Shown here one piece after another: positions 1 through 64,000 of a stretch of 64,000 nt of DNA. The DNA comes from a bacterium (lineage in GTDB: Bacteria > UBA8248): NCBI GenBank assembly GCA_965202625.1, contig CBDBBI010000010.1, positions 1,024,001 through 1,088,000 on the forward strand, read 5' to 3'. A program made the translations under genes and the position numbers. How positions within the stretch are numbered: the stretch's first letter is position 1; the number at the start of each line of letters is the position of its first letter. Under the pieces are notes generated by a model. The model saw only the letters and a list, made by a program, of their open reading frames with translations. It was not told the DNA's origin and made no database searches.

Positions 1-115
1 CCGCCTCTTGAACGCCTACTCCCAAAGTGCTGATGGCGGGTTTTTTAAGGTATTCGACGAGCTCCGCCAGGTTTTGCTCCCTTCTTGCTCGCAGAAAGTC
101 AATCACCGCCGACAT
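1..115 (-). CDS. M20/M25/M40 family metallo-hydrolase, N-terminal part (runs off window)
   Basis: Hand translation MSAVIDFLRARREQNLAELVEYLKKPAIST resembles M20 peptidase N-termini; GAAGGAG RBS upstream. Confidence 0.6.
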   Translation of the reverse strand, partial: MSAVIDFLRARREQNLAELVEYLKKPAISTLGVGVQEA

Positions 116-240
116 TGCGCTCTCCTTCACTAAAGACACAACGCTCCGAGATGTTGCCAAAATAGTTGAGCCAGATTATTCTTATCCTCTGCTTGAGTCG
201 CTTAGATTTTTCCCTGCCGCCGTGTAAGCAGTGAACTCGC

Positions 241-1200
241 ATGATTCGAAAACTTTGTAGCATAACCCGTCCCATTTTCAAGGTCATCCGTGCAAGACGA
301 CTCATCCTCTTCGTCCTCCCCATGCTCATGGTGACGAGCTGTACCCGACCTCGCACCCTGGGCCTCGCTTCCGCCCCTACTGGAAGGTACCATTATAAGG
401 AAATTCATGTTGACCTCCCCTCCAGCGTTGAAAACGCATCAATAGCGGGGTATCTAGCGCGCCCTTCTGGAAACGGGAGACATCCTTGTGTCATATTGCT
501 GCATGGGAAAGGCGGCTGGTGGCAAGCATACTCCCGCTACGCCCGGAAGCTTGCAAGCCACGGATTTTCCGCTTTGATCATCAACTATTACTCGGTGCAC
601 CAAGTCGACCTTGAGGGACTGATGACGCCTTTTGCCCAGCGAAAGCGGAATTTCGAGCGCCAAAACGAAGACATCAACCGATCCGTGTCCGCCTTTGCGA
701 GAAGCCCACATTGTGCAAAAGACGAAGTCGCCCTCATCGGATTCTCGCTCGGTGCGGACAAGGCTTTCAGGACGGCCGCGTCGCTTCCAGTAGTGAAAGC
801 CGTGGTAGCCTACTATGGCCCCTATGATTATGTTTCGCTCATCAAAAGCCGCATCAACCCCGCGGTTCTCGCCCTTGCGACCGGGGATTTACTCCGGTGG
901 AAAAAATATTTGGAATTCCACAGCCCAACGAACAAAATAAGGAATACGAAAGCTTCCGCTTTGATGTTTCATGGCGTGGCGGATGGGGTGATTCCTGTGC
1001 AGCAGTCATTCACGATGGTCAAAAGATTGCTATCACGGTCATCCGGCTCCACCGAGCTGAAACTCTATGAAGGCACCGGCCACAATTTTGTTCTCAGAAG
1101 AAACACGCGCCTAGAAAAAGAGGATTCTATTCGGCGTGCACTGCTTTTTCTCAAAAACCACCTGTCCCAGCCCCAAGTCCGGGAGCCGTCTAAAACGTGA
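241..1200 (+). CDS. Dienelactone hydrolase-like alpha/beta hydrolase
   Basis: LLHG motif, GFSLG nucleophile elbow, HGVAD and GTGH catalytic Asp/His segments, N-terminal hydrophobic segment with Cys. Confidence 0.8.
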   Translation: MIRKLCSITRPIFKVIRARRLILFVLPMLMVTSCTRPRTLGLASAPTGRYHYKEIHVDLPSSVENASIAGYLARPSGNGRHPCVILLHGKGGWWQAYSRYARKLASHGFSALIINYYSVHQVDLEGLMTPFAQRKRNFERQNEDINRSVSAFARSPHCAKDEVALIGFSLGADKAFRTAASLPVVKAVVAYYGPYDYVSLIKSRINPAVLALATGDLLRWKKYLEFHSPTNKIRNTKASALMFHGVADGVIPVQQSFTMVKRLLSRSSGSTELKLYEGTGHNFVLRRNTRLEKEDSIRRALLFLKNHLSQPQVREPSKT

Positions 1201-1273
1201 GGCGTAGACAAAAAACAAGCCCAAGACCTATCCTCTGAAAGCCAAAGCGAAAAACGAGGCGATTAATATACTG

Positions 1274-3499
1274 ATGGATACGACACCGGACGGCAGACAC
1301 GGCAAGAGCGAATCCTGGATTCGAGAATGGGTGGGCTGGAGCAAACTCAACCCCGCCGGAAACGTAGAGGCGGGTGCGTGGGGAACGTGGACGATCACCT
1401 ACCACGTGGGCAGATATGGGGTGGATGACGGCGGAACCATCGTTCTCTCACGCCGCTTCGCCAGCGATTGGGCCAAACCACAAACCACCACGCCAGGCGA
1501 GGCACACTATACGAGCGCGACCACGAGCGGAGGCGCCACTCTCAGAATAAGATGGGACCCTAAATCGAACGTCAGGCCCTGGCAACAGGGCTTGGCTATT
1601 GACGTATTTGACAGCTATCTGGCGGAAGGCGATACGGTGACCATCGTTCTGGGGGATAGAGCCGGCGGCGGCCGGGGAACCCGCGCTCAAACTTTTTGCG
1701 AAAACAATTTTCGTTTTCGGCTCTTTGTCGACTGCTTCGGCTCAAATCGCTTCATCGAAGCGGCCTATACGCCCACCTTCGCCATCCTCCCTGGCAAACC
1801 CGCTCGTCTCGCCATCCATGGCGCAACCGAACAAGCTCCCGACGAGAACTCTTGGATGCAGGTGAAACTTGAGGACCTATGGGGAAATCCCTGCCACGAC
1901 GTCGATGCGAAAGTATCCCTCGTCGCCGAAGAAGGCGTCTGTCGAGGGTTGCCCGAGTCTGTTCAATTCAAGCGCGGCCAGCCCGCGGTGGTTCGCCTGG
2001 AGAATTTACGCTGGAAATCCTCAGCGTGGGGACGCATACGCGGCAACGCGAACTTCGACATTCCTCCTGCGCACAGCCACTACGTTCGCGCGATGGCAAA
2101 AACGCACCGGTGGAAGCAATTCTGGGGCGACCTCCACGGCCAAAGCGAGGAGACGGTAGGCACGAACACGGTAGATGATTACTTCGCGTTCGCCCGCAAC
2201 ATGGCTGGAGCGCAATTCTCCTCTCATCAAGGAAACGATTTTCAGGTGACGAGGCAAACCTGGGACGCGGTTCGAACGGCCACGAAAAAATATAATTCGC
2301 CGGGTCGCTTCGTCACATTTCTAGGGGTCGAATGGTCGGCTGTGACGGGCATGGGCGGGGACAGGAATATTCTGTATCTTGGCAATGACGGACCCTTGCG
2401 CCGAACAAGCCACTGGCAAATAGACGACTGGGACGACCAGAAAAATGACCGATACCCCCTCGACAGGCTCTACGACGCTATGCAGGAACGCAGGGACGTC
2501 ACGCTCATCCCTCATATCGGGGGCCGACGAGCGAGTCTGGACTACCACCACGCGGAGCTTGAGCGCGTCATGGAGATATATTCCTCTTGGGGGCGATTCG
2601 AGTGGTTCGTGGAAGAGGCGCTGGAAAAGGGTTGGCGCGTGGGCATCACAGCGGGCAGCGACGGACACAAGGGACGGCCGGGAGCCAGCTACCCGGGCGC
2701 AGCTATTTTTGGAGTCTACGGCGGCTACACTTGCATCTACGCAGAAAAACTCACGCGAGAGAGCTTGTGGGAGGCGATTCAGTCAAGGCGCGTCTACGGG
2801 ACGACGGGAAAGAAAATTCATCTTTCCTTCTCGACAGAGGATCATTTTATGGGAGAAGAATTCGAATCCCCCAAGCCCCCTGTATTCAAGGTGCGGGCCA
2901 TGGGCGAATGCGGCATAGAATTGATAGAGCTGAAGCGGGCCTCCAAGACCATCTCCTCTTATCGTCCGAAAGATGGCGCCGCCCGAAATTCAGACTGGTT
3001 TCGCGTTTCCTGGAGCGGCGCGCGCATCCATCAGCGCAACCGCCAGACCCACTGGCATGGCGGGCTAAGGGTGGACAAAGGGAGAATCGATGCGCCGAGA
3101 AACTGGCAGATGGACAATTTGGAAGAAGGCATACAATCTGCCGACGAGCGGAGCATCCGGTGGCTGAGCCGTACAACCGGCGATGCGGACGGCGTCGAAT
3201 TTCACCTCTCAGACGAGGCGGGCGCGAGGCTCTTTTTCGAGACCGCCGTCGTTTCTTTTGAAGTGAAATTTGACGTGATCGGCACCGTTCCCTACGTCGT
3301 GGACGCAGGCGGCGTTCGCCAGAAAGTGGAAGTCCAGCGCATCAGCCCAGTTCAGGGCTACCCTGAGGCGAAAATCACTTTTAACGTCGATGAAAGCGAT
3401 TTTCACGATGGCTGGAACCCCTATTTTATCCGCCTTATGCAAGAGGACGGGGCGTTGGCCTGGAGCAGCCCGATTTTCGTGAAAAGAGGGAAAAAATGA
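1274..3499 (+). CDS. DUF3604-like PHP-fold metal-dependent protein
   Basis: WGDLHGQS, GVEWS, AGSDGH, YGTTG and terminal AWSSPIF motifs. Confidence 0.75.
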   Translation: MDTTPDGRHGKSESWIREWVGWSKLNPAGNVEAGAWGTWTITYHVGRYGVDDGGTIVLSRRFASDWAKPQTTTPGEAHYTSATTSGGATLRIRWDPKSNVRPWQQGLAIDVFDSYLAEGDTVTIVLGDRAGGGRGTRAQTFCENNFRFRLFVDCFGSNRFIEAAYTPTFAILPGKPARLAIHGATEQAPDENSWMQVKLEDLWGNPCHDVDAKVSLVAEEGVCRGLPESVQFKRGQPAVVRLENLRWKSSAWGRIRGNANFDIPPAHSHYVRAMAKTHRWKQFWGDLHGQSEETVGTNTVDDYFAFARNMAGAQFSSHQGNDFQVTRQTWDAVRTATKKYNSPGRFVTFLGVEWSAVTGMGGDRNILYLGNDGPLRRTSHWQIDDWDDQKNDRYPLDRLYDAMQERRDVTLIPHIGGRRASLDYHHAELERVMEIYSSWGRFEWFVEEALEKGWRVGITAGSDGHKGRPGASYPGAAIFGVYGGYTCIYAEKLTRESLWEAIQSRRVYGTTGKKIHLSFSTEDHFMGEEFESPKPPVFKVRAMGECGIELIELKRASKTISSYRPKDGAARNSDWFRVSWSGARIHQRNRQTHWHGGLRVDKGRIDAPRNWQMDNLEEGIQSADERSIRWLSRTTGDADGVEFHLSDEAGARLFFETAVVSFEVKFDVIGTVPYVVDAGGVRQKVEVQRISPVQGYPEAKITFNVDESDFHDGWNPYFIRLMQEDGALAWSSPIFVKRGKK

Positions 3500-4221
3500 C
3501 GGCGCACGAACTTCCCGCCTTGGATGAGGATTGGCGTCGTGCGCTCGCAATCGTGGCGCATCCGGACGACATGGAGTTTGGCGCGTCGAGTGCGGTCGCT
3601 AGATGGACGGCGCAAGGCAAGGATGTTTCCTATGTCCTCATGACGAGTGGCGAGGCGGGCATCAATGGCATGTCGCCAGAGGAGGCGGGGCCCGCCAGAG
3701 AGGAGGAAGAATACAAAAGCGCCGCCATAGTCGGCGTCGAAAGTGTAGAGTTCCTAGGCTATACAGATGGGGTGATAGAGTACAATCTGGACCTAAGGCG
3801 CGACCTCGCTCGAAAGATTAGAACCTATCAACCAGACATCCTAATCACCCTGTCCCATCATCTCACCTGGCCGGGCGGCCCCTTGAACATGGCGGATCAT
3901 CGCTGGCTCGCTTATGGCGTGATGGACGCGGGCCGTGACGCAGGCAACCGCTGGATTTTTCCGGAACTCTTGGACGAGGGGTTGGAGCCTTGGACGGGCG
4001 TTCGCGCGGTTTTGCTCAGCGGCTCGCCAAAACCCACACACGCGGTGGACGTCACCGATCACTTGGAGAGAGGAATATCATCCCTCCAAGCCCACAAACT
4101 CTATCTCGACAACCTCGATGGAGGGTTTGACGCTGTAGGCTTCCTCACCCAGGCGGCGGTCGAAACAGGCAAACGCGCTGGCTTTCACTACGCGGCGTCA
4201 TTTGAGACAATTTCTATATGA
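3496..4221 (+). CDS. PIG-L family deacetylase
   Basis: AHPDD motif, TSGEAG, ADH; ATGA overlap with the upstream gene. Confidence 0.9.
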   Translation: MTAHELPALDEDWRRALAIVAHPDDMEFGASSAVARWTAQGKDVSYVLMTSGEAGINGMSPEEAGPAREEEEYKSAAIVGVESVEFLGYTDGVIEYNLDLRRDLARKIRTYQPDILITLSHHLTWPGGPLNMADHRWLAYGVMDAGRDAGNRWIFPELLDEGLEPWTGVRAVLLSGSPKPTHAVDVTDHLERGISSLQAHKLYLDNLDGGFDAVGFLTQAAVETGKRAGFHYAASFETISI

Positions 4222-4340
4222 GTTTCAAAAAATTGGATCGAGGACTATATCTTCTAAGCTGAATTGAGTAGTATGGCGATTACGTTTGACGCTCCTTATC
4301 CTGTTGTTTGTTATCATCTTTGACTTTTACGAGGAAATGG

Positions 4341-5285
4341 ATGCTCGGCGAAGCGACCAAAAAAGAATTAAGCGAAAAACATTACAACGCTACCCTTGCG
4401 AACATCGTGTGGCAGCATGAAACGTTGGCGTGTTTTCGGGTAAAACCCGACTTTGATTTTCCCCAATACAAATCAGGTCAATATACGACGCTGGGCCTTG
4501 GCAACTGGGAGCCTCGCCACAAGGACGCCGTCAAGGAAGGAGAACTTGATGAGAAAAAAATAAGGCGATTGGGCAGGCGCGCCTATTCCGTGTCCCATCC
4601 TGTGCTCAACGAGGCGGGCGAACTCTACCCAGCCGAGCATTTGGACTTCTTAGAATTCTACATCGTCATGGTGACTGGCGTGGAAAGCGAACCCGCCCCT
4701 CTTCTCACCCCAAGGCTCTTTCTCTTAAAAGCCGGCGATCGCATTCATATGGGTCAAAAATTCACGGGCGAATATACGCTCGACTGCATGAGCAACATTC
4801 GGGACAACGAGGACTCTTTCGTCATCTTCGCCGCCACAGGAACTGGAGAGGGCCCGCACAACCACATGATTTGGGAGCTTCTTCGCACCGGCTACAAAGG
4901 CCAGATCGCCAGCATCAACGTCGCGCGATACAAGAAAGACCTCGCATATGAGCCCCTCTACCGGAAGCTCGAGAAGAAATACCCAACCCTCTCGTACCAC
5001 ACGCTCACCACGCGCGAAACGGATACCATCCACAACAAGGTATATGTGCAGGATTATCTGGCCTCGGGCGCATTCGAGGAGAACATGAGTCGCAAGATGG
5101 ATACAAAAAACACGCATCTGTTCTTATGCGGCAACCCCGCGATGATCGGCATCCCCAAAGTTCATGAAGGCAACAAGATATGGCCCGAAGGGGCGCCGGG
5201 CGTCATCCAAATCATGGAAGATCGCGGCTTCACGATGGACTACGGCCGGACGAAGGGCAACATTCACTACGAAAAATACTGGTAA
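4341..5285 (+). CDS. Ferredoxin-NADP(+) reductase family protein
   Basis: GQYTTLG, RAYS, ATGTG, LCGNPAM and C-terminal EKYW. Confidence 0.85.
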   Translation: MLGEATKKELSEKHYNATLANIVWQHETLACFRVKPDFDFPQYKSGQYTTLGLGNWEPRHKDAVKEGELDEKKIRRLGRRAYSVSHPVLNEAGELYPAEHLDFLEFYIVMVTGVESEPAPLLTPRLFLLKAGDRIHMGQKFTGEYTLDCMSNIRDNEDSFVIFAATGTGEGPHNHMIWELLRTGYKGQIASINVARYKKDLAYEPLYRKLEKKYPTLSYHTLTTRETDTIHNKVYVQDYLASGAFEENMSRKMDTKNTHLFLCGNPAMIGIPKVHEGNKIWPEGAPGVIQIMEDRGFTMDYGRTKGNIHYEKYW

Positions 5286-5341
5286 GACCACAAGTTTAGG
5301 CGTCACCTCAGCTCAAACAGACAAAATTCGCAGGAGAGCCG

Positions 5342-6099
5342 ATGCCCACTCTGATTCAGAAAGACAAAGGCGTGTTCTCCACCTTGAAATTCAACCGAAA
5401 AGACGTTCGCAACGCCATCAACGAAGAAATTATGCAGAGTCTCTCCGATACCATCCACACCCTCAAGGCATCGCGCGGGCGATGAGGCGTTCTGCTCGGG
5501 CGGCGACTTGAAATGGCTTCAAACTTTTGAATCCCGTAAGGCGTAAGGACGGCATGTCCATGAGTAGGCGCATGCAGACGATACTGAGACGCCTTTCTTC
5601 ATTGCCGGTACCCGTCATCGCCATTCTGAATGGATACGCCCTCGGCGGCGGCGCTGAAATCGCCATGGCCTGCGATATACGGATCATGGAGGAACACGCC
5701 TATATACGCTTCAAGCAAGCGCGCGTGGGCCTCATGCCGGGTTGGGGAGGCAGAGGGCGGGTCCTCCGTGCGGTCGGCTATGGACGAGCGATCGAATTAT
5801 TGACCACTTGCAAAGACCTCCACCCTGAAGACCCACTGGAAATGGGACTCGCCAACACCGTTGTCCCCAAGGGAGACGGTCTCCGCGTCGCTAAAGCGAT
5901 GGTGGGGGAAATCGCTAAAAGCGCTCCCGGAGCGATTCGCTCTCTGAAGGAATTACTCTTGTTCGGCCTGGAAAATACACAGGAGAAAACAGCGAGTGCA
6001 GAATCATCGCTGCTTGCGGAGCTTTGGACGTCTCAGGATCATGGCGAGACGATAAAAGCATTTTTTGAGAAGCGAAGCCCCGACTTCAAGGGAAGATAA
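5342..6099 (+). pseudogene. Enoyl-CoA hydratase/isomerase, disrupted near the 5' end
   Basis: MPTLIQ..FNRKDVRNAI stops at about 5485; AFCSGGDL lies in another frame; NGYALGGG..ACDIR lies in ORF 5527-6099. Confidence 0.75.
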
Positions 6100-6104
6100 C
6101 CAGT

Positions 6105-7691
6105 ATGGCAGCCGACTATCGCCAGGTGAAAACGCACGCGGGCCTCCTCGTTCAAAATACATATGGGACTGGGGACGCGCCCCGGGATCATGAACCGGGC
6201 GAGCCGGGCGTTTATCCTTTCACGCGGGGCATCCACCCAGAAATGTACAGAAAGCGTCTATGGACGATGCGTCAGTCCTCGGGCTTTGGAACCGCAGAGG
6301 AGACAAACCGGCGCTATCGCTTCTTGCTTGATGAGGGAAACACCGGGCTTTCTGTCGCACTCGACCTCCCTACGCAGCTCGGACTCGACAGCGACGACGA
6401 AAAATCATCGGGCGAGGTCGGTAAAGTCGGCGTGGCCATCGACTCCCTAGCGGACATGGAGACCATATTCGAGGACATTCCGCTCGACAGGATCAGCTCG
6501 TCTTTCACCATCAATTCAACGGCCGCCATTCTTTATGCCATGTACGTCATCGTTGCAAAGAAACAGGGCGTTTCGCCCTCTCAGCTCACCGGCACGATTC
6601 AGAACGACATTCTGAAAGAATACATCGCTCGCGGAACATGGATATTTCCGCCTGAGCCCTCTTTAAGACTGATTGTCGATACCGTTGAATATGGCGTGAA
6701 AAACACCCCGAAGTTCAACACGATCAGCGCCGCGGGCTCTCACTTCAGAGACGCGGGCGCAACCGCCGTCCAAGAAGGCGGGCTCACCCTAGCCGACGCC
6801 GTCGTTTACGTGGAGAGATGCTTGGAGCGCGGGCTAGACATTGATGAGTTCGCCCCCAGGGTCAGCTTTTATTTTTACACCCACATGGATTTTTTCGAGG
6901 AAATCGCCAAATATCGCGCCATGCGAACGCTGTGGGCCAAAATTATGCGCGAGCGGTTCGGGGCAAAAAACAAGAGGAGCTGGCTGTTCCGCTTCGGCGT
7001 CGCCTGCGGTGGCAGCACTCTTACCGCGCAAGAGCCTGAGAACAACATTGTCAGAGTCACCTACGAGGCGCTGTCCGCCATCTTGGGCGGCGCCCAAACC
7101 ATTTTCACCTGCGCTTATGACGAGGCGCTTGCGCTGCCGACGGAGGAAAGCGCCCTGCTCGCCCTGCGCACCCAGCAAATCATCGCCCACGAAAGTGGCG
7201 CATCCGACGTGGCAGACCCCCTAGGTGGCTCATATTTTTTGGAAAATCTGACCGCTCGCATGGAAGCGGAAATGGTGAAAATTATTGAAGACATCGAAGA
7301 ACGAGGCGGCATGGTCGAGTGCATTCATCGGGGCGTCGTCCAAAGCTGGATAGCCGAGAGCGCCTTCCGCTGTCAGAAAGAGGTGGAAGCACGAGAGCGA
7401 ACGATCGTGGGCGTAAATAAATACGCGCAGGAAGAGCCATCCCCTCAAGAGATATTCACCATCGATCCTGAACTTGAGGAACGCCAAAAGAAAATGGTCG
7501 ATAAAGTGAGAAAAGAACGCGATTCCGCCCAGGTGGAGACGGCCCTCAAGCGTCTTGAATACACCGCCAAAAGCGATGAGAACCTTATGGAGGTAATCTT
7601 TCAGTCCGTGGAAGCCTACGCCACCATCGGGGAGATGACGAATGTGCTCCGTGGCGTTTTCGGAGAATTTCAAGAACCCATGGCTTTCTAA
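6105..7691 (+). CDS. Methylmalonyl-CoA mutase family, substrate-binding (large) subunit with atypical active site
   Basis: PGVYPFTRG, GLSVALDLPTQLG, GTIQNDILKE, DPLGGSY; no DxHxxG B12-binding domain. Confidence 0.9.
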   Translation: MAADYRQVKTHAGLLVQNTYGTGDAPRDHEPGEPGVYPFTRGIHPEMYRKRLWTMRQSSGFGTAEETNRRYRFLLDEGNTGLSVALDLPTQLGLDSDDEKSSGEVGKVGVAIDSLADMETIFEDIPLDRISSSFTINSTAAILYAMYVIVAKKQGVSPSQLTGTIQNDILKEYIARGTWIFPPEPSLRLIVDTVEYGVKNTPKFNTISAAGSHFRDAGATAVQEGGLTLADAVVYVERCLERGLDIDEFAPRVSFYFYTHMDFFEEIAKYRAMRTLWAKIMRERFGAKNKRSWLFRFGVACGGSTLTAQEPENNIVRVTYEALSAILGGAQTIFTCAYDEALALPTEESALLALRTQQIIAHESGASDVADPLGGSYFLENLTARMEAEMVKIIEDIEERGGMVECIHRGVVQSWIAESAFRCQKEVEARERTIVGVNKYAQEEPSPQEIFTIDPELEERQKKMVDKVRKERDSAQVETALKRLEYTAKSDENLMEVIFQSVEAYATIGEMTNVLRGVFGEFQEPMAF

Positions 7692-7811
7692 CGAGCCTCT
7701 CTCCCCCGTCCGCTTGCCCAGCCGGGCGAAACGCGAAATAATCCCCCTCGAGAAAAAAACAATATGGACTCAGCATCCCATACGATATGCGCATAGGAGG
7801 TAGGCACAAAA

Positions 7812-9680
7812 ATGTGGACAGACGCCGAAAATGGAAACACCGCGCCAGCCGATTACAGGTATAGAAGCGCGACCGTTGACCTTAGCAGCCGAAACATCAC
7901 GCTCACAGATAAGCACTGTGAGGACTTAGAGGATTTTCTGGGCGGAATCGGCAGGATTTTCAAAATTCTCTCCCACCACGACGTATCCGACCCCTATGTC
8001 CCCTCTGCCCCGCTCGTGATGGAGCTTGGCTGCTTCTCGGGGACGAACCTGATGACGGGATTGAGGACTTTCTTTGGTGGCTACAGCCCTCTCAAAAGCA
8101 CGCGCGCCGGTGCGCCCTCGGCCATGTATTCAGCAGGTTCCGGCAAATTCGGAACCAAGGTGGCCTGCGCGGGTATAGATGAAATCGTCTTTACCGGAAG
8201 AAGCGAGGAGCCCGTGATGCTGTTGATCAAGAGCGATACCCTCGGCGGGCCCGCACACATAGAGATCGTGGACGCATCCTATCTTCTGGGGAAAGATTCG
8301 CATGAGAAAATCATGGCGCTCGCCAGTGAGTATGGCGACGCGCATTTCGCCGTCGTCGGTCCGCCAGGAGAGAATTACAAGACGAATCGGATGGCGTCCA
8401 TCGTCCTGAGCACGGAAAACCAGATCAAAACGGGGGAGTGCAAACCGAGATTTTGTGGGCGCGGCGGCTTCGGTGGCGTGATGGGCTCTAAAAATCTCAT
8501 CGCTATCATCGCGCAAGCACCCGACGACAAAACGGCCGTCACGGAGGTCGTGAAGGCGGCGAACAAGATCATCTCCCGAGGGGCCGGCTCCAAGAACTAC
8601 CGCGATGCCCACAAGGCCGACGGCGGCGGCGGCACGTGGCGAAACATCGCGGGGCTCCATCCTCTGGGCTGCTTGCCGGAGAGAAACTTTTGGGCACCGA
8701 ACAACGATGACGCCGTTCAACTCTACCGGGGCAGTTTTGAAGAGTCCTACGTCATCAAGGACGAATCCTGCTTCAAATGTGGCATCGCGTGCCACAAAAA
8801 CATCTACGATAGGCCCGAAGGCGAAACGGCCGAAGGAAGAAAAGCGAGGAAGGGAAAATTCAGGGTCAAATTCGACTACGAGCCACTCGATCTCATCACA
8901 GCGAACTGCGGCGTCTATGAAGCGGAAGAATCGCTCGATCTAGTCGAACTAGGCGACCGTATGGGCTATGACGCCATCAGCCTGGGCGCCACCATCAGCT
9001 ACGCCATGGAATGGAACGAGCGAAACCCCGACGAACCCGTGCTGGACAACATCCGTTTCGGCGACGCCCGGAAGATGGAGGAGCTAATCCGAAAAGCGGC
9101 GGCCGGAGAGTGTGAGGAGCTGGCGCAGGGCACCATGCGCCTAGCCCAGCAATGCGGAGATCTTTCCTTCGCCATGCAAGGAAAAGGTCTCGAATACCCC
9201 GCCTATCTACCCGAAACCAACCCTGGCTACCCTTGGGCGCTGGCCGGCGGCCACATGAGCATGCGTACGTTCTTACTCCTCATCCTAGACGGCCAGAAAA
9301 CAGACATAGACTATTGGGAAAACGCCATCCTGAACGGCATCTACTATACCAGGGACGACCTCATCGGCACCTGCAAGTTCGCAGGAGCCCCGAATGAAAA
9401 TATCGTCGATAGTTTAAACGACATGTTCGGTCTCTCCTTGACGGAGGAGGGCGTGAACAAGGCGATCAGACGCTCCTACCTACGGGGGCGTTTGCTGGAG
9501 AAGAAAGTAGGCTATACAGATGAGGAATACGACGTGCCCGCCCGCGTGTATGAACGGGTGAATGAAAACGTCAAAATGCCCAGTTTCATCACCCGCGAAT
9601 TCATGGACGAACTGAAGAAACGAACCGAGAAGAATTTGGACAGGCTCACGAAGGAGGAGGACATCGCCCTCCCCGTTTAG
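7812..9680 (+). CDS. Aldehyde:ferredoxin oxidoreductase family protein
   Basis: GRGGFGGVMGSKNL, CxxCxxxC, DRMGYDAIS, KGLEYPAY, CKF; AGGAGG RBS. Confidence 0.88.
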   Translation: MWTDAENGNTAPADYRYRSATVDLSSRNITLTDKHCEDLEDFLGGIGRIFKILSHHDVSDPYVPSAPLVMELGCFSGTNLMTGLRTFFGGYSPLKSTRAGAPSAMYSAGSGKFGTKVACAGIDEIVFTGRSEEPVMLLIKSDTLGGPAHIEIVDASYLLGKDSHEKIMALASEYGDAHFAVVGPPGENYKTNRMASIVLSTENQIKTGECKPRFCGRGGFGGVMGSKNLIAIIAQAPDDKTAVTEVVKAANKIISRGAGSKNYRDAHKADGGGGTWRNIAGLHPLGCLPERNFWAPNNDDAVQLYRGSFEESYVIKDESCFKCGIACHKNIYDRPEGETAEGRKARKGKFRVKFDYEPLDLITANCGVYEAEESLDLVELGDRMGYDAISLGATISYAMEWNERNPDEPVLDNIRFGDARKMEELIRKAAAGECEELAQGTMRLAQQCGDLSFAMQGKGLEYPAYLPETNPGYPWALAGGHMSMRTFLLLILDGQKTDIDYWENAILNGIYYTRDDLIGTCKFAGAPNENIVDSLNDMFGLSLTEEGVNKAIRRSYLRGRLLEKKVGYTDEEYDVPARVYERVNENVKMPSFITREFMDELKKRTEKNLDRLTKEEDIALPV

Positions 9681-9897
9681 GTGCGGCATCGGAACGAAAA
9701 ACGCCCCCCAAGCACTCCCCAGCAGGGCGTTTTCGCCTCATTAAACGCAACCGAGTTCCCTCAGGAGCGGCTCTCTCCCCATCCACCTTGCGCCGTCTCG
9801 AGAATGGAGAATGATTTTAGCGGCGCTTTTGAGATGCGGCCATTCAAATGCTCGTTGCCCACAAATCCGCCGCCATTACCCCACGCGCAGCTAAACC

Positions 9898-10644
9898 CTA
9901 AACCCCCCGCCTGTCTCCCCACAACATGACGTGCAGCCTGGGGGTGAACCGAAAACCACGGTTCATCGAAACTTCAGCCAAAGAGGACGATCTGCCTTCC
10001 ATCTGCTCGCGCGTCTGGCCCCCCGGGGAGATGATGACCCGCTCTCGCGGGAACCCACAAAGACCGTAGGCTTCAAGGATAGCCTCGACTTCATCCAATT
10101 CATCCGGCCGATGAAGCACGAATTTAAGATAAGGCTCCTTGACGCGCTGTAACCAAGCGAGGGTTTTCGGCCGTTTCTCCTCTGAGATTCGCGCCGATTT
10201 CAGCTTGGGCGAGACATTCCACTGATCCACCCATTTGAGGGCGACCTCGGGTGGTGGAACATGGCCGGCCGTTTCCACCTCTACTCTGAAACCCGCGCGT
10301 GAAAGCGATACAACAAGTGCTGAGAACTGGGGGGACTCTAAGGGTTCTCCACCCGTCAGCACCACTTGGGCACCGTCGTGCGCCTCACAAAAATCCAGAA
10401 TTTCAGAGATCCTTTTTTCTGCCACAGGAGGACCCGACCAGGAATACTTCGTATCGCACCACGCGCAGGCCACCGCGCAGCCCATCAGGCGAACGAAAAT
10501 AGAGGGACGGCCGATGGAGGCGCCCTCCCCCTGCAAAGAGAAAAAAAGCGGATCGGCAAGGGGCACCGCCAAATCCGCTTCTTCTCTTGTTTTTCTCACC
10601 ACGCTACGCCCACCTCCTGGCCACGTTTCCCTTGTCATTCCCAA
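9898..10644 (-). CDS. queE: 7-carboxy-7-deazaguanine synthase (radical SAM)
   Basis: SLQGEG, CAVACAWCDT, TGGEP, VSPKL, PRLH..LWG. Confidence 0.88.
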   Translation of the reverse strand: MGMTRETWPGGGRSVVRKTREEADLAVPLADPLFFSLQGEGASIGRPSIFVRLMGCAVACAWCDTKYSWSGPPVAEKRISEILDFCEAHDGAQVVLTGGEPLESPQFSALVVSLSRAGFRVEVETAGHVPPPEVALKWVDQWNVSPKLKSARISEEKRPKTLAWLQRVKEPYLKFVLHRPDELDEVEAILEAYGLCGFPRERVIISPGGQTREQMEGRSSSLAEVSMNRGFRFTPRLHVMLWGDRRGV

Positions 10645-10687
10645 CCCGGGAAGCCGAAAGAGCAGCAGAATAAAACATCAGAAAAAA

Positions 10688-10972
10688 CTACCCCAATGCA
10701 GATGAAACGATGAGCGCCACGCCAAGCAATATCCCGCCCACCACGATTCCGACTGCCCGATTCTGATCCTTGGACAGCGCATCGTTCACCGAGAAGGGCG
10801 TGATCCATTCGAAAATCTTGTAGCCGATCATCAATAAAATGATGCCGACCAGACCGTAGACGATAGACAGAAAAAGGCCCGTGCCAACACCCATGCGCGG
10901 CCCCGCTTGGGCGAAGGCGGCGAGAGGCGTCATCGAAAAACCCAAGGCAATAGCGATGACGAATTTTTTCAT
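10688..10972 (-). CDS. DUF350 family small membrane protein
   Basis: YKIFEWITPF..NRAVGIVVGG pattern with hydrophobic helices. Confidence 0.75.
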   Translation of the reverse strand: MKKFVIAIALGFSMTPLAAFAQAGPRMGVGTGLFLSIVYGLVGIILLMIGYKIFEWITPFSVNDALSKDQNRAVGIVVGGILLGVALIVSSALG

Positions 10973-11223
10973 GTACGAAACTCCTTTTTATGGGAGAGAA
11001 GGAAAATTCAATGCCGAGAGATCATTCTCAAAATGCGCACCAAGACAAGAAGAAGCATTCGCCCCAGGAGGAAAATGCACCGGTAAAAGCACCGTTCTTT
11101 TCATCAAGAGGGCCTCGCGTCGGGCGGTCAAGAGGATGCAAATAGATTAGCAGAGGGTGGAGATTTCCTCAATCACCCATTCTTATTCTACGTTCCGCCC
11201 TTGCAACGCGCTCATCGAGAGAT

Positions 11224-12003
11224 TCAATCCCATTTCCTGCCTGGCATGTGGTTATAGACGCTGTTCAGAATGCCGCCGTCGATGTCGAGACGAGAGGCCG
11301 TAATCCAATCAGATTCCTCGGAGAGCAAAAACAAAATCCCGTGCGCGATATCCACCGGCTGACCTACGCGACCTAGGGGCGTCACGTCGCTTCTACCCTT
11401 TTTGATCTCTGGGTCTTGCAGATAGGCGGTCAGTGGCGTTTCCGTGTGGCCGGGACATACGGCGTTCACGCGAATTCCCTTACGCGCCCATTCGATGCCC
11501 AGCTGTTTGGAAAGCATGATGATGCCCGCCTTCACCGTGCTGTACGCCCCCGACATTCCGTAAGGCTGGACCCCTGCATTTGATGAGAGATTCACGATGA
11601 CGCCCGGCCTTTCGTTCTCTATCAGCCAGCGACCCGTCGCCTGACACATCAAAAACATACCCGTGAGACCGATGTCCAGGACAAGGTTCCAGCTCTCCAA
11701 AGGCAAATCAACCAAAGGTGCGGGGGCCATCTTGATCGCGCAGTTCACCAAATGGTTCAGACCGCCGAACTCCCTAACCGCGCGCTCCACCGCAGCATGG
11801 CAAGATGCTTCATCCGTCACGTCGACCCTTTGAAACGCTGCTCTCTCTCGGCCGAGTTTCGTCTCCAACTCGACACCCAGATCCTCGTTCACGTCCCCGA
11901 TGAGAACGCGGCCCCCTTGCGCCACGTACATTTCACAAGTCTTGGCGCCAATGCCCCGCGCGCCTCCCGCGACGATGCAGACGTCTTCTTCAAAACGGCC
12001 CAT
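11224..12003 (-). CDS. SDR family oxidoreductase
   Basis: GGARGIG, YSTVK, RVNAVCPG. Confidence 0.92.
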   Translation of the reverse strand: MGRFEEDVCIVAGGARGIGAKTCEMYVAQGGRVLIGDVNEDLGVELETKLGRERAAFQRVDVTDEASCHAAVERAVREFGGLNHLVNCAIKMAPAPLVDLPLESWNLVLDIGLTGMFLMCQATGRWLIENERPGVIVNLSSNAGVQPYGMSGAYSTVKAGIIMLSKQLGIEWARKGIRVNAVCPGHTETPLTAYLQDPEIKKGRSDVTPLGRVGQPVDIAHGILFLLSEESDWITASRLDIDGGILNSVYNHMPGRKWD

Positions 12004-12024
12004 ACCCCGCCCTCCTCTCCTACT

Positions 12025-12837
12025 CTATTCAATCGTCCTATATCCTATCTCCCTGCCACCCCAGTTGCGTCCTGGCGTGTGGATCATCTTGCTCTCCGCC
12101 TGTCCGCCGTCGATGGGCAAGTTCGCCGCCGTGATGTACCTCGCCCGATCCGAGAGCAGGAACACGCACCCTTCCGCGATGTCCTCGGGCTTCGCCACGC
12201 GCCCCATCGGCACCACGGCGGCGCGACCCGCCGCGATTTCCGGGTTCTCGAACATAGCTTCCGTCATGGGGGTGCGCACCTGCCCCGGCGAGACCGTGTT
12301 CGCGCGAACACCGCGTCCGCCCCATTCCACGCCAAAGAGTTTGCCCAACATGATAGCCCCCGCCTTGCACACGCTATAGGCCCCCGCGAGGGGGTAGGCC
12401 TGCATCCCGCCTATCGAGGAGACGAAGACGATTGCGCCCGCCCTCCTCTCCAGCATCACGCGACCCGCCGCCTGAGCGCAAAGAAAATAGCCCTTGAGCC
12501 CAATGTCCATCACCATGTCCCAGTCGGCCTCAGGCAAATCCTCCAAATTTCCCGGCACGAGTTTGATCGCGCAGCACACGAGACCGTCTATCGTTCCAAA
12601 GGCTTCTACCGCTTGCACCACCATGCGTTGGGCGTCGGCTTTTTTCGAGGCGTCCATCTCAATTGAAATCGCCTCCCCGCCCGCCTCCTCCACCATGGAG
12701 ACCGTCTCAGCGGCGGTTTTCGGATCAATATCGGCCACGGCGACGGCAGATCCCTCGACCGCTGCAAGCAAGCACGTCGCCCGGCCGATGCCACTCCCCC
12801 CTCCGGTCACGACGACCTTCTTGCCCTCAAGCATCAT
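12025..12837 (-). CDS. SDR family oxidoreductase (paralog of neighbour)
   Basis: TGGGSGIG, YSVCK, NTVSPG; shares an H.PGR.W tail with the downstream SDR. Confidence 0.92.
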   Translation of the reverse strand: MMLEGKKVVVTGGGSGIGRATCLLAAVEGSAVAVADIDPKTAAETVSMVEEAGGEAISIEMDASKKADAQRMVVQAVEAFGTIDGLVCCAIKLVPGNLEDLPEADWDMVMDIGLKGYFLCAQAAGRVMLERRAGAIVFVSSIGGMQAYPLAGAYSVCKAGAIMLGKLFGVEWGGRGVRANTVSPGQVRTPMTEAMFENPEIAAGRAAVVPMGRVAKPEDIAEGCVFLLSDRARYITAANLPIDGGQAESKMIHTPGRNWGGREIGYRTIE

Positions 12838-12948
12838 GGCGCGATCCTCCCTCGAAAACGATGTCTGCAGTCTATCATAGGCGCGCGGTTCGCAACGTTC
12901 GGCGTCCACCTCCGGGCGCATTTTATTTCCATCATATAAAACAACAGA

Positions 12949-13320
12949 CTAGGGAGTTATGAAGGGCGTTTGGGGTGTTTGAGGATGAAATTTTTTCGAG
13001 AAATATCGTGAATTTAGCGTATTTTTCGATATTCTCATCCACAGGCTGTAAACGCCAGAACCGCCAAAAGAAACCGGTGCGCCCGACTCAAGAAGCATCC
13101 CCTCATCACAAATATAAATGAAGGACATCTGCTCGTGGGGACGCCTGTGCACGACGACCTCGGAGCTTCGGGAGAAAGTCCAGAGCGCGAGCGTCTGCTC
13201 TCGCCCACGATCATGTGGAACTCAATGACGCTCTCGGAGAGGACGTTCGCGTGGTTGACGCGCACGGAGGGAACCTCGTCCCGTCTCCGAAAGATTATGG
13301 TTTCCTCCTTCTTGGTTCTT
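12949..13320 (-). pseudogene. Possible cupin-domain remnant
   Basis: Two offset frames give IFRRRDEVPS..EFHMIVGE and VHRRPHEQMSFIYI (HxHxxEQ-like). Confidence 0.35.
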
Positions 13321-13431
13321 GATTGAACGAGTGGGAAGCCGACGAATGGAAGTCTCAAAACCAAGGGACGCCGCCAAAGCGGGCATGACGCCTGGGTGAA
13401 TAGAGATGGAGCGTGGAGACGACCTATGGAC

Positions 13432-14490
13432 CTATTTCCACCCTTTCCACAAATTGGCCCGGCGCATGAACACGGACGGATCCGCGTGCCACTCTCGATA
13501 CCCGATGCGCCGGCCGCTCGTCAGCCAGTCAATCTTGTCGCTGATGCAAGCGGCTAGTTCCGCGTCTTTCACGGAAAGGGCAAAGCCGCCATACTCGTCT
13601 ATCGGGCCCAAGGCGGTGACCGCGAATGCGCCGCCAGAAGCATGGGCCGCGGCACTGTTGCCGATCTCCACGCCTGCCACCGCGTCTATCCGCCTCTCTC
13701 GAAGCGCCGCCAGAAGCGCAGCTTCGCCGGTTTTCTCGCCGAGATAAATCACCTGCGGCATGGTCTCTGCCGGTGGGAGCAGGCGTCGCCGCCCAAGGAG
13801 GCGCGAGGACGCGCCAGAGGCGTTGATAACGTAATTCGCCCCGCCGTCGGCGACGACCACGCGGTGCGCCATCTCCGCGCGCGTTCCAGCGGCGAGAACG
13901 CCGGCGGCGTTCGCAAGCCCCGTCAACTGCAAAAGACGCGCCTCTCCCGTCGTGCCAGCCAAGGCGCCGACGCGCACGCTGCTGGTCAACCTGTCATGCG
14001 AGGGGAGGCGCGCAGCGTCGGCGGCGCGCACCAGAAGCGACTGGCGGAACGCGACATGCCCCGATGTGAAGACGACGGCGCGCGCGCGCGCCGCGTCTCG
14101 AGTACGGGAATCGAGAATCGTGATGCCGCCGCCCACCATGTCATATTCAGTGCCGGCGGGAAGCAGCCAGATGCTCTCCCATTGGGCGATGGGGCTGCGC
14201 GAGAAGGACAGATCCGCGCCTTTCATGGCTTCGAGAGCGTCCAGTAAATCCGCCTCGTAGCCGCGATGGACTTTGAAGCCGGGGGATTTCGGAGCGGCGT
14301 CCGCGCTGTAGCTCAAGGGTTTGAAAAAAGCGTAGAAACCGAACCGAAGAACGCGTCCATCGCTCGGACAAGCCTTCGGTGCCGCGGCGAACCCAGAAGT
14401 GGTGCAGGCGAGAGCGAGAAGAAAGGCGAACGCTCCGGCGAGCAGGCCTTTCAGATTGCGAGCAGAATGGGGAGAAATTCTGGGGCACAC
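13432..14490 (-). CDS. ABC-type substrate-binding protein (family 3-like)
   Basis: Signal peptide, FKPLSY, GYEADL, GGGITI, VGALAGTTGE. Confidence 0.75.
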   Translation of the reverse strand: MCPRISPHSARNLKGLLAGAFAFLLALACTTSGFAAAPKACPSDGRVLRFGFYAFFKPLSYSADAAPKSPGFKVHRGYEADLLDALEAMKGADLSFSRSPIAQWESIWLLPAGTEYDMVGGGITILDSRTRDAARARAVVFTSGHVAFRQSLLVRAADAARLPSHDRLTSSVRVGALAGTTGEARLLQLTGLANAAGVLAAGTRAEMAHRVVVADGGANYVINASGASSRLLGRRRLLPPAETMPQVIYLGEKTGEAALLAALRERRIDAVAGVEIGNSAAAHASGGAFAVTALGPIDEYGGFALSVKDAELAACISDKIDWLTSGRRIGYREWHADPSVFMRRANLWKGWK

Positions 14491-15082
14491 AGTTTCATCG
14501 TTCCTATGCTTTTTAGCACGTGATGACGCTGGCGCGCCATTGAGGGCAGCTATGAAAGAGCATTCATCACCCGATTATCATCATACGATGTTTTGCGCAC
14601 ACGACGCCATCGCCCGCCTCTATCGGAATCCATAGGGAACGTATGACGCACCGCTAATCACGAGGGAAAGATGATGAATCTGGACCAATAGGTTGAAATA
14701 CTTCAGGAACTCCTGCGATATCCATCCGTTCCTAAGCGAGGCTACCCTTTTGCGTTCTTACTACTAACTGATTCACACGGCCCGTATGTCGATCCAAACG
14801 AAAGGTACACCGTAAGGATAATGTGGATCCAACAATCTTAGATCGCGCGTCCGGCCGCGTTTCTTGCATATCCCCCCAGAGGATGGAGCCGGCGCGACGA
14901 GAGGCGGAGAATGCGGCTTCATCGCTCCGGTTCTTTCAACGATATGCCTTGTTCAGCCATGAAGAACATGAAAATTCAGATTCTAATCGCACGCCCTCAA
15001 AAAAAAGAAGCGGCAGGCCATAGATTCATCCCCAGCTCATTCCGAGGTGGGTCAATCAAAAGGCTGTATCCGTCTCCTTCAA

Positions 15083-15463
15083 CCCCCTAACCTGAAAATC
15101 GAGAGATCGCTATCTGTTTCCAATGAACTTGTTAGAGTTTCAGAATGAAACTTATACTTTAATTTAGTAGCGAAATACTTCTGACTGATAAACCTCCCCT
15201 CAATTTTAGTGATGTCACCTTTTTTGATTCTCTTGGATAGTTCACGAGCAAAGTACGTAGCCAGGGAATCTGGGCCGGTCCCTGTCCCGCCAATTCGCTT
15301 TCCAATCTGTTGAGATTTGGTAGGTTGAGAACCGAATTGCGATTTGGTAGGGGGTCATGAATGGTCGTCCAAAATGGTGATTTGGGTCACGATCGCTCCT
15401 TATAGGTATGTCCAAAACCTCAACGATTTTATCTTCTAACTTGAGGTTGTCCCAATCCGACAT
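15083..15463 (-). pseudogene. Frameshifted low-GC hypothetical gene next to the tRNA 3' end
   Basis: MSDWDN..HHFGRPFMTPYQIAI continues in another frame as IGKRIGGTGTGPDSLATYFARELSKRIKKG..SIFRL; GGAGAGG RBS. Confidence 0.5.
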
Positions 15464-15505
15464 GAATTTCCTCTCCTTTGATTCGATTCCCTGCAAGTTT
15501 CATAA

Positions 15506-15588
15506 TGCCCGGAGCCGGACTCGAACCGGCACGGCCTCTCGGCCAAGGGATTTTAAGTCCCTAGTGTCTACCATTCCACCACCCGGGC
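15506..15588 (-). tRNA. tRNA-Leu (anticodon TAA)
   Basis: GCCCGGG acceptor, TGGTGGAATGGTAGACAC D arm, GGGAC-TTAAAA-TCCC anticodon arm, long variable arm, GGTTCGAGTCC T arm; CCA not encoded. Confidence 0.96.
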
Positions 15589-15899
15589 TGGTTCGAGGAG
15601 AATACCCCACGAGACGGCGTTTATTCCACTTTGATACTTCGCGCGAGACGCAAGAGAGGAGCGGGAAGGAGGCGCGCATTTTCCCGTTGACGTAAAGGAT
15701 GACCATATTCGGCACCAATGGCCATGCGCGCGCAAGGCATGGTCGCAAACGAAAGAAGAGCGGCGGCCACGAGACGTAACTTCATCCCATGGGTCGCGCG
15801 ACCCCCTTCGCGCGTCAAGTGGAAATTCAAGCCCCGCGAGAGTATTTCATACCCTGAAGATCCGGACCTTTCGCTCAGATCACCTGTAAAAGGTGCAGC

Positions 15900-17174
15900 C
15901 TAGCCCATGTACTCCAGAATGTGCAGGCCCAGCCCCCAGCGGTCGGCCATGTAGATGAGGCCCGTATCCTTGTCCACCTGAACGTCGTTGCTCTGGGGGC
16001 AGCAGCGCTCCTTCGTGCCGGCGGGGATGTAGTAGCCCACCTCCTTGGGCCGGAAGGGATTCGACCAGTCCACCACCCGCAGCCCCGCGTTGAACCAGCA
16101 GATGTACATGAGGTCGTCCTTCGTCATGTCAAGCCAGATGTTGTGCGCGCCGTGGCGCGAGCCCGTCTCGCTCCATTTCCTGTCGAGGGGCCGCATTTCA
16201 ACGGGGTCGATCTCATAGGGCATGAAGGTGCTCACGGGCAGAGGCGCAAGCGGGTTTCTCAGATCGTAGAAGGTGACGAACGCCGGAGGATCATCGCAGT
16301 TCACCGTGGTGGTCTCCTGCGTCACGATGCCGAAATCCGACCCCTCCGGCACCAGAAAGCTGTGATAGCAGCCCGCCCAGCCGTGCGTCTCATGGGGGTT
16401 GTGTCGCCACACGAGCTCAGGCGCGGCCGGATCGGTCAAGTCGAACAGGGCGACGCCTGCGTCCCAATAGCCCGCGGTGACGTAGTTTCCCCAAGGGTTC
16501 CCCTCGTGAATCCAGGCTCCGTCGCCCACGATGTCCGGATCCCAGGAGGGCTCCTCCCCCTCCTTCTGGCCGGGTATAGCGCCCATGCCGATGAACTCCG
16601 GTGCCCAAGGGTCCTTCATGTCGTGGACGAGGAGCACCTTGCCCCGATAGCCGTCCTTGAAGCCCGAGCTGTACATGAGCTGCCGCTTGCGGTCGTAGAT
16701 CGGCCGGTGGATTCCAAAGCCGTCCACCTCCACGTAGTTCACGAATTTAGGATGGAACGGGTCGCGGTTGTCGAAGACGCGCAAGCCACCGATGGCGTCC
16801 GGATATTTCTCTCGCAAGGCGGGCCGCAGCTCGGAGTTCGTGATCAGCACCTCGTCGTTGATGCGCAGCACCTTGTGCGTGCGCGCCGCGGGGCTGTCCA
16901 CAATCTGGTTGATGATTTTGGGATTCGCCGGATCTTTGACGTCGAGAATCGTCATGCCGTCGTGGCCGTTCACGCCCGAGGCCGCGACGTAGCAGATGCC
17001 GCCGCCCACCTGAATCTGAAACGCGTCGCCCCAGCCGTTCAGGTCCGAATGGGCGACGAGGCGGACGCCCTGCGCCTCCTCCTGCCAAGGCTCGGTGAGC
17101 ACGTGATCCACTCCCGTGTAGGCGTCGTTGCCACCGCCTCGAATGGGGTTTGGGTGATACGAGGGTCTGGGCAT
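15900..17174 (-). CDS. LVIVD-repeat beta-propeller protein
   Basis: Repeated ILDVKDPANP, LFDLTDPAAP, VVDWSNPFRP units; WFNAGLRV, GLHILEY. Confidence 0.8.
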   Translation of the reverse strand: MPRPSYHPNPIRGGGNDAYTGVDHVLTEPWQEEAQGVRLVAHSDLNGWGDAFQIQVGGGICYVAASGVNGHDGMTILDVKDPANPKIINQIVDSPAARTHKVLRINDEVLITNSELRPALREKYPDAIGGLRVFDNRDPFHPKFVNYVEVDGFGIHRPIYDRKRQLMYSSGFKDGYRGKVLLVHDMKDPWAPEFIGMGAIPGQKEGEEPSWDPDIVGDGAWIHEGNPWGNYVTAGYWDAGVALFDLTDPAAPELVWRHNPHETHGWAGCYHSFLVPEGSDFGIVTQETTTVNCDDPPAFVTFYDLRNPLAPLPVSTFMPYEIDPVEMRPLDRKWSETGSRHGAHNIWLDMTKDDLMYICWFNAGLRVVDWSNPFRPKEVGYYIPAGTKERCCPQSNDVQVDKDTGLIYMADRWGLGLHILEYMG

Positions 17175-17316
17175 GGTTCCTCCGCGAAAAAAATAGACGA
17201 TGACGAATGAAGCGAACTCGCGAGTTTCACTATATGAGAAAATTCCGGCTTGCGAAAGCACGGGAGGGAGCCGGCTTCTATTGCCTCTTCATTCAAGCCA
17301 TCCCCTCCTGAGGGGG

Positions 17317-18438
17317 TCATTCTTGCCGGAACAAGCGGATGAAATCCGCAAAGGGGGCGGGCGGGATTTTGGCGACCTCCATGTTTTCCAGAACGTGAGA
17401 GATCTGGCGCATTCCCACGAGGGCGACGGCCACGCCGGGTGCGCTGCGCGTGAACTGAATGGCGCGCTGCGCATCGGTGGAAAAACCGGAAAACGTCTCC
17501 CCCACGACGGCGGGAAGCCCTTGGGCCGCTTGTCCCTGAAGCATTGAGCCGCTCGTCATGACGGTGAGGCCGCTCTGGGCGGCGGCGGCCAGAAAACTCT
17601 TCATCTCTCCGCCTTGGTCCTGATTCGGCCGGGAGAAAGCCTCGGTCATGCCCAGGTTCAGGGGCAGCTGCACCGCCCGAAAATGGTGATCCTCCCCGCC
17701 CGCCGCCCGCGCCGCCTCCAACACCTCGGCGAGCGAGAGATACTCCCCCTCGTCCGGTGCCAGGCGATAGCCATTCCAGGTGGCCGTGCCGTAGGTACGT
17801 ATCTTCCTTTCCGCCACGGCACGCTCGCACTCCTCGAAAGCGTCCCGCAGCCGGCCCAGAAAAATTTTTCGTGAAACCGCCTGCAGCTGCGTCTCGGGGT
17901 TGTGGAGGTAATAGACGTCGATGGTCTCAAGTCCCAGGTTCCGAAGGCTCGCTTCCAGTTCGTGCCGCAAATACGCAGGCGTCATGCAGTGACAATTTGC
18001 GACGACGTCCGCAGGGGTGCAGATACGAGGCGCGAAATAGGTTTTTCGCATGTAATCCTCAAAATCTTCCCGCCCCTGGGGCGGATGCGCGTCGAAGGGA
18101 ATGAATCCCCCTTTCGAGGATATGACCAGCCCCTCCCTGCGCGCATCCCCTGCGGCGAACGCATCCTCCAAAGCCGCCCCGGCGCTCCTCTCGCTGCGCT
18201 GAAAACGATAGTTCACCGCCGTGTCGATGACGTTGCACCCGCTGCGGACGGCGGCTGCCAGAGACGCGCGATACGCCTCGTCCGTCGCCTCATCCGCCTC
18301 TCCGAGATAGGTGCCGACCCCGATCGAGGAGAGCCAGAGGCCGTTTGATTCCCGGAAATGCGCGGGATGGCAAGTGGAGGAGTGCGTTTGCGCATAGCTT
18401 CGCGTCCCCTCGGTCGTAGCGAAACCCGGATGGGACAT
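17317..18438 (-). CDS. Aldo/keto reductase
   Basis: IDTAVNY, SSKGG, SLRNLGLETIDVYYLHNP, QLPLN. Confidence 0.9.
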   Translation of the reverse strand: MSHPGFATTEGTRSYAQTHSSTCHPAHFRESNGLWLSSIGVGTYLGEADEATDEAYRASLAAAVRSGCNVIDTAVNYRFQRSERSAGAALEDAFAAGDARREGLVISSKGGFIPFDAHPPQGREDFEDYMRKTYFAPRICTPADVVANCHCMTPAYLRHELEASLRNLGLETIDVYYLHNPETQLQAVSRKIFLGRLRDAFEECERAVAERKIRTYGTATWNGYRLAPDEGEYLSLAEVLEAARAAGGEDHHFRAVQLPLNLGMTEAFSRPNQDQGGEMKSFLAAAAQSGLTVMTSGSMLQGQAAQGLPAVVGETFSGFSTDAQRAIQFTRSAPGVAVALVGMRQISHVLENMEVAKIPPAPFADFIRLFRQE

Positions 18439-18741
18439 CAGGGGATTATCCGCTCGGCCAATGGGAGGCGAGGTCGGCAGCGTTCAGGGCGAACGCGGGA
18501 AGGGGCTGAATGAGGTTTTCTGCGGCGGTGCGGATGGTCATTCACGGCATGAATCCCTCGCCCGCAAGGTCTTTTCTGATCTCTATTGCCTCTCCTGCTC
18601 CGGGCCTGTCAATGTTTCGCGAGCACACTCTATCAGACAAGACGGGAAGGTTCATACTTTAGAGTGAAGCGTCCACACATGATACAACCAAGGGCGGAGA
18701 AGATGAACGAAAAAAGCCGCTTTTCGTCAAAAATTGCCTCC

Positions 18742-18770
18742 TTGACACGCCCCCCCACTTCACCGATAAT
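18742..18770 (+). promoter_or_regulatory. Sigma70-type promoter for the cox-like operon
   Basis: TTGACA, 17 bp spacer, GATAAT. Confidence 0.55.
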
Positions 18771-18885
18771 ACACCCATCCGATAATTTCATTGAGGGCGA
18801 GGTCGCTATTTGCACATGATAGAGAAGCTGTTTTCCTCGTTGGGGAGCGCGCTTTGGACGTCTTTCACGAGAGGGGCTGAAGACC

Positions 18886-19350
18886 TTGGAAATCACCCTC
18901 ACCATCAACGGCGAGAGCCAGACATACGACGCACCGCCCAGAACCCTTCTGGTTCACCTCCTGCGCGATGAGGCGGGGCTTACGGGTACCCACGTCGCTT
19001 GCGAAACCTCGATATGCGGGGCCTGCACCGTCCTGATTGACGGCAAGGCGGTGAAAAGCTGCACCCTGCTGGCCGCACAGGCGGACGGCTGTGCGATCAC
19101 GACCATTGAGGGGGTGGCCTCGGGCGATGCGCTTCACCCTCTTCAGGAGCAGTTCTGGGAGAAGCACGGCCTTCAGTGCGGCTACTGCACGCCGGGCATG
19201 ATCATGACGGCACACCAGCTCATCGCGTCGAACCCCGACCCGAGCGATGCGGAAATCCGGCACGGCATCGAGGGGAACGTTTGCCGATGCACGGGTTATC
19301 AGAACATCGTCGACGCCATTTCCGCCGCGGCGGCCCAGATGAGGGAATAA
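18886..19350 (+). CDS. CoxS/CutS-like 2x[2Fe-2S] subunit
   Basis: [26 protein letters not shown]. Confidence 0.93.
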
Positions 19351-19353
19351 CAG

Positions 19354-21687
19354 ATGGCACAGGCTCCCAAGTTCATCGGCGCGCCCATCAAGAGACGAGA
19401 CGATCCGCGTCTCATTCAGGGCCTCGCCCATTACGTGGACGACTTCAACCCGCCCGGCACCCTGCACATGGCGGTGGTGAGAAGTCCATACGGCCACGCC
19501 GCCATACGCTCGGTCGACGCGTCGAAGGCCCGGGCTGCGGAGGGCGTCGTCGCCGTATATACGTATGAGGACACGAAAGGGATCGGCCCCGTTCCAGTAG
19601 GCGGCCTCGTGCCTGACGCCAAGGTGCCCGAGCAGCCGGTTCTGGCGAACAAGAAGGCGCTCTTCGCCGGAGAGCCCATCGCCGTGGTCGTCGCGCGGAC
19701 GCGCTATGGTGCGCGAGACGCCGCGGAACTCGTGGAGGTCGATTGCGATCCGCTCGACGCCGTGGTGGACGTCGAAAGCGCCCTGGACGCCAACGCACCC
19801 AGGGTGCACGAGGCGTATGAGAACAACGAGGCGTTCAAATGGGGGATATCCGGCGGGGACGTGGAAGCCGGCTTCAGGGCGGCCGACGTCATCGTCAAGG
19901 AGCGCATCACGAACGCCCGCGTCGCTCCGCTGGCACTGGAGCCTCGGGGCGTTCTGGCCCACTACCTGCCGGGCGAGGACAAGATGACGCTGTGGACCTC
20001 CACCCAGGTACCGCACAAGGTGCGCACGCTGGTGGCGGGCCAGATTGGCATGCCGGAGAATCGCATGCGCGTCATCGCACCCGAGGTGGGCGGCGGCTTT
20101 GGCAGCAAACTCAACATCTACCGCGAGGAGGCACTCGCCGCCTACGTCTCGCGCGAACTCGGCTTGCCGATCAAATGGGTGGAGAGCCGCTCAGAGAATT
20201 TCATGGCCACCATTCACGGGCGCGGCCAGGTGGGCGAAGTGGAGATGGGGCTCAAGAGCGACGGCACCATCACCGCCTTTCGCTACAACGTCCTTGCCGA
20301 CTGCGGCGCCTACTATCAGCTGCTCACCGTGGCCATCTTCACGCTAACGGGCCTCATGCTTCCCGGTCCCTACAAAATCGACAACGTCGAGATGAACGCC
20401 ACCGGCGTGTTCACGAACAAGATAGCGACGGACGCCTACCGGGGCGCCGGCCGTCCCGAGGCCACCTACATTCTCGAACGCATGATGGACGTCGCGGCGA
20501 AAAAGCTGGGGATGGACCCCGCGGAAATCCGCCGAAGGAATTTTCCGGACAAGGCCGACTTCCCCTTCCCTACGTCCGCCGGCCTCACCTACGACAGCGG
20601 GGATTACCACGCGGCACTCGAGCGCGCACTCGAGGCCGCCGACTACCCCGCCATGCGCGCCCAGCAAGAGGAGGCCCGAAAGGCGGGTCGGCATCTGGGA
20701 ATCGGCCTTTCCACCTACGTCGAGATTTGCGGTATGGGGCCTTCCGCCGCCATGGGCGGCCAGGGATGGGAGAGTGCGCGCGTGCGCGTGGAGCCCACGG
20801 GCAAGGCCACCGTATTCTCCGGCGCCTCGCCCCACGGCCAGGGCCAGCAAACCTCCTTCGCCCAGATCGTGGCCGACGGGCTGGGCATCGGGGTGGACGA
20901 CGTCACCGTCATTCACGGGGACACCGACGTGGTACCCTATGGCGTGGGCACCTTCGGCAGCCGGGGCACGGTGGTGGGCGGCTCGGCGGTCGTCTGCGCG
21001 CGCGACAAGGTGCGCGAGAAGATGGCCAAATTCGCGGCGCTCGAATTCGAGGCGGACGCGAGCGACGTCGCCTTCGAGGGCGGGGAGGTTTTCGTCAAGA
21101 GCGCACCCGAGAAGTCGGCCGCCTTCGCCGACATCGCGCAGCTCGCCTACAGTGCCATCAAACTTCCGGAGAACACCGATCCGGGGCTTGAGGAGACGCA
21201 CTTCTTCGAGCCGAGCAACTTCACCTTCCCCTTCGGGGCGCACGTCGTTCTGGCCGAGGTGGATTCAGAGACGGGGGACGTGGAGATTCTCCGATACGTA
21301 GCGGTGGACGACGTGGGCAACATGATCAACCCGCTGCTCGTCCAGGGCCAGATTCACGGCGGCATCGCCCAGGGGATGGGACAGGCACTGGAAGAGGAGA
21401 TGCTCTACGGCGAGGGCGGACAGCCGCTCAACGCATCCCTCATGCACTACGCCCTCCCCAAGGCGAATCGCCTGCCCCGCTTCGAGCTTCTCCACACCAC
21501 CACGCCGACGGACGTCAACCCGCTCGGGGCGAAAGGCGTGGGCGAGGCCGGTACCATCGGCTCCACCCCCGCCGTGGTGAACGCCGTCATCGACGCCCTC
21601 GCACCCTTTGGCGTCACCCACATCGACATGCCCCTGCGCCCCGAGAAGGTATGGCGCGCCATCGCCGGAAAGAAGGGTCTCGCATGA
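19354..21687 (+). CDS. Xanthine dehydrogenase family Mo-binding subunit, form II CoxL-like
   Basis: VGGGFGSK, AYRGAGR active-site loop, GQIHGG, AKGVGE. Confidence 0.92.
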   Translation: MAQAPKFIGAPIKRRDDPRLIQGLAHYVDDFNPPGTLHMAVVRSPYGHAAIRSVDASKARAAEGVVAVYTYEDTKGIGPVPVGGLVPDAKVPEQPVLANKKALFAGEPIAVVVARTRYGARDAAELVEVDCDPLDAVVDVESALDANAPRVHEAYENNEAFKWGISGGDVEAGFRAADVIVKERITNARVAPLALEPRGVLAHYLPGEDKMTLWTSTQVPHKVRTLVAGQIGMPENRMRVIAPEVGGGFGSKLNIYREEALAAYVSRELGLPIKWVESRSENFMATIHGRGQVGEVEMGLKSDGTITAFRYNVLADCGAYYQLLTVAIFTLTGLMLPGPYKIDNVEMNATGVFTNKIATDAYRGAGRPEATYILERMMDVAAKKLGMDPAEIRRRNFPDKADFPFPTSAGLTYDSGDYHAALERALEAADYPAMRAQQEEARKAGRHLGIGLSTYVEICGMGPSAAMGGQGWESARVRVEPTGKATVFSGASPHGQGQQTSFAQIVADGLGIGVDDVTVIHGDTDVVPYGVGTFGSRGTVVGGSAVVCARDKVREKMAKFAALEFEADASDVAFEGGEVFVKSAPEKSAAFADIAQLAYSAIKLPENTDPGLEETHFFEPSNFTFPFGAHVVLAEVDSETGDVEILRYVAVDDVGNMINPLLVQGQIHGGIAQGMGQALEEEMLYGEGGQPLNASLMHYALPKANRLPRFELLHTTTPTDVNPLGAKGVGEAGTIGSTPAVVNAVIDALAPFGVTHIDMPLRPEKVWRAIAGKKGLA

Positions 21688-22559
21688 TTCCAGCCCCTTT
21701 CGACTACGTTCGTCCCAAGACGCTTGCGGACGCCCTCGCGCGTCTCAAAGAATCCGGAGACGATGCGAAACTCCTCGCCGGCGGCCACAGTCTTCTGCCC
21801 GTGATGAAGGCGAGGCTCGCGCATCCGCGCGTCCTCATCGACGTCGCCCGGGTTGAGGGGCTGTCGGGCATCGCAGAATCAGACGGCACCCTTCGCATCG
21901 GGGCGATGACGACCCACGCCGAAATCGAGGCGTCACCCGTAGTGGGGGAGAAATGCCGGCTCCTCGCCGAGGCTGCGGGTGCGATTGGCGACGCGCAGGT
22001 CAGAAACCGGGGCACGCTGGGCGGTGCTCTCGCCCATGCCGACCCTGCCGCCGACTACCCGGCGGCCATGCTGGCGAGCGGTGCGGAAATCATCGCGGCG
22101 GGCGAGAACGGGGAGCGCGTCATCGGTGCTGACGACTTCTTCACCGGAACGTATGAAACCGCCCTCGCCCCTGGCGAGATTCTCGTTTCTGTCCGCATAC
22201 CCGCTTCACCAGCGCGCAGCGGAGGGGCGTATCTCAAGGCGGCACAGCAGGCCAGCGGCTTCGCCGTCTGCGGCGTGGCGGCCCGGCTCGCACTGGGTGC
22301 GGACGGCTCCGTCTCCTCCCTTCGCGTGGGCGTGACGGGCGTCGCCACTCCCGCCTATCGCGCCAGGAGCGTCGAGAACGCCCTCATCGGCGGGACACCG
22401 AGCGCGGAGGAAATCCAGGCGGCGGCGCGGACGGCCGGCGAAGGCGTCGAGGCACTCGATGATTTTTACGCCGGAGCGGATTTCAGACGCCACCTTGCCG
22501 GAGTCTACGCCGGGCGCGCCATCTCCAAAGCACTGGCGCGTGCCTCCGGCGGCGAATAG
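21684..22559 (+). CDS. CoxM/CutM-like FAD-binding subunit
   Basis: LAGGHSL, QVRNRGTLGG, HADPAAD. Confidence 0.92.
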   Translation: MIPAPFDYVRPKTLADALARLKESGDDAKLLAGGHSLLPVMKARLAHPRVLIDVARVEGLSGIAESDGTLRIGAMTTHAEIEASPVVGEKCRLLAEAAGAIGDAQVRNRGTLGGALAHADPAADYPAAMLASGAEIIAAGENGERVIGADDFFTGTYETALAPGEILVSVRIPASPARSGGAYLKAAQQASGFAVCGVAARLALGADGSVSSLRVGVTGVATPAYRARSVENALIGGTPSAEEIQAAARTAGEGVEALDDFYAGADFRRHLAGVYAGRAISKALARASGGE

Positions 22560-22643
22560 ATACACCCACGTCCCAGCGACGCAATCCCATGCTCTCCATT
22601 CGCGGCGCACGGCGCGCTTTTTCTCTCCCCCAGCGATGCCGGC

Positions 22644-23483
22644 ATGTGCTCCCTGACGTTGGCTAAGCCTCCGCTCCTCCCCTCCATCCCCTGGCTTGCG
22701 CGTGAGAACGCGCGTCTCATCTCCCGGCTCCGCGCGCTCTCCGACGCCGATTGGCGAAAGCCCACTTTCTGTCCCGCCTGGGACGCGCGCCAGCTCGTCG
22801 GCCACATGACGGGAGGTGCCATCTCCTATCTCGAGCGGATACAGGCGACGCAGCAGGGCGACGTCATCCTCTCTCTCGGTGCCGAGACGCCGGAGGAATT
22901 CCAGGCGGCGCGGGATGCGATCATGAAAAAATCCGCCGCCATGTCTTCGGCGGATCGCATCGACTGGCTGGAAAGGAGCCAGGACGCGCTACAAAATGCG
23001 CTGGCACGCCTCACGCCCGGCGATCTGGATCGGCCGCTCTGGCATAGAAAGGGAGACACGCGGCTTCGATCTTTTCCCGATCAGAGGCTTTATGAGGTAG
23101 CGCTTCACTGCTGGGATTTGAAGAACCATTCCGCCGCACCTCTTCACGCCGACGCATTGGGCGCGCTCGTGGACGTCCTCAGGACGAGGCTTCCCCTGCA
23201 GTGCAACCGCGCCGCGGCGGCGGGAATAGAAGGCACGTTTCGTTTCGAGACAACCGCGCCCAAAGCGGCATGGGAGATGACGATAGCCGACGGCGAGGCA
23301 TCGCCCAGTGCGCGTCTTTGCGAGGCACCCGACGCCTCCCTCTCCGCGTCCGCCAGCGACATGGTACTCTTGTGCGCGGGCCGGGCGTGCCGTGCTGCGA
23401 AGATGGCGAGCGGCGACCTCCTCGTCCAGGGAGACGCGCGGGGAGCGGCGCGACTCATGGACGTCCTGTTCCAGCCCTTTTGA
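22644..23483 (+). CDS. Maleylpyruvate isomerase (MDMPI)-like protein with SCP2-like C-terminus
   Basis: PTFCPAWDARQLVGH, EVALHCWDL. Confidence 0.75.
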   Translation: MCSLTLAKPPLLPSIPWLARENARLISRLRALSDADWRKPTFCPAWDARQLVGHMTGGAISYLERIQATQQGDVILSLGAETPEEFQAARDAIMKKSAAMSSADRIDWLERSQDALQNALARLTPGDLDRPLWHRKGDTRLRSFPDQRLYEVALHCWDLKNHSAAPLHADALGALVDVLRTRLPLQCNRAAAAGIEGTFRFETTAPKAAWEMTIADGEASPSARLCEAPDASLSASASDMVLLCAGRACRAAKMASGDLLVQGDARGAARLMDVLFQPF

Positions 23484-23493
23484 AGGATCACGT

Positions 23494-24009
23494 ATGCGGC
23501 TCCTCATTGACGGCTACAACCTCATCCCCGCCATTCCGGAGCTCAGGCGAACGCTTCATCAGGACCTTGAGGCCGGGCGCGACGGCCTCATCAAGACGCT
23601 TCAGGACTATCGCAGAAACTCTCCGCTGAAACCGCTCATCACCGTCGTGTTCGACGGCAAATCCCGCCACGATCGAGGCGGAAGCGGAAAAGCGAACGGG
23701 GTCGAGGTGCTGTTCTCCAGAGGCGAAATTGCCGACGCGCTCATCTTGCGCCTTTTGAAAAACGAATACAGGGGCGCCGTTCTCGTCACATCGGACAGAG
23801 CACTCGGTGCGTCGGCGGCCCCTTACGCGGCGACGGTCGTGCGGACGGGAGAATTCAGAGAACGCCTCTATGAGGCGTCCTTCACCGATGAAGAGAAAGA
23901 CTGCGATGAAGCCCCCATACGCACAAGGAGCGACACACGGAAAAAGGGAAACCCGAGGCGCGCCTCCAAAAAAGAGCGCAGGCGCAACAAACATCTCAGA
24001 AACCTTTGA
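23494..24009 (+). CDS. NYN domain (YacP-like) RNase
   Basis: LIDGYNL, VVFDG, AD, VTSDR, basic C-terminus. Confidence 0.85.
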   Translation: MRLLIDGYNLIPAIPELRRTLHQDLEAGRDGLIKTLQDYRRNSPLKPLITVVFDGKSRHDRGGSGKANGVEVLFSRGEIADALILRLLKNEYRGAVLVTSDRALGASAAPYAATVVRTGEFRERLYEASFTDEEKDCDEAPIRTRSDTRKKGNPRRASKKERRRNKHLRNL

Positions 24010-24111
24010 GACGCGCGCCGGTTCTTTCCAGGGTTTTCATATCCCCCCTGCGGCGGGTGCTCATTCCATGATCGAAAAACGCCCCATCCCTCGCTTGCCC
24101 CGGAGTTCACG

Positions 24112-24813
24112 ATGACCGCCGCGCATGACGCGTCGTTTCGCGTCGGTCTGTTGGTTCCATCGTCAAACGCCACGATGGAGCGCGATTTTCACAAAAACCT
24201 GCCTGAGGAAGTCTCCGTTTGCACCTCCCGAATGTTTCTGGACGAGACGACCAGGCAAGCCGAAATCCGCATGATCGAAGAATCCCTGCCCGAGGCGAGT
24301 CGGATGCTTCGGACGGCTCATCCCCATTTTTGCGTCTTTGGCTGCACGTCGGGAGGCGCGCTCTTTGGAAGGGCGCACGACAGGAGAATACAAGCGCGGA
24401 TCGAGGCGCAAACCGGCGCCGAGACGACCACCATTCTCTCGGCACTCTCCAGGGAGTTCTCCGAGATGGGCGCGAAAAAGCTGGTGGTGCTCACGCCCTA
24501 TATTGATGAGTTGAACGCGCCCATCCGCGCCTCCCTTGAAGAAGACGGACGTGAGGTTCTCTCCATAGACGGCATGGGGATGACGAACAACGTCGCCATC
24601 GGAAACACGGGGGCGGAGAGAATCCTCCAATTCTCGGACGAGCACCTTTCGGCGCAAACCTTGAAAAATGCGGACTGTCTTTTCATCTCCTGTACGAACC
24701 TGCCCGCTCTCGACGCCCTGCCCCAGATTCACGCCCGCTACCCCGGCCTGGCGGTGATGACGAGCAACCTGGCCGCACTCCTGGCAGTGCGCAGAAAACT
24801 GAAGGAAAAATGA
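24112..24813 (+). CDS. Maleate cis-trans isomerase / Asp-Glu racemase family
   Basis: VPSSN.TME, GCTSG, TPY, SCTNL, TSN. Confidence 0.85.
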   Translation: MTAAHDASFRVGLLVPSSNATMERDFHKNLPEEVSVCTSRMFLDETTRQAEIRMIEESLPEASRMLRTAHPHFCVFGCTSGGALFGRAHDRRIQARIEAQTGAETTTILSALSREFSEMGAKKLVVLTPYIDELNAPIRASLEEDGREVLSIDGMGMTNNVAIGNTGAERILQFSDEHLSAQTLKNADCLFISCTNLPALDALPQIHARYPGLAVMTSNLAALLAVRRKLKEK

Positions 24814-24978
24814 TTCGGTGCGCGTCCGCCAGGGGACTCCCCCTCTCCTTTTTTCTTGCGGAAAAATCGGTGTAAGATGCCCGTTCTTCTCACACGCACC
24901 GAACCCATGCGGCATCCAAGGCCGCCTTGGGGACCATAGGCTCTGGTGCGGAATGCGCATACGCCTCATCACCATGGA

Positions 24979-26367
24979 GTGAACCCCCTCGTGGAAGTGC
25001 GCGTGCTCTCTCCTTGCGGCGTCATCGGCTCCGGCTTTCCGGAGAGCTCCTTCGAGCGCGGACTGTCCATGAAGCCCCACGTCATCGCCTGCGACGGGGG
25101 CTCGACGGACAACGGGCCCGCGTCTCTCGGCTCGGGTAAGCCAAACTTCTCCCGCTCGGCCACCAAGCGGGATTTGCGGCTCATGCTCAAGGGGCGTGAA
25201 AGTCTGGGCGTTCCCCTGATAGTGGGTTCGTGCGGCACGGCGGGCGGTGACGCGGGGCTTGCGTGGATGCGCGGGATTTGTCTGGAAATCGCCCGGGAGG
25301 AAGGCGCGCGTTTCAGGCTCGCTCTGATTCGGGCGGAGCAGGAGAAGGCGTATCTCCAGAAAAAATACAAAGAAGGCCGCATTCAGGGGCTCGATCCGGC
25401 ACCTCCGCTCAACGAGGAGGTGATAGAGCACAGCGCGCACATCGTGGGCATGATGGGCGATGCGCCCATCGCCGAGGCACTCGAGGGGGGAGCGGACGTC
25501 GTGTTGGCGGGCAGGGCATCGGACACCTCTATTTTCGCCTGCCATCCCGTCCGGATGGGGGCGGACCGAGGGCTCTCCTGGCACGCGGCCAAGATACTGG
25601 AATGCGGGGCGGCCTGTGCCGTGCATCGCGCGCGGCCAGACGGCTGCTTCGCCTGGATTCGGGACGATCACTTCGTGGTCGAACCCCTGAACCCCCAGAT
25701 GTATTGCACCCCGCAGAGCGTGGCCTCGCACACCCTGTATGAGAACATAGACCCTTTCCGCATCACCGAACCCTCGGGCGTCCTGGATACCAGCCGCTCC
25801 GTCTATGTGCCCGAAAGCGCGCGTGCCGTGCGCGTTGCGGGCTCCGCCTTTCATCCGGCAAAGCGATACTCGATCAAGCTCGAGGGGGCGGAGCTCGTAG
25901 GCTACCAGTCCGTCATCATCGGCGGAGTGCGCGACCCCATGATCCTGAAGCAGCTGGACTCCTGGCTCGACGGCGTCCGGATGGGCTTTGAGAAGCGCGC
26001 GCGAGAAATTTTCCCCGACCGGAAAACCCCGCCCGCACATCAACTCCACGTCCGCGTGTTCGGGCGGGACGCCGTGATGGGAGCACTCGAGCCGGAGAGG
26101 AGCCGCGTCCCGCACGAGGTGGGCGTTCTCTTCGAGGTGACGGCGGAAGATCAGGCGTCCGCCAACACGATGGCGGCCACCCTCGCCCACTTCGCGCTTC
26201 ACTACCCCATTCCGGAGTGGAGCGGCCTCATATCGACTCTCGCGTTTCCCTTCGCGCCGGCGGAACTTGAAAAAGGCCCCGTCTATCGCTTCAACCTGCA
26301 CCACGTCGTCTATCCAGATACTCCCTGCGAGATGTTCCCGACCGAGATCATGGAGGTGGAGAACTGA
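24979..26367 (+). CDS. AtuA (acyclic terpene utilization) family protein
   Basis: DGGSTDNGP, AGRASD, WHAAKILECG, HTLYE; start uncertain. Confidence 0.8.
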   Translation: MNPLVEVRVLSPCGVIGSGFPESSFERGLSMKPHVIACDGGSTDNGPASLGSGKPNFSRSATKRDLRLMLKGRESLGVPLIVGSCGTAGGDAGLAWMRGICLEIAREEGARFRLALIRAEQEKAYLQKKYKEGRIQGLDPAPPLNEEVIEHSAHIVGMMGDAPIAEALEGGADVVLAGRASDTSIFACHPVRMGADRGLSWHAAKILECGAACAVHRARPDGCFAWIRDDHFVVEPLNPQMYCTPQSVASHTLYENIDPFRITEPSGVLDTSRSVYVPESARAVRVAGSAFHPAKRYSIKLEGAELVGYQSVIIGGVRDPMILKQLDSWLDGVRMGFEKRAREIFPDRKTPPAHQLHVRVFGRDAVMGALEPERSRVPHEVGVLFEVTAEDQASANTMAATLAHFALHYPIPEWSGLISTLAFPFAPAELEKGPVYRFNLHHVVYPDTPCEMFPTEIMEVEN

Positions 26368-26684
26368 TGGCCACGCTCGGCGAACTCGCCAAACTCATTC
26401 GCTCGAAAAACGCCGGACCTTTCCACCTCACGTTCGACGTCATGTTCGACGAGGAGGCCGTCTATCGGCGCGTGGTGGACGCAAACGTCCTCACCAAAGA
26501 GGCGTTTTGCCGCATCTACAATCTGGAAGAGGAGAAGGTGCTGCTCGTGTGCCACGACGCCGCGCGGGCGATTAAAATATCCATTCCGCGCCCCGTGTCC
26601 TCCTGCGACCTGGAGGATGGCGACTGCTACGGTGGGCAGCAGTTCGGCCCCCTCGTCAACCTGGAGATTCCGGAGATTTCATAA
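26367..26684 (+). CDS. DUF4387 family protein
   Basis: IRSKNAGPF.LTFDVMF, D.YGGQQ; usual AtuA-family partner. Confidence 0.85.
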   Translation: MATLGELAKLIRSKNAGPFHLTFDVMFDEEAVYRRVVDANVLTKEAFCRIYNLEEEKVLLVCHDAARAIKISIPRPVSSCDLEDGDCYGGQQFGPLVNLEIPEIS

Positions 26685-26792
26685 AACGCAAGGCGCGACC
26701 CGGCGAGCGGTACTTGGGCGCGCACCCGGATGACCAGCCTTTCGGTTTCAGGCGCATCAGCCCGCGCGCCCAAGCCATGAGGGAGAAGGAAA

Positions 26793-27401
26793 ATGGCGAT
26801 TCAGACGAACGCAGATGAGATTCGCGCACTTTTCCCTGAAGTGTGCCAAATTGAAGACGCGGAGTTGCGCGAAGGGGTGATACGCATCTGGCTTGAGGTG
26901 GCCGAGGAAACCGCCTGGGAGCGTTTTGAGGACGTCCCCAAAAACCTGAAGGAAGAGAAGCACATGACGCTCATCGGCCACGTCCAGGGCGTCACGCGCA
27001 TGGCTCTCGCCATGGCCGACGTCGCCCAGAAACTTCACGGCGTCGCCATCGACCGCGACCTGCTGATCGCCTCCTGCCTTCTGCACGACGTCTCCAAACC
27101 CCTGGAGTCCGCCCCTCATTCCGGCGGCTCCCCCACAGGCGGGCGCGTGCCGCCGGCCAGAATCACCGAATTTGGCGAGAAAATCCAGCACGGCGTTTAC
27201 GGAGCGCACAAAATATGGAAACGAAGCCTCCCCAAAACCCTGGAGCTGGCCCACCTCGTCATCACCCACGCGCGCGCGAGCAACACGCGCGCAAAAAGCT
27301 ATGAGGCCGCCCTGCTCTTCTACGCCGACTGGGCAGATTCGGACGCCGGCATCGTCTCAGGCGGCGGGACGCCCTTCTCCGCCAGATGGGTGGAGGGGTA
27401 G
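26793..27401 (+). CDS. HD domain protein
   Basis: H..(LLHDVSK)..H..H..AD pattern. Confidence 0.8.
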   Translation: MAIQTNADEIRALFPEVCQIEDAELREGVIRIWLEVAEETAWERFEDVPKNLKEEKHMTLIGHVQGVTRMALAMADVAQKLHGVAIDRDLLIASCLLHDVSKPLESAPHSGGSPTGGRVPPARITEFGEKIQHGVYGAHKIWKRSLPKTLELAHLVITHARASNTRAKSYEAALLFYADWADSDAGIVSGGGTPFSARWVEG

Positions 27402-27596
27402 GGGGAGGCACCCCCGGCCTTCGCATTCAGAAAACACTCCCATGTTCCCGAAATAGATTGACGTCCGGATAACTTTGTCCTATAGCATTACGTTTTAGAA
27501 AGACCACATAAAAAATATCAAGACATCCTTGGCACATTCTGGGAGCTTTTCCGTATGAAGTGGCGCAAAATAGAAGGAAAAATAGCGCATACAGTT

Positions 27597-28568
27597 ATGA
27601 GAGCGGGATTTTTCCTCAAGAGATTTCCGTTTATTATTCTCCTCTTTACGACTGGCTGCGCCACGGTTGCTCCTTCCACCACTCCGGTGGAAGCTCCCGT
27701 ATCTAGGGCCGCCCAGAAAAAAGCGCAACAAAAGGCTCTCACTCCCCAGAGAAAGATACTCAAGCGCAAAATCGCGATTGGCCGCTTCACCAACGAGACG
27801 CGTTACGGCAAGACTTTCTTGCGAGACGGGGACACCGACCCTTTAGGAAAGCAAGCTTCCGACATGCTCGCCAATCGCCTCGTAAGTTCCGGGAAATTTC
27901 TGGTTTTTGAGCGTCCGGACCTTGTGAAAATCAAGCGCGAACAAAGCGTCCTAAAAAAATCCAACCTGATCGGCGTGGACGTCCTTATCTTGGGGTCGGT
28001 GACGGAGTTCGGTCGCTCCACCACGGGCCAGTCCGGCTTCTTGAGTGCGACGAAAAAGCAGACTGCGCAGGCGAAGGTCGAAATACGTATGGTGGACGTA
28101 CGGACGGGGCACGTGTTTTTCTCCGCCTCCGGCTCAGGAGAGGCAAGTACCGAATCGGGGGAAGTCGCCGGCTTCGGCAGTCGGGCGGGCTACGACGCCA
28201 CGCTGAATGACAAGGCGATTGGCGCCGCCATATCCGACTTCCTGAATTCCCTTATCTCGAAAATCGATGAGAGAATTTGGAGAACGGACATCCTGCGAAT
28301 CAAGGGAAGCGAGATCATCATCACTGGCGGCAGACGGCAGGGGATTCAGATCGGTGACGTATTAAACGTGATGAGAGAAGGAGAACGGGTGAAGAGCAGG
28401 CAAACTGGCTTTGAAATTTCGCTTCCCCCTTCAAAGGTCGGCGAAATACGGATTGTCAGCCTTTTTGGAGATACCGAAACCAATGAAGGGTCAGTGGGCA
28501 CAATCTTGTCGGGAACGTTTCCTGGAAGTCGGACGGATGGACTCTTCGTTTCAGAGATAAGGAAATAA
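27597..28568 (+). CDS. CsgG/HfaB family lipoprotein
   Basis: Lipobox TTGC, KIAIGRFTNETRYG, GSVTEFGR. Confidence 0.85.
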   Translation: MRAGFFLKRFPFIILLFTTGCATVAPSTTPVEAPVSRAAQKKAQQKALTPQRKILKRKIAIGRFTNETRYGKTFLRDGDTDPLGKQASDMLANRLVSSGKFLVFERPDLVKIKREQSVLKKSNLIGVDVLILGSVTEFGRSTTGQSGFLSATKKQTAQAKVEIRMVDVRTGHVFFSASGSGEASTESGEVAGFGSRAGYDATLNDKAIGAAISDFLNSLISKIDERIWRTDILRIKGSEIIITGGRRQGIQIGDVLNVMREGERVKSRQTGFEISLPPSKVGEIRIVSLFGDTETNEGSVGTILSGTFPGSRTDGLFVSEIRK

Positions 28569-28573
28569 TTTCG

Positions 28574-28903
28574 ATGAAATTATTTGTTGCGGGCTTTCTG
28601 CTCATGCTCCTCACCGTTGGTTGCTATCCATCAAGCGAGGTTCGGGTGACGGACAGTAGACCGAGGCTAGCCATCAAGAACGCCCCAAAGAACGCCATCA
28701 TCTATGTCGATGGGCTGAATTTGGGATTCGCGAACCAATATAGCGGAGACCAGTCGAGTGACGAGAGTGGAGAGGTGCGCGTCCTTTTGTTAGAGCCGGG
28801 AAGGCACCTGATTGAGGTGAAGAGCGACGGCGAAACATTGCTTTCCGAGGATGTTTTCCTTGGAGAAGGCACACTGAAAACGCTGACAGTGAAACAGGAG
28901 TGA
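28574..28903 (+). CDS. Small lipoprotein, PEGA-like fold
   Basis: Lipobox TVGC, AIIYVDG, PGRHLIEV. Confidence 0.65.
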   Translation: MKLFVAGFLLMLLTVGCYPSSEVRVTDSRPRLAIKNAPKNAIIYVDGLNLGFANQYSGDQSSDESGEVRVLLLEPGRHLIEVKSDGETLLSEDVFLGEGTLKTLTVKQE

Positions 28904-28913
28904 GTAAAACGAA

Positions 28914-29288
28914 ATGATCACCAAAAGATTGTCCGTCCTGCTCGTCTCCATCCTGATTTCAGCTTGCGCGCAGACAAAATACCATTGGGGCGGGTACGAA
29001 AACGCTTTATATCAATACTATAAAAGTCCAGCGGAGCTTGGGAGTCTCGCGAAAGAGTTAAGAGGTGCAATCACCCAGGGGGAACAGGATGAGAAAGTTC
29101 CGCCCGGCCTTTATGCCGAGCTCGGTTATGTGCTCCTCGTCCAAGGAAAGAAGCAGGAAGCCGTCACTTACTTTCAAAAAGAAAAGAAATTATGGCCTGA
29201 ATCAGCCAAATTGATGGATACGATGGTTAAAATGGCGAAAACCTCCGGAGGCGTGAAATCTGCTGGCTCCAAGGGAGAAAATCGATAA
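28914..29288 (+). CDS. DUF4810 family lipoprotein
   Basis: ISAC, Y.WG.Y, VPPGLYAELG, EKKLWPES. Confidence 0.88.
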   Translation: MITKRLSVLLVSILISACAQTKYHWGGYENALYQYYKSPAELGSLAKELRGAITQGEQDEKVPPGLYAELGYVLLVQGKKQEAVTYFQKEKKLWPESAKLMDTMVKMAKTSGGVKSAGSKGENR

Positions 29289-29957
29289 ATGCTATCAAAA
29301 ACATTCGCATCAGGAGTTCTTGTTACGATATTGCTCGTCTCAGGTTGCGCTGCTCGCCCAAAACCATCGGATTTCACCAAATTCCGCAACGAAAATCCCA
29401 GATCGATTCTGGTCGTGCCTGCCATCAACAAGGCCGTTGAAGTCAACGCTCCAGATTATTTTCTTTCAACTATCTCGAAGCCTGTCGCTGAAAGAGGATT
29501 TTACGTATTTCCCGTGAACGTAGTGAAACGTGTAATGGAAGACGATGGTCTCGCTGATGCGAATTTGGTTCACAATGCCGACCCGAAACGCTTGGGAGAG
29601 ATATTTGACGCCGATGCCATTCTTTACGTCTCGATAGATAGATGGGACGCGCAATATATTGTGTTCTCCACCCAGGTGACGGTGGAATTCACTTATGTTC
29701 TCAAGAGCGGTCGCACCGGCGAAGAGCTGTGGCGACGAACGGCAAAAATGGTGTATTCGCCTCAAAGCAGCACGAATACGGGCAACCCTCTTGCCACTCT
29801 CATCATAATGGCGGCCCAGGCAGCTATTACGAAAGCGGCGCCGAACTATATCCCCTTGACCCAACAAGCCAACTTTTTAGCAGTCATTGAACCCGGACAA
29901 GGATTGCCCGCAGGCCCTTATCGAAAAGATTATCTGAAAGATCAGGACAAATTCTGA
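29289..29957 (+). CDS. DUF799 (GNA1162-like) lipoprotein
   Basis: VSGC, PRSILVVP, ERGFYVFPV, FDADAILY, LPAGPY. Confidence 0.88.
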   Translation: MLSKTFASGVLVTILLVSGCAARPKPSDFTKFRNENPRSILVVPAINKAVEVNAPDYFLSTISKPVAERGFYVFPVNVVKRVMEDDGLADANLVHNADPKRLGEIFDADAILYVSIDRWDAQYIVFSTQVTVEFTYVLKSGRTGEELWRRTAKMVYSPQSSTNTGNPLATLIIMAAQAAITKAAPNYIPLTQQANFLAVIEPGQGLPAGPYRKDYLKDQDKF

Positions 29958-29963
29958 AGAACC

Positions 29964-30079
29964 ATAGTCGAAGTCGCTCTCTACTGAGCCGGATAGCCCG
30001 GCCCGGAGAGCGTCTCAGCGATCCTCCCCGTCGGCGATGCACGACGTCGTTCCCCGCAAAATTTTGACCGAGTGCGTCT
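29964..30079 (-). repeat. Degenerate direct copy of the prpE 3' end (37334-37497)
   Basis: ATAGTCGAAGTC..CCGGATAGCCC..CCGTCGGCGATGC..CGTTCCCCG.AAAATTTTG aligns with about 85% identity and a roughly 47 bp deletion. Confidence 0.9.
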
Positions 30080-30152
30080 GAACGGATGGGCGGCGAACAA
30101 CAAGCTGAGGGCGGGACGTGCGCGAACCGGTAATAGGTTTTAGGTTTGTCCG

Positions 30153-30252
30153 AAGCCGCAACGCGCGGGCGATGAACACCCTCCGCCAGATGCAGTCTCT
30201 TGCTCGTGGATTTCAAGGCAAACGACTGACCTGGCAAGACCTCACGAAGTGA
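30153..30252 (+). mobile_element. IS1595-family transposase C-terminal remnant
   Basis: RNARAMNTLRQMQSLARGFQGKRLTWQDLT* matches the GKRL.(Y/W)..L ending of IS1595 transposases. Confidence 0.6.
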
Positions 30253-30355
30253 ATCATCCCCATATCTGGGACGCTTGACTCCAAAAATCTACCTCATATC
30301 GAGTGAAAAAAGTCGAGAGTTCCGCTGGAGGACCGGAGCTATCGTTGGAAAGGGC

Positions 30356-31105
30356 TCATGCAGACCGCCTCGTCTGCTCTGCTGAAATATCCATAATACC
30401 CTGAGATTTCAATACCTCATCTCTGAGGACTACGCCTACAACGTCCAAGACCTGCTTTAACGCAATGCCATTATTATAGGCGGACATTTGCATTGCTTCC
30501 CGTGGTATTTTTTCCGTTAAATCATCAAGGAGATTTTCTTGGGCATACGCAAAGCACATCTCCTGTATTTCGTAGGCATTCTTGTCTTTACCGCTTATTT
30601 GTTCCTTTAATGCTTCTGCATATCCCGAAATCCATTCGTTGATTTGTATTTCTTCAGCAACCCTTTCCCCCAGTTCGCTGAGCCTGCGCGGGCTATCGGA
30701 TTCCGTTGTTTCGGGAGGGGGCAATCGCGAAAAAATAGATTTTATGTCTGCTCGTATTTCCTTTACCTCATTTTTGATTTCGCTTCGTATTGCATTTGTT
30801 TCATTTTTGATTTCCGCTCGTATTGCATTTGTTTCATTTCTGATTTCGCTTCGTATTGCATTTGTTTCATTTCTGATTTCATCTCGTATTTCTTTTGTTT
30901 CATTGCTGATTTCATCTCGTATTTCTTTTATCTGATCTCGAATTTCTCCCATAAATGTCGATATGCTCTCTCCCTTTTCGTTTACTTTTGCAATCCATGT
31001 TGCAGCGCGTATTGCAGCCCATATTGCAAGAGCAAAGAGGACGACAATAATGAGTAATATATTTCCTTTGAAGGCTTCAAGGAGAAATACGTTGATGGAG
31101 CTCAT
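30356..31105 (-). CDS. Membrane-anchored coiled-coil protein with 11-aa repeats
   Basis: N-terminal TM helix, NETNAIRSEI(R/K) repeats, low GC. Confidence 0.7.
   Translation of the reverse strand: MSSINVFLLEAFKGNILLIIVVLFALAIWAAIRAATWIAKVNEKGESISTFMGEIRDQIKEIRDEISNETKEIRDEIRNETNAIRSEIRNETNAIRAEIKNETNAIRSEIKNEVKEIRADIKSIFSRLPPPETTESDSPRRLSELGERVAEEIQINEWISGYAEALKEQISGKDKNAYEIQEMCFAYAQENLLDDLTEKIPREAMQMSAYNNGIALKQVLDVVGVVLRDEVLKSQGIMDISAEQTRRSA
30770..30940. repeat. 33-bp coding tandem repeat, about 5 copies
   Basis: TTT(T/C)TGATTTCGCTTCGTATTGCATTTGTTTCA unit repeated with variation, no spacers. Confidence 0.85.
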
Positions 31106-31272
31106 AGCAAGACCTCACAAAATGAAAGGCATCCTTTGCTATTTGCTAACCTGTTGTTTTGGATTTCTTGTCCGCCGCCCGTAAAAATGGATTTAGCGAT
31201 TTCCTGCGCGGTTGCGGGCAGGGGTTTGATGACGTTCTTCAAAGTCCGGCCCGGCGACTTTGAAGTGTTCAT
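31102..31272 (-). CDS. Small hypothetical protein, possible IS passenger
   Basis: MNTSKSPGRTLKNVIKPLPATAQEIAKSIF; stop overlaps the next start. Confidence 0.4.
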   Translation of the reverse strand: MNTSKSPGRTLKNVIKPLPATAQEIAKSIFTGGGQEIQNNRLANSKGCLSFCEVLL

Positions 31273-31369
31273 AGGCGCCCCCCTATGGCGACATATCATG
31301 TTCAGGTGAAAAATCCACCTGAGCAAATTTACCATATCACACCTTAAAAGAAACCTAATTTCATTATCC

Positions 31370-31399
31370 TTGACAAGTCAAAAACCGTTCTACTATACT
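31370..31399 (+). promoter_or_regulatory. Near-consensus sigma70 promoter
   Basis: TTGACA, 18 bp spacer, TATACT. Confidence 0.7.
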
Positions 31400-31578
31400 C
31401 TCGCCTATCGTCAAGCAACTTGCAGAGCGGCCTTGGCTACCGTGTCGCCTGCCAAACGCAAAACCGCTCCGCGTGGGCGGAAACAGGCAGGAACCCACCA
31501 CTGGGCTGTGCGTTGTTTGGCGACGGACCCGGCTTTGTCATTAGGCATGTTTCTTTTTTTCAGGGAGGAGGTCTCAAC

Positions 31579-32244
31579 ATGAAGAGATGGGGATTTCTGT
31601 GCGCAGCGGCTGCTCTCATTTTGGTCTTGTCGGCTCCCCTCATGGCAAGAGCACAAGAGGGGGGAAGTCAACAAGAGGGGGCGGGGAAATGGTATTGGAA
31701 ATTCAACGTGGGGATATTGTCGCCAAGAGATTTGGAGAGCACCGCACCACCCTCACCTACCCTCAACGCGGACATTGATACCGGGGTTTTCGTGAGCACC
31801 TCCGTTGGCCGTTCTTTCGGTCGCCTGAGGGGAGAGGTGGAGGTTTTGTATGGAGAAGTCGATTACACACTGGACGCAACTACAAGAGGCGTGAACGGAG
31901 ACGTCGTCGACATCACTCGCATCGGGGGGGAGTTCGCGGAGTTCGAAGCCAAAATTACGGGGCTGATGTTCAACGCATGGTTTGACCTGGGCGCGAGCGA
32001 CTGGGCACTCAACCCCTACGTAGGGGGAGGGGTTGGAGTGATGCATCTCGACGTGCCACGTGGTACCGACAGCGGCTTCTCCTGGCAACTCGGTGCGGGC
32101 GCAATTTTTCCCATAGGCAATAATCTGGCACTTGACGCCAGCTACCGGTTTCTGAACACCGCCTACGAACCTGAAATTTTCTCTATTGTGTATGAGGATA
32201 TCGAGGCACACGCATTCTTGCTGGGCATCAAGCTCACGTTCTAG
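31579..32244 (+). CDS. Outer membrane beta-barrel protein (OmpA/Opa-like)
   Basis: GGAGGAGG RBS, signal peptide, NPYVGGGVG, WQLGAG, terminal Phe. Confidence 0.88.
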   Translation: MKRWGFLCAAAALILVLSAPLMARAQEGGSQQEGAGKWYWKFNVGILSPRDLESTAPPSPTLNADIDTGVFVSTSVGRSFGRLRGEVEVLYGEVDYTLDATTRGVNGDVVDITRIGGEFAEFEAKITGLMFNAWFDLGASDWALNPYVGGGVGVMHLDVPRGTDSGFSWQLGAGAIFPIGNNLALDASYRFLNTAYEPEIFSIVYEDIEAHAFLLGIKLTF

Positions 32245-32256
32245 TCCGATTCGCAC

Positions 32257-32296
32257 AAGGCCGGCCCCTGCTGATGCGGGGCCGGCTTTTGTTTTT
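32257..32296 (+). terminator. Rho-independent terminator
   Basis: GCCGGCCCC/GGGGCCGGC stem followed by TTTTGTTTTT. Confidence 0.85.
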
Positions 32297-32390
32297 GTGC
32301 TCGTTGCCCAAGGGAGTCGCCAACCCCAAAAACACCCAGCGGGCACAGGAATTGCTCGGCAGCGGGGGCCGGGGAGGCAGCTGGCTTTGC

Positions 32391-33152
32391 TTAAGAGGTG
32401 AGGAGAGATTTCTCCTGAATGGTTCTTGATGGGTTGATTCCAAACGCTTGAGGCATTTCAGTCCACGTTCTGCCATCCAGCGTTCGACCCGTCTTTTTCT
32501 TGAATACGCCGCCCCATTGCTTGAAGAAAAAAGGCGTGCCGCTGCCCACGCAATTATCCCGAATCTCTCGCGCCCAGTCCGGCTCCATGGGCCTTGCGCC
32601 CGGACCGCTTTCGCCGCCGACGATGACCCAGTCAATGCCGTCCAGATCCAGACTCGGCAAGGGTTCAAGCAGCGGCTCAAGAGAGAGAAACTTCGTTCGG
32701 GCACCCGTTTGCCGGAGCAGGCGCGCCCGGTTCAGAAAATCCGCAGACTCAATGCTCGTCCCCAGCCAGATGTTCGGCGTCCAGCGAAGCCGCCGGCTCC
32801 ACCGGACAGCGCGTCCCGGCCGCTTCGTGAGCACCTGAAACGTGTGCTGGGTCGCGCGGTTCATCACCCCGAACACGGCCTCAAGGAAGTCCAGCGGCAC
32901 CGCTCGGTGAAACAGATCGCTCATAGAGTTCACGAAAACAAGGCGCGGCTTGCGCCACTTCAGAGGCTCTTCCAGAATGGATGGGTGGGTTCTGAGCGAA
33001 AAGCCGTCCGCGTACTTGCGGGTCCCCATCCCCTGGAGCCGCCTCGACATCCGCGCAGCGTAACAATGCTTGCACCCGGGGCTGATCTTCGTGCAACCGG
33101 TAGTCGGGTTCCAGGTGATTTCCGTCCACTCTATGCCGGAAACTTTAGGCAT
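32391..33152 (-). CDS. DUF5131 (phage Gp37/Gp68) family protein
   Basis: IEWT..TWNP.TGC.KISPGC.HCYA, NSMSDLFH, WVIVGGESG, FFFKQWGG. Confidence 0.92.
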   Translation of the reverse strand: MPKVSGIEWTEITWNPTTGCTKISPGCKHCYAARMSRRLQGMGTRKYADGFSLRTHPSILEEPLKWRKPRLVFVNSMSDLFHRAVPLDFLEAVFGVMNRATQHTFQVLTKRPGRAVRWSRRLRWTPNIWLGTSIESADFLNRARLLRQTGARTKFLSLEPLLEPLPSLDLDGIDWVIVGGESGPGARPMEPDWAREIRDNCVGSGTPFFFKQWGGVFKKKTGRTLDGRTWTEMPQAFGINPSRTIQEKSLLTS

Positions 33153-33154
33153 GG

Positions 33155-33895
33155 CTAAATGTGACCCAGAATGTGGCCTGCAATCCGAGTAGCTGGAGCA
33201 ATTCCCCTGGGGTGGCCTACGCAAAACATAAATTCAAATAGCGCCGAATTCTTGGAGTTTTTAAGAGTTCGGGATTTTTCGAGAAACCTGTCTCTAAATA
33301 AGCACTTAAGATTTCTTTTGTATATGGAGGTCAGGCCCCCGACGCCAGAGTCTCTCTCATAATGAAGACCTCCAAATAGATCAGTGTTTTCCTGATACAG
33401 GCCTCTCCATCTCTCATCACCGAATACTTTTGTGAGTCGCTCAGCCCACTTTGGCTCAACTTCCTCGGGCATTCTTGATTTCGGCAACATCCTAGCAACA
33501 GCGGACGTAGGGAAGAGAATCCAGGTATCGAGCACCTTAAGGTTGGCTATCTTTTCAATAGTCGCCCATGCAACTTCCGTGGCGAAGCGCCGCTTCGCCG
33601 CCGCGTCCGCCGCGCAAAACCCGCTGTCGTGGGCCTCCGAGGTTGCCACAATGTGTTCAATGTCCGTCTGGTGCCTGCTGGAAAACGTCCGCCCGGTGTA
33701 TGGCCCATACGTCCGGCCCCCAAGACCGGCAACGATGCGGGCCTCAAGAGATTGCGAATACGGATAGTCGCGCCGCTTGTCGTAGGGTGCGCACCGGTGC
33801 TCGGGTGCGACCACGAGGCCGCGCCAGGTGTCAGCGGCCCACATGGTTGCGGGAGTGAGCGCAACGAGAGCGAAAACGAATATACACAAAATCAC
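33155..33895 (-). pseudogene. In-frame chimera: secreted HNH-type nuclease N-half fused to three-Cys-motif partner (TcmP) C-half
   Basis: Signal peptide and DIEHIVA..EAHDSG, then an abrupt switch at FA to TEVAWATIEKIA..DTWILFP..LKNSKNSALF; GC drops at the junction. Confidence 0.7.
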
Positions 33896-33925
33896 CCTTC
33901 ATCCACCCCCTTGGTGCCGACCGCC

Positions 33926-34246
33926 TTAACGGTTTCCCTCTTTGCATCGAACGCGGTAATAGATTCGGCTGCCCGCAGCGCCGAGGTTATATTCCCGAAT
34001 CACTTTCCGCTCGAAAATCTCGTATCCACCGGGGCACAAGTCGTTGTCAGTGAGGTAGAGCTTGAGCCTCGATAGTCTGTTGGATTCAGCGGAGGAGCTG
34101 TCATGCGGAGTGAGCGGGCCAGCTACCGCCTCGTACTGAAACGTCCCGTCGGACAATGGCCTGAATCTGGTATCGAATATAGTGTCGTGCGCAGAACAAC
34201 CCATTAATGCCAGGAACGCAAAAACGGCCAGGCCTTTCGCAAACAT
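33926..34246 (-). CDS. Small lipoprotein, copy 1
   Basis: GGAGGAGG RBS, lipobox LMGC, CPGGY..C. Confidence 0.8.
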   Translation of the reverse strand: MFAKGLAVFAFLALMGCSAHDTIFDTRFRPLSDGTFQYEAVAGPLTPHDSSSAESNRLSRLKLYLTDNDLCPGGYEIFERKVIREYNLGAAGSRIYYRVRCKEGNR

Positions 34247-34412
34247 CGGCTCCTCCTCCCTCAAAAAGTCCGCGCCATCCAGCACACCTCTCCCAAAACC
34301 TCCGCACCGCGCGGAGGCGGGATGGGCTCCCACGCCGGATGATCGCTCTCCAGAATCCACCGCCCCTCCACCCACACCGCGCGCGGCCACAGCGAACAGG
34401 CTGCAGACCGCC

Positions 34413-34739
34413 TTAACGGTTTCCCTCTTTGCATCGAACGCGGTAATGGATTCTGTGGGCCAAAGCGTCGGAGCCATATTCCCGAATCGCTATCCGCTCG
34501 AAAACCTCGTATCCACCGGGGCACAAGTCGTTGTCAGTGAGGTAGAGCTTGAGCCTCAATAGTCTGTTGGCTTCAGCGGAGGCACTCTTCGGCGGATAGA
34601 ACGGGCCAGCTACCGCCTCGTACTCAAACGTCCCGTCGGACAATGGCTTGAATCTGTGATCGTATCCAGTGATGCGCGCAGTAGTACAACCCATTAATGC
34701 CAGGAACGCAAAAACGGCCAGGCCTTTCGCAAACATCAT
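34413..34739 (-). CDS. Small lipoprotein, copy 2
   Basis: Same framework as copy 1, directly downstream of the repressor. Confidence 0.8.
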   Translation of the reverse strand: MMFAKGLAVFAFLALMGCTTARITGYDHRFKPLSDGTFEYEAVAGPFYPPKSASAEANRLLRLKLYLTDNDLCPGGYEVFERIAIREYGSDALAHRIHYRVRCKEGNR

Positions 34740-34750
34740 CTCCTCCTCCC

Positions 34751-35527
34751 TCAAAAAGTCCGCGCCATCCAGCACACCTCTCCCAACACCTCCGCCCCGC
34801 GCGGAGGCGGGATGGGCTCCCACGCCGGATGATCGCTCTCCAGAATCCACCGCCCGTCCACCCACACCGCGCGCTTGACCAGCAAGCCATCCTCGCCGCG
34901 CACCACGAATATCCGTCCGCTGTGCAGGTGCTTTTTTTTCATGTCAATGAGAATGGAGCAACCCGCCGGCAGCGTCGGCTCCATGGATTCGCCCGCCACG
35001 CGGATGATGCGGCACTGGGCGGCCTCCAGCCCTTGCTCCCTCAGCCACTCCGCGCGAAACGCCAGACGTCCCGCCACCGTCTCGCTGTCCGCCTCCGCAC
35101 CGCCTCCCGCCGCCGCGTCCACCTCCACGATTTCCACGTGACGGAAATGGAAAGCGTCCGTATTTCCGGCGGCCTCCGATTCTGCCGCGTCGCGCAATTT
35201 GTCCAGGGTACCGGCCGCATCGCGCAAGCGGGAGAGCTCCGCATCGAAAGCCTCCTCCAGCATTCGCTTCGCCGAGCCCTCCTGGAGTGCCGCCGCCCCT
35301 GATGCATCGGGCACCCCTGATGCACCGGGTGGGGCGACGAGAGGAAATTCAATGCCCAGAGCTTCGCAAATCTGGGCGGCGCGCCCGATAGAAGGTTGCT
35401 GTCCGTCCAGGATTCCCTGGAAACTTCGCACAGGAATCCCCGCACGCATTGCCGCCGCGCGTACGGACTCACCATTCCTTGCGAGGTGATCACGAACATC
35501 TTTCACAAACCGTTCCCTTACTCCCAT
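34751..35527 (-). CDS. Phage CI-like repressor (HTH plus S24 peptidase)
   Basis: N-terminal HTH, AAAGGG cleavage region, GESMEP Ser, VKR Lys. Confidence 0.9.
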   Translation of the reverse strand: MGVRERFVKDVRDHLARNGESVRAAAMRAGIPVRSFQGILDGQQPSIGRAAQICEALGIEFPLVAPPGASGVPDASGAAALQEGSAKRMLEEAFDAELSRLRDAAGTLDKLRDAAESEAAGNTDAFHFRHVEIVEVDAAAGGGAEADSETVAGRLAFRAEWLREQGLEAAQCRIIRVAGESMEPTLPAGCSILIDMKKKHLHSGRIFVVRGEDGLLVKRAVWVDGRWILESDHPAWEPIPPPRGAEVLGEVCWMARTF

Positions 35528-35528
35528 G

Positions 35529-35618
35529 TGGCAATGTATAGCATATTGTGCCCCCAAATTGCCATTGGCATTATAATGCAAATATGGGCTTGACATCTTG
35601 GCGTAATAAAGCCATATT
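35529..35618. promoter_or_regulatory. Divergent phage switch with three operator-like repeats
   Basis: TGGCAATGTATAGCA, TGGCATTATAATGCA, TGGCGTAATAAAGCC; TTGACA at 35590 with CATATT 17 bp later. Confidence 0.6.
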
Positions 35619-35624
35619 GGCCTT

Positions 35625-35873
35625 ATGACGCCAAACCAGATCATCCACCTTATAGACGTCATGGCCGAGGCGACCGCCCGAAGCCCGCACACGCTCGCCC
35701 GCTACGCTGCCGGCTCCGGAGATTTCTACGCGCGCCTGAAGGTTGGACACGACATCACGACCCGCCGCGCCGCGCGCGTCGTTCAATGGTTCTCCGATCA
35801 ATGGCCCTCCGACCTGGAGTGGCCGTCGGACGTTCCCCGCCCTGTGCCGAAAGCGAAGGAGAGTGCCGCGTGA
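35625..35873 (+). CDS. Cro/Ner-like small DNA-binding protein
   Basis: Divergent from the repressor; WFSDQWPSDLEWPSDVPRP tail. Confidence 0.75.
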   Translation: MTPNQIIHLIDVMAEATARSPHTLARYAAGSGDFYARLKVGHDITTRRAARVVQWFSDQWPSDLEWPSDVPRPVPKAKESAA

Positions 35874-36628
35874 GCGGGTGCGATCTGCGGGTGATAACGG
35901 AGGAATCCCCCCCCGTTTCGCCGGCGAAACAGGCACACGAAGCGCCGCGGCCCCTCTTTCATGAAGGGCTTGGGCGGGATCGCTGGGCGGAGATCGGGCG
36001 CGATCTTTCCCACTGGGCGGAGAACACGCAATGGGAAATGGGAGAATGGGCTCTGTTTGGGGAGGCGTCTTTTGGCGAGAGGACGCTGCGGGAGGTGGCG
36101 TCCGGTCTGAAAATCAGCGCGGGCAAACTGTCCAACTGCCGACTGGTCGCCAAGAATTTCCCCGCGTTTCGCCGGCGAAACGCCTTGAGTTTTTCTCACC
36201 ATCTCGAAGTGGCGCGCCTGCCGCAAGCGGAGGGCGACGAAATTCTCGCCCGCGCCGAGGCGGATGGATGGACGCGAGAGCAGATTCGGAAGGAAGCGCG
36301 CGAAGCGCGGGCGGCGGTGCTGGCGTGCCTGGTGCGCGAGAACGAGGCGCTTCGCGCGGAGAATGCGCGGCTCAAAACCACGCCGGCGGCGGCGAAGGAT
36401 GCGGCGCGCGACCTGGAGAGACGCGCGAAGGCCGCCGCCCGAAAGGTGAGCGCGGCGTTTGCGGACCTCGCGCGGGTACTGGGCGAGGCGGGTGCATCGG
36501 CGGAAATCACAGGTTTGCACGGCAACGCGCGCGCGGCACTCGACGCGCGCCTGAAACGCATCGTGTGCTCGGCTGGAAGGGATGCGGCCGGCGTGCAGAT
36601 GCGCTTCACTTTCGGGGCGGGCGAATGA
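35870..36628 (+). CDS. Phage protein with LmbU-like domain
   Basis: WEMGEWALFGE, RRRNALSFSHHLEVA, ARAEADGWT; GTGA/ATGA overlaps with neighbours. Confidence 0.65.
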   Translation: MSGCDLRVITEESPPVSPAKQAHEAPRPLFHEGLGRDRWAEIGRDLSHWAENTQWEMGEWALFGEASFGERTLREVASGLKISAGKLSNCRLVAKNFPAFRRRNALSFSHHLEVARLPQAEGDEILARAEADGWTREQIRKEAREARAAVLACLVRENEALRAENARLKTTPAAAKDAARDLERRAKAAARKVSAAFADLARVLGEAGASAEITGLHGNARAALDARLKRIVCSAGRDAAGVQMRFTFGAGE

Positions 36629-37284
36629 ATCCCCACGCCCGTGAAACCGCCCAGCAACCCTCTTTCATCGCCCTGGAAACGCCCGAAAAACTCCCTTGCA
36701 ACGACCTGGAAACCGCCTGGAACGCCGCCACGGACGCCCAGAAAGAGCGCGCCGTCAAGCGGCTGCGTGCGGTCGAGCGTTCCGAGGCTTTGGCGGCGGA
36801 GGGGATAGTGCGCGCGGAGGCGGACGGAATAGCGGCACTTGAATGCGGCGCGTCCAAATCCGCCGTCGCCACCTGGCGGCGTCGCGCACGAGGTGCGGGG
36901 CGGGGAGATAGACTGCGCACGCTTCTTGACGCACCGGGGCGCGGACGGCCGCGTGCAGAATGGACGGGCACGGCGGCGGAGACGCTCTGGACGCTGTGGC
37001 GCACGGACTGGCTCCGAGAGGAAGCACCGGATGCGGCGGCGGCACATCGGCGGGTGGAGGCGGTCGCCCAGGCGCGGGGCTGGGAATGTCCGCCCCTCCA
37101 GGCGTTCACCCGCAGGGTGCGGCGCGAGGTTTCCCGCCGCGAAGTCGTACGCGCGCGCAAGGGTGCCCTCGCCGCCATGAACACCTCGCCCCACCAGACG
37201 CGAAGCGTGGAGGCGGGATGGGCTCCCACGCCGGATGATCGCTCTCCAGAATCCACCGCCCCTCCACCCACACCGCGCGCTTGA
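36625..37284 (+). pseudogene. Mu-like transposase N-terminal DNA-binding region, truncated
   Basis: Position after cI/ner, WLREEAP..AAHRR..ARGW, PHQTRSV; ends in foreign sequence before any DDE domain. Confidence 0.65.
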
Positions 37285-37297
37285 CCAGCAAGCCATC
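37209..37297. repeat. 89-bp direct copy of repressor segment 34803-34891
   Basis: Identical except CCCCTCC vs CCCGTCC. Confidence 0.93.
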
Positions 37298-37351
37298 TCG
37301 GTAGAGGCACACGTCGGCTTTTGTTCTTGTTCAATAGTCGAAGTCCCTCCT

Positions 37352-39247
37352 CTACTTCCCCGGATAGCCCAGGCCGGCGAGGGTCTCGGCGATCTCGGGC
37401 AGGATGGCCGGGTCGTCAATGGTGGCAGGTGCCTTGTATTCCTCGCCGTCGGCGATGCGCGACATCGTTCCCCGTAAAATTTTGCCCGAGCGCGTCTTGG
37501 GCAGGCGCTTCACCACTGCCGCCTGACGGAATGCGGCCACGGCGCCGATCTGGCGGCGCACGAGCTGCACCACCTCGCCGACGACCTCCGCATCCTCCCT
37601 CTCAACGCCCGACGTCAAGACCAGAAAACCGAGGGGAAGCTGGCCCTTGAGCTGATCCTTCACTCCGATGACGGCACACTCCGCCACGTCGGGATGCGAG
37701 GTCAACACCTCCTCCATCGCGCCCGTGGAGAGCCTGTGGCCCGCCACGTTGATGATGTCGTCCGTCCTCGACATCACATAGACGTAGCCCTCCTCGTCCA
37801 CGTAGCCGGCATCGCCCGTTTTGTAGAAGCCCGGATATTCGCTCAGATAGGAATCGACAAAACGCGCGTCCGCGTTCCAGAGGGTGGGGAGACAACCGGG
37901 CGGCAGGGGCAGTTTGACGCACAGCGCGCCCATCTCGCCCGCACCCAGTGCGCGGCACTCGCTGTCGAGAACCCGAAAATCGTAGCCGGGAACGGGCTTC
38001 GTGGGGGAGCCGTATTTGACGGGCAGATGCTCGATTCCGATGGAGTTCGCCAGCATCGGCCAGCCGCTCTCCGTCTGCCAATAGTGGTCGATGACGGGAA
38101 CCCCCAGCTTATCCTCCGCCCACTGCACCGTGTCCGGGTCGGATCGCTCCCCCGCCAGAAAAAGGGTGCGGAAACAGCCGAGGTCGTAATTTCGCATGAG
38201 TTCAGCGTCCGGATCATCGCGCTTGATAGCGCGAAACGCCGTGGGCGCCGTGAACAAAACCTTCACCCCATGCTCGGAGATGACGCGCCAGAAAGCGCCT
38301 GCGTCGGGCGTGCCCACGGGCTTGCCCTCAAACAGGATGGTCGCGCAGCCGTGGAGCAGCGGCGCATACACGATGTAGGAATGCCCCACCACCCAGCCTA
38401 CGTCGGACGCCGCCCAGAACACCTCGCCCGGCGCCACGCCATACACGTTTCGCATCGACCACTTGAGCGCCACCATGTGGCCGCCGTTGTCTCGAACCAC
38501 CCCCTTGGGCTGTCCCGTCGTGCCCGAGGTGTAGAGGATATAAAGGGGGTCCGTGGCGGCGACGGGAACACAGGCCGCAGGCATCGCGCCCCGCAGCGCA
38601 TCGCCCCATTCGACGTCGCGGCCCTCGATGAGCTCCGCCTCCGCCTGGGCGCGCTGCAGGATGACGCACTTCTCCGGCTTCACGCTCGAGAGGTTGATCG
38701 CCTCATCGAGCAGGGGCTTGTAGGCGATGACGCCCGAGGGTTCCACTCCGCACGAGGCGGATATCATGAGTTTCGGCTTTGCGTCCTCGATCCGCGCCGC
38801 CAGCTCGTTCGGTGCGAACCCGCCGAAGACGACCGAGTGCACCGCGCCGATGCGCGCGCAGGCGAGCATGGAGATCGCCGCCTCGGGTACCATCGGCATG
38901 TAGATGATGACGCAGTCGCCCTTCTCCACCCCCAGGGATTTGAGCGCGCCCGCGAAATGCGCCACCTCGCGCAGCAACTCCCCATAGGTGAACTTTCGGG
39001 CAGGCGCACCCGTGATGGGGGTGTCGTATATCAGGGCGAGTTGATCCGCGCGTCCCGCCTCGACGTGACGATCCAGTGCGTTGTAGCAGGTGTTGACCTC
39101 GCCTCCTGCGAACCAGCGATAGAAAGGAGGGCGGGAATCATCCAGCACCCTCTCCCATCTCTTGTGCCAGTGCACGTCCTCCGCCGCCTCCGCCCAGAAC
39201 GCCTCCGCGTCCAAGAGAGAGCGGGCGTGAACCTCTGCGTAGCCCAT
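37352..39247 (-). CDS. prpE: Propionyl-CoA synthetase
   Basis: YTSGTTGQPKG, RDNGGH, DHYWQTE, RLPKTRSGKILR, PATIDDP. Confidence 0.88.
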   Translation of the reverse strand: MGYAEVHARSLLDAEAFWAEAAEDVHWHKRWERVLDDSRPPFYRWFAGGEVNTCYNALDRHVEAGRADQLALIYDTPITGAPARKFTYGELLREVAHFAGALKSLGVEKGDCVIIYMPMVPEAAISMLACARIGAVHSVVFGGFAPNELAARIEDAKPKLMISASCGVEPSGVIAYKPLLDEAINLSSVKPEKCVILQRAQAEAELIEGRDVEWGDALRGAMPAACVPVAATDPLYILYTSGTTGQPKGVVRDNGGHMVALKWSMRNVYGVAPGEVFWAASDVGWVVGHSYIVYAPLLHGCATILFEGKPVGTPDAGAFWRVISEHGVKVLFTAPTAFRAIKRDDPDAELMRNYDLGCFRTLFLAGERSDPDTVQWAEDKLGVPVIDHYWQTESGWPMLANSIGIEHLPVKYGSPTKPVPGYDFRVLDSECRALGAGEMGALCVKLPLPPGCLPTLWNADARFVDSYLSEYPGFYKTGDAGYVDEEGYVYVMSRTDDIINVAGHRLSTGAMEEVLTSHPDVAECAVIGVKDQLKGQLPLGFLVLTSGVEREDAEVVGEVVQLVRRQIGAVAAFRQAAVVKRLPKTRSGKILRGTMSRIADGEEYKAPATIDDPAILPEIAETLAGLGYPGK

Positions 39248-39765
39248 GCCTTCTCCTTCCAGGGAAAACCTGTATCTTTATTTTCATGATCACGTGAAGA
39301 CGCATCATACCAAACTCCGCCTCTGCCTGCCTGGAGGATTCTTCGCAGATGCACAAACCCTCGACGCGCGCGACGCCGCCAGTCCCGAACCCATCATCAA
39401 AAACGGGATGGCGAGGCCCCATAATAAAACCCCATGCGCACTCGATGCACACCCCTTGCATCGTTTGTGCAACGCCCTTTCCCGCCCCCTGAAACGGCGG
39501 GTTTTCCAGGGGATTTTCTTCTGAAAAACCGGCGCATTTTTCACCCGTTCGCAATGATTTTCATCGGGCCAGAGCGGCGAGAAAACGATTTCGCCAAGGG
39601 AGGCACCGCATTTCAAGCGATAGGCGTTGCGCACGGACGCCTCCAGGTCGAGAATTTCGTCTTTCACGGACATTTTTTTGCGCCTTTCGCCCAGGTCATT
39701 TTTTGCTATACTTCTCCCCATGGTGTTTGCTTTCGTGAGTTGCTCTCATTCCAAAGGGGCGATCC

Positions 39766-40224
39766 ATGGCGTCATCAGAGACGAAAGCGGCACCTGACGG
39801 GCGGCGCGGCTTCATCGCCACCCTCTTTATGCTTGGCGGCCTCATCGTCAGCTATGGAACGGCCGCCGTCTATGGATTGCGCTATCTTTTCGGCAGGCAG
39901 CTTCCTCCCCGCATGACGCAAGTCCTCACCGCCACCCTTTCCGCCATCCCCGACGGCGGAAGCATCATCGGGAGCGATCTGTCGGGCAGAAAATTCCTGC
40001 TCGTGCGCGCGGGCGATACGGTGCGCGCGTTTTCCACCGCCTGTACCCATCTGGGATGCCAGGTCTATTGGCAGGACGAGAAGAAGGTGTTCTTCTGTCC
40101 CTGCCACAACGGCTTCTTCGACGCCGACGGCAACCCCACGTCGGGGCCTCCGCCCACACCGCTCGCCCAATACCCCGTCGAAATACGCGGGACGAGCATT
40201 TTCGTCACCATGCCCGAGGCCTGA
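39766..40224 (+). CDS. Rieske iron-sulfur subunit
   Basis: Tat-like RRGF, TM helix, CTHLGC and CPCH, GPPP. Confidence 0.93.
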   Translation: MASSETKAAPDGRRGFIATLFMLGGLIVSYGTAAVYGLRYLFGRQLPPRMTQVLTATLSAIPDGGSIIGSDLSGRKFLLVRAGDTVRAFSTACTHLGCQVYWQDEKKVFFCPCHNGFFDADGNPTSGPPPTPLAQYPVEIRGTSIFVTMPEA

Positions 40225-40227
40225 GCC

Positions 40228-41283
40228 ATGAACAGCCGGATTCCGCGCTGGGTCGGAGAGCGAATTCCCTTCGACTGGGATCACCTCAAGCACATCACGA
40301 GCGAACCCATTCCGCGTCACCTGAAAAAATGGTGGTTTTGCGTGGGCGGAACCCCGCTGTATCTGTTCCTCATTCAAATCCTCACGGGCATCGCCCTCAC
40401 CTTCTACTACGTGCCCGAGCCGGGCAAGGCGTATGAATCGGTGCGCCACATCACCGAGGCGGTCCCCTTCGGCTGGTGGGTTCGCGGAATACACCGCTGG
40501 GCGGGAGAGCTGATGGTGGTGACCGTCATCCTGCACATGATGCGGGTATTCTTCACGGGTGCGTATCGCAAACCCCGCGAGATCAACTGGCTCATCGGCA
40601 TGGGACTTCTCATCACCATATTCACCTTCGGCTTCACGGGCTATTCCCTGATCTACAACCAACTCTCTTACTGGGCGACCGTGGTGGGCACCAACATCGC
40701 CGCAGCGGTGCCCGTGGCAGGCCCCTATCTCGCCGGCTTCATCCGCGGAGGGCCCGTCATCAGCGCGAACACGCTGACGCGCTTCTACGTGCTCCACATC
40801 GGCATTTTGCCGACCACCGCCTTCATCCTGCTCGCCCTCCACATCTTTTTCATCCGCATTCACGGGGTGAGCGAATTCATCGACCCCCGCGACGAGGAAG
40901 CGAAAAAAGACCGATTTTTCCCGTTTTTCCCCGATCACCTCCTGACCGAAGTAGCCCTTGGGGTTTTTCTCATATTTCTGGTCAGTCAGCTGGCCATCAT
41001 CTTTCCCGCGCAGATGGGCGCGCCGGCGAATCCGGCCATCACGCCTGAACACATCAAGCCTGAGTGGTATTTCTACCCGGTGTTCCGCTGGCTGAAGCTG
41101 TTCTCCTTCGAGACGGGCATCATCGGCGCAATTCTCATCGTCATCGTCATGTTCGCCTGGCCCTGGGTGGACGCCGCCCTGGAACGCCGGGCGCCCGGGC
41201 GGGACGTCAGCATATACGTGGGGGTGCTCGCCGTCCTCGCCATGACGATATTCATGATCATCGAGGGCCTTTCAGGCCACTAG
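40228..41283 (+). CDS. Cytochrome b (b6 plus subunit IV-like, fused)
   Basis: FCVGG, IHRW..LHMMRVF, YW, LH..LH, PEWY. Confidence 0.93.
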   Translation: MNSRIPRWVGERIPFDWDHLKHITSEPIPRHLKKWWFCVGGTPLYLFLIQILTGIALTFYYVPEPGKAYESVRHITEAVPFGWWVRGIHRWAGELMVVTVILHMMRVFFTGAYRKPREINWLIGMGLLITIFTFGFTGYSLIYNQLSYWATVVGTNIAAAVPVAGPYLAGFIRGGPVISANTLTRFYVLHIGILPTTAFILLALHIFFIRIHGVSEFIDPRDEEAKKDRFFPFFPDHLLTEVALGVFLIFLVSQLAIIFPAQMGAPANPAITPEHIKPEWYFYPVFRWLKLFSFETGIIGAILIVIVMFAWPWVDAALERRAPGRDVSIYVGVLAVLAMTIFMIIEGLSGH

Positions 41284-41307
41284 GAATAATGAGGAAGGGA
41301 GGAACTC

Positions 41308-42648
41308 ATGCAGTTGCGAACGAAGCAATGGATAGTCGCAATTTTAAGCTTGTTCTTTCTGGGTTCCCTGATCACCGTCGGTCTGATTGAGAGTGAGCGC
41401 CTCGTGCCCGAGCGGGCGAGGAAGACCGTCGTCACCGCCAAGAACGAAGGCTGCGTGAATTGCCATACGGAGAAATCGCCGGGCATCGTCGCCCAATGGC
41501 AGGACAGCCGACACGCGGAGATCGGCGTGGGCTGTCTGGACTGCCACGAAGCCCAGAAAGAGGACAAGGACGCCTGGCAGCACGAGGGCTCTCTGGTGGC
41601 CGTCATCGTATCGCCGAAGGATTGCGCAAAATGCCACGCCCAGCAGGCGGAGGAGTTCACGGCCAGCCACCACGCGAAGGCGGCGCAGTTCATCGGCAGC
41701 CTGGACAATTTTCTGGGCGTCGTGGTCGAGGGCGTGCCCGCGGCGGTGGGCGGATGCCAAAAATGCCACGGCTCCACCGTGAAGGTGCTTGCGAACGGCA
41801 GGCTCGACCCCGCCACCTGGCCCAACACGGGCATGGGGCGCATCAATCCGGACGGCAGCAACGGCGCATGTTCCGCCTGTCACGCGCGGCACCAATTCTC
41901 GCCCGCGCAATCGCGGCGTCCCGAGAACTGCGGAAAGTGCCACATGGGGCCGGACCATCCCCAAATCGAGATTTACGAGGAATCCAAGCACGGCATCGTC
42001 TTCCACGCGCGCGTGAAAGAGATGAACCTGGACAGCAAAAGCTGGGTGGTCGGCAAGGACTACACGGCGGCGCCCACCTGTGCGACGTGCCACATGAGCG
42101 CGGCGCCGAACCTGCCCACCACCCACGACGTGGGCAAGCGCATCAGCTGGACGCTGCGGCCCGTCATATCGAAGAAACTCTCCAACTGGGAGCAAAAGCG
42201 GACGGACATGAAAAAGGTGTGCGGGGCCTGCCATGGACCGGCGTTCGTCAACGCCTTCTACACGCAATACGACAACGTCATCCACCTCTACAACGAAAAG
42301 TTCGCCATTCCGGCGCAAAACATCATGAAGGAGCTCAAAAAGGAGAAGAAGCTCACCTCCACCCCGTTCGATGAGAAAATCGAGTGGACCTTCTTTGAGC
42401 TATGGCATCACGAGGGACGTCGCGCGCGGATGGGCGCGTCGATGCAGGGGCCGGACTACACGCAGTGGCACGGATTCTACGAGGTCGCCAAGCACTTCTA
42501 CTTCAAGTTCCTGCCGGAGGCGGAGGAGCTGCTGCCCGGCGTGAGCGACAAATTCGTGAAGGGCCAGCACCACGCCTGGCGCAAGGGAATGAACAAAGAG
42601 CAGATTCAGAACATGCTCGATTTCTATCAGACGCGCTACGGGCAATAG
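41308..42648 (+). CDS. Octaheme cytochrome c, hydroxylamine oxidoreductase-like
   Basis: Eight CxxCH motifs; CHMGPDHPQIEIYEESKHG, APTCATCH, WHHEGRRARMGA. Confidence 0.88.
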   Translation: MQLRTKQWIVAILSLFFLGSLITVGLIESERLVPERARKTVVTAKNEGCVNCHTEKSPGIVAQWQDSRHAEIGVGCLDCHEAQKEDKDAWQHEGSLVAVIVSPKDCAKCHAQQAEEFTASHHAKAAQFIGSLDNFLGVVVEGVPAAVGGCQKCHGSTVKVLANGRLDPATWPNTGMGRINPDGSNGACSACHARHQFSPAQSRRPENCGKCHMGPDHPQIEIYEESKHGIVFHARVKEMNLDSKSWVVGKDYTAAPTCATCHMSAAPNLPTTHDVGKRISWTLRPVISKKLSNWEQKRTDMKKVCGACHGPAFVNAFYTQYDNVIHLYNEKFAIPAQNIMKELKKEKKLTSTPFDEKIEWTFFELWHHEGRRARMGASMQGPDYTQWHGFYEVAKHFYFKFLPEAEELLPGVSDKFVKGQHHAWRKGMNKEQIQNMLDFYQTRYGQ

Positions 42649-42712
42649 AAAAAGCCGAGGGGCCAGCGCAAGAGAGGGCGGTTTTGCGTCCGCCGATTTC
42701 GGAATGCGCCTC

Positions 42713-44014
42713 TCAAAGTTCGACGACGTCCATGGCGTCCGGATTGAGAACCCGGGGGCCATTCTCCTCGACGATCACCTGGGGGCCGAACACCAGGAAA
42801 ATCCTGTCCTCATGGGCGGCCTTCACCTCGACGGCGAGCGTCATGCCCGCCTGGACCTCAAAATCCTCCAAAAAACCATAGCGATCGCCCGCCAGGGCGC
42901 GCCATTCGGGGTTCTCGGCCAGGCTCCCCTCCACGAAGGCCTCGCGCCAGGGAGAATCTCTGGGAATATCGCCCGCGCATATCGTCGTCAAGGGCGGCTC
43001 GATGCCGTCGATTCCCACGCCGTGCACCTGGGGAATCTCGTGGTAATATCCGCCCCGCAGCACCGCCTCGCTGGATGCGCGATCCACTTCGGACCATGCC
43101 GTCCCCGGCTTGAGGGCTTCGAGTGCGGCGTGGAGACTTTCCCGCACCGCCTCGCGCAGCGGCTTGTATTCCGCATCCATCCGGCCGAGCGACATGGAGG
43201 TATGCGGATGGCTCCAGTAGCCTCCATAGCGCGCGTAATAGCCGATGCACAGCATATCTCCCGAGCGGAGAACCCTGTCCGTGGGCCTTCTGTTCACCGG
43301 ATAGCCCTTGCCCGAGCAGAGGATCAGCCAGTTGTCGCGGCCCGGCTCCGCTCCCGCCCGCAGGCTCGCGTTGAAAAGCGCGGCGTATATCTCGTTCTCC
43401 CTGACGCCCGGGCGGCAGCATCCGAGCACGGTGTCTATCTCCAGGTTCACCATCTCCGCCGCTTTTTCCATCATCGCGATCTCCTCGGGGCTCTTCACCA
43501 TGCGAAGGCGCGTGAGGATGTCCGAGGCGTCCGAGAACGCGCCATCCGGCAGCAGGCGCTTGAGATTCTGATACGTCATGTAGGGAATCGCGCCCTCAGC
43601 GCCGTATCCGCCGCCGATCAACCCGACAATCCCTATGTTGCCCCGCTCGTAGCCCAGCTCCTTGACGGCGTCGGAGGCTACGACGCTCACCTTGCCCTCG
43701 TGTCCCCGGTAGCGCACCCCCTCGAAGCAGGAATCCGTGTACCACTTGCCCCAGTTTTGCAGGAGCCAGAAGGTGACGGGCGATCCCTTGCGGGGGAAGA
43801 CCATGCTGCGCTCCCCATAATCCCCTCCGTCGAGCCATCGGGCGTTGCCGTTGCCGTTCATCCCGCGCCCCACGATGATGAGGCAGTCAAGCCCTCGCGC
43901 ATCCATCGCGGCGCGAGTCGCGTCCCACCTTCTGTCGCGCTCCCGGGTCGAGAACGCGGCCGCGGCATCGCCCAGACGACCATCTTTCGGAAAAAACCTC
44001 GGGTCGGTCACCAT
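42713..44014 (-). CDS. M24 family (Xaa-Pro peptidase/creatinase-like) protein
   Basis: RMVKSPEEI, RPGVRE, HGVG, GMTLAVE. Confidence 0.8.
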   Translation of the reverse strand: MVTDPRFFPKDGRLGDAAAAFSTRERDRRWDATRAAMDARGLDCLIIVGRGMNGNGNARWLDGGDYGERSMVFPRKGSPVTFWLLQNWGKWYTDSCFEGVRYRGHEGKVSVVASDAVKELGYERGNIGIVGLIGGGYGAEGAIPYMTYQNLKRLLPDGAFSDASDILTRLRMVKSPEEIAMMEKAAEMVNLEIDTVLGCCRPGVRENEIYAALFNASLRAGAEPGRDNWLILCSGKGYPVNRRPTDRVLRSGDMLCIGYYARYGGYWSHPHTSMSLGRMDAEYKPLREAVRESLHAALEALKPGTAWSEVDRASSEAVLRGGYYHEIPQVHGVGIDGIEPPLTTICAGDIPRDSPWREAFVEGSLAENPEWRALAGDRYGFLEDFEVQAGMTLAVEVKAAHEDRIFLVFGPQVIVEENGPRVLNPDAMDVVEL

Positions 44015-44132
44015 CTCCCATCTCCCATGTGCAAGGCGAATCCTCCGCGCGCGACTGGACGCGGAGGAGCGGAATCATTTAGCCTCGACTCTCATCTGCT
44101 CTCACTATAATAGATTCGCTGGCGTCAGAAAA

Positions 44133-45254
44133 ATGAGCGACCGAAAATTCACCTGCATTGATTGCGGTCAAAACCATCCCTTGCGCCTCCCCCGCTGGCG
44201 ATGCGACTGCGGCGGGCCGCTGGAGGTGGAGGGCCCGAACATGTTCCCGCGCGATGCGCTTGCAGGGCGGCCAGCCAGCCTATGGCGCTACCGGGAGGCG
44301 CTTCCCATCGAGAGCGACGCGCACGTCGTCAGCATGGGCGAGGGCATGACGCCGCTCATCCCCGTCGCTTTCTCCGGAATGGAAATTCTCTGCAAACTCG
44401 ACTTTTTGTTCCCCACCGGCTCGTTCAAGGATCGCGGTGCCACCGCCCTCATCAGCAAACTCAAAGAATGGGGGATCACGAAAGTGCTGGTCGATTCCTC
44501 CGGAAACGCCGCCGCGGCCATCGCCGCCTACGCCGCGCGCGCCGGAATGGAATGCGAGGTCTACGCGCCCGCGTCCACCTCCGCCGCCAAGTGCGCGCAA
44601 ATCACAGCCTACGGCGCGGCCCTCCGCAAAATACCCGGCCCCAGACAAGCCGCGACGGACGCTGCGGTGGCGGCGTCTGGGAAACGCTTCTACGCTTCCC
44701 ATTTCTGGAACCCCTGGTTTCACCACGGAACGAAGACCTGGGCGTTCGAGGTCTGGGAACAGCGCGGCTTTCAGGCACCCGACTCCGTCGTCGTCCCCGC
44801 CGGCCATGGCTCTATGCTCATTGGCGCGCACCGGGGCTTTTCCGCGCTTCTCCGGGCCGGCTACGTCGCCAAAATGCCGAGAATCTTCGCCGCACAGGCG
44901 GCGGGCTGCGCACCGATGGTGAGAATGTGGGAGGAGAACCTGAAAGCCGTCCCCGCCCTCCGCCCGAAGGCCACGCTGGCGGAGGGCATCTCCATCGCCG
45001 CGCCGGTGCGCTGGAAGCAGATGCGCGAGGCGGTGCGCGAGAGCGGGGGCCGTTTTCTCTCGGTCGAGGATGCGCAGCTGCCCCCCATCCTCAAGGCGTT
45101 TGGCAAAAAGGGCGTCTGGATGGAGCCGACGAGTGCCGTCGCGTTCGCCGCAGCCGCCCTTTTGAGAGAGCGGGGAGAGATCGCAGCAGGGGAGACCGTC
45201 GTCGTTCCCGCGACGGGCCATGGACTGAAAGCCGCTGACAAACGAGAGAAATAA
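44133..45254 (+). CDS. Threonine synthase-like PLP enzyme
   Basis: SLWRY, GEGMTP, PTGSFKDRG, DSSGNA, EPTSA, TGHGLK. Confidence 0.88.
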   Translation: MSDRKFTCIDCGQNHPLRLPRWRCDCGGPLEVEGPNMFPRDALAGRPASLWRYREALPIESDAHVVSMGEGMTPLIPVAFSGMEILCKLDFLFPTGSFKDRGATALISKLKEWGITKVLVDSSGNAAAAIAAYAARAGMECEVYAPASTSAAKCAQITAYGAALRKIPGPRQAATDAAVAASGKRFYASHFWNPWFHHGTKTWAFEVWEQRGFQAPDSVVVPAGHGSMLIGAHRGFSALLRAGYVAKMPRIFAAQAAGCAPMVRMWEENLKAVPALRPKATLAEGISIAAPVRWKQMREAVRESGGRFLSVEDAQLPPILKAFGKKGVWMEPTSAVAFAAAALLRERGEIAAGETVVVPATGHGLKAADKREK

Positions 45255-45375
45255 CGGGTGCCTGATGGATTTTCGCCGCCTGGAGTTGAACCTGTAGATT
45301 TCTCAAACCGCAGACGCCGTTTTCTGCGCGCCGGACAGAATGGAACAGCCGACCGCACGCGAGAGGAGGTTTTTC

Positions 45376-46581
45376 ATGTACAACGCCATCGCCCCTGTTC
45401 CCGTGGATGGGGACTACATCGTTCAACTCGCACAGGAGCTGATTCGCATACCGGCGGAAAACCCGCCGGGAGACTGCTCCGCCATCGCCGAGCGCATTCT
45501 GGCGGAGCTCAAGGCCATCGGCGTCGAGGACGTCCGCACCCATGAATACGAGGCGGGAATGCCGAATTTCATCATCCAGACCGGCTCCGGCGGGCCGGGC
45601 GGCCATCTCCTCATCGGCGGCCACATGGACACCGTGCCCGTTCACCCGGACGAGGTGGAAGCCTGGGAGGTCCCTCCATTCAGCGGCGACCTGAGGGGGG
45701 GTGAAATCTGGGGCCGGGGCGCCGCCGACATGAAAGGCGCTCTGGCTTCCACCATCGGCGCGCTCAAGGCGCTCCGGGACGAGAACGTCCCCCTGGACGG
45801 CGCCCTCACCTGGGTGCTGCTCTCAGACGGGGAGAAGGGCGACTACCACGGCGCGCAGGCGCTGACGGACAACGGCGTCCTGAAAGAGTTGGGCGGCGAC
45901 ATGGTGCTCTACACCGAATCGACGGGCAACAACGTCATCCGATCCTTCAAGGGGCGCGTCTTCTTCGAGGTCAAGGCGCGCGGCCGATCGGTTCACGTAA
46001 GCGTGCCGGAGAAAGGGGTCAACGCCATCGAGAAGATGGCGAAGATCATCGGCGCCTTTCGGGCGGAGCGCATCGCACCGCCGCCGCACCCGTTTCTGGG
46101 TCCCTCCACCCTCGCCTTCTCCACCATCAAGGGAGGCTCCGCAGTCAACGTCGTAGGCGGACGCTGCAGTGCCACTTTCGACGTGCGGATGCTGCCGGGG
46201 CAAACCTCGGCGGGCGTAAAGGAGCAGCTCGAGAACGTTCTGGCGGAACTCGCCCAGGAGGATCCTGAATTCGACGCATCTCTCGAGATACTGCCCAGCG
46301 GGGCGCGCGAGGTCACCGAAATCGCCGAGGACGCGCCCGTCGTTCGGCTCATGGAGCGGGTCGTCCCCGCGGTGAGGGGCAGGCCGGCCGCGCATCTGCC
46401 CGGCATCGAATCTCCGGGTGCGCTCCGGCTTTTCATCGAAAACGGAATTCCGGGAATTTTCTTTGGCCCCGGCGAGTTCATATCGGAGGCGCATCTTCCG
46501 AACGAGCGCGTTCCGGCACAAAACCTCATTGACGCCGCCGGAATGTTCGCCACGGCCGCCAAGGCGCACTGCCGAAAATAA
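45376..46581 (+). CDS. M20 family ArgE/DapE-like metallopeptidase
   Basis: GHMDTVP, GRGAADMKG, AHLPNE. Confidence 0.88.
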   Translation: MYNAIAPVPVDGDYIVQLAQELIRIPAENPPGDCSAIAERILAELKAIGVEDVRTHEYEAGMPNFIIQTGSGGPGGHLLIGGHMDTVPVHPDEVEAWEVPPFSGDLRGGEIWGRGAADMKGALASTIGALKALRDENVPLDGALTWVLLSDGEKGDYHGAQALTDNGVLKELGGDMVLYTESTGNNVIRSFKGRVFFEVKARGRSVHVSVPEKGVNAIEKMAKIIGAFRAERIAPPPHPFLGPSTLAFSTIKGGSAVNVVGGRCSATFDVRMLPGQTSAGVKEQLENVLAELAQEDPEFDASLEILPSGAREVTEIAEDAPVVRLMERVVPAVRGRPAAHLPGIESPGALRLFIENGIPGIFFGPGEFISEAHLPNERVPAQNLIDAAGMFATAAKAHCRK

Positions 46582-46648
46582 ATGCGCCGAACGACGGAGA
46601 AAAATAGCCGAGAGAGCACCGCTGCGCGCGCACCGCCTCGCCCTCGCC

Positions 46649-47026
46649 TCAATATCCCTCGTCTATCACCTCTTTGAGCTGCGTGCACCCGGCGACCAGT
46701 GCCGTCATTCCGCAGGGGGGCAGCATGCACTCGAGCGCCTCTGTCGCCTCCTCGACCGTAGCGCCGAGCTGCAAGGCCTTTTTCAGGTGGTTCTTGATGC
46801 CCTCCGTATCAGAGGGGTCGCGCGAAGCGCTCGCCACGGCGATAAAAAGCTCCTTGTATTTCTCCGGAAACGGCCCCTCCTTCTTCATGATGTGGTTCTT
46901 GAGGTTCTCGTAGTTCTCCAGAAGGTCCGGGTCCACCTCGCACAAAAGCGCATAAGCAGGATAGATAAACCCGCGAGCCGCTTTCATGCGCTCATACAGC
47001 GCCCTGCCCCGCTCGCTCATCGCCAT
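46649..47026 (-). CDS. Carboxymuconolactone decarboxylase family protein
   Basis: KYKELFIAVA, HLKKALQLGATVEE. Confidence 0.8.
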   Translation of the reverse strand: MAMSERGRALYERMKAARGFIYPAYALLCEVDPDLLENYENLKNHIMKKEGPFPEKYKELFIAVASASRDPSDTEGIKNHLKKALQLGATVEEATEALECMLPPCGMTALVAGCTQLKEVIDEGY

Positions 47027-47073
47027 CGTGAATCCTCCCAAGCGCCCTCGCCCGGCGGCGCATTGCTTCCCGC

Positions 47074-47844
47074 TTACGGATACACTTCCTTCTCCAGGAC
47101 GGAAGCCTCATGTCCGGGCAGAATATATTCCTCCTTCGTCGCCCGGTTGATGCACTTCCAAATGGAATCCACCGCGTCCTTCATGCTCGACATCTGGCCG
47201 GCGGGAACGCGCCGCTTGAGGCCCTCCTGAATCTGAATCACGTCGGCGGCGATCACGTAGGTACCGACGCGCGTCTCCACGGCGACGGAACAATGCCCCG
47301 GCGTGTGGCCCGGCGTGTGGAAATAGGTGACGCCCGGCACGATCTCGAAATTATCCGTCCAGATGGGCTCGAAGATGATGCCCTGCTGTGCGACGACCGG
47401 CCAGCGGGTGTTGGGGTGAATCGGTGCGTCATAGGGTTTGGATTGCAGCGCGACCGGACAGACGGAGTATTGCAGCTCTTCCGCCCACACGTATTTGACG
47501 GCGTTGGTGAACAGGTCGCAGTTCTGGGAATGATCCCAGTGCAGGTGCGTGAGAATCAGAATGTCCACCTCCTCGGGCTTCCAGCCGGCACCCTCGAGCC
47601 GCTTCCTCACCCCCTGTTCGGGCTCCCTGCTGGCGGGCCAGGGCGCACCACCGCGCTCGGGGTCCAGAAAGCTCGTGTCGACCACGATTTTCACGTCTTT
47701 TCCGTCGCGATCCTTCGCCCCCTCGATCATGTAGATGAAGGAGGGAATAGCGAGCTTCGTTCCGAAATTCGTCCAATACACCATGTTGGAATAATCCGTG
47801 TGAATGGTGCCGCAGTTCAGGGGACGGATGGTGAGATCTGGCAT
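47074..47844 (-). CDS. N-acyl homoserine lactonase-like metallo-beta-lactamase
   Basis: THLHWDH, TPGHTPGH, PGHE. Confidence 0.85.
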   Translation of the reverse strand: MPDLTIRPLNCGTIHTDYSNMVYWTNFGTKLAIPSFIYMIEGAKDRDGKDVKIVVDTSFLDPERGGAPWPASREPEQGVRKRLEGAGWKPEEVDILILTHLHWDHSQNCDLFTNAVKYVWAEELQYSVCPVALQSKPYDAPIHPNTRWPVVAQQGIIFEPIWTDNFEIVPGVTYFHTPGHTPGHCSVAVETRVGTYVIAADVIQIQEGLKRRVPAGQMSSMKDAVDSIWKCINRATKEEYILPGHEASVLEKEVYP

Positions 47845-47961
47845 GGAACTATCCTTTCTGGCTTGGGTTTCGCGGCCAGAAGGCCGCAAACGAACAATGG
47901 CGGTCAATCGCCTGATAATCGCCGGCACAGGCACCGCACCGGCGATGGAATACGCGGTTCG

Positions 47962-48561
47962 TCAGGTTCGCGCGGTTCGGGAGAAGCGCACCACCTCCCT
48001 CAGCGCATCGGGGCCTTCCGGCTCGGTCGCGTCAAGACCAAGAGCGATGTTCAGCCGATTGCTCATGTTGCGATACGCCACGGAGCCGATGATGTCCATC
48101 AGGTTCTCCTCGCTGAAGCCCACCTCGCGCAGCGCGTCCAAATCCGCCTCGCGCATCGCATAGTGATCAAGCGTGAGCTTCTCGGCGAAGGCGAGCATCG
48201 CCTTGTCCGCATCGTCGAGAACCGGAGAATTGTCCCTGTCCATTACCACGGTCGCCACCTCCGCCATCGTGACGCCCTCGCCGCTTTCCGCACGGAAAGC
48301 CTGGCCATGGTTCATCGTTCAGCCGTAGCAGCCGCCAATCGTGGCCACGTAGTAGGAGAGGAGCTCCTCGCGCCTTCTGCCCAAAGTCGAATTGCCGCCA
48401 TGCACGGCCATGTTCATCGTCTGGCGTCCGTTCAGCACCTCGGGACGGCGCGCCATAGCGAGCAGCAGACGGGGCACGGCGCCTCTTTTCTTACGTATGC
48501 CCTCGAGAATCCCTTTCGCGGGTTCTTGCGCCTCGTTCAGCCTTAAAGGGGATATCCACAT
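47962..48561 (-). CDS. AhpD/CMD-like peroxidase-related protein, probable selenoprotein (TGA at 48319-48321)
   Basis: Two in-frame ORFs joined by TGC TAC GGC TGA ACG ATG AAC CAT = CYG-U-TMNH; SECIS-like hairpin downstream. Confidence 0.8.
48283..48300 (-). promoter_or_regulatory. Candidate bacterial SECIS hairpin
   Basis: GCUUUCC-GUGC-GGAAAGC starting 18 nt after the UGA, with G first in the loop. Confidence 0.65.
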
Positions 48562-48589
48562 TCTGTTTTCTCCTCAACGCCGATATCAT

Positions 48590-49642
48590 TCACTCGATTG
48601 TAGCCGCGCGCTCTTTCTGAAACGCGGGCATCACCTCTTTTGAAAACCTCTCCAGGGAGAGAATCGCCTCGTCCTGGGGTATGCCCCGGAGAACGAACAG
48701 CATGACGTGATTCACCTTGAACTCCGACTGGAGACGCTTGAGATCGGCAATCACCTTCTCTGGCGGACCGATGACGCCGCCCCCCTCGATGACCTCGCGG
48801 ATGTTGACGTCGTAGCTCCAGTTGCGCTTGAGGGCCTCTTTCTCCTCAATGGACATCTCGATGGAGTTCACCGCGCTGCGGTAGGAAAGATACCAGGATT
48901 CCGAGGGCTCGATCTGCTTCCAGGCGCGCTCGGGATCGTCGCAAACGTGCACGTGGTGGGCCATGAGGGCGGGATAATCGTCCGGGTTCCCCCCGCGCTT
49001 CCTCACCGCCTCGTGAAACAAGCCCATTTTTTCCAGATACGCCTCGGGCCCCTTGAAGGTGCCCGAGGCCATGACGTTAAAACCCCTCTCTCCAGCAAAG
49101 GCATAGGTTTCGGGGCTCGTGCCGGCCAGCCAAACGGGAGGACGCGGCTTCTGAATCGGTTTGGGGAATATCTCCGCGTCAATGCAGCTGTAATGCTTTC
49201 CGCGAAAGGTGAGGCATTCTCCCTCCAGAAGGCGGGTCAGTACCTCAATGCCCTCCTGCATCTTCTCTCTGCTGTCGGTGGGAGAGACGTCAAAGCCCTG
49301 AAACTCCTTCGGCTGGGAGCCTCGGCCTATGCCCAGCTCCAGGCGTCCGCCGCTGAGCACGTCGGCGAGAGCGGCCTGCTCGGCCAGGCGCACCGGATTG
49401 TGGAAGGGCATGATGCAGATGGCGGTGCCCACCCTGATCCTCTTCGTTCTTTGCGCGATGGCGAGGGCGACCATGAGCGCGTCCGGGCACATGCCCACGC
49501 GCGAGAAATGGTGCTCCGCCAGAAACACGGCCTCGTAGCCCAGCGCATCAGCCGCCTCGCACTGGACGATCAGCTGCTCGAACTCATGCTGATAGGTCTC
49601 GCCTTCCTGACACGCCGGAATATAGAAAAGAGAGAATTTCAT
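48590..49642 (-). CDS. LLM class flavin-dependent oxidoreductase
   Basis: AEHHF, NPVRLAEQ, DVLSGGRLELGIGRG, PKPIQKP. Confidence 0.92.
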   Translation of the reverse strand: MKFSLFYIPACQEGETYQHEFEQLIVQCEAADALGYEAVFLAEHHFSRVGMCPDALMVALAIAQRTKRIRVGTAICIMPFHNPVRLAEQAALADVLSGGRLELGIGRGSQPKEFQGFDVSPTDSREKMQEGIEVLTRLLEGECLTFRGKHYSCIDAEIFPKPIQKPRPPVWLAGTSPETYAFAGERGFNVMASGTFKGPEAYLEKMGLFHEAVRKRGGNPDDYPALMAHHVHVCDDPERAWKQIEPSESWYLSYRSAVNSIEMSIEEKEALKRNWSYDVNIREVIEGGGVIGPPEKVIADLKRLQSEFKVNHVMLFVLRGIPQDEAILSLERFSKEVMPAFQKERAATIE

Positions 49643-49680
49643 CTTTCAGGCCTCCAACCTCGACGTGAAAATCTGGCGGA

Positions 49681-50079
49681 TCACGCACCCATGGTGAACG
49701 CTTTTCTCACGCGTATTCGGTAGATGACGCGCACCTGGCCCGGCTGGCGGTTCGGATAGACGTCCTTGTCCAGATACTTCTTCGACAAGGCGTCGATGTG
49801 CTCCTCCGCTCCCTCCTCGCTGATCTCCACAACCTCGCCCTGAAGCCCCAGCCAGCGATAGAGATTTTCCGGATCGACGATAGCCATCGACACCCGGGAG
49901 CGGGAGCGCATGTTGACGTCCTTCAATCGACCCCTGGCGGAATTGATTCGGATGAGATCGCCCTCCGTATCGAACCAGATGGGTGAGACCTGGGGCGAGC
50001 CGTCCTTGTTCTGGGTACCCAGATACAAAAGGGCCTTGGTGTCGAGAATGCCGATGTGCGACTGCGGTATCTGTAGCAT
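49681..50079 (-). CDS. PPOX class F420-dependent oxidoreductase
   Basis: DGSPQVSPIW, GRLKDVN, DPENLYR, IDALSKKY. Confidence 0.88.
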   Translation of the reverse strand: MLQIPQSHIGILDTKALLYLGTQNKDGSPQVSPIWFDTEGDLIRINSARGRLKDVNMRSRSRVSMAIVDPENLYRWLGLQGEVVEISEEGAEEHIDALSKKYLDKDVYPNRQPGQVRVIYRIRVRKAFTMGA

Positions 50080-50135
50080 CTGCGGGTTCCTTGTATGAGA
50101 AAAAACGGTTGATGACGCGAAGAAGAAAGGCGCGC

Positions 50136-51110
50136 TCACGCGCACCTGGGCAAAACCTCCTCGGTGAACATTTTGAGGGAGTCGTCGAAGTCCTGAACGG
50201 GAGGGTCGATCATGATGCTCTTCACCCCATAGGATTCGATCTCCTGAATGCGCGCGACGCACTCCTCCGGCGTGCCCGTGATGGTGAAGCGATCCAGAAT
50301 GTAGTCGGTGATGAGGGGGACGTGCTTGGGGTCGCGCCAGTTGCGCACGTCGAAATTGTCCAGGAGGTTCTGAATTTCGGACTTGAATTCGTGCGGAACG
50401 GAATCAAGCGTCATGCGAAAATTATGGTGTGCGCGATTCGCCACCCGCGCCCGCACCTTTTCTCTCGCGCGGGTGCCGTCGCCGTCCACGGAAACGATCG
50501 CCCCAAAAATGACGTCCATCTCGCCGAGAGAGGCATCGCGGCGCACCAGCCCCTCGTTCAAATGCCCCAAAACCCATTCCACCGTCTCTTGATAGACGCC
50601 TGAGCCCACGATGACGCCGTCTGCGATCTCGCCGGACATGGCGAGCGTCCTGGGCCCCTCGGCGGACGTATAGATGGGGATTTCGCGCGCACACCACATT
50701 TTCACGTTGACGCCCTCGGCGTATTCCACCGTCTCGCCGCGCGTGAACGCCCGAACGTTCGCTATGGACTCCCGCATTCTGGCGAGCCGGGCCATCTTTT
50801 TCCCCAGCGTATAGACGGGCGTATCCCCCGAGCCTATGCCGAACATGACGCGCCCGCCGGACAGCTCATCCAGCGTGGCGACGGCACTCGCCGCCACGCT
50901 GTCGTCGTGGAGTACGGGGTTCGTCACGCCGGGGCCGATTTTCACCTTCTCGGTGTGCTCAATCGCCAAGGCGAGGGCGACGTTGTGATCCCGACAGGTG
51001 AGGTGGCTCTCCGCTATCCATACCTGCTCGAAGCCGTTGTCCTCGGCGTATTTCGCCCGCTCCGCCAAGAGCCGGATATCGTCGGGCACCAGATGAAGAC
51101 TAAAACGCAT
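50136..51110 (-). CDS. LLM class (Mer-like) oxidoreductase
   Basis: GPGVTNP, TLDELSGGR..GIGSGD, GEIADG. Confidence 0.88.
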   Translation of the reverse strand: MRFSLHLVPDDIRLLAERAKYAEDNGFEQVWIAESHLTCRDHNVALALAIEHTEKVKIGPGVTNPVLHDDSVAASAVATLDELSGGRVMFGIGSGDTPVYTLGKKMARLARMRESIANVRAFTRGETVEYAEGVNVKMWCAREIPIYTSAEGPRTLAMSGEIADGVIVGSGVYQETVEWVLGHLNEGLVRRDASLGEMDVIFGAIVSVDGDGTRAREKVRARVANRAHHNFRMTLDSVPHEFKSEIQNLLDNFDVRNWRDPKHVPLITDYILDRFTITGTPEECVARIQEIESYGVKSIMIDPPVQDFDDSLKMFTEEVLPRCA

Positions 51111-51645
51111 TCCCAACGCCTCCCCCATTGTCAGACAAGAGAAAAAACCTCAAAAGCGGCCCCCATGCGCTCCCACCGGCGCGGCCTCGCTCCCCTGCGC
51201 CCGACAGCGAGATACTCCCCGTGTTTGGTGCGCTTCAAAGCATTGCTCCCCATCGTTCGCATCGCACGCAGCACCGCCCGCGTTTTTGACGGCATCATCA
51301 AAGGCGATGCCCGGCATACCAGACGCGCGAACAGCCCGGCGCATCCGCCGGAAGGCTCCCCTCGCCCATCTCCTCCGGGCGATACAAGACGTGAAAGGAG
51401 GAAAATCCATTCGGCCATCCCTGGTTCCCGCGCGCTGAGGGCGGCGTTGACAGATTCCCTTTCGGCGTCCACAAGGACTCCGACGCCATGAGCGTGGAAA
51501 GGGGTTTTCAGAGCTCCCGCATACGGGTTTGAAAGTTATAATGCCGACATCATCGCAATCGCGTCAAGGTTGGAGCGTGAAGTTTGCAGATTTCCTTTGA
51601 GGACATATTCTCGATGCGGCATACGCGCATCTCGCCGAGGTTATC

Positions 51646-52404
51646 TTGAGTTCTTTCGCTTTCATCGCCGTCTTTTGCGCTGCGTTCATCGGCTCAGGCC
51701 TCAAAGCCGTCGGGGGATTTGGTTTCGCCACCCTGACGACGCCGGTCGTTGCCATCTTCTGGGACGTGCCCACGGCCATCGCCGTCATCTCCGTTCCCAC
51801 CCTTTGCACGAGCCTCATGAACGCCTGGCGCGTGCGCGAAGCCGTTCACGAGGGGCTCAGGTCTTTCGTCCCCTTTTTCATGATGAGCCTGGTGGGCCTG
51901 GCCGTTGGTCTGACGATTCTTCTCAACGCCGACCCGCATCTGATGAAATTCATCCTCGGCGCCTTCCTCATCTGCCAGCTCGTCTGGCAATGGACGCATC
52001 CGGAGAAATCAGCCCCCGAGGATTCCTTGACGCGCTCTCTGGGCATGGGCGCGATCGCCGGGTTGATGCTGGGCACGATCAACGTTCCCTCTCACGTCAT
52101 CGCGTCCTACCTCACGGGGATGAAAATCTCCAAGGAGCGGTATTTGTTCGTGCTGAGCGCGAGCCAGGTCGTGCTTCGCGTCGCGGCTATCGCCTCCATC
52201 GCGACCGCGGGCTTCATCGACTCCAGGGCGCTGTGGCTCATCCTCGTTCTGGCGACGCCTGTGCTGCTCGGATTTTTCGTGGGCACGAAAATATACAGCA
52301 TTTTCACGGACCAGCTGTTTTTCCGCATCATCACCATCGTTCTGTTCCTGATGGGCGTCGTGCTCGTCGTGATGAACGCGAAGGCGCTCGCCATCTTTCA
52401 TTGA
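51646..52404 (+). CDS. TauE/SafE family exporter
   Basis: GGFGFA motif and about 8 TM helices. Confidence 0.8.
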   Translation: MSSFAFIAVFCAAFIGSGLKAVGGFGFATLTTPVVAIFWDVPTAIAVISVPTLCTSLMNAWRVREAVHEGLRSFVPFFMMSLVGLAVGLTILLNADPHLMKFILGAFLICQLVWQWTHPEKSAPEDSLTRSLGMGAIAGLMLGTINVPSHVIASYLTGMKISKERYLFVLSASQVVLRVAAIASIATAGFIDSRALWLILVLATPVLLGFFVGTKIYSIFTDQLFFRIITIVLFLMGVVLVVMNAKALAIFH

Positions 52405-52542
52405 ACCGCCCGAGGCGAAGCAGGGGGTGCGTCGAATTGACGAGGGCGAATCATCCAGGGTATTTTTTGTATTCATCATTGACACTGGAAAAACCGAGAC
52501 ACTGAGGCATATCCATCGGGTATCTCAAGAGGATCGAACAAA

Positions 52543-53295
52543 ATGCCAGTGAAAGTAAGCATCAAAAACCTGCACATGGAATACTACCTCAAGGACAGGA
52601 AGGTTCATGCCCTCAAGGAAATCAACCTCGACATTCAGAATGGAGAGTTCGTCTGCGTCGTGGGGTTGTCCGGATGCGGAAAGACCACTCTGCTGAACAT
52701 TCTTGCCGGATTCCTGGAGCATACGGCCGGCTCCATTCTGCTTGACGGCAAACCCATCTCGAATGCGGGCCGCATGAACCGGGGCGTCGTGTTTCAGGAA
52801 TACGCGCTCTTCCCCTGGCGTACGGCTCTTCGGAACGTCGAATTCGGACTTGAGATGAAGGGACTGAGCAGGGAGGAGCGCACGAAAAAAGCCCAGGAAT
52901 ACCTCTCGCTCGTCCACCTGGAGAAGTTCACCCACCTGTATCCCCACAACCTCTCGGGCGGCATGAAGCAGCGCGTCGCCGTGGCGAGGGCATACGCCTA
53001 CGAACCCCAATTCATGCTGATGGACGAGCCCTTCGGCGCACTCGACGCGCAGACGAGGGAGAATCTCCAGTCCCTGACGGTCGAGGTCTGGGAGAAGACC
53101 CAAAAAACCATCTTCTACGTCACGCACAACCTCAGCGAAGCGGTTTATCTTGCGGACAGAATCATCGTCCTCGCCGGCCAGCCGGGGAAAATTCACAAAG
53201 AGATCAGGGTGGACCTCCCCCGGCCCAGAGACCCGTTCGACCCCAAGGTGGTGGACCTCGAACATCAGACGACCGAGGCGGTGCGCGGCAACTGA
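52543..53295 (+). CDS. ABC transporter ATP-binding protein (nitrate/sulfonate/taurine type)
   Basis: GLSGCGKT, LSGGMKQR, MDEPFGALD, LPRPR. Confidence 0.93.
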   Translation: MPVKVSIKNLHMEYYLKDRKVHALKEINLDIQNGEFVCVVGLSGCGKTTLLNILAGFLEHTAGSILLDGKPISNAGRMNRGVVFQEYALFPWRTALRNVEFGLEMKGLSREERTKKAQEYLSLVHLEKFTHLYPHNLSGGMKQRVAVARAYAYEPQFMLMDEPFGALDAQTRENLQSLTVEVWEKTQKTIFYVTHNLSEAVYLADRIIVLAGQPGKIHKEIRVDLPRPRDPFDPKVVDLEHQTTEAVRGN

Positions 53296-53577
53296 AGCCG
53301 TCTCATCTGGGATTTTTTCCGAATTTTCCGGTGCAACAGCACATGCAGATCCGGACGCGAGAGCGCAAACTCCCGCAAGGGGGGAAGCCTGTGCTTACAA
53401 GTTTGGATTATTGAAAATGGAATGGTGCGCTTTTGGATTCGATAAAATAGCCCAACCTTCCTATTTTATAAGCATAGAAGGAGGGACACGATGAACATGA
53501 GAGATTTGCAAGACTTTTCACGCCGAAAGCGGGGAGGGATTCGATGATTCGATTCGCCAGTTTATCGGGGCGGCCGC

Positions 53578-54524
53578 ATGAACCGCCTGTTTTATGGGGA
53601 CAATCTTCAGATTATGGGAGAATTGCCTCCAAATAGCGTTGACCTCATCTATTTAGACCCGCCATTCAACTCGAACAAAAACTACAACCTCATGTATCGG
53701 GACATGGTGGGCCGTCCCGTTTCGGAACAAATAGAGGCGTTCTGCGACACATGGGAAATGGACGCCGAGAAGGAAGAGATCGCCCGGAAAATGCCGGTCC
53801 CTTATGCGAGAACAAGGGATCGAGGATTACTACGTCGATTTCTGGCGGCTCTGGATCAAGGCTTTGCGGCACACCCAGCCGCGCCCTCGCCTATCTCTCC
53901 TACATGTCGGAACGGCTTGCCGAGGCGCGCCGCCTCCTCAAGCCCACAGGCTCCATCTACCTGCATTGCGACCCGACCATGAGCCATTATCTGAAGGCGG
54001 TGATGGATGACGTTTTCGGCGTCAAGAATTTTAGAAACGAGATTATTTGGAGCGGCATTCCGCACGACCTCTCCAGTGCGCGGAAGCTCGCGCAGGACAA
54101 ACCCTTCGACTTCGAGAAATGGGCGATTTGCCGAATCCCCGGGCTCGCGCCAAACGCCAGGCAGGTGGGCGACGGGGGAATCGACGGACGTGGCCTGCTT
54201 TTGAACGCGCCCGACGATCACGATTCCCGCCTGGTACTGGCACAAGTCAAGGGTGGAAAATTCCAGGCGAGCGGGTTGCGGGATTTTCTGGGCGTCATGG
54301 AAAGGGATCGCGCCGCCATGGGCGTATTCATCACCCTGAACAGCGCGACCTCTCCCCATGCGCACACCGAAGCGGGGCGAAAGGGAAGCATCCGCATGGG
54401 CGCGTCTCAATATCCGCGCGCGCAATTATGGTCGATAGACGATCATTTCAGAAAGAATCAGCCGCACATGCCGCCCCTCGCCGACCCTTACACGGGCAAG
54501 GAAATGCAGCAGCCCCTGTTTTGA
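53578..54524 (+). pseudogene. N6/N4 DNA methyltransferase with Mrr-like C-terminal domain, frameshifted and internally deleted
   Basis: LIYLDPPFNS, TGSIYLHCD, NEIIW joined directly to SGIPHD (no FxGxG), GIDG..QVK. Confidence 0.8.
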
Positions 54525-54543
54525 CAATACGAAGGGAGATGAC

Positions 54544-54810
54544 GTGATATGGTTCGCGGAATTTATCGATTCAAGCGGAAAGTTCGTCGCGTTCGGCGAT
54601 GATCCCGAAGAGATGCCCGTCCACAAGGAACAGCGGAACGGCGGCCTCTATCCGACGCCCATGACCTTCCCCTCGTGTCTGAAGTTTCTCTGGGGAGCGG
54701 ATGAGGTGGCGCTGCCCCGCAAGGTCACCGAGCAGGAAATCCTGAATCGCTTCGCCGATCCCGATCATGAAGAAGACTGGGAGCGCGAACTGCGGCGCCG
54801 AACGACCTGA
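54544..54810 (+). CDS. Small hypothetical protein (MTFPSCLKFL family, copy A)
   Basis: GGGAG RBS; similar to 56053-56253. Confidence 0.65.
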   Translation: MIWFAEFIDSSGKFVAFGDDPEEMPVHKEQRNGGLYPTPMTFPSCLKFLWGADEVALPRKVTEQEILNRFADPDHEEDWERELRRRTT

Positions 54811-55047
54811 CGTTCTCGCCAACGGGGACTTTCCCGATTCTTTGGCGCGCTATCTGACGCCGCATTCCCTTGCCCAGCGCTGGACGTTCCCAGATCGCCC
54901 TCCGTTGTCTGGCGCACTATCTGACGCCTCTGACGCCATCACCTCGCGCTGGCCATGCTTCGCGCCTGTCCGTTATTTCCTTGGGAAATTTTGTTGATTT
55001 GTCGCCAATCGGATAGCGTTGGATTCGCCGTTTTCGCGTTGACGCAA

Positions 55048-55351
55048 GGCGCGGTTCCGAAATCCAAGACCTTCTGATGCGAAAACGGCCGACTCCCCGG
55101 AGGGGAGCCGGCCGCCTTAAGCCGCTCTTATCGCCGCTGACCGCCCACTTCCTCCATCATGCCCCACTTGACGACGGTCACCCTCTCGAACTTCTCAAAA
55201 ATGAATTTCTCCATCACGAATCCCACCAAAGCGATGGCCGCGATTCCCACGAGCATGAAAGCCGTATCCAGATCTTCACGGCTGTCGAATATGGCGTATC
55301 CCAAGCCCCAATCACTCGCGGCCACCATCTCTCCGGCGATGCCCGCGCGCC
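55048..55351 (-). repeat. Direct copy of the ABC permease 3' end and terminator (56407-56711)
   Basis: About 304 bp with roughly 3 differences. Confidence 0.96.
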
Positions 55352-55507
55352 GAAGCGGGACAAAAGGGGAACATCCGCATGGGCGCGTCCCAATATCCGC
55401 GCGCGCAATTATGGTCGATAGACGATCATTTCAGAAAGAATCAGCCGCACATGCCGCCCCTCGCCGACCCTTACACGGGCAAGGAAATGCAGCAGCCTCT
55501 ATTTTGA
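55350..55507 (+). repeat. Direct copy of the methyltransferase 3' end (54367-54524)
   Basis: 158 bp, about 7 substitutions, similarity ends at the stop codon. Confidence 0.95.
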
Positions 55508-55729
55508 GCTGACGCGCTGGCGGGGCGCGGATGGCGGGACAACGCGCTGATGCGCGGGCTTTATTCGCACTTTTAATATGTGATACAAGCAAAGGGCTCC
55601 GGGTAGAGACCGGAGCCCTTTTGATTTGCCCGTTCGCTTGCTGACAAGGTCGCTCACGGGATATGACCGCTGCCCCCAACATATCCTTTGCAAAGCGAAC
55701 CTGTCAACTTCATGGGAGGGGTTCGCTTT

Positions 55730-55999
55730 ATGGACGAGAAGACGCTTCTTTGCCGCGTTTGCAAGATCGAGCCGAAACGCGTCGAAGAGGAAGGAAAGCC
55801 TGATCTGATACGTTGTCCCCGGTGCGGCGCATTCGGTAATTTTGATGAAGTCCTTGAAGCGGCTTCCAGGCATTTGACAGGCAGCATCATAAACGACGGG
55901 TTCAATCGCCGCGCGCGTAAATCCAGGAGATCGAAGGTTATGCGCTACGTCCTCGGCAATCGCAAAAATATCACTGCCCCCGCTTTCATCTTTCAATGA
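55730..55999 (+). CDS. Small zinc-ribbon protein
   Basis: CRVC and CPRC, GGGAGG RBS. Confidence 0.6.
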   Translation: MDEKTLLCRVCKIEPKRVEEEGKPDLIRCPRCGAFGNFDEVLEAASRHLTGSIINDGFNRRARKSRRSKVMRYVLGNRKNITAPAFIFQ

Positions 56000-56052
56000 T
56001 GATTCCTCCTTGACGCGCGCTAGACGATCTCCCGACCGAAGCGTTTCCTGAT

Positions 56053-56253
56053 CTATTTCGCCGTCGTCTTGGCGGCATCGGTGATGTCGTCCGCACCGTG
56101 CAGGAATTTGAGGCAGGAAGGGAACGTCATCTCCGTTCTGGAATAGTCGGGACCGCCGCCGACGCCCAGGCTGTAGACGGGCAGGACGTTCCTGTTTTCT
56201 CCAAACGCGATGAATTTATGGTCGCCGTCCGTGAATTGCACCAGATAGATCAT
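56053..56253 (-). CDS. Small hypothetical protein (MTFPSCLKFL family, copy B)
   Basis: KFIAFG..MTFPSCLKFLHGADD matches copy A. Confidence 0.6.
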   Translation of the reverse strand: MIYLVQFTDGDHKFIAFGENRNVLPVYSLGVGGGPDYSRTEMTFPSCLKFLHGADDITDAAKTTAK

Positions 56254-56440
56254 TCGTATTTCTCCAAAATGGACTTATTGAACACGTCGGCGGCGAAGTT
56301 GGCGTTTTCCGCGCGGGAAACGCCCGACGGATTCATGGCGATTTCGGAGACGAGGGAGAACTTGATGGGACTTAGGGGATCTGCACCAAAGCGTCGAGGG
56401 CCAGGGGGCGCAGTTCCGAAATCCAAGACCTTCTGATGCG

Positions 56441-56474
56441 AAAACGGCCGACTCCCCGGGAGGGGAGCCGGCCG
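56441..56474 (-). terminator. Rho-independent terminator of the permease
   Basis: CGGCCGGCTCCCC/GGGGAGTCGGCCG stem then TTTT on the minus strand. Confidence 0.75.
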
Positions 56475-56487
56475 CCTTAAGCCGCTC

Positions 56488-57357
56488 TTATCGCCGCTGA
56501 CCGCCCACTTCCTCCATCATGCCCCACTTGACGACGGTCACCCTCTCGAACTTCTCAAAAATGAATTTCTCCATCACAAATCCCACCAAAGCGATGGCCG
56601 CGATTCCCACGAGCATGAAAGCCGTATCCAGATCTTCACGGCTGTCGAATATGGCGTATCCCAAGCCCCAATCACTCGCGGCCACCATCTCTCCGGCGAT
56701 GCCCGCGCGCCAGGCGCGCGCCAGGCCGATGCGGACGCCTGAGAGAATGAACGGCAGCGAACCTGGGAAGATGACCTTCCAGAACAAGGTCATCCCCTCC
56801 GCGTTCATCGACTTCGCAGCCCGTATCCAGATCGGATTGATGGTTTTCACCCCCGTCCACGTGGAGGAGATGGCGGGCAGTGCCGCGGCGAACGCGGTGA
56901 TGAAAATCATGGTGGTATTGCCGAGGCCGAACCACAAAACGAGAATCGGGCTCCAGGCCAGTGCCGGTATGGGCAGAAGCATGCTCAGGATGGGGATCAT
57001 GAATTTCTCGAACCAACCGACGCGGCCCATGGCGATGCCGATGGCTATCCCCACGAAGCCGGCGATGATCATTCCCACCATAATCCGCCAGGCGGTGTGA
57101 TAGGAGTGCACGCAGAGAACGCAGGTGGTATCGCCGGACTTGAGGAAAGTGACTTCATAAAAACGGTGCAAAATGGGCAGTGCCCGCGGAAAGAGCGCGG
57201 GCTCGTTCACAATCCAGGCGATGGACTCCCAAATCACCAGCACCGCGATAAAACTGGGAATGTTGTCCCTGATCCACATCCACATTTTTTCCTGCGCGGT
57301 GTATTCCGTCGGCAGCCTGACGTCATCCCTTCTGATTTCATCCGTCGCGGTGGTCAT
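56488..57357 (-). CDS. ABC transporter permease (nitrate/sulfonate type)
   Basis: PIPALAWSP, RAAKSM, LPFILSGVRIG, GEM..GLGY. Confidence 0.92.
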   Translation of the reverse strand: MTTATDEIRRDDVRLPTEYTAQEKMWMWIRDNIPSFIAVLVIWESIAWIVNEPALFPRALPILHRFYEVTFLKSGDTTCVLCVHSYHTAWRIMVGMIIAGFVGIAIGIAMGRVGWFEKFMIPILSMLLPIPALAWSPILVLWFGLGNTTMIFITAFAAALPAISSTWTGVKTINPIWIRAAKSMNAEGMTLFWKVIFPGSLPFILSGVRIGLARAWRAGIAGEMVAASDWGLGYAIFDSREDLDTAFMLVGIAAIALVGFVMEKFIFEKFERVTVVKWGMMEEVGGQRR

Positions 57358-57639
57358 CGACCAGCCTCCTAGATCATGCGAAGAGCAAAGCGTTCAACGC
57401 ATCTTGCGTCATTCACCCATGCGAAAAACAGCGGCGTCATCCGCTTGGCTTTCGGCCCCGTTTCGAGAAGGAGTCATTCTTGCAAAAATGGCTTTTCAAG
57501 TCAAAATCCCCGCCCAAGACGCCGCCCTTCACCCATCATGAAACGGCGGGACAACGCATTTTCTCTCGCCGCCGCGCTCGTATGCGCGCTTCCCTCTCAT
57601 CGCCCGAACGTCAAGGCCATCGCCCCCTGCCGCATTCGA

Positions 57640-58086
57640 TCAATCTCTGCCTGATTCGGCACCCTCCTCGGCAATCGCTCGAAAGCGAGCGGCGACGCTC
57701 TCGCTCGCACCCTCGCCGATATACGCCCCATAGGAAGAATCATCATCGGCGACGCCCTCAATCTCCCAGGCCGTATCCTTCGCCACGATGAAAACGACGT
57801 CCTCATCATCCGCGGCCACCATGCTGTGGAGCGCATTCGCCGGTATGTGAATGATCCCCCCCGCCCCGACCGTCTTTCGCTCCCCGTCGATCATCGCCTT
57901 CAGACGACCCTGCTGAACGAGAATGAACTGCTCGTTCGCGTGCCGGTGCGGCCTGCTGCCCGTACCGGCGGGCTTGTTGATGATGCCGAATATGACGCGC
58001 TCGCCGTCGACCCACACGCCCTCGGAGGTGCTGTAGCTCCGCCCCGCCAGTTTTTGCTCCATCGTCTTGGGATCGTAAAAAGGCAT
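57640..58086 (-). CDS. Cupin domain protein
   Basis: PHRHANEQ, IHIPANALH. Confidence 0.85.
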   Translation of the reverse strand: MPFYDPKTMEQKLAGRSYSTSEGVWVDGERVIFGIINKPAGTGSRPHRHANEQFILVQQGRLKAMIDGERKTVGAGGIIHIPANALHSMVAADDEDVVFIVAKDTAWEIEGVADDDSSYGAYIGEGASESVAARFRAIAEEGAESGRD

Positions 58087-58168
58087 CGTATTCCCTCTCC
58101 CCCTTTGGTTGTGTGAAAGGCCCGGAAACGCGCCTGCGGTTTCGCACGCTTCATCCATTCATTATATT

Positions 58169-59203
58169 TCATATTTCTCGATATTCCGTGGCGAGGGCGA
58201 ACCCTTTGTTCCCCGCCTCTACCGGCCCGCTGCACCGGCTGAAAAAGAGCACCCCCTCGGCGGGACTCCGCAACTCCTCGACCACTTCAAGGCGAAAAGG
58301 GTCCAGCATCTCGCCCAGCAACTCCCCCTCGCTCACCCGCGCGCCAAGGTCGGAGAAACCTGTTTTTCGAGAGAGGAGATAGCCCCCTCCCGACGGATTG
58401 ACCTCGACGCGATGGGCGAAGTCAAAGCAGGTAATTCTCTCCCTTCGCTCCTCCCCCGAAACCATCTGGAGATGACGGAGGAGGTTCCAGAAGCCACCCT
58501 CCAGGCTTTCTCGATACAGGTTCTCCTCACACTCGGGCAGATAGACCCCGCCAATCTCAGCGCTGATGGCGGGCACGTTCTGCGTGAGGGCATAACCGGA
58601 GGGGCTCGACGCGTTCGAAGGCACGCCATGCACCATCCCCGCCCCCCCGCTGGCGAAGGCGATCGCCAGCGCGCGCGCGCGCGCTCCGAGCGGGCCCTCG
58701 ACGTTCGGGGCCACGTCGACGCGCCTTTGAATTCTCCCCGCCATTCCGCCAGAGTGGAATTCGACGAAATAATCCGCGTCGTCGAGCAGCGTTTCACGGA
58801 TTTTGGAGGCGAAGCGCTGCGTCAGCGTCCCCCTCGCAGAACCTGGAAACGCCCCCCAAAGATTCGTCTGCTCATGCTGATCCGGAGACTGGCGGGAGAA
58901 ACTGGCAAAAGCAAAAGGGTTCCCTACCGGAACGAGCAGCAAGGTGCCTCTGAAACGCTGGGGATCGATGCGCGTCAGGACATTTTGAAGCGCGCGAATC
59001 GGCTGCGGCTCATCCCCATGCACACACGCCAGAGCGGAGAGGGTGGGTCCTGGCTCCGCCCCCCTTACGCAGTGCAGGGGCAAAGCCGTCTCGGAGCCGG
59101 TGAGCATTCGCGCCACGGGAACCTTGGCGTATGCGCGCTCCCCCGGGGCGAACTTCATTCCGCCAAGTTCCAATACGTTCCACCTCGTTCCGCTCACCCT
59201 CAC
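58169..59203 (-). CDS. Succinylglutamate desuccinylase/aspartoacylase family
   Basis: HGDE, VPVGNP, FPG, EFHSGG, AEIGG. Confidence 0.85.
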   Translation of the reverse strand: MRVSGTRWNVLELGGMKFAPGERAYAKVPVARMLTGSETALPLHCVRGAEPGPTLSALACVHGDEPQPIRALQNVLTRIDPQRFRGTLLLVPVGNPFAFASFSRQSPDQHEQTNLWGAFPGSARGTLTQRFASKIRETLLDDADYFVEFHSGGMAGRIQRRVDVAPNVEGPLGARARALAIAFASGGAGMVHGVPSNASSPSGYALTQNVPAISAEIGGVYLPECEENLYRESLEGGFWNLLRHLQMVSGEERRERITCFDFAHRVEVNPSGGGYLLSRKTGFSDLGARVSEGELLGEMLDPFRLEVVEELRSPAEGVLFFSRCSGPVEAGNKGFALATEYREI

Positions 59204-60210
59204 CGCCCCCTGAACTCCGTAACCTCCACCACCCGTCCACTCCTTGCGCTCTCGACGATCGACTCCAGAACGGCCACGACTTCCTTGGCGACTTCCCCAT
59301 CCGTCTCGGGGGCGGCCTCACCCCGAATACATCTTCCAAACTCCTCTATCTCCTCAGCGAGCGCATCGCCGCCATCCACCGGCAATTCACTCCTTCGGGT
59401 CTCATCCTTTTTCTGAAAAAACAGTCGCTCCCCCTCATCCTCGCTCCACGCGGACGCCTCCGTTCCATGGGCAGCCGTCGCGCATTGTTTGGGAATGACG
59501 TAGGTGGTGTTGACGTATCCAAGCGGGCCGCTCTCATATTCGAGAATTACGCTCGTCACGTCGTCGAGATTACTCCTGCCGAGCAGCTTTTTGCTGAACG
59601 CGCTCACGCGCCTCACCGGACCGCCCAAATATTGGAGGTTGTCCACCATGTGAACGCCTAAGCCCGTCATTCCCCCAGCGGGACACTCTTGCGGGTCGTT
59701 TCTCCAGCCGCCTCTGGGGTTTTGTCCATTGGGGTTGGAAAGATTCGCCTCAAGGACGTGAACCATCCCCAACGCGCCGCTATCTATCATTTCCCGTATC
59801 TTTCGGTTCGCTCCCTGCCTCCTTCTATGGTGCCCCACCAAGAGCGTCACTCCGGCTTTCTTCATGGCGACAATACATTTGTTCACATCATCCACGCTCA
59901 AAGCGAGCGGCTTCTCCACAAAAACGTGCTTCCCAGCAGATGCGGCCTGCGCGATCAAATCCGTATGCGTAGAATGGGGCGTGGCTATCAAAACTCCCTC
60001 CACCTCGCCATCTCTCAGGATTTCCTCATAAGATTCCGCCGGACGGCACCCGAATTTCTCCGCGAATCCCCTTCGGGTCGCCTCCGTTCTCGTGAAACAT
60101 CGGACGATTTCTACATTCCCCGCCCTTCGCACGGCATTCGCCAACACGGTTCCCCAGTTGGCCAGACCTACGGACGCCAATCGAACCTTCTCATGCGTCA
60201 TATCATCCAC
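59200..60210 (-). CDS. Gfo/Idh/MocA family oxidoreductase
   Basis: GKHVFVEKP, GHHRR, GVHMVD. Confidence 0.92.
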   Translation of the reverse strand: MDDMTHEKVRLASVGLANWGTVLANAVRRAGNVEIVRCFTRTEATRRGFAEKFGCRPAESYEEILRDGEVEGVLIATPHSTHTDLIAQAASAGKHVFVEKPLALSVDDVNKCIVAMKKAGVTLLVGHHRRRQGANRKIREMIDSGALGMVHVLEANLSNPNGQNPRGGWRNDPQECPAGGMTGLGVHMVDNLQYLGGPVRRVSAFSKKLLGRSNLDDVTSVILEYESGPLGYVNTTYVIPKQCATAAHGTEASAWSEDEGERLFFQKKDETRRSELPVDGGDALAEEIEEFGRCIRGEAAPETDGEVAKEVVAVLESIVESARSGRVVEVTEFRGR

Positions 60211-60474
60211 CTCCGGTAAATTTGACTTACGCCCAGAACGCTCACACGCTCACGCCACCATCATCGTGAAAGCGCGACAATATCGACAACCGGATCATTC
60301 GTTTTCATTTGAATAAAAATCTCGAAACGCAAATTGCCAAGTATATAGAGAAAGGGTAGCATGCACTTCAGAGTTCAACAAATCTGAGAGCAAAATTTTT
60401 CAACGCCCCGTGAACAAACGTCGTAACCTGCGAGAAACCCTTTGTATGGACGAACGAAAACAGGAGCCTACTGA

Positions 60475-61302
60475 ATGCCATTTCATCGTTTTGAAGGAAT
60501 AGAAAAAAAAGCCCTCTCCCCCCATCTGTCCTCCGGCCAAGGTGCGATCGTGGAGGGGGAATATATGTATTTTTGCAAGGTCAGCAAGGTGGCCGGCACG
60601 GGTTCTCAAATTCATTATCACCCCAACGAACTCATGATTTTCCCCGTCCAAGGAAAAATCAACGCGCTGGTCGGAAAGGATAGAAGGGTCGTCTCGCCGG
60701 GCACGTTCGTTCACGTGCCCGCGTATGCGCAGCATCAAATGATCGCCACCGAAGACGGCAATATGGACTATCTCTACGTGAAAGATCGCTCATGGACGGT
60801 CGTGGGCCTGGACAGAGACCAGGTGGTGCCCGACAAGGCACCGACCGTCGATGAAATCAACGAGCAATACGACCAAGGGAGCACAGAAAACCTCGAAAGA
60901 GACGCCAGCAGGGCGAAAATCATCGTCGAGGGTCTGAAGAACTCCTATTACCCGATCCTCCCTTCATTAGACGCCCCCGAATGCTCTGGCCATCATAGCG
61001 TCTGGATAGAGGGCGAGCGTCTCGCGTTCGGGTATGTGGAAATACCCGCAGGGTTTCAAGAGATGACCACAGAAAACGCGCATGAGCAATTCATCTACGT
61101 CCTCAAGGGAACCATTGACGCCCAGGTAGACGATGAGCGTCGGGAGGCGGGTCTTGGTTCGGTCATCCACATCCCCAAAGGATCGAAGCGAAACCTCTCC
61201 TCTCACAGCGGCCAACATGCGCGCTACGCGTCGGTGCGGGCCATGCCGATGCTCGAGGAGATGTTGAGAGAGAAAACGGCGGGTCTGGCGAGACAAGACT
61301 AG
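60475..61302 (+). CDS. Bicupin protein
   Basis: HYHPNE..HVPAYAQH and a second degenerate cupin (HEQFIYV..IHIP). Confidence 0.8.
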   Translation: MPFHRFEGIEKKALSPHLSSGQGAIVEGEYMYFCKVSKVAGTGSQIHYHPNELMIFPVQGKINALVGKDRRVVSPGTFVHVPAYAQHQMIATEDGNMDYLYVKDRSWTVVGLDRDQVVPDKAPTVDEINEQYDQGSTENLERDASRAKIIVEGLKNSYYPILPSLDAPECSGHHSVWIEGERLAFGYVEIPAGFQEMTTENAHEQFIYVLKGTIDAQVDDERREAGLGSVIHIPKGSKRNLSSHSGQHARYASVRAMPMLEEMLREKTAGLARQD

Positions 61303-61319
61303 AGCGGGGCGAATCGCCC

Positions 61320-61719
61320 GTGGCTAAACACCTAGTGTGCAGAATATCGGAATTGTCCCCCGGCGGACGAAAGATAGTCGAGGTCAAGGGCCGCTCCATC
61401 GGCGTGTTCAACGTCAAGAATTCCCTATATGCGCTGAGAAACGCTTGCCCTCACCAAGGCGCGCCGCTTTGTCTCGGCAAGGTCCAAGGGAACCATGAGA
61501 TCCTCCAAACCCCATGCCTATGATTACGTGATGGACGAGCGGGTTCTCGTGTGCCCATGGCATCGCTGGGAGTTTGACACCACGAACGGACTCTCCGTGT
61601 TCAACCCCCATAGAATGCACGTCAGAACTTATGAGGTCGACCTGGAGGCGGACGAGGACCCCTCCATCCAAACCTACGAGGTCACGATCGAGAAAGACCT
61701 GGTGATGGTACACGTCTGA
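61320..61719 (+). pseudogene. Rieske ferredoxin, frameshifted
   Basis: CPHQG and CPWH fall in different frames, shift near 61490. Confidence 0.75.
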
Positions 61720-61747
61720 CGCTTTATCACCGGAGCCGGTTCCGCAA

Positions 61748-62840
61748 ATGAGAAAAATAGAGATATTCCTCGTTGCCATCCCCCTCACCCATCCCTACAA
61801 GAGCGCCACGCGCACGGTCACGCACTCTGAGGATATTGTCGTGAAAATCACATGCGAGGGCGTTTCCGGCTGAGGGGCCGCGGCACTTCGTTCGTTTCCG
61901 ACCGGGGAAATCATCAAGAGCGCGTATCGCATCCTTGAAGAATACCTGATTCCCGCCATCGCCGACTCTAACCGTTCCATCGGGAACATATCGTCCAGGC
62001 GATGGACAAAGCCATCCCTTTTCACTACTCTCCAAAGGCGTCGATCGATTGCGCGATGCGCGATCTAATCGGACGCATGCTGGATTGCCCGGTCCATGAT
62101 CTGCTCGGCGGAAAATCGGGGACGAGATGCCCTCCTGCGACATATTGCCCCTTGAATCACCGGAGAAGACGGCGGAGCTCGCCGGCGGAATCTATCGCAA
62201 TGGGCGTCAAGTCCTTCAAGGTGAAGATGAGCTGGGACACGAAAACCAGCGTCACGCGCGTGGTGGTGGTGGTGGCGCGTGAGGCGGTGGGAGACGAAGC
62301 GCGTATCGTCGTTGACGCGAACATGAGCTGGACGTCCAAGTTTGCCGTGCAAATATGCTCGCGCATTGAGGAGATTGGAATCACGATGCTCAAGCAACCC
62401 GTGCCCGGCCATGATCTGGACGATCTGGAATTCGTCACCGAGAACTCACTCATCTCCATTTGCGCAGACAAGTCGTTCCGGCCCGACTATTTGGCCGAAA
62501 TCGCTCGAAGACGCGCCGCCGACATCATGAACCTGAAAGTAAACTGGGAGGGTGGTCTCCTTCACGCGAAAAAGCGGCCGCCCTCATCGGGCTCCACGGT
62601 ATCGAGGGTTTATGCGGCAGCGTGACTCACAGCGTGCTGAACGACGTGGCGTGCACACACCTTTTCGCCTCTACCCCCGTGATCGTATACAATGAATCCG
62701 ACAAAGCTCCCGCTTGGCATGAAAAGGACATCGTCGCCGGTTTCAAGACGAAAGACGGGATGCTCAAGGTGCCCGAGGGCTCCGGGCTTGGCGTGGAAGT
62801 GAACGAAGAGGCGGTCCGGAAATTCCGTCTTGACGTTTGA
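61748..62840 (+). pseudogene. Mandelate racemase/muconate cycloisomerase family, decayed
   Basis: FKVK, VDAN, GSGLGVEVNE; TGA in the GWG motif, several frameshifts, KQP and ADKS in place of EQP and ADES. Confidence 0.8.
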
Positions 62841-62879
62841 CGCCGGCCAGCACACGCCCGCTCGCGGGGCCGCGCGCCT

Positions 62880-63362
62880 CTAACGCACGAGCGATCTCCT
62901 AGAGCTTGTGGCCATATAGTTCCTCGGCGCTTTCGTGATAAATGCGGTGCTTCAGTGCATCCGAGACTTCCTGAAAACCTGCCGGGGATCATCAAAATCC
63001 CAATGTGGATAATACGACGCGAAAAGTAGGATTTGCTCCGCCATCGTCATCATCCTGAGAACATGGCGATGGTCCTCTCTCGTGTGCGGCTCGGTGATGG
63101 GCTGCTTCGTCAACCGGACATGCCAGACGAACATATTCGCTGGGCGGGCACTCGAGCCAGCAGGGCACCTCCGCGCGCAGCGAACGCCATTCCTGGCGAA
63201 GCGCCACATGATGCTCGGCAGGCAGGCGTAGCCGATCTCCTGGAAAACGGCTTTCAACTTTGGAAAGATGATTTTCAACTTCACGCCATCCGCCGCCGCT
63301 TCCCGCACCACCTCAAGGCCCGCCTCATTCACCTTCAAACACTCCGTATAGTGAAAACCCAT
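62880..63362 (-). pseudogene. Amidohydrolase_2 family C-terminal remnant
   Basis: FPKLK.VF.E.G, QPI.EP, ASYYPHWDFDDP; N-terminus missing. Confidence 0.7.
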
Positions 63363-63368
63363 TCCGCC

Positions 63369-64000
63369 CTATAGATCGGGAAACTTCGCCCTCCAGCCCA
63401 TTTCATCCTCGAACCAGCGCGCCATGGACAACAGACTCTCCTCTCCGCAGCGCATGGCGCCAAACTGGATGCCCAGAGGAAGGTTCATGTTCCCCTGCCC
63501 CAAAGGCAAGGTGAGCGCGGGCTGTCCCGAAAAGGTAAGCGGCTGCAAAAATACGGGACTGCCCGTGGACTCCTTCCAAGGGGGCGGCCCCTCGCCAAAA
63601 CTGGGCAGCACCAGCAAATCATACCGACTCACCAGTGCGTCCATCTTTCTTATAAAACGGGCGCGAACGCGCATCGCTCTCACGTAATGGACTGCAGGCG
63701 TCATGTATCCGATCGTCAGGCTCCTGCGCACGAAAGGCGGCAGGTCATCCCCGTGCATCACGTATAAATCTTGATGACAAGACGCGGCATCCACGCATCG
63801 TGCGATAAAATGCGCCGCATCGATCTCCTCCACGCTCAAGGGTAACTCCACCTCGTCGACAACAATCCCCCTTGATTGGATTCGGGACACGGCCTGCTCC
63901 ACCCATTCGGAAACCTCCGCGCTGGCCAGGGCGAGCATATGTTTGAGATACGCGATTCTTTTCGGCTTTTGCGCCGTATTCTTTACCGAAGGGGGCGCGC
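63369..64000 (-). CDS. Amidase family protein, C-terminal part (runs off window)
   Basis: YDLLVLP, STG.P.F, SGQPALTLP, LPLGIQ, E..LL. Confidence 0.8.
   Translation of the reverse strand, partial: APPSVKNTAQKPKRIAYLKHMLALASAEVSEWVEQAVSRIQSRGIVVDEVELPLSVEEIDAAHFIARCVDAASCHQDLYVMHGDDLPPFVRRSLTIGYMTPAVHYVRAMRVRARFIRKMDALVSRYDLLVLPSFGEGPPPWKESTGSPVFLQPLTFSGQPALTLPLGQGNMNLPLGIQFGAMRCGEESLLSMARWFEDEMGWRAKFPDL

Follow-up and report, generated by a model that had tools for sequence, protein, structure and literature searches.

Gene-tail repeats in two decaying mobile-DNA islands: probable scars of at least three ordinary recombination events

Several unrelated genes in one stretch of bacterial DNA are each followed by extra DNA and then by a second copy of their own 3' end, raising the question of whether a dedicated mechanism places new DNA behind genes. 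An earlier note on this DNA had proposed just such a mechanism, an undescribed system of homology-anchored uptake by which cassette-like arrays would arise. Our analysis of the whole 64-kb stretch (hereafter the window) leads us to a plainer reading: no dedicated system is involved, and the repeats are probably scars that ordinary recombination left on at least three separate occasions in two decaying islands of mobile DNA. The best fits are a Campbell-type single crossover or att-type insertion for the prpE-like gene and, for the two remaining events, illegitimate joining anchored by homology.

Four repeats and three junction events

Self-BLASTN and a repeat search across the whole window recovered all four gene-3'-end repeats previously noted, at the positions given for them, with E-values of 6e-10 to 0, so that chance matches can be set aside. 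All nine self-BLASTN rows are in direct orientation; two are unrelated (a 33-nt tandem array within a gene and an SDR paralogue pair), and seven qualify as repeats. The methyltransferase and permease repeats turn out to be two faces of one novel joint. The four repeats thus reduce to three junction events, lying within 27 kb, in two islands of degraded mobile DNA that hold all of the window's repeats. Of the proposal that four genes share one downstream-copy geometry, the reality of the repeats stands; the number of events does not, and a further repressor-tail fragment at 37181-37297 breaks the geometry. Identity between copies runs from 83.6% (part of the prpE tail) to 99.0% (permease tail), a spread that had been taken to reflect events of differing age, but identity does not measure age here. 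Against the seven rows in 64 kb stand about seven dispersed direct pairs in 1.30 Mb of 80 related loci, a background count that leaves out tandem arrays and one REP-like family. The resulting density, about 20 times that of the related loci, is higher than a generic process predicts, unless the islands are hot spots.

Island 1 and the displaced end of the prpE-like gene

Island 1 occupies 9.95 kb (27402..37351, delimited by tblastx synteny, ORFs and Pfam) between an HD-domain gene and the prpE-like gene. In all three nearest relatives the same interval measures 1.1-2.6 kb and carries an EamA transporter gene, which tblastx synteny and Pfam show to be absent at this site; island 1 replaces that gene. 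The island is lower in G+C and, apart from the prpE tail, matches nothing in the 80 related loci. The prpE-like acyl-CoA synthetase gene itself (37352..39247, minus strand; Pfam, NCBIfam) is intact. Its best NCBIfam match is propionate--CoA ligase, at 761.8 bits and so below the curated cut-off of 955, and its product shares 85-88% amino-acid identity with those of relatives L047, L003 and L004, with no drop in identity at the 3' end.

The repeated segment, R1 (37334..37497, minus strand; self-BLASTN), comprises the last 146 nt of the gene including the stop codon, plus 18 nt past it. Its decayed counterpart, R1' (29964..30079, minus strand; self-BLASTN and alignment), starts 6 nt past the stop codon of a convergent GNA1162-like gene. 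Self-BLASTN pairs 37334-37394 with 29964-30023 (83.6% over 61 nt) and 37440-37497 with 30022-30079 (89.7% over 58 nt). In all, R1' agrees with the gene at 82 of 96 aligned coding positions, lacks about 47 nt and no longer keeps the reading frame; the differences fall near-randomly over the codon positions (3, 5 and 6), affecting 5 codons synonymously and 8 non-synonymously, and the pair retains no identical core longer than 12 nt. The last codons of R1' and the 18 nt past its stop match the window's own prpE rather than that of the relatives, which fits a duplication within the lineage as well as a mimic carried by an element.

Between the gene and the copy of its own 3' end lie 7.25 kb of mosaic phage remnants (put at about 7.2 kb in the earlier note), which are not themselves duplicated. 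Read from R1', they comprise a gene for a coiled-coil repeat protein with a 33-nt tandem array (30356-31105, minus strand; repeat search, Pfam), an outer-membrane beta-barrel gene (31420-32244, plus strand; Pfam) and a small ORF between these two (within 30356..32244; ORF listing), followed by a DUF5131 (phage Gp37/Gp68) gene with a TcmP-like partner (32391..33895, minus strand; Pfam, NCBIfam). The match of this partner is limited to its C-terminal half, and together the two genes are similar to PDC-M41, a candidate system in PADLOC. Beyond the repressor region described below, a gene for an LmbU-family-like regulator (35786..36628, plus strand; NCBIfam 95 bits, below the cut-off of 125) diverges from the repressor gene, and a Mu-type transposase gene (36625..37209, plus strand; Pfam) is cut after codon 195. 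What remains of the transposase matches the first part of P0125, an intact transposase of 591 aa, at 192 of 195 residues (98%), and lacks the DDE core. An operon of CsgG-like, PEGA-like, DUF4810 and GNA1162-like lipoprotein genes (27555..29957, plus strand; Pfam) belongs to island 1 but not to the stretch bracketed by the prpE repeats. That bracketed interior is pieced together from parts of different ages, and so cannot be read as one uptake event.

The arrangement at prpE is exactly that of the cryptic prophage e14 (and of phage 21) at icd/icdC in E. coli K-12, where, by the account in PMC13626634, an unbroken gene leads into the element, at whose far end sits a pseudogene fragment, the displaced C-terminal part of the same gene; here, too, the content between the copies is phage-derived. 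Unlike e14, which has its own integrase and excises, the prpE site has no integrase left, its repeat is old and broken, and its mosaic interior includes a Mu-type remnant from a different integration system. Among the 70 related loci whose downstream sequence runs to 1 kb or more, moreover, none has a convincing prpE-tail repeat or is a second occupied site; two weak matches of 25-33 nt were the only ones found. A Campbell integration of a circular molecule would also flank the insert with two copies of the homologous segment, and would leave the gene whole if that segment included the gene's end. In the E. coli experiments of PMC3240628, single-crossover integration is described as the main outcome, with the homologous arm duplicated in 56 of 60 clones and duplications of 109-950 bp in the 14 clones sequenced, a range comparable to the 116-473 nt of the repeats here. 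This route requires a circular intermediate bearing the gene's tail, and such a molecule is only hypothetical at this locus.

We propose that the oldest event inserted DNA behind the prpE-like gene in Campbell manner, from an incoming molecule that would have borne a short copy of the prpE tail. The enzyme may have been a site-specific integrase whose gene has since been lost, as for e14 or phage 21, or the insertion may have been a RecA-dependent single crossover; either would leave prpE intact at one end of the insert and a displaced 3' pseudo-fragment at the opposite end. What lies between them would since have been turned over, coming to hold a recently truncated Mu-like prophage and other remnants of phage and defence genes.

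Two younger head-to-tail joints

The second event lies within island 1, at an S24-peptidase repressor gene (34751..35692, minus strand; Pfam, PHROG) whose product is closest, by tblastn against phages, to the c repressors of Mu-like transposable phages. Behind it, a lipoprotein gene and a second repressor 3' end had been noted. That copy is present at 34261-34384, but the repeat is in fact a whole 0.49-kb tandem unit that includes a second intact lipoprotein gene. Copy 1 (33915..34384, minus strand; self-BLASTN) holds the intact lipoprotein allele 1 (33926-34246) and, before it, the 124-nt repressor fragment; copy 2 (34402..34874, minus strand; self-BLASTN) holds allele 2 (34413-34739) and the true repressor 3' end. 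The copies are 90.3% identical over 473 nt and 97% in the repressor tail, and at the joint between them lie 17 nt (34385..34401) that align poorly to the other copy and represent either filler or strongly diverged homology. The stacked alleles have themselves strongly diverged, by 26 non-synonymous and 2 synonymous codons, and the same patches are variable in a third allele found elsewhere. The database holds only three members of this lipoprotein family, for which Pfam, PHROG, NCBIfam and further profile searches gave no family match. The further repressor-tail fragment (37181..37297, minus strand; repeat search, self-BLASTN) is situated upstream of the repressor gene, with the transposase breakpoint on one side of it and the prpE stop codon on the other, and is 98.7% identical to copy 1 over 76 nt and 90.7% identical to copy 2 over 118 nt.

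The third event, at locus 2, involves the pseudogene of a DNA methyltransferase with a fused Mrr-like nuclease domain (53578..54524, plus strand; profile searches and homologue comparison), frameshifted in its N-terminal part and short of about 169 internal residues, with its natural C-terminus retained, and an intact ABC transporter permease gene of taurine/SaoP-like type (56488..57357, minus strand; Pfam, NCBIfam). Self-BLASTN delimits four repeats: A (54361..54524, plus strand), the last 54 codons of the methyltransferase-Mrr gene; B (55048..55351, minus strand), an orphan copy of the permease's last 224 nt and a terminator-like hairpin; A' (55344..55507, plus strand), an orphan methyltransferase-Mrr tail; and B' (56407..56711, minus strand), the true permease 3' end with its hairpin. 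A and A' are 94.5% identical over 164 nt and B and B' 99.0% over 305 nt, and both permease tails carry the same 16-bp G+C-rich hairpin followed by UUUU. Segments x (523 nt, 54525..55047) and y (899 nt, 55508..56406) separate the repeats, so that A-x-B is joined to A'-y-B' at a single novel joint, 55344-55351, where A' and B overlap in an imperfect microhomology of about 8 nt. The earlier description of two genes, each followed by cargo and a copy of its tail, is borne out for the repeats; it has to be revised in that the two share one joint, the methyltransferase gene is a pseudogene, and neither x nor y contains a gene recognisable by ORF and profile searches.

One alternative would treat each repeat pair as the attL and attR of an integrative element that targets gene 3' ends, with tandem accretion at the permease and repressor sites and later deletion of the integrase genes. 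The e14-like geometry of prpE agrees with this (PMC13626634), as does the construction of the islands from phage and restriction-modification remnants. Homology in A ends exactly at the stop codon, and in B just beyond the hairpin. The substitute end of icd measures about 165 nt, and repeats of 116-305 nt are within range of it. Yet we found no signal of an integrase or other tyrosine or serine recombinase in the window's 78 ORFs, nor in 109 six-frame stop-to-stop stretches of at least 55 aa at the two loci, in agreement with the earlier note's statement that the window holds no integrase. The only recombinase remnant is the Mu-type DDE transposase cut after residue 195 of 591, and this enzyme family is not known to make such repeats. 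The joint at 55344-55351 connects internal permease-gene sequence with internal methyltransferase-Mrr sequence and looks illegitimate rather than like an att core, units of 0.49 kb and 1.0-1.4 kb are far too small to be elements, and the related loci lack the prpE-tail repeat. We consider this explanation unlikely for the full set of repeats.

Plain tandem duplication in place, by unequal or microhomology-mediated recombination within one genome and followed by divergence and interior replacement, would account readily for the lipoprotein/repressor unit, a textbook tandem repeat with one novel joint, and for the single, microhomologous joint at locus 2; the direct orientation of every repeat agrees as well. 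However, self-BLASTN across the window finds no similarity between x and y, and the two arms of locus 2 have diverged unequally (9 of 164 mismatches against 2 of 304; Fisher P=0.0018), so for the third event this explanation fails. It also leaves the unduplicated 7.25 kb at prpE unaccounted for. Finally, the orphan fragments, although beyond selection, differ mostly at third codon positions: the small counts for the younger copies are 11 of 15 differences (P=0.0018), or 10 of 14 (P=0.004) with a shared variant counted once. This bias suggests, from sequence comparison, that diverged functional alleles were imported or joined, rather than that one copy decayed in place. On balance, duplication in place is a rather improbable source of the repeats.

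For these two younger events we therefore favour the joining of two diverged alleles of the same short segment head to tail, the repressor tail plus lipoprotein gene in one case, and the methyltransferase-Mrr tail, spacer and permease tail in the other. Homology would have acted on one side and an illegitimate joint, through microhomology or filler, on the other, and the older allele would have been retained as an orphan behind the newer. Homology-facilitated illegitimate recombination, in which DNA without homology is taken in through a homologous anchor at one end and an illegitimate joint at the other, is reported from Acinetobacter, S. pneumoniae, P. stutzeri and E. coli conjugation (PMC3240628, PMC5361080), and PMC5361080 cites both the 2002-2003 experiments on this process and work on Rhs. 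Both events here combine an arm resembling an anchor with a novel joint, which shows microhomology at locus 2 and the 17 poorly aligned nt in the repressor unit. The laboratory events have known donors and often delete recipient DNA, whereas ours are partial duplications, and single crossover of a circularised fragment could equally have produced them. Counting against this reading, locus 2 showed neither a donor nor an empty or single-allele state, the genome scan having covered prpE. The repeats, their joints, the pseudogenes, the loss of EamA to island 1 and the codon-position bias are seen directly; the order of the events, their donors and the enzymes at work are what we infer.

The outcome at the repressor also recalls C-terminal displacement in Rhs, CDI and T6SS effector-immunity clusters, in which, as PMC5361080 describes, modules arrive behind a conserved part of a gene, and the older 3' part that they displace moves downstream, where it is kept together with its partner gene. 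The repressor tail likewise has two stacked lipoprotein alleles with strong diversifying change; unlike the orphan arrays of those systems, it comprises two units only and has no toxin or immunity genes. As regards the suggested route, one homologous arm with one illegitimate joint is reasonable for two events, and not for prpE with its e14-like layout and mosaic interior. Nor is the route undescribed, as both homology-facilitated illegitimate recombination and C-terminal displacement are already in these sources (PMC5361080, PMC3240628).

Assembly, dedicated machinery and the sparing of genes

An assembly artefact, in which the assembler would have placed variants of two coexisting strains one behind the other, is very unlikely. 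The copies do resemble alleles of one locus, and the nearest relatives are metagenome-assembled chromosomes, as the source may be too. But a contig of 2,917,376 nt points to long reads, and these would bridge structures of 0.5-1.4 kb and probably also one of 7.4 kb; the joints are novel, with 17 poorly aligned nt in one and about 8 nt of imperfect microhomology in the other, unlike clean assembler overlaps.

Least probable of all is the dedicated uptake system: three events in 27 kb, the roughly twentyfold repeat density, the apparently imported alleles and the still intact orphan lipoprotein allele speak for it, but ORF and frame scans of the window found no candidate machinery or gene set pointing to one, the joints of the three events share no motif, one repressor-tail fragment breaks the geometry, and known generic routes already yield this layout (PMC5361080, PMC3240628, PMC13626634). 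Nor is the geometry confined to gene 3' ends: relative L003 has the repeat-cargo-repeat layout at a 5' promoter region, where it encloses that locus's own REP-associated transposase-like gene. Under ordinary recombination, the stacking of DNA behind genes without breaking them needs no special route: the genes are indeed kept whole, because one complete copy survives every duplicative insertion and events that destroy useful genes are lost to selection.

The repeats and their setting

The repeats of gene 3' ends in the window are further cases of recombination scars of types already known, left in mobile DNA that is decaying. An earlier note had taken four of them as signs of an undescribed, homology-anchored uptake system; the features are real, but that system is not supported, and the geometry they share is what known duplicative routes are expected to produce. 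Self-comparison of the whole 64-kb window (self-BLASTN and a repeat finder), on which our repeat list is based, returned nine repeat rows, all nine of them direct. Seven are the repeats of the earlier note, with coordinates and identities as it had them, and the other two are a 33-nt tandem array within a coiled-coil gene and an SDR paralogue pair. Every repeat in the window falls inside two islands: island 1 (27402-37351), between an HD-domain gene and a prpE-like gene, and locus 2 (53578-57357), a region of methyltransferase and permease repeats. With seven rows in 64 kb, the window is about 20 times as dense in repeats as 1.30 Mb of related loci, which hold about seven dispersed direct pairs once tandem arrays (in L004, L039 and L045) and a REP-like family in L054 are set aside. 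These islands are where such scars gather.

The search for machinery agreed with the earlier note that the window has no integrase: neither its 78 ORFs nor 109 stop-to-stop frames from the two loci matched an integrase family, and the same 78 ORFs and 109 six-frame stretches yielded no tyrosine or serine recombinase gene. The sole PHROGs match to a recombinase was a Mu-type transposase. Pfam scans of the 64-kb window found no competence or transfer genes, an Rfam scan found tRNA-Leu only, and the self-comparison found no inverted repeats. An integron cassette array is rejected, given the lack of an integrase family match in those ORFs and frames and the single tRNA returned by Rfam.

Locus 2 and the repressor-lipoprotein unit

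At locus 2, the earlier note had counted the methyltransferase and the ABC permease as separate cases of 3'-end repetition. Both repeats are real: a methyltransferase tail is present as copies A (54361-54524) and A' (55344-55507) at 94.5% identity, and a permease tail as copies B (55048-55351) and B' (56407-56711) at 99.0%. Tail B of the permease and tail A' of the methyltransferase, both orphans, meet at 55344-55351, in a joint that fuses the interiors of both genes through an imperfect microhomology of about 8 nt. Because B and A' meet at one joint, the two cases reduce to a single event with the layout A-x-B|A'-y-B' and one novel joint. The intervening segments, x (523 nt) and y (899 nt), show no mutual similarity in self-comparison; their frames gave nothing above threshold in Pfam, PHROGs, NCBIfam or PADLOC, and one ORF from each scored 0.75-0.85 in the ESM Atlas, with low recognition that makes the result uninformative. 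The two arms have diverged to different extents, with 9 mismatches in 164 positions for the methyltransferase tail and 2 in 304 for the permease tail (P=0.0018). Plain in-place tandem duplication is thus rejected here, as x and y are unrelated and the arms diverge unequally; homologous interiors hold for the lipoprotein unit of island 1 only.

The methyltransferase is one of a family of proteins, 370-450 aa long, that combine a methyltransferase and an Mrr-like nuclease domain in a single fusion, and repeat A is the natural C-terminus of this family, ending exactly at the stop codon. The gene is degraded: it has an N-terminal frameshift, and of its closest relative (database protein P0003) it retains only residues 8-65 and 235-390. 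The terminator-like hairpin that the earlier note had placed inside the permease repeat is present in both copies by folding; a simple consensus terminator scan missed it because only four U follow the hairpin. An ABC ATPase gene (52543-53295, plus strand) faces the ABC permease gene (56488-57357, minus strand) across 3.2 kb of degraded restriction-modification DNA; both are of the taurine/Sao type but do not make up a single operon, and inversion or splitting of an ancestral operon is possible.

In island 1, what had been described as a repeat of a phage repressor's 3' end is real, and is better described as part of a whole 0.49-kb unit (33915-34384 and 34402-34874; 90.3% identity over 473 nt), each copy of which carries an intact lipoprotein gene (33926-34246 and 34413-34739, both minus strand). 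The repressor-tail parts of the unit are 97% identical, and all three of their differences lie at third codon positions. The lipoproteins have identical signal peptides, and their mature parts differ in patches at 26 non-synonymous and 2 synonymous codons, with 18, 18 and 3 nucleotide differences at first, second and third codon positions. The family has three members in a set of 5.8 billion proteins, namely the two window copies and database protein P0124, and all three vary in the same patches. To judge from these substitutions, the pair looks like a product of strong diversifying selection; a role in superinfection exclusion would be a guess. A diversity-generating retroelement was considered as the source of this variation and rejected, the mismatches showing no adenine bias and no reverse transcriptase having been found. 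At the joint between the units, 17 nt (34385-34401) align poorly to the other copy, and represent either filler or homology that has diverged strongly.

Of 15 differences among the younger repeats, 11 fall at third codon positions (P=0.0018); the figure is 10 of 14 when one shared variant is counted once (P=0.004), both being small counts. Since the orphan fragments are beyond present selection, the differences most likely date from a time when both copies belonged to working genes of different strains or phages. The codon positions and the unequal divergence of the locus 2 arms are suggestive of younger events that joined diverged alleles, with the inserted copy coming from a diverged donor. 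The earlier note had read the range of identities among the copies as a range of event ages; with this third-position bias, identity probably does not measure age.

The prpE-like gene and the mosaic of island 1

The prpE-like gene (37352-39247, minus strand) has counterparts in three metagenome-assembled chromosomes, at 88% amino-acid identity in L047 and 85% in L003 and L004. Gene order is kept on both sides of island 1: window positions 48174 to 37361 correspond to L047 3-11887, and 27401 to 24108 to L047 13009-16173. In all three relatives the interval between the prpE-like and HD-domain genes measures 1.1-2.6 kb and contains an EamA transporter gene, whereas in the window it measures 9.95 kb, has lower G+C and lacks EamA, identifying 27402-37351 as a replacement island. 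When island 1 and locus 2 were compared with all 80 related loci (tblastx and blastn), the prpE tail alone matched, and the match of 29900-37400 to phage and plasmid DNA was limited to a DUF5131 gene. L004 carries an extra 430-aa ORF, built of 93-nt tandem repeats, between its EamA and HD genes (13060-14352), showing that what follows prpE varies within the clade. Directly upstream of prpE lies a cluster encoding a Rieske protein, cytochrome b and a multihaem cytochrome c (39766-42648), which is conserved in L047. Further upstream, synteny with L003 places a PALP-family enzyme gene on the plus strand (43845-45254); a minus-strand ORF at 44280-45221, chosen on composition, is on the wrong strand by the same synteny.

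The prpE tail (37334-37394 and 37440-37497) is repeated at 29964-30023 and 30022-30079 with 84-90% identity. This pseudo-tail (29964-30079) sits in mid-island, 6 nt past the stop codon of a CsgG/DUF4810/GNA1162-like lipoprotein operon; it has lost about 47 nt, is out of frame, and differs from the gene at 3, 5 and 6 first, second and third codon positions (5 synonymous and 8 non-synonymous codons). The deletion, the broken frame and the lack of codon-position preference mark it as an old, neutrally decaying fragment. It resembles the tail of the window's own gene (82 of 96 positions) more than that of any relative, and shares with the window prpE the last codons and 18 nt past the stop, which are absent in the relatives. 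The idea that the intact tail is itself a foreign mimic is rejected, as its identity to L047, L003 and L004 holds through the last 150 nt.

Integration at an attachment site of the e14 or phage 21 type would leave an intact target gene at one end of the element and a displaced 3' fragment at the other, and 37334-37497 and 29964-30079 have this arrangement. Such an element would also carry a recombinase gene, of which the ORFs and frames scanned here gave no sign, and its site would be used in other genomes. Among 70 related loci in which 1 kb or more follows prpE, there was no convincing repeat of the tail (two weak matches of 25-33 nt), so in this sample the prpE 3' end does not commonly serve as an attachment site. 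Identical runs in the pair reach about 12 nt at most; the copy has decayed, so any att core could have been lost.

A Mu-like module adjoins prpE, comprising an S24 repressor whose nearest counterparts are c repressors of transposable phages, a divergent LmbU-like regulator and a transposase gene. The transposase gene starts at 36625 and breaks at 37209/37210, with the DDE core absent; what is left is 98% identical to residues 1-195 of P0125, an intact Mu-type transposase of 591 aa, and the frame had no tblastn match in phages. With residues 1-195 of 591 and no DDE core, this is a remnant and not a working Mu-like prophage. We did not find Mu ends or a 5-bp target duplication, in a window devoid of inverted repeats. 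Positions 33915 and 34402, which both start with TG, were rejected as Mu-type ends because a lipoprotein stop codon about 10 nt away leaves no space for transposase-binding sites, and because the window has no inverted repeat. The transposase breakpoint abuts a third fragment of the repressor tail (37181-37297; two rows of the self-comparison), 98.7% identical to tandem copy 1, and this fragment is found on the upstream side of the repressor gene, which does not fit the downstream-copy geometry of the earlier note. The 7.25 kb behind prpE cannot be a single uptake event, since a transposase with 98% identity to an intact homologue stands next to a broken repeat with 85% identity; the duplication of prpE is an old one, and its interior has since turned over.

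Island 1 further contains the DUF5131 gene with a TcmP-like partner, an outer-membrane barrel gene and the coiled-coil repeat gene. The DUF5131 (phage Gp37/Gp68) gene overlaps its partner (32391-33895, minus strand), and similarity to the PADLOC candidate defence family PDC-M41A (E=1e-27) is confined to the partner's C-terminal half, so the N-terminal half may have been replaced. The coiled-coil gene (30356-31105) has weak PHROGs matches to tape-measure proteins, and its 33-nt tandem array (30719-30979; six overlapping register copies reported) encodes an 11-residue repeat.

Known routes to the shared geometry

A duplicative insertion by any route would leave one complete copy of each gene touched plus a fragment, and for a gene reading towards the inserted or duplicated DNA that fragment would come from the 3' end. 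An insertion based on an internal fragment would break the gene and be lost. Campbell-type integration by an integrase, a RecA single crossover, and an anchor combined with an illegitimate joint would all have this outcome. Since duplicative insertion keeps the whole gene and breakers are lost, a shared geometry is to be expected, and no special system is required.

The repressor unit and locus 2 fit the last of these routes, known as homology-facilitated illegitimate recombination (HFIR) and considered here together with C-terminal displacement: anchor homology is unbroken in the repressor tail (97%), the permease tail (99%) and the methyltransferase-Mrr tail (94.5%), and novel joints with microhomology or filler lie at 55344-55351 and 34385-34401. 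The earlier note's picture of one homologous arm and one illegitimate joint is therefore reasonable at these two places, but not as an undescribed system. Published precedents exist for all three layouts: e14 is flanked by icd and the icdC pseudogene (PMC13626634); single-crossover duplications in E. coli occurred in 56 of 60 clones, spanning 109-950 bp in the 14 clones sequenced (PMC3240628); and HFIR has been proposed for orphan arrays, alongside Rhs C-terminal displacement (PMC5361080).

If our reading is right, the window reveals no new mobility system and offers natural examples, from a poorly known lineage, of gene-tail duplication flanking an island and of orphan-allele stacking by anchor-plus-illegitimate joining, and identity between such repeats reflects donor divergence, not age. 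The main practical gain is that repeats of a gene's own 3' end offer a cheap marker of island borders and of decayed prophages that have lost their integrase, and the codon-position test distinguishes imported alleles from decay in place. We consider it unlikely that this uncultured lineage, represented by metagenome-assembled chromosomes only, frequently undergoes one-ended uptake from co-occurring strains or related phages, in which an anchor and an illegitimate joint bring in new DNA and the resident allele is retained as an orphan behind the new one. Were that so, stacked alleles would accumulate for genes in the islands, the hypervariable phage lipoprotein among them, and the scars in the window would be natural, datable records of a process known mainly from laboratory crosses and inferred for toxin-immunity loci. 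Misassembly is a highly improbable source of the structures: database records place the window's own proteins on a 2,917,376-nt contig, whose length suggests long reads that would span such small structures, and the joints are novel sequences, not clean overlaps.

A repeat-cargo-repeat form also occurs at a divergent promoter in the related locus L003, where 105-nt direct repeats share 86% identity. These repeats correspond to the promoter region between the PALP-enzyme and M24-peptidase genes and bracket (5185-6114) a gene resembling a REP-associated tyrosine (Y1) transposase (5436-5969), an insert absent from the window and from L047.

Follow-up and report, generated by a model that had tools for sequence, protein, structure and literature searches.

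Why would two neighbouring genes for small lipoproteins differ almost exclusively at sites that change the protein, and what could such genes be for? The pair lies in a window of 64,000 nucleotides, the whole stretch of bacterial DNA analysed here (contig CBDBBI010000010.1, positions 1,024,001 to 1,088,000). The original prediction, made from the letters of the window, explained the pair by strong diversifying selection on a binding surface, in what may be superinfection-exclusion or receptor-binding proteins kept as an allele array after the phage had decayed. We examined the repeat structure of the locus, its read support, selection across further alleles, the protein family and fold, and the surrounding prophage remnant.

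Two lipoprotein genes in a tandem repeat

The genes, designated W_A and W_B, occupy a tandem repeat on the minus strand:

33926..34246, minus strand: W_A, lipoprotein paralog of 106 aa (open reading frame, translation, profile family, short-read and RNA-library contigs)
34247..34384, minus strand: leader of W_A, comprising an RBS (GGGAGGAGGAG) and a dead duplicate of the repressor gene's final ~123 nt (alignment)
34385..34401, minus strand: 17-nt filler at the inter-unit junction (alignment of the upstream regions; bridged by a contig of run X6)
34413..34736, minus strand: W_B, lipoprotein paralog of 107 aa (open reading frame, translation, read support)

Both proteins share the N-terminus MFAKGLAVFAFLALMGC, which comprises a hydrophobic signal and a lipobox, and both conform to the pattern [LVI][ASTVI][GAS]C after that signal, from which acylation is predicted. 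W_A has the lipobox LMGC with Cys17 and two further conserved cysteines, Cys71 and Cys101; W_B has one extra codon just after the lipid Cys. These features show W_A and W_B to be predicted small envelope lipoproteins with a mature part of about 89 aa. The RBS GGGAGGAGGAG lies upstream of both. W_B starts 11-14 nt past the stop codon of a repressor gene on the same strand and has a second in-frame ATG at 34739.

The repeat unit measures 487-490 nt, with copies at ~33915-34384 and 34402-34874; the final ~123 nt of the adjacent repressor gene form its upstream third. Alignment of the copies thus shows a tandemly duplicated unit made up of repressor 3' end, RBS and gene. Because the unit includes that 3' end, W_A is preceded by a dead repressor 3' end and W_B by the live one. 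The leader of W_A differs from the true repressor 3' end (34737-34874) at 5 of 138 nt. The span first singled out, 33926..34739, omits part of the repeat unit. In a promoter and terminator scan of 33000-36200, counts stayed at shuffle level and a weak hairpin at the repressor end was not significant.

The tandem is supported by reads. Run X1, which may be the source sample, yields contigs that agree with unique parts of both copies without a mismatch (33931-34048, 34041-34225 and 34528-34715), and an RNA-library contig of run X6 (34269-34435) bridges the inter-unit junction, so that the support consists of unique pieces and one bridging contig, with no contig across the whole tandem. In RNA-library run X5, both coding sequences (33931-34235 and 34418-34688, 99-100% identity) are the only parts of a 4.4-kb stretch with cover; the repressor, the transposase fragment, the synthetase and the nuclease are all without it, which is not the pattern expected from DNA contamination. 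The RNA-library data are assembled contigs, which carry no levels or transcript ends, from runs that were found using the locus sequence itself. The lack of X6 cover over 34864-37215 is uninformative because the X6 population has units of the type found on contig C8 (described below) and may be devoid of this segment. At 85% likeness, run X3 covers the flanks but almost none of the mature-coding parts, a gap that may reflect more divergent alleles, loss or fragmentation. With a lipobox, an RBS, a profile family, exact short-read support and RNA-library contigs, W_A and W_B are real genes.

Replacement changes dominate the divergence of the pair

The original prediction had counted by hand about 25 replacements and one codon indel against about 2 silent changes, and an exact recount agrees: 25 of 106 aligned codons are replaced, 2 are changed only silently, and there is 1 indel. 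By the Nei-Gojobori method (S 74.8, N 243.2, Sd 2.5, Nd 34.5), dS is 0.034 and dN 0.157, giving an omega of 4.6; the excess is significant in Fisher's test (p 0.005 two-sided for the mature part, 0.0033 one-sided for the whole CDS). The 37 differing nucleotides are distributed 17:17:3 over codon positions 1:2:3. Across 20,000 random placements, three or fewer changes at position 3 had P = 0.00025 and three or fewer silent changes P = 0.010.

The original prediction described the signal peptide and framework as nearly identical at the nucleotide level. The signal peptides are the same in protein, and the 138 nt upstream of the starts are 3.6% apart. This leader divergence is about equal to dS, and replacement sites have therefore diverged roughly five times as fast as the neutral sequence of their own repeat. 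In bacteria, dN/dS seldom exceeds 1 over a whole gene.

A second haplotype extends the selection signal

Besides one main contig of 2.9 Mb, the assembly has nine of 10-24 kb. Eight of these, which align to the main one mostly at 95-99.8% identity, we read as probable strain variants; C4 has no alignment of at least 300 nt to the main contig. Contig C8 is collinear with window positions 15325-39431 and represents a second haplotype of the locus. In place of the repressor, W_B and W_A, it carries three tandem paralogs behind the repressor's last 46 codons, and no repressor, early genes or transposase are present in its array, an arrangement that fits the proposal that the genes were kept after the phage decayed.

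Among the five paralogs (W_A, W_B and the three of C8), pairwise omega exceeds 1 in 10 of 10 comparisons, ranging from 1.2 to 8.1: 4.6, 8.1, 2.5 and 2.1 within arrays and 1.2-1.9 between them, with a one-sided p below 0.05 for 3 of the 10 pairs. Under a Goldman-Yang codon model, omega is 2.55 over the entire gene and 2.88 over its mature part, for only five full alleles on one tree that is assumed despite likely recombination. With omega held at 1 and kappa optimised over 8 grid values, the log-likelihood drops by 5.5 units (2dlnL 11.0, p 0.0009). Variable columns fall 35:30:14 over codon positions 1:2:3. Within arrays, gene conversion may have lowered dS and so inflated omega.

Neighbouring genes served as controls between the haplotypes. 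The acyl-CoA synthetase gene has an omega of 0.16 and a dS of 0.017 over 631 codons; the coiled-coil gene differs at 3 positions in 249 codons, the porin-like gene at 1 in 274, and the nuclease fragment that abuts the array at 0 in 105. The flanking genes are near-identical between haplotypes and under purifying selection, and the array is thus a hypervariable spot between them.

A further C8-like allele comes from an X6 contig, an RNA library of an independent study, with 21 differences from W_A over 34050-34232. The 19 of these 21 differences that are listed change 13 codons relative to W_A, all non-synonymously, and 4 of the 13 lie at the lipobox and resemble a one-codon shift. Diversifying selection, first proposed for the W pair, therefore holds over five paralogs, with stronger support than that pair alone gives. 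At the level of sequence, diversifying selection on the tandem lipoproteins is supported. Public genome, metagenome and viral contig collections yielded no close alleles, a degenerate DNA pattern for DNDLCPGGYE had no match in metagenome contigs, and all 3 hits of a word-index protein search were the own genome's proteins.

An unnamed lipoprotein family and its predicted fold

W_A and W_B match 0 families in Pfam and PHROGs at E <= 0.1 and none in PADLOC, and an NCBIfam scan with a family alignment that includes both returned no significant family. A profile of the five paralogs (hmmsearch against 1.84 billion cluster representatives) retrieves 307 representatives at E <= 1e-3, 41 of them at E <= 1e-10. 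All 307 are about 100 aa long, carry a lipobox and align end to end, and the reverse family profile (A3) recovers all five paralogs at 2e-32 to 5e-29. All 60 sequences of an alignment, the five paralogs included, have Cys17, Glu54, Arg57, Cys71, Arg80, Tyr97 and Cys101 as invariant residues, and Pfam, NCBIfam and solved structures give no significant match for any of them. In the profile search the own cluster reaches 216.8 bits and the closest outside relative 82.9, identity to W_A within the family alignment is 45% at best, and the nearest clusters in the ESM Atlas are unnamed 'hypothetical protein' clusters of Pseudomonadota. By profile matching, W_A and W_B belong to an unnamed, sparsely distributed family of predicted ~100-aa lipoproteins of Pseudomonadota.

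A search of 22 other genomes of the genus found the family in none of them; it is present in 1 of 36 genomes of the same taxonomic family, in 0 of 24 more distant genomes and in none of a further 200 sampled across the class to which one proteobacterial carrier belongs. The lack of finds in these 22 genomes, together with its single-copy state elsewhere, indicates that it was acquired and is not core. At the eight outside loci the gene is single and has ordinary chromosomal neighbours, such as AsmA, a chemoreceptor, NhaA, a Zn peptidase, DUF192 and GGDEF, with no phage genes nearby at 8 of 8 loci examined; in 3 of 3 carriers tested it is single-copy genome-wide. No relatives were found in 50,697 phage records (tblastn) or in viral contigs. 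The ordinary contexts of these distant relatives mean that the family's ancestral role was probably not anti-phage. W_A and W_B share the length, lipobox, predicted fold and seven invariant residues of the family elsewhere, but among the carriers examined the tandem state, the repressor leader and an omega above 1 are peculiar to this organism.

An AlphaFold model built from the family alignment is confident (pLDDT 86, pTM 0.72) and predicts two hairpins packed on one helix (strands 27-30, 36-42, 75-87 and 90-101; helix 51-67). Foldseek with a first, weaker model found no match in PDB or BFVD at E <= 0.001, and VIA-align with the better model over 48,161 chains gave a best Z of 6.8, within the tool's stated noise. 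The fold searches yield only generic alpha/beta sandwiches and no functional lead, and neither they nor Pfam, PHROGs, PADLOC or NCBIfam link the proteins by sequence or fold to any known exclusion protein.

Variation among the paralogs concentrates in residues 18-30 (tether and first strand), 41-52 (pre-helix loop) and 85-96 (last hairpin), and the three patches named originally as clusters of change are indeed the variable ones. The hairpin at 31-35 and the loop at 68-74 are invariant among the paralogs. Paralog-variable positions are also more variable across the family (mean entropy 2.67 vs 1.74, p 9e-5), and many family-variable positions are fixed among the five. From the strand order and topology of the model, we infer that the three variable segments share one end of the sandwich, opposite the invariant loops. 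The notion of a binding surface fares accordingly in part: the tether, the beta2-helix loop and the beta3-beta4 hairpin are placed together at one predicted end, and topology makes it plausible, no further, that this end binds a partner.

Loops that vary in this way might themselves be targets. The lipoproteins could be a phage receptor, or an antigen for an animal host or grazers, so that unrecognised variants are favoured and several copies form a mixed coat. The focus of omega above 1 on loops, the several alleles across different samples and the labelling of the runs holding the locus as sponge and marine metagenomes all agree with such an escape, and by the E. coli rule S or T at +2 after the lipid Cys would direct the protein to the outer membrane. 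A pure liability, however, would be lost and not duplicated, and both copies are found in RNA-library contigs; the place behind a prophage repressor better fits a protective function expressed by the lysogen. We consider escape unlikely.

Array evolution and possible generators of variation

The 17-nt filler of the window recurs at both internal junctions of the C8 array. Since it is identical at window and C8 junctions, the duplication has a single origin and is older than the haplotype split. From the leader of the C8 units 72-75 nt are missing, between short direct repeats; runs X3 and X6 show this joint as well. Paralogs group by array, with 16 informative sites for W_A plus W_B against 1-3 for any cross-array pair, a grouping that points to probable concerted evolution, or to birth and death by unequal exchange. 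Invariant blocks of 33 and 31 nt are present in all five genes.

Three generators of variation were rejected. Like the targets of diversity-generating retroelements, which are ligand-binding proteins, the array varies at codon positions 1 and 2, keeps position 3 and has a phage link; unlike them, it has no reverse transcriptase, no template repeat and no adenine bias. Reverse transcriptase PF00078 has 0 matches in the 99.69% complete genome (control genomes match), blastn of the unit over the genome finds only the five copies and leader fragments, and with any of the copies as template, adenine accounts for only 12-30% of the bases at differing sites. As for silent donor cassettes of the vls/pilS kind, only 3 isolated 16-mers of the five coding sequences occur elsewhere, with ~2 expected by chance. 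Visual inspection of the codon alignment led us to reject a local frameshift as the origin of the patches.

When the two arrays are compared, 16.7% of the codons that keep their residue differ silently in the patches and 2.9% in the framework, a six-fold enrichment. The patches must therefore owe something to old balanced alleles, to imported mosaics or to a local mutation bias. The enrichment is also what a non-adaptive origin would lead one to expect, in which a local mutation process (clustered multi-nucleotide changes, or micro-conversion from divergent templates) acts, under relaxed constraint, together with gene conversion that removes silent differences from the framework. Such an origin would be in keeping with the 10 codons of the W pair that hold two changes each, with the incompatible informative sites, and with the common inter-unit junctions, which make the copies older than the low dS suggests. 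Relaxed constraint, however, should bring omega near 1 and not to 2.5-8, and 8 of the 10 double changes fall at positions 1+2 and none spans positions 3+1, unlike random clustered mutation. All five frames are open and retain the lipobox, both cysteines and the family-invariant residues, and there are neither donor cassettes elsewhere in the assembly nor a reverse transcriptase. We regard a non-adaptive origin as very improbable. The silent excess in the patches and gene conversion weaken the exact omega values without explaining the replacement excess at codon positions 1 and 2.

A prophage remnant in a variable island

The array sits beside the remains of a phage, within an island bounded by direct repeats:

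30022..30079, no strand: left 58-nt direct repeat, 90% identical to its partner; bounds the ~7.4-kb island with the array
34751..35692, minus strand: S24 (LexA/CI-type) repressor, a relative of Mu-type c repressors; start codon uncertain
36652..37204, plus strand: truncated N-terminal piece of a MuA-like transposase (I-gamma DNA-binding subdomain), in ORF 36031-37284
37205..37297, minus strand: third copy of the repressor 3' end, 93 nt, 98% identical; adjoins the acyl-CoA synthetase gene and the transposase piece
37440..37497, no strand: right 58-nt direct repeat, inside the 3' end of the acyl-CoA synthetase gene

The repressor combines an HTH with an S24 domain (Pfam Peptidase_S24 at 3.6e-14; PHROG 4 at 6.6e-24). 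Its best phage matches are the c repressors of RcapMu, of D3112-like phages and of Shewanella and Xanthomonas Mu-like phages, at 29-39% identity among the matches listed, with no record covering at least 80% of the query. The MuA-like piece matches Pfam HTH_Tnp_Mu_2 at 2e-14 (residues 289-392) and the PHROG 310 transposase at 3.8e-19, and its reading frame, 36031-37284, continues into the antisense of the repressor-tail fragment. The c repressor and the MuA-type transposase, now truncated, are divergent on opposite strands, as in a Mu-type prophage. The copies at 37205-37297 and 34799-34891 form direct repeats that flank the repressor-transposase segment, and this segment is absent from the C8 haplotype.

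The statement that the genes lie downstream of a prophage repressor is thus borne out by an S24 repressor nearest to Mu-type c repressors and near a truncated MuA-like transposase. Because each repeat unit includes the 3' end of this Mu-type repressor gene, the lipoprotein genes can be placed in the slot that follows a prophage repressor. The accessory content of this slot varies: on the strand of c, 4 genes separate c from the left end in RcapMu and a single gene does so in RcWaterboi. None of these five slot genes is related to the lipoprotein family.

The island also holds a TcmP-DUF5131 pair, which PADLOC reports as the candidate defence system PDC-M41. A location of this kind would suit an orphan immunity array, in which the paralogs neutralise competitors' periplasm-acting toxins (bacteriocins, contact-dependent or type VI effectors), one variant each, and which grows by duplication in the manner of immunity-gene islands. 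Immunity would match small disulfide-bearing envelope lipoproteins in tandem with omega above 1, and copy number and alleles that vary between otherwise ~99% identical haplotypes. No toxin gene adjoins the array, however, the neighbouring secreted-nuclease piece being a broken hybrid (a PADLOC PDC-M41A match); the leader is a phage repressor 3' end, and family members elsewhere are single and without a toxin partner at the loci examined. We consider an immunity array distinctly unlikely.

Relation to known systems

Prophage lipoproteins with similar positions are known. In the accessible part of the report on the Streptococcus thermophilus phage TP-J34, ltp follows the CI repressor gene on the same strand of the lysogeny module and has transcripts in the prophage, and a few residue changes between Ltp alleles alter which phages get excluded (PMC3952083). 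In likeness to ltp, W_B lies directly 3' of a repressor on the same strand, the units carry the repressor 3' end, and RNA-library contigs cover both coding sequences. W_A and W_B show no sequence similarity to Ltp (0 Pfam or PHROG families; no tblastn match in the phage records). Ltp comes from a Gram-positive host, has 142 aa and a repeat-domain architecture ('first repeat domain') and is a single gene, not an array; the same part of the report gives no dN/dS signal for it (PMC3952083).

Small phage lipoproteins of the Llp (T5) and Cor type are described, in the portion of the preprint available, as acting at the inner leaflet of the outer membrane and blocking further infection (bioRxiv 10.64898/2026.03.26.714494). 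They differ from W_A and W_B in that they bind the host receptor FhuA and are not tandem, Llp being an early lytic gene and not part of a lysogeny operon. For W_A and W_B, no likeness to them was found by Pfam or PHROG family, by tblastn against the phage records, by viral fold match at E <= 0.001 or by solved structure, with the best Z at the 6.8 given above. The Lpp proteins of mEpimmI coliphages are prophage lipoproteins that occur in sequence types, each excluding phages of a given receptor, according to the accessible part of their description (PMC11893012). Lpp differs in lying within the structural gene cluster, one per phage, and in belonging to a different family, and that part does not show in-place duplication as the origin of its types (PMC11893012).

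A full-text literature search turned up no account of tandem lipoprotein arrays under positive selection that follow a Mu-type repressor. New here is the positively selected allele array of an unnamed family; prophage accessory envelope lipoproteins as such are already known.

A proposed explanation

We tentatively favour, at somewhat less than even chances, the explanation that these are lysogeny-operon lipoproteins, kept and expanded by the host, whose three segments are selected for recognising a fast-changing partner, most likely a component of incoming phages. We rank this explanation above each rival, and a non-adaptive process lowest among the rivals. An exclusion or immunity function for W_A and W_B is one that we infer only from position and analogy.

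What the sequence shows is a lipoprotein gene in the accessory slot next to the c repressor of a decayed Mu-type prophage, duplicated in tandem, with selection for amino-acid differences in the three segments driving or holding the copies apart and with signal peptide, framework and leader near-identical. In the proposed explanation the segments would form one face of a beta-beta-alpha-beta-beta sandwich, and this variable face may bind a fast-changing partner that passes through the envelope. By analogy with prophage exclusion lipoproteins, the partner would most likely be a tail-tip or ejection component of incoming phages. Each paralog would cover a different partner variant, and the host would keep the array after loss of the phage. 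The invariant framework probably lets homologous exchange or gene conversion reshuffle the copies or make them more alike. It counts against the favoured explanation that known receptor-masking lipoproteins bind a conserved host receptor and need no diversification.

A bolder proposal, which we hold to be unlikely, treats the array as a germline repertoire of recognition modules: a disulfide-braced scaffold with three CDR-like hypervariable loops, derived from the lysogeny slot of a transposable phage and domesticated by the host. Its specificities would arise through duplication, patch-focused selection and exchange over the 31-33-nt blocks, and each paralog would neutralise a different phage or toxin variant in the periplasm. 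If true, it would add both a new family and a new mode, the allele array, to envelope-level defence.

Omega above 1 in five paralogs and in further alleles from independent samples, beside near-identical neighbours, marks the family as a probable conflict interface, with phages, competitors or the animal host of what is a marine or sponge-associated bacterium. If the favoured explanation is right and the proteins exclude phages, they would form a new exclusion family and a case of a host keeping and expanding a lysogenic-conversion gene after phage decay, and the three-loop scaffold would be a compact, tractable model for the evolution of binding specificity. If they do not, the locus would still be a clean natural case of patch-focused diversification with concerted framework evolution. 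The association of the leader with lipoprotein genes extends beyond the array: a 56-nt copy of it (repressor end and RBS) precedes an unrelated 183-aa lipoprotein at G000:C10:699892.

Alternative haplotypes of the lipoprotein array locus

Two further contigs of the same assembly carry alternative versions of the array locus:

C8:1-22533, a whole alternative haplotype, counterpart of window 15325-39431
C3:1-374, a third haplotype contig, counterpart of window 33953-33581

The C8 haplotype has three lipoprotein paralogs and lacks both the repressor and the transposase. The C3 contig begins within the final 28 nt of a lipoprotein coding sequence, at a point within the array, and departs from the window sequence past 33581. 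The C8 haplotype also differs from the window at a candidate defence pair beside the array:

32391-33895, minus strand, DUF5131 gene and hybrid secreted-nuclease/TcmP gene (PADLOC match)

These genes match components B (DUF5131) and A (the hybrid gene) of the PADLOC candidate system PDC-M41. Codons 1-105 of the hybrid gene are identical in C8, where the sequence differs thereafter: the back half of the hybrid gene and the DUF5131 gene are replaced by a different 1.7-kb insert (C8:17086-18753) containing a 296-aa ORF.

Other genes near the array

30356-31105, minus strand, 249-aa membrane-anchored coiled-coil protein
36031-37284, plus strand, truncated MuA-like ORF

The coiled-coil protein contains five tandem repeats of 33 nt (11 aa; EIRxEIxNETxx), and its matches to ZorA and to coiled coils of tape-measure type are weak. 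The MuA-like ORF continues into the antisense of a 93-nt repressor-tail fragment, and its last ~25 residues are therefore an accident of rearrangement. An ORF overlapping it in another frame (35786-36628) matched nothing.

Family members and a leader copy elsewhere

Lipoprotein family members occur in three Chromatiales genomes:

L016:4833-5906
L018:4782-5906
L013

DUF192 and GGDEF genes lie close to the family member in all three, and a Zn_peptidase_2 gene follows ~10 nt downstream in L016 and L018. These shared neighbours possibly represent conserved synteny, and the neighbourhood offers a hint of the family's ancestral role.

Outside the window, at C10:699892-700503, a 56-nt, 96% identical copy of the leader (repressor end plus RBS) is immediately followed by an unrelated 183-aa lipoprotein gene (MGRTTNGLL...SGC...). 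Its presence there may mean that the leader serves as a portable signal for expression, or that another prophage of this type has left a scar.
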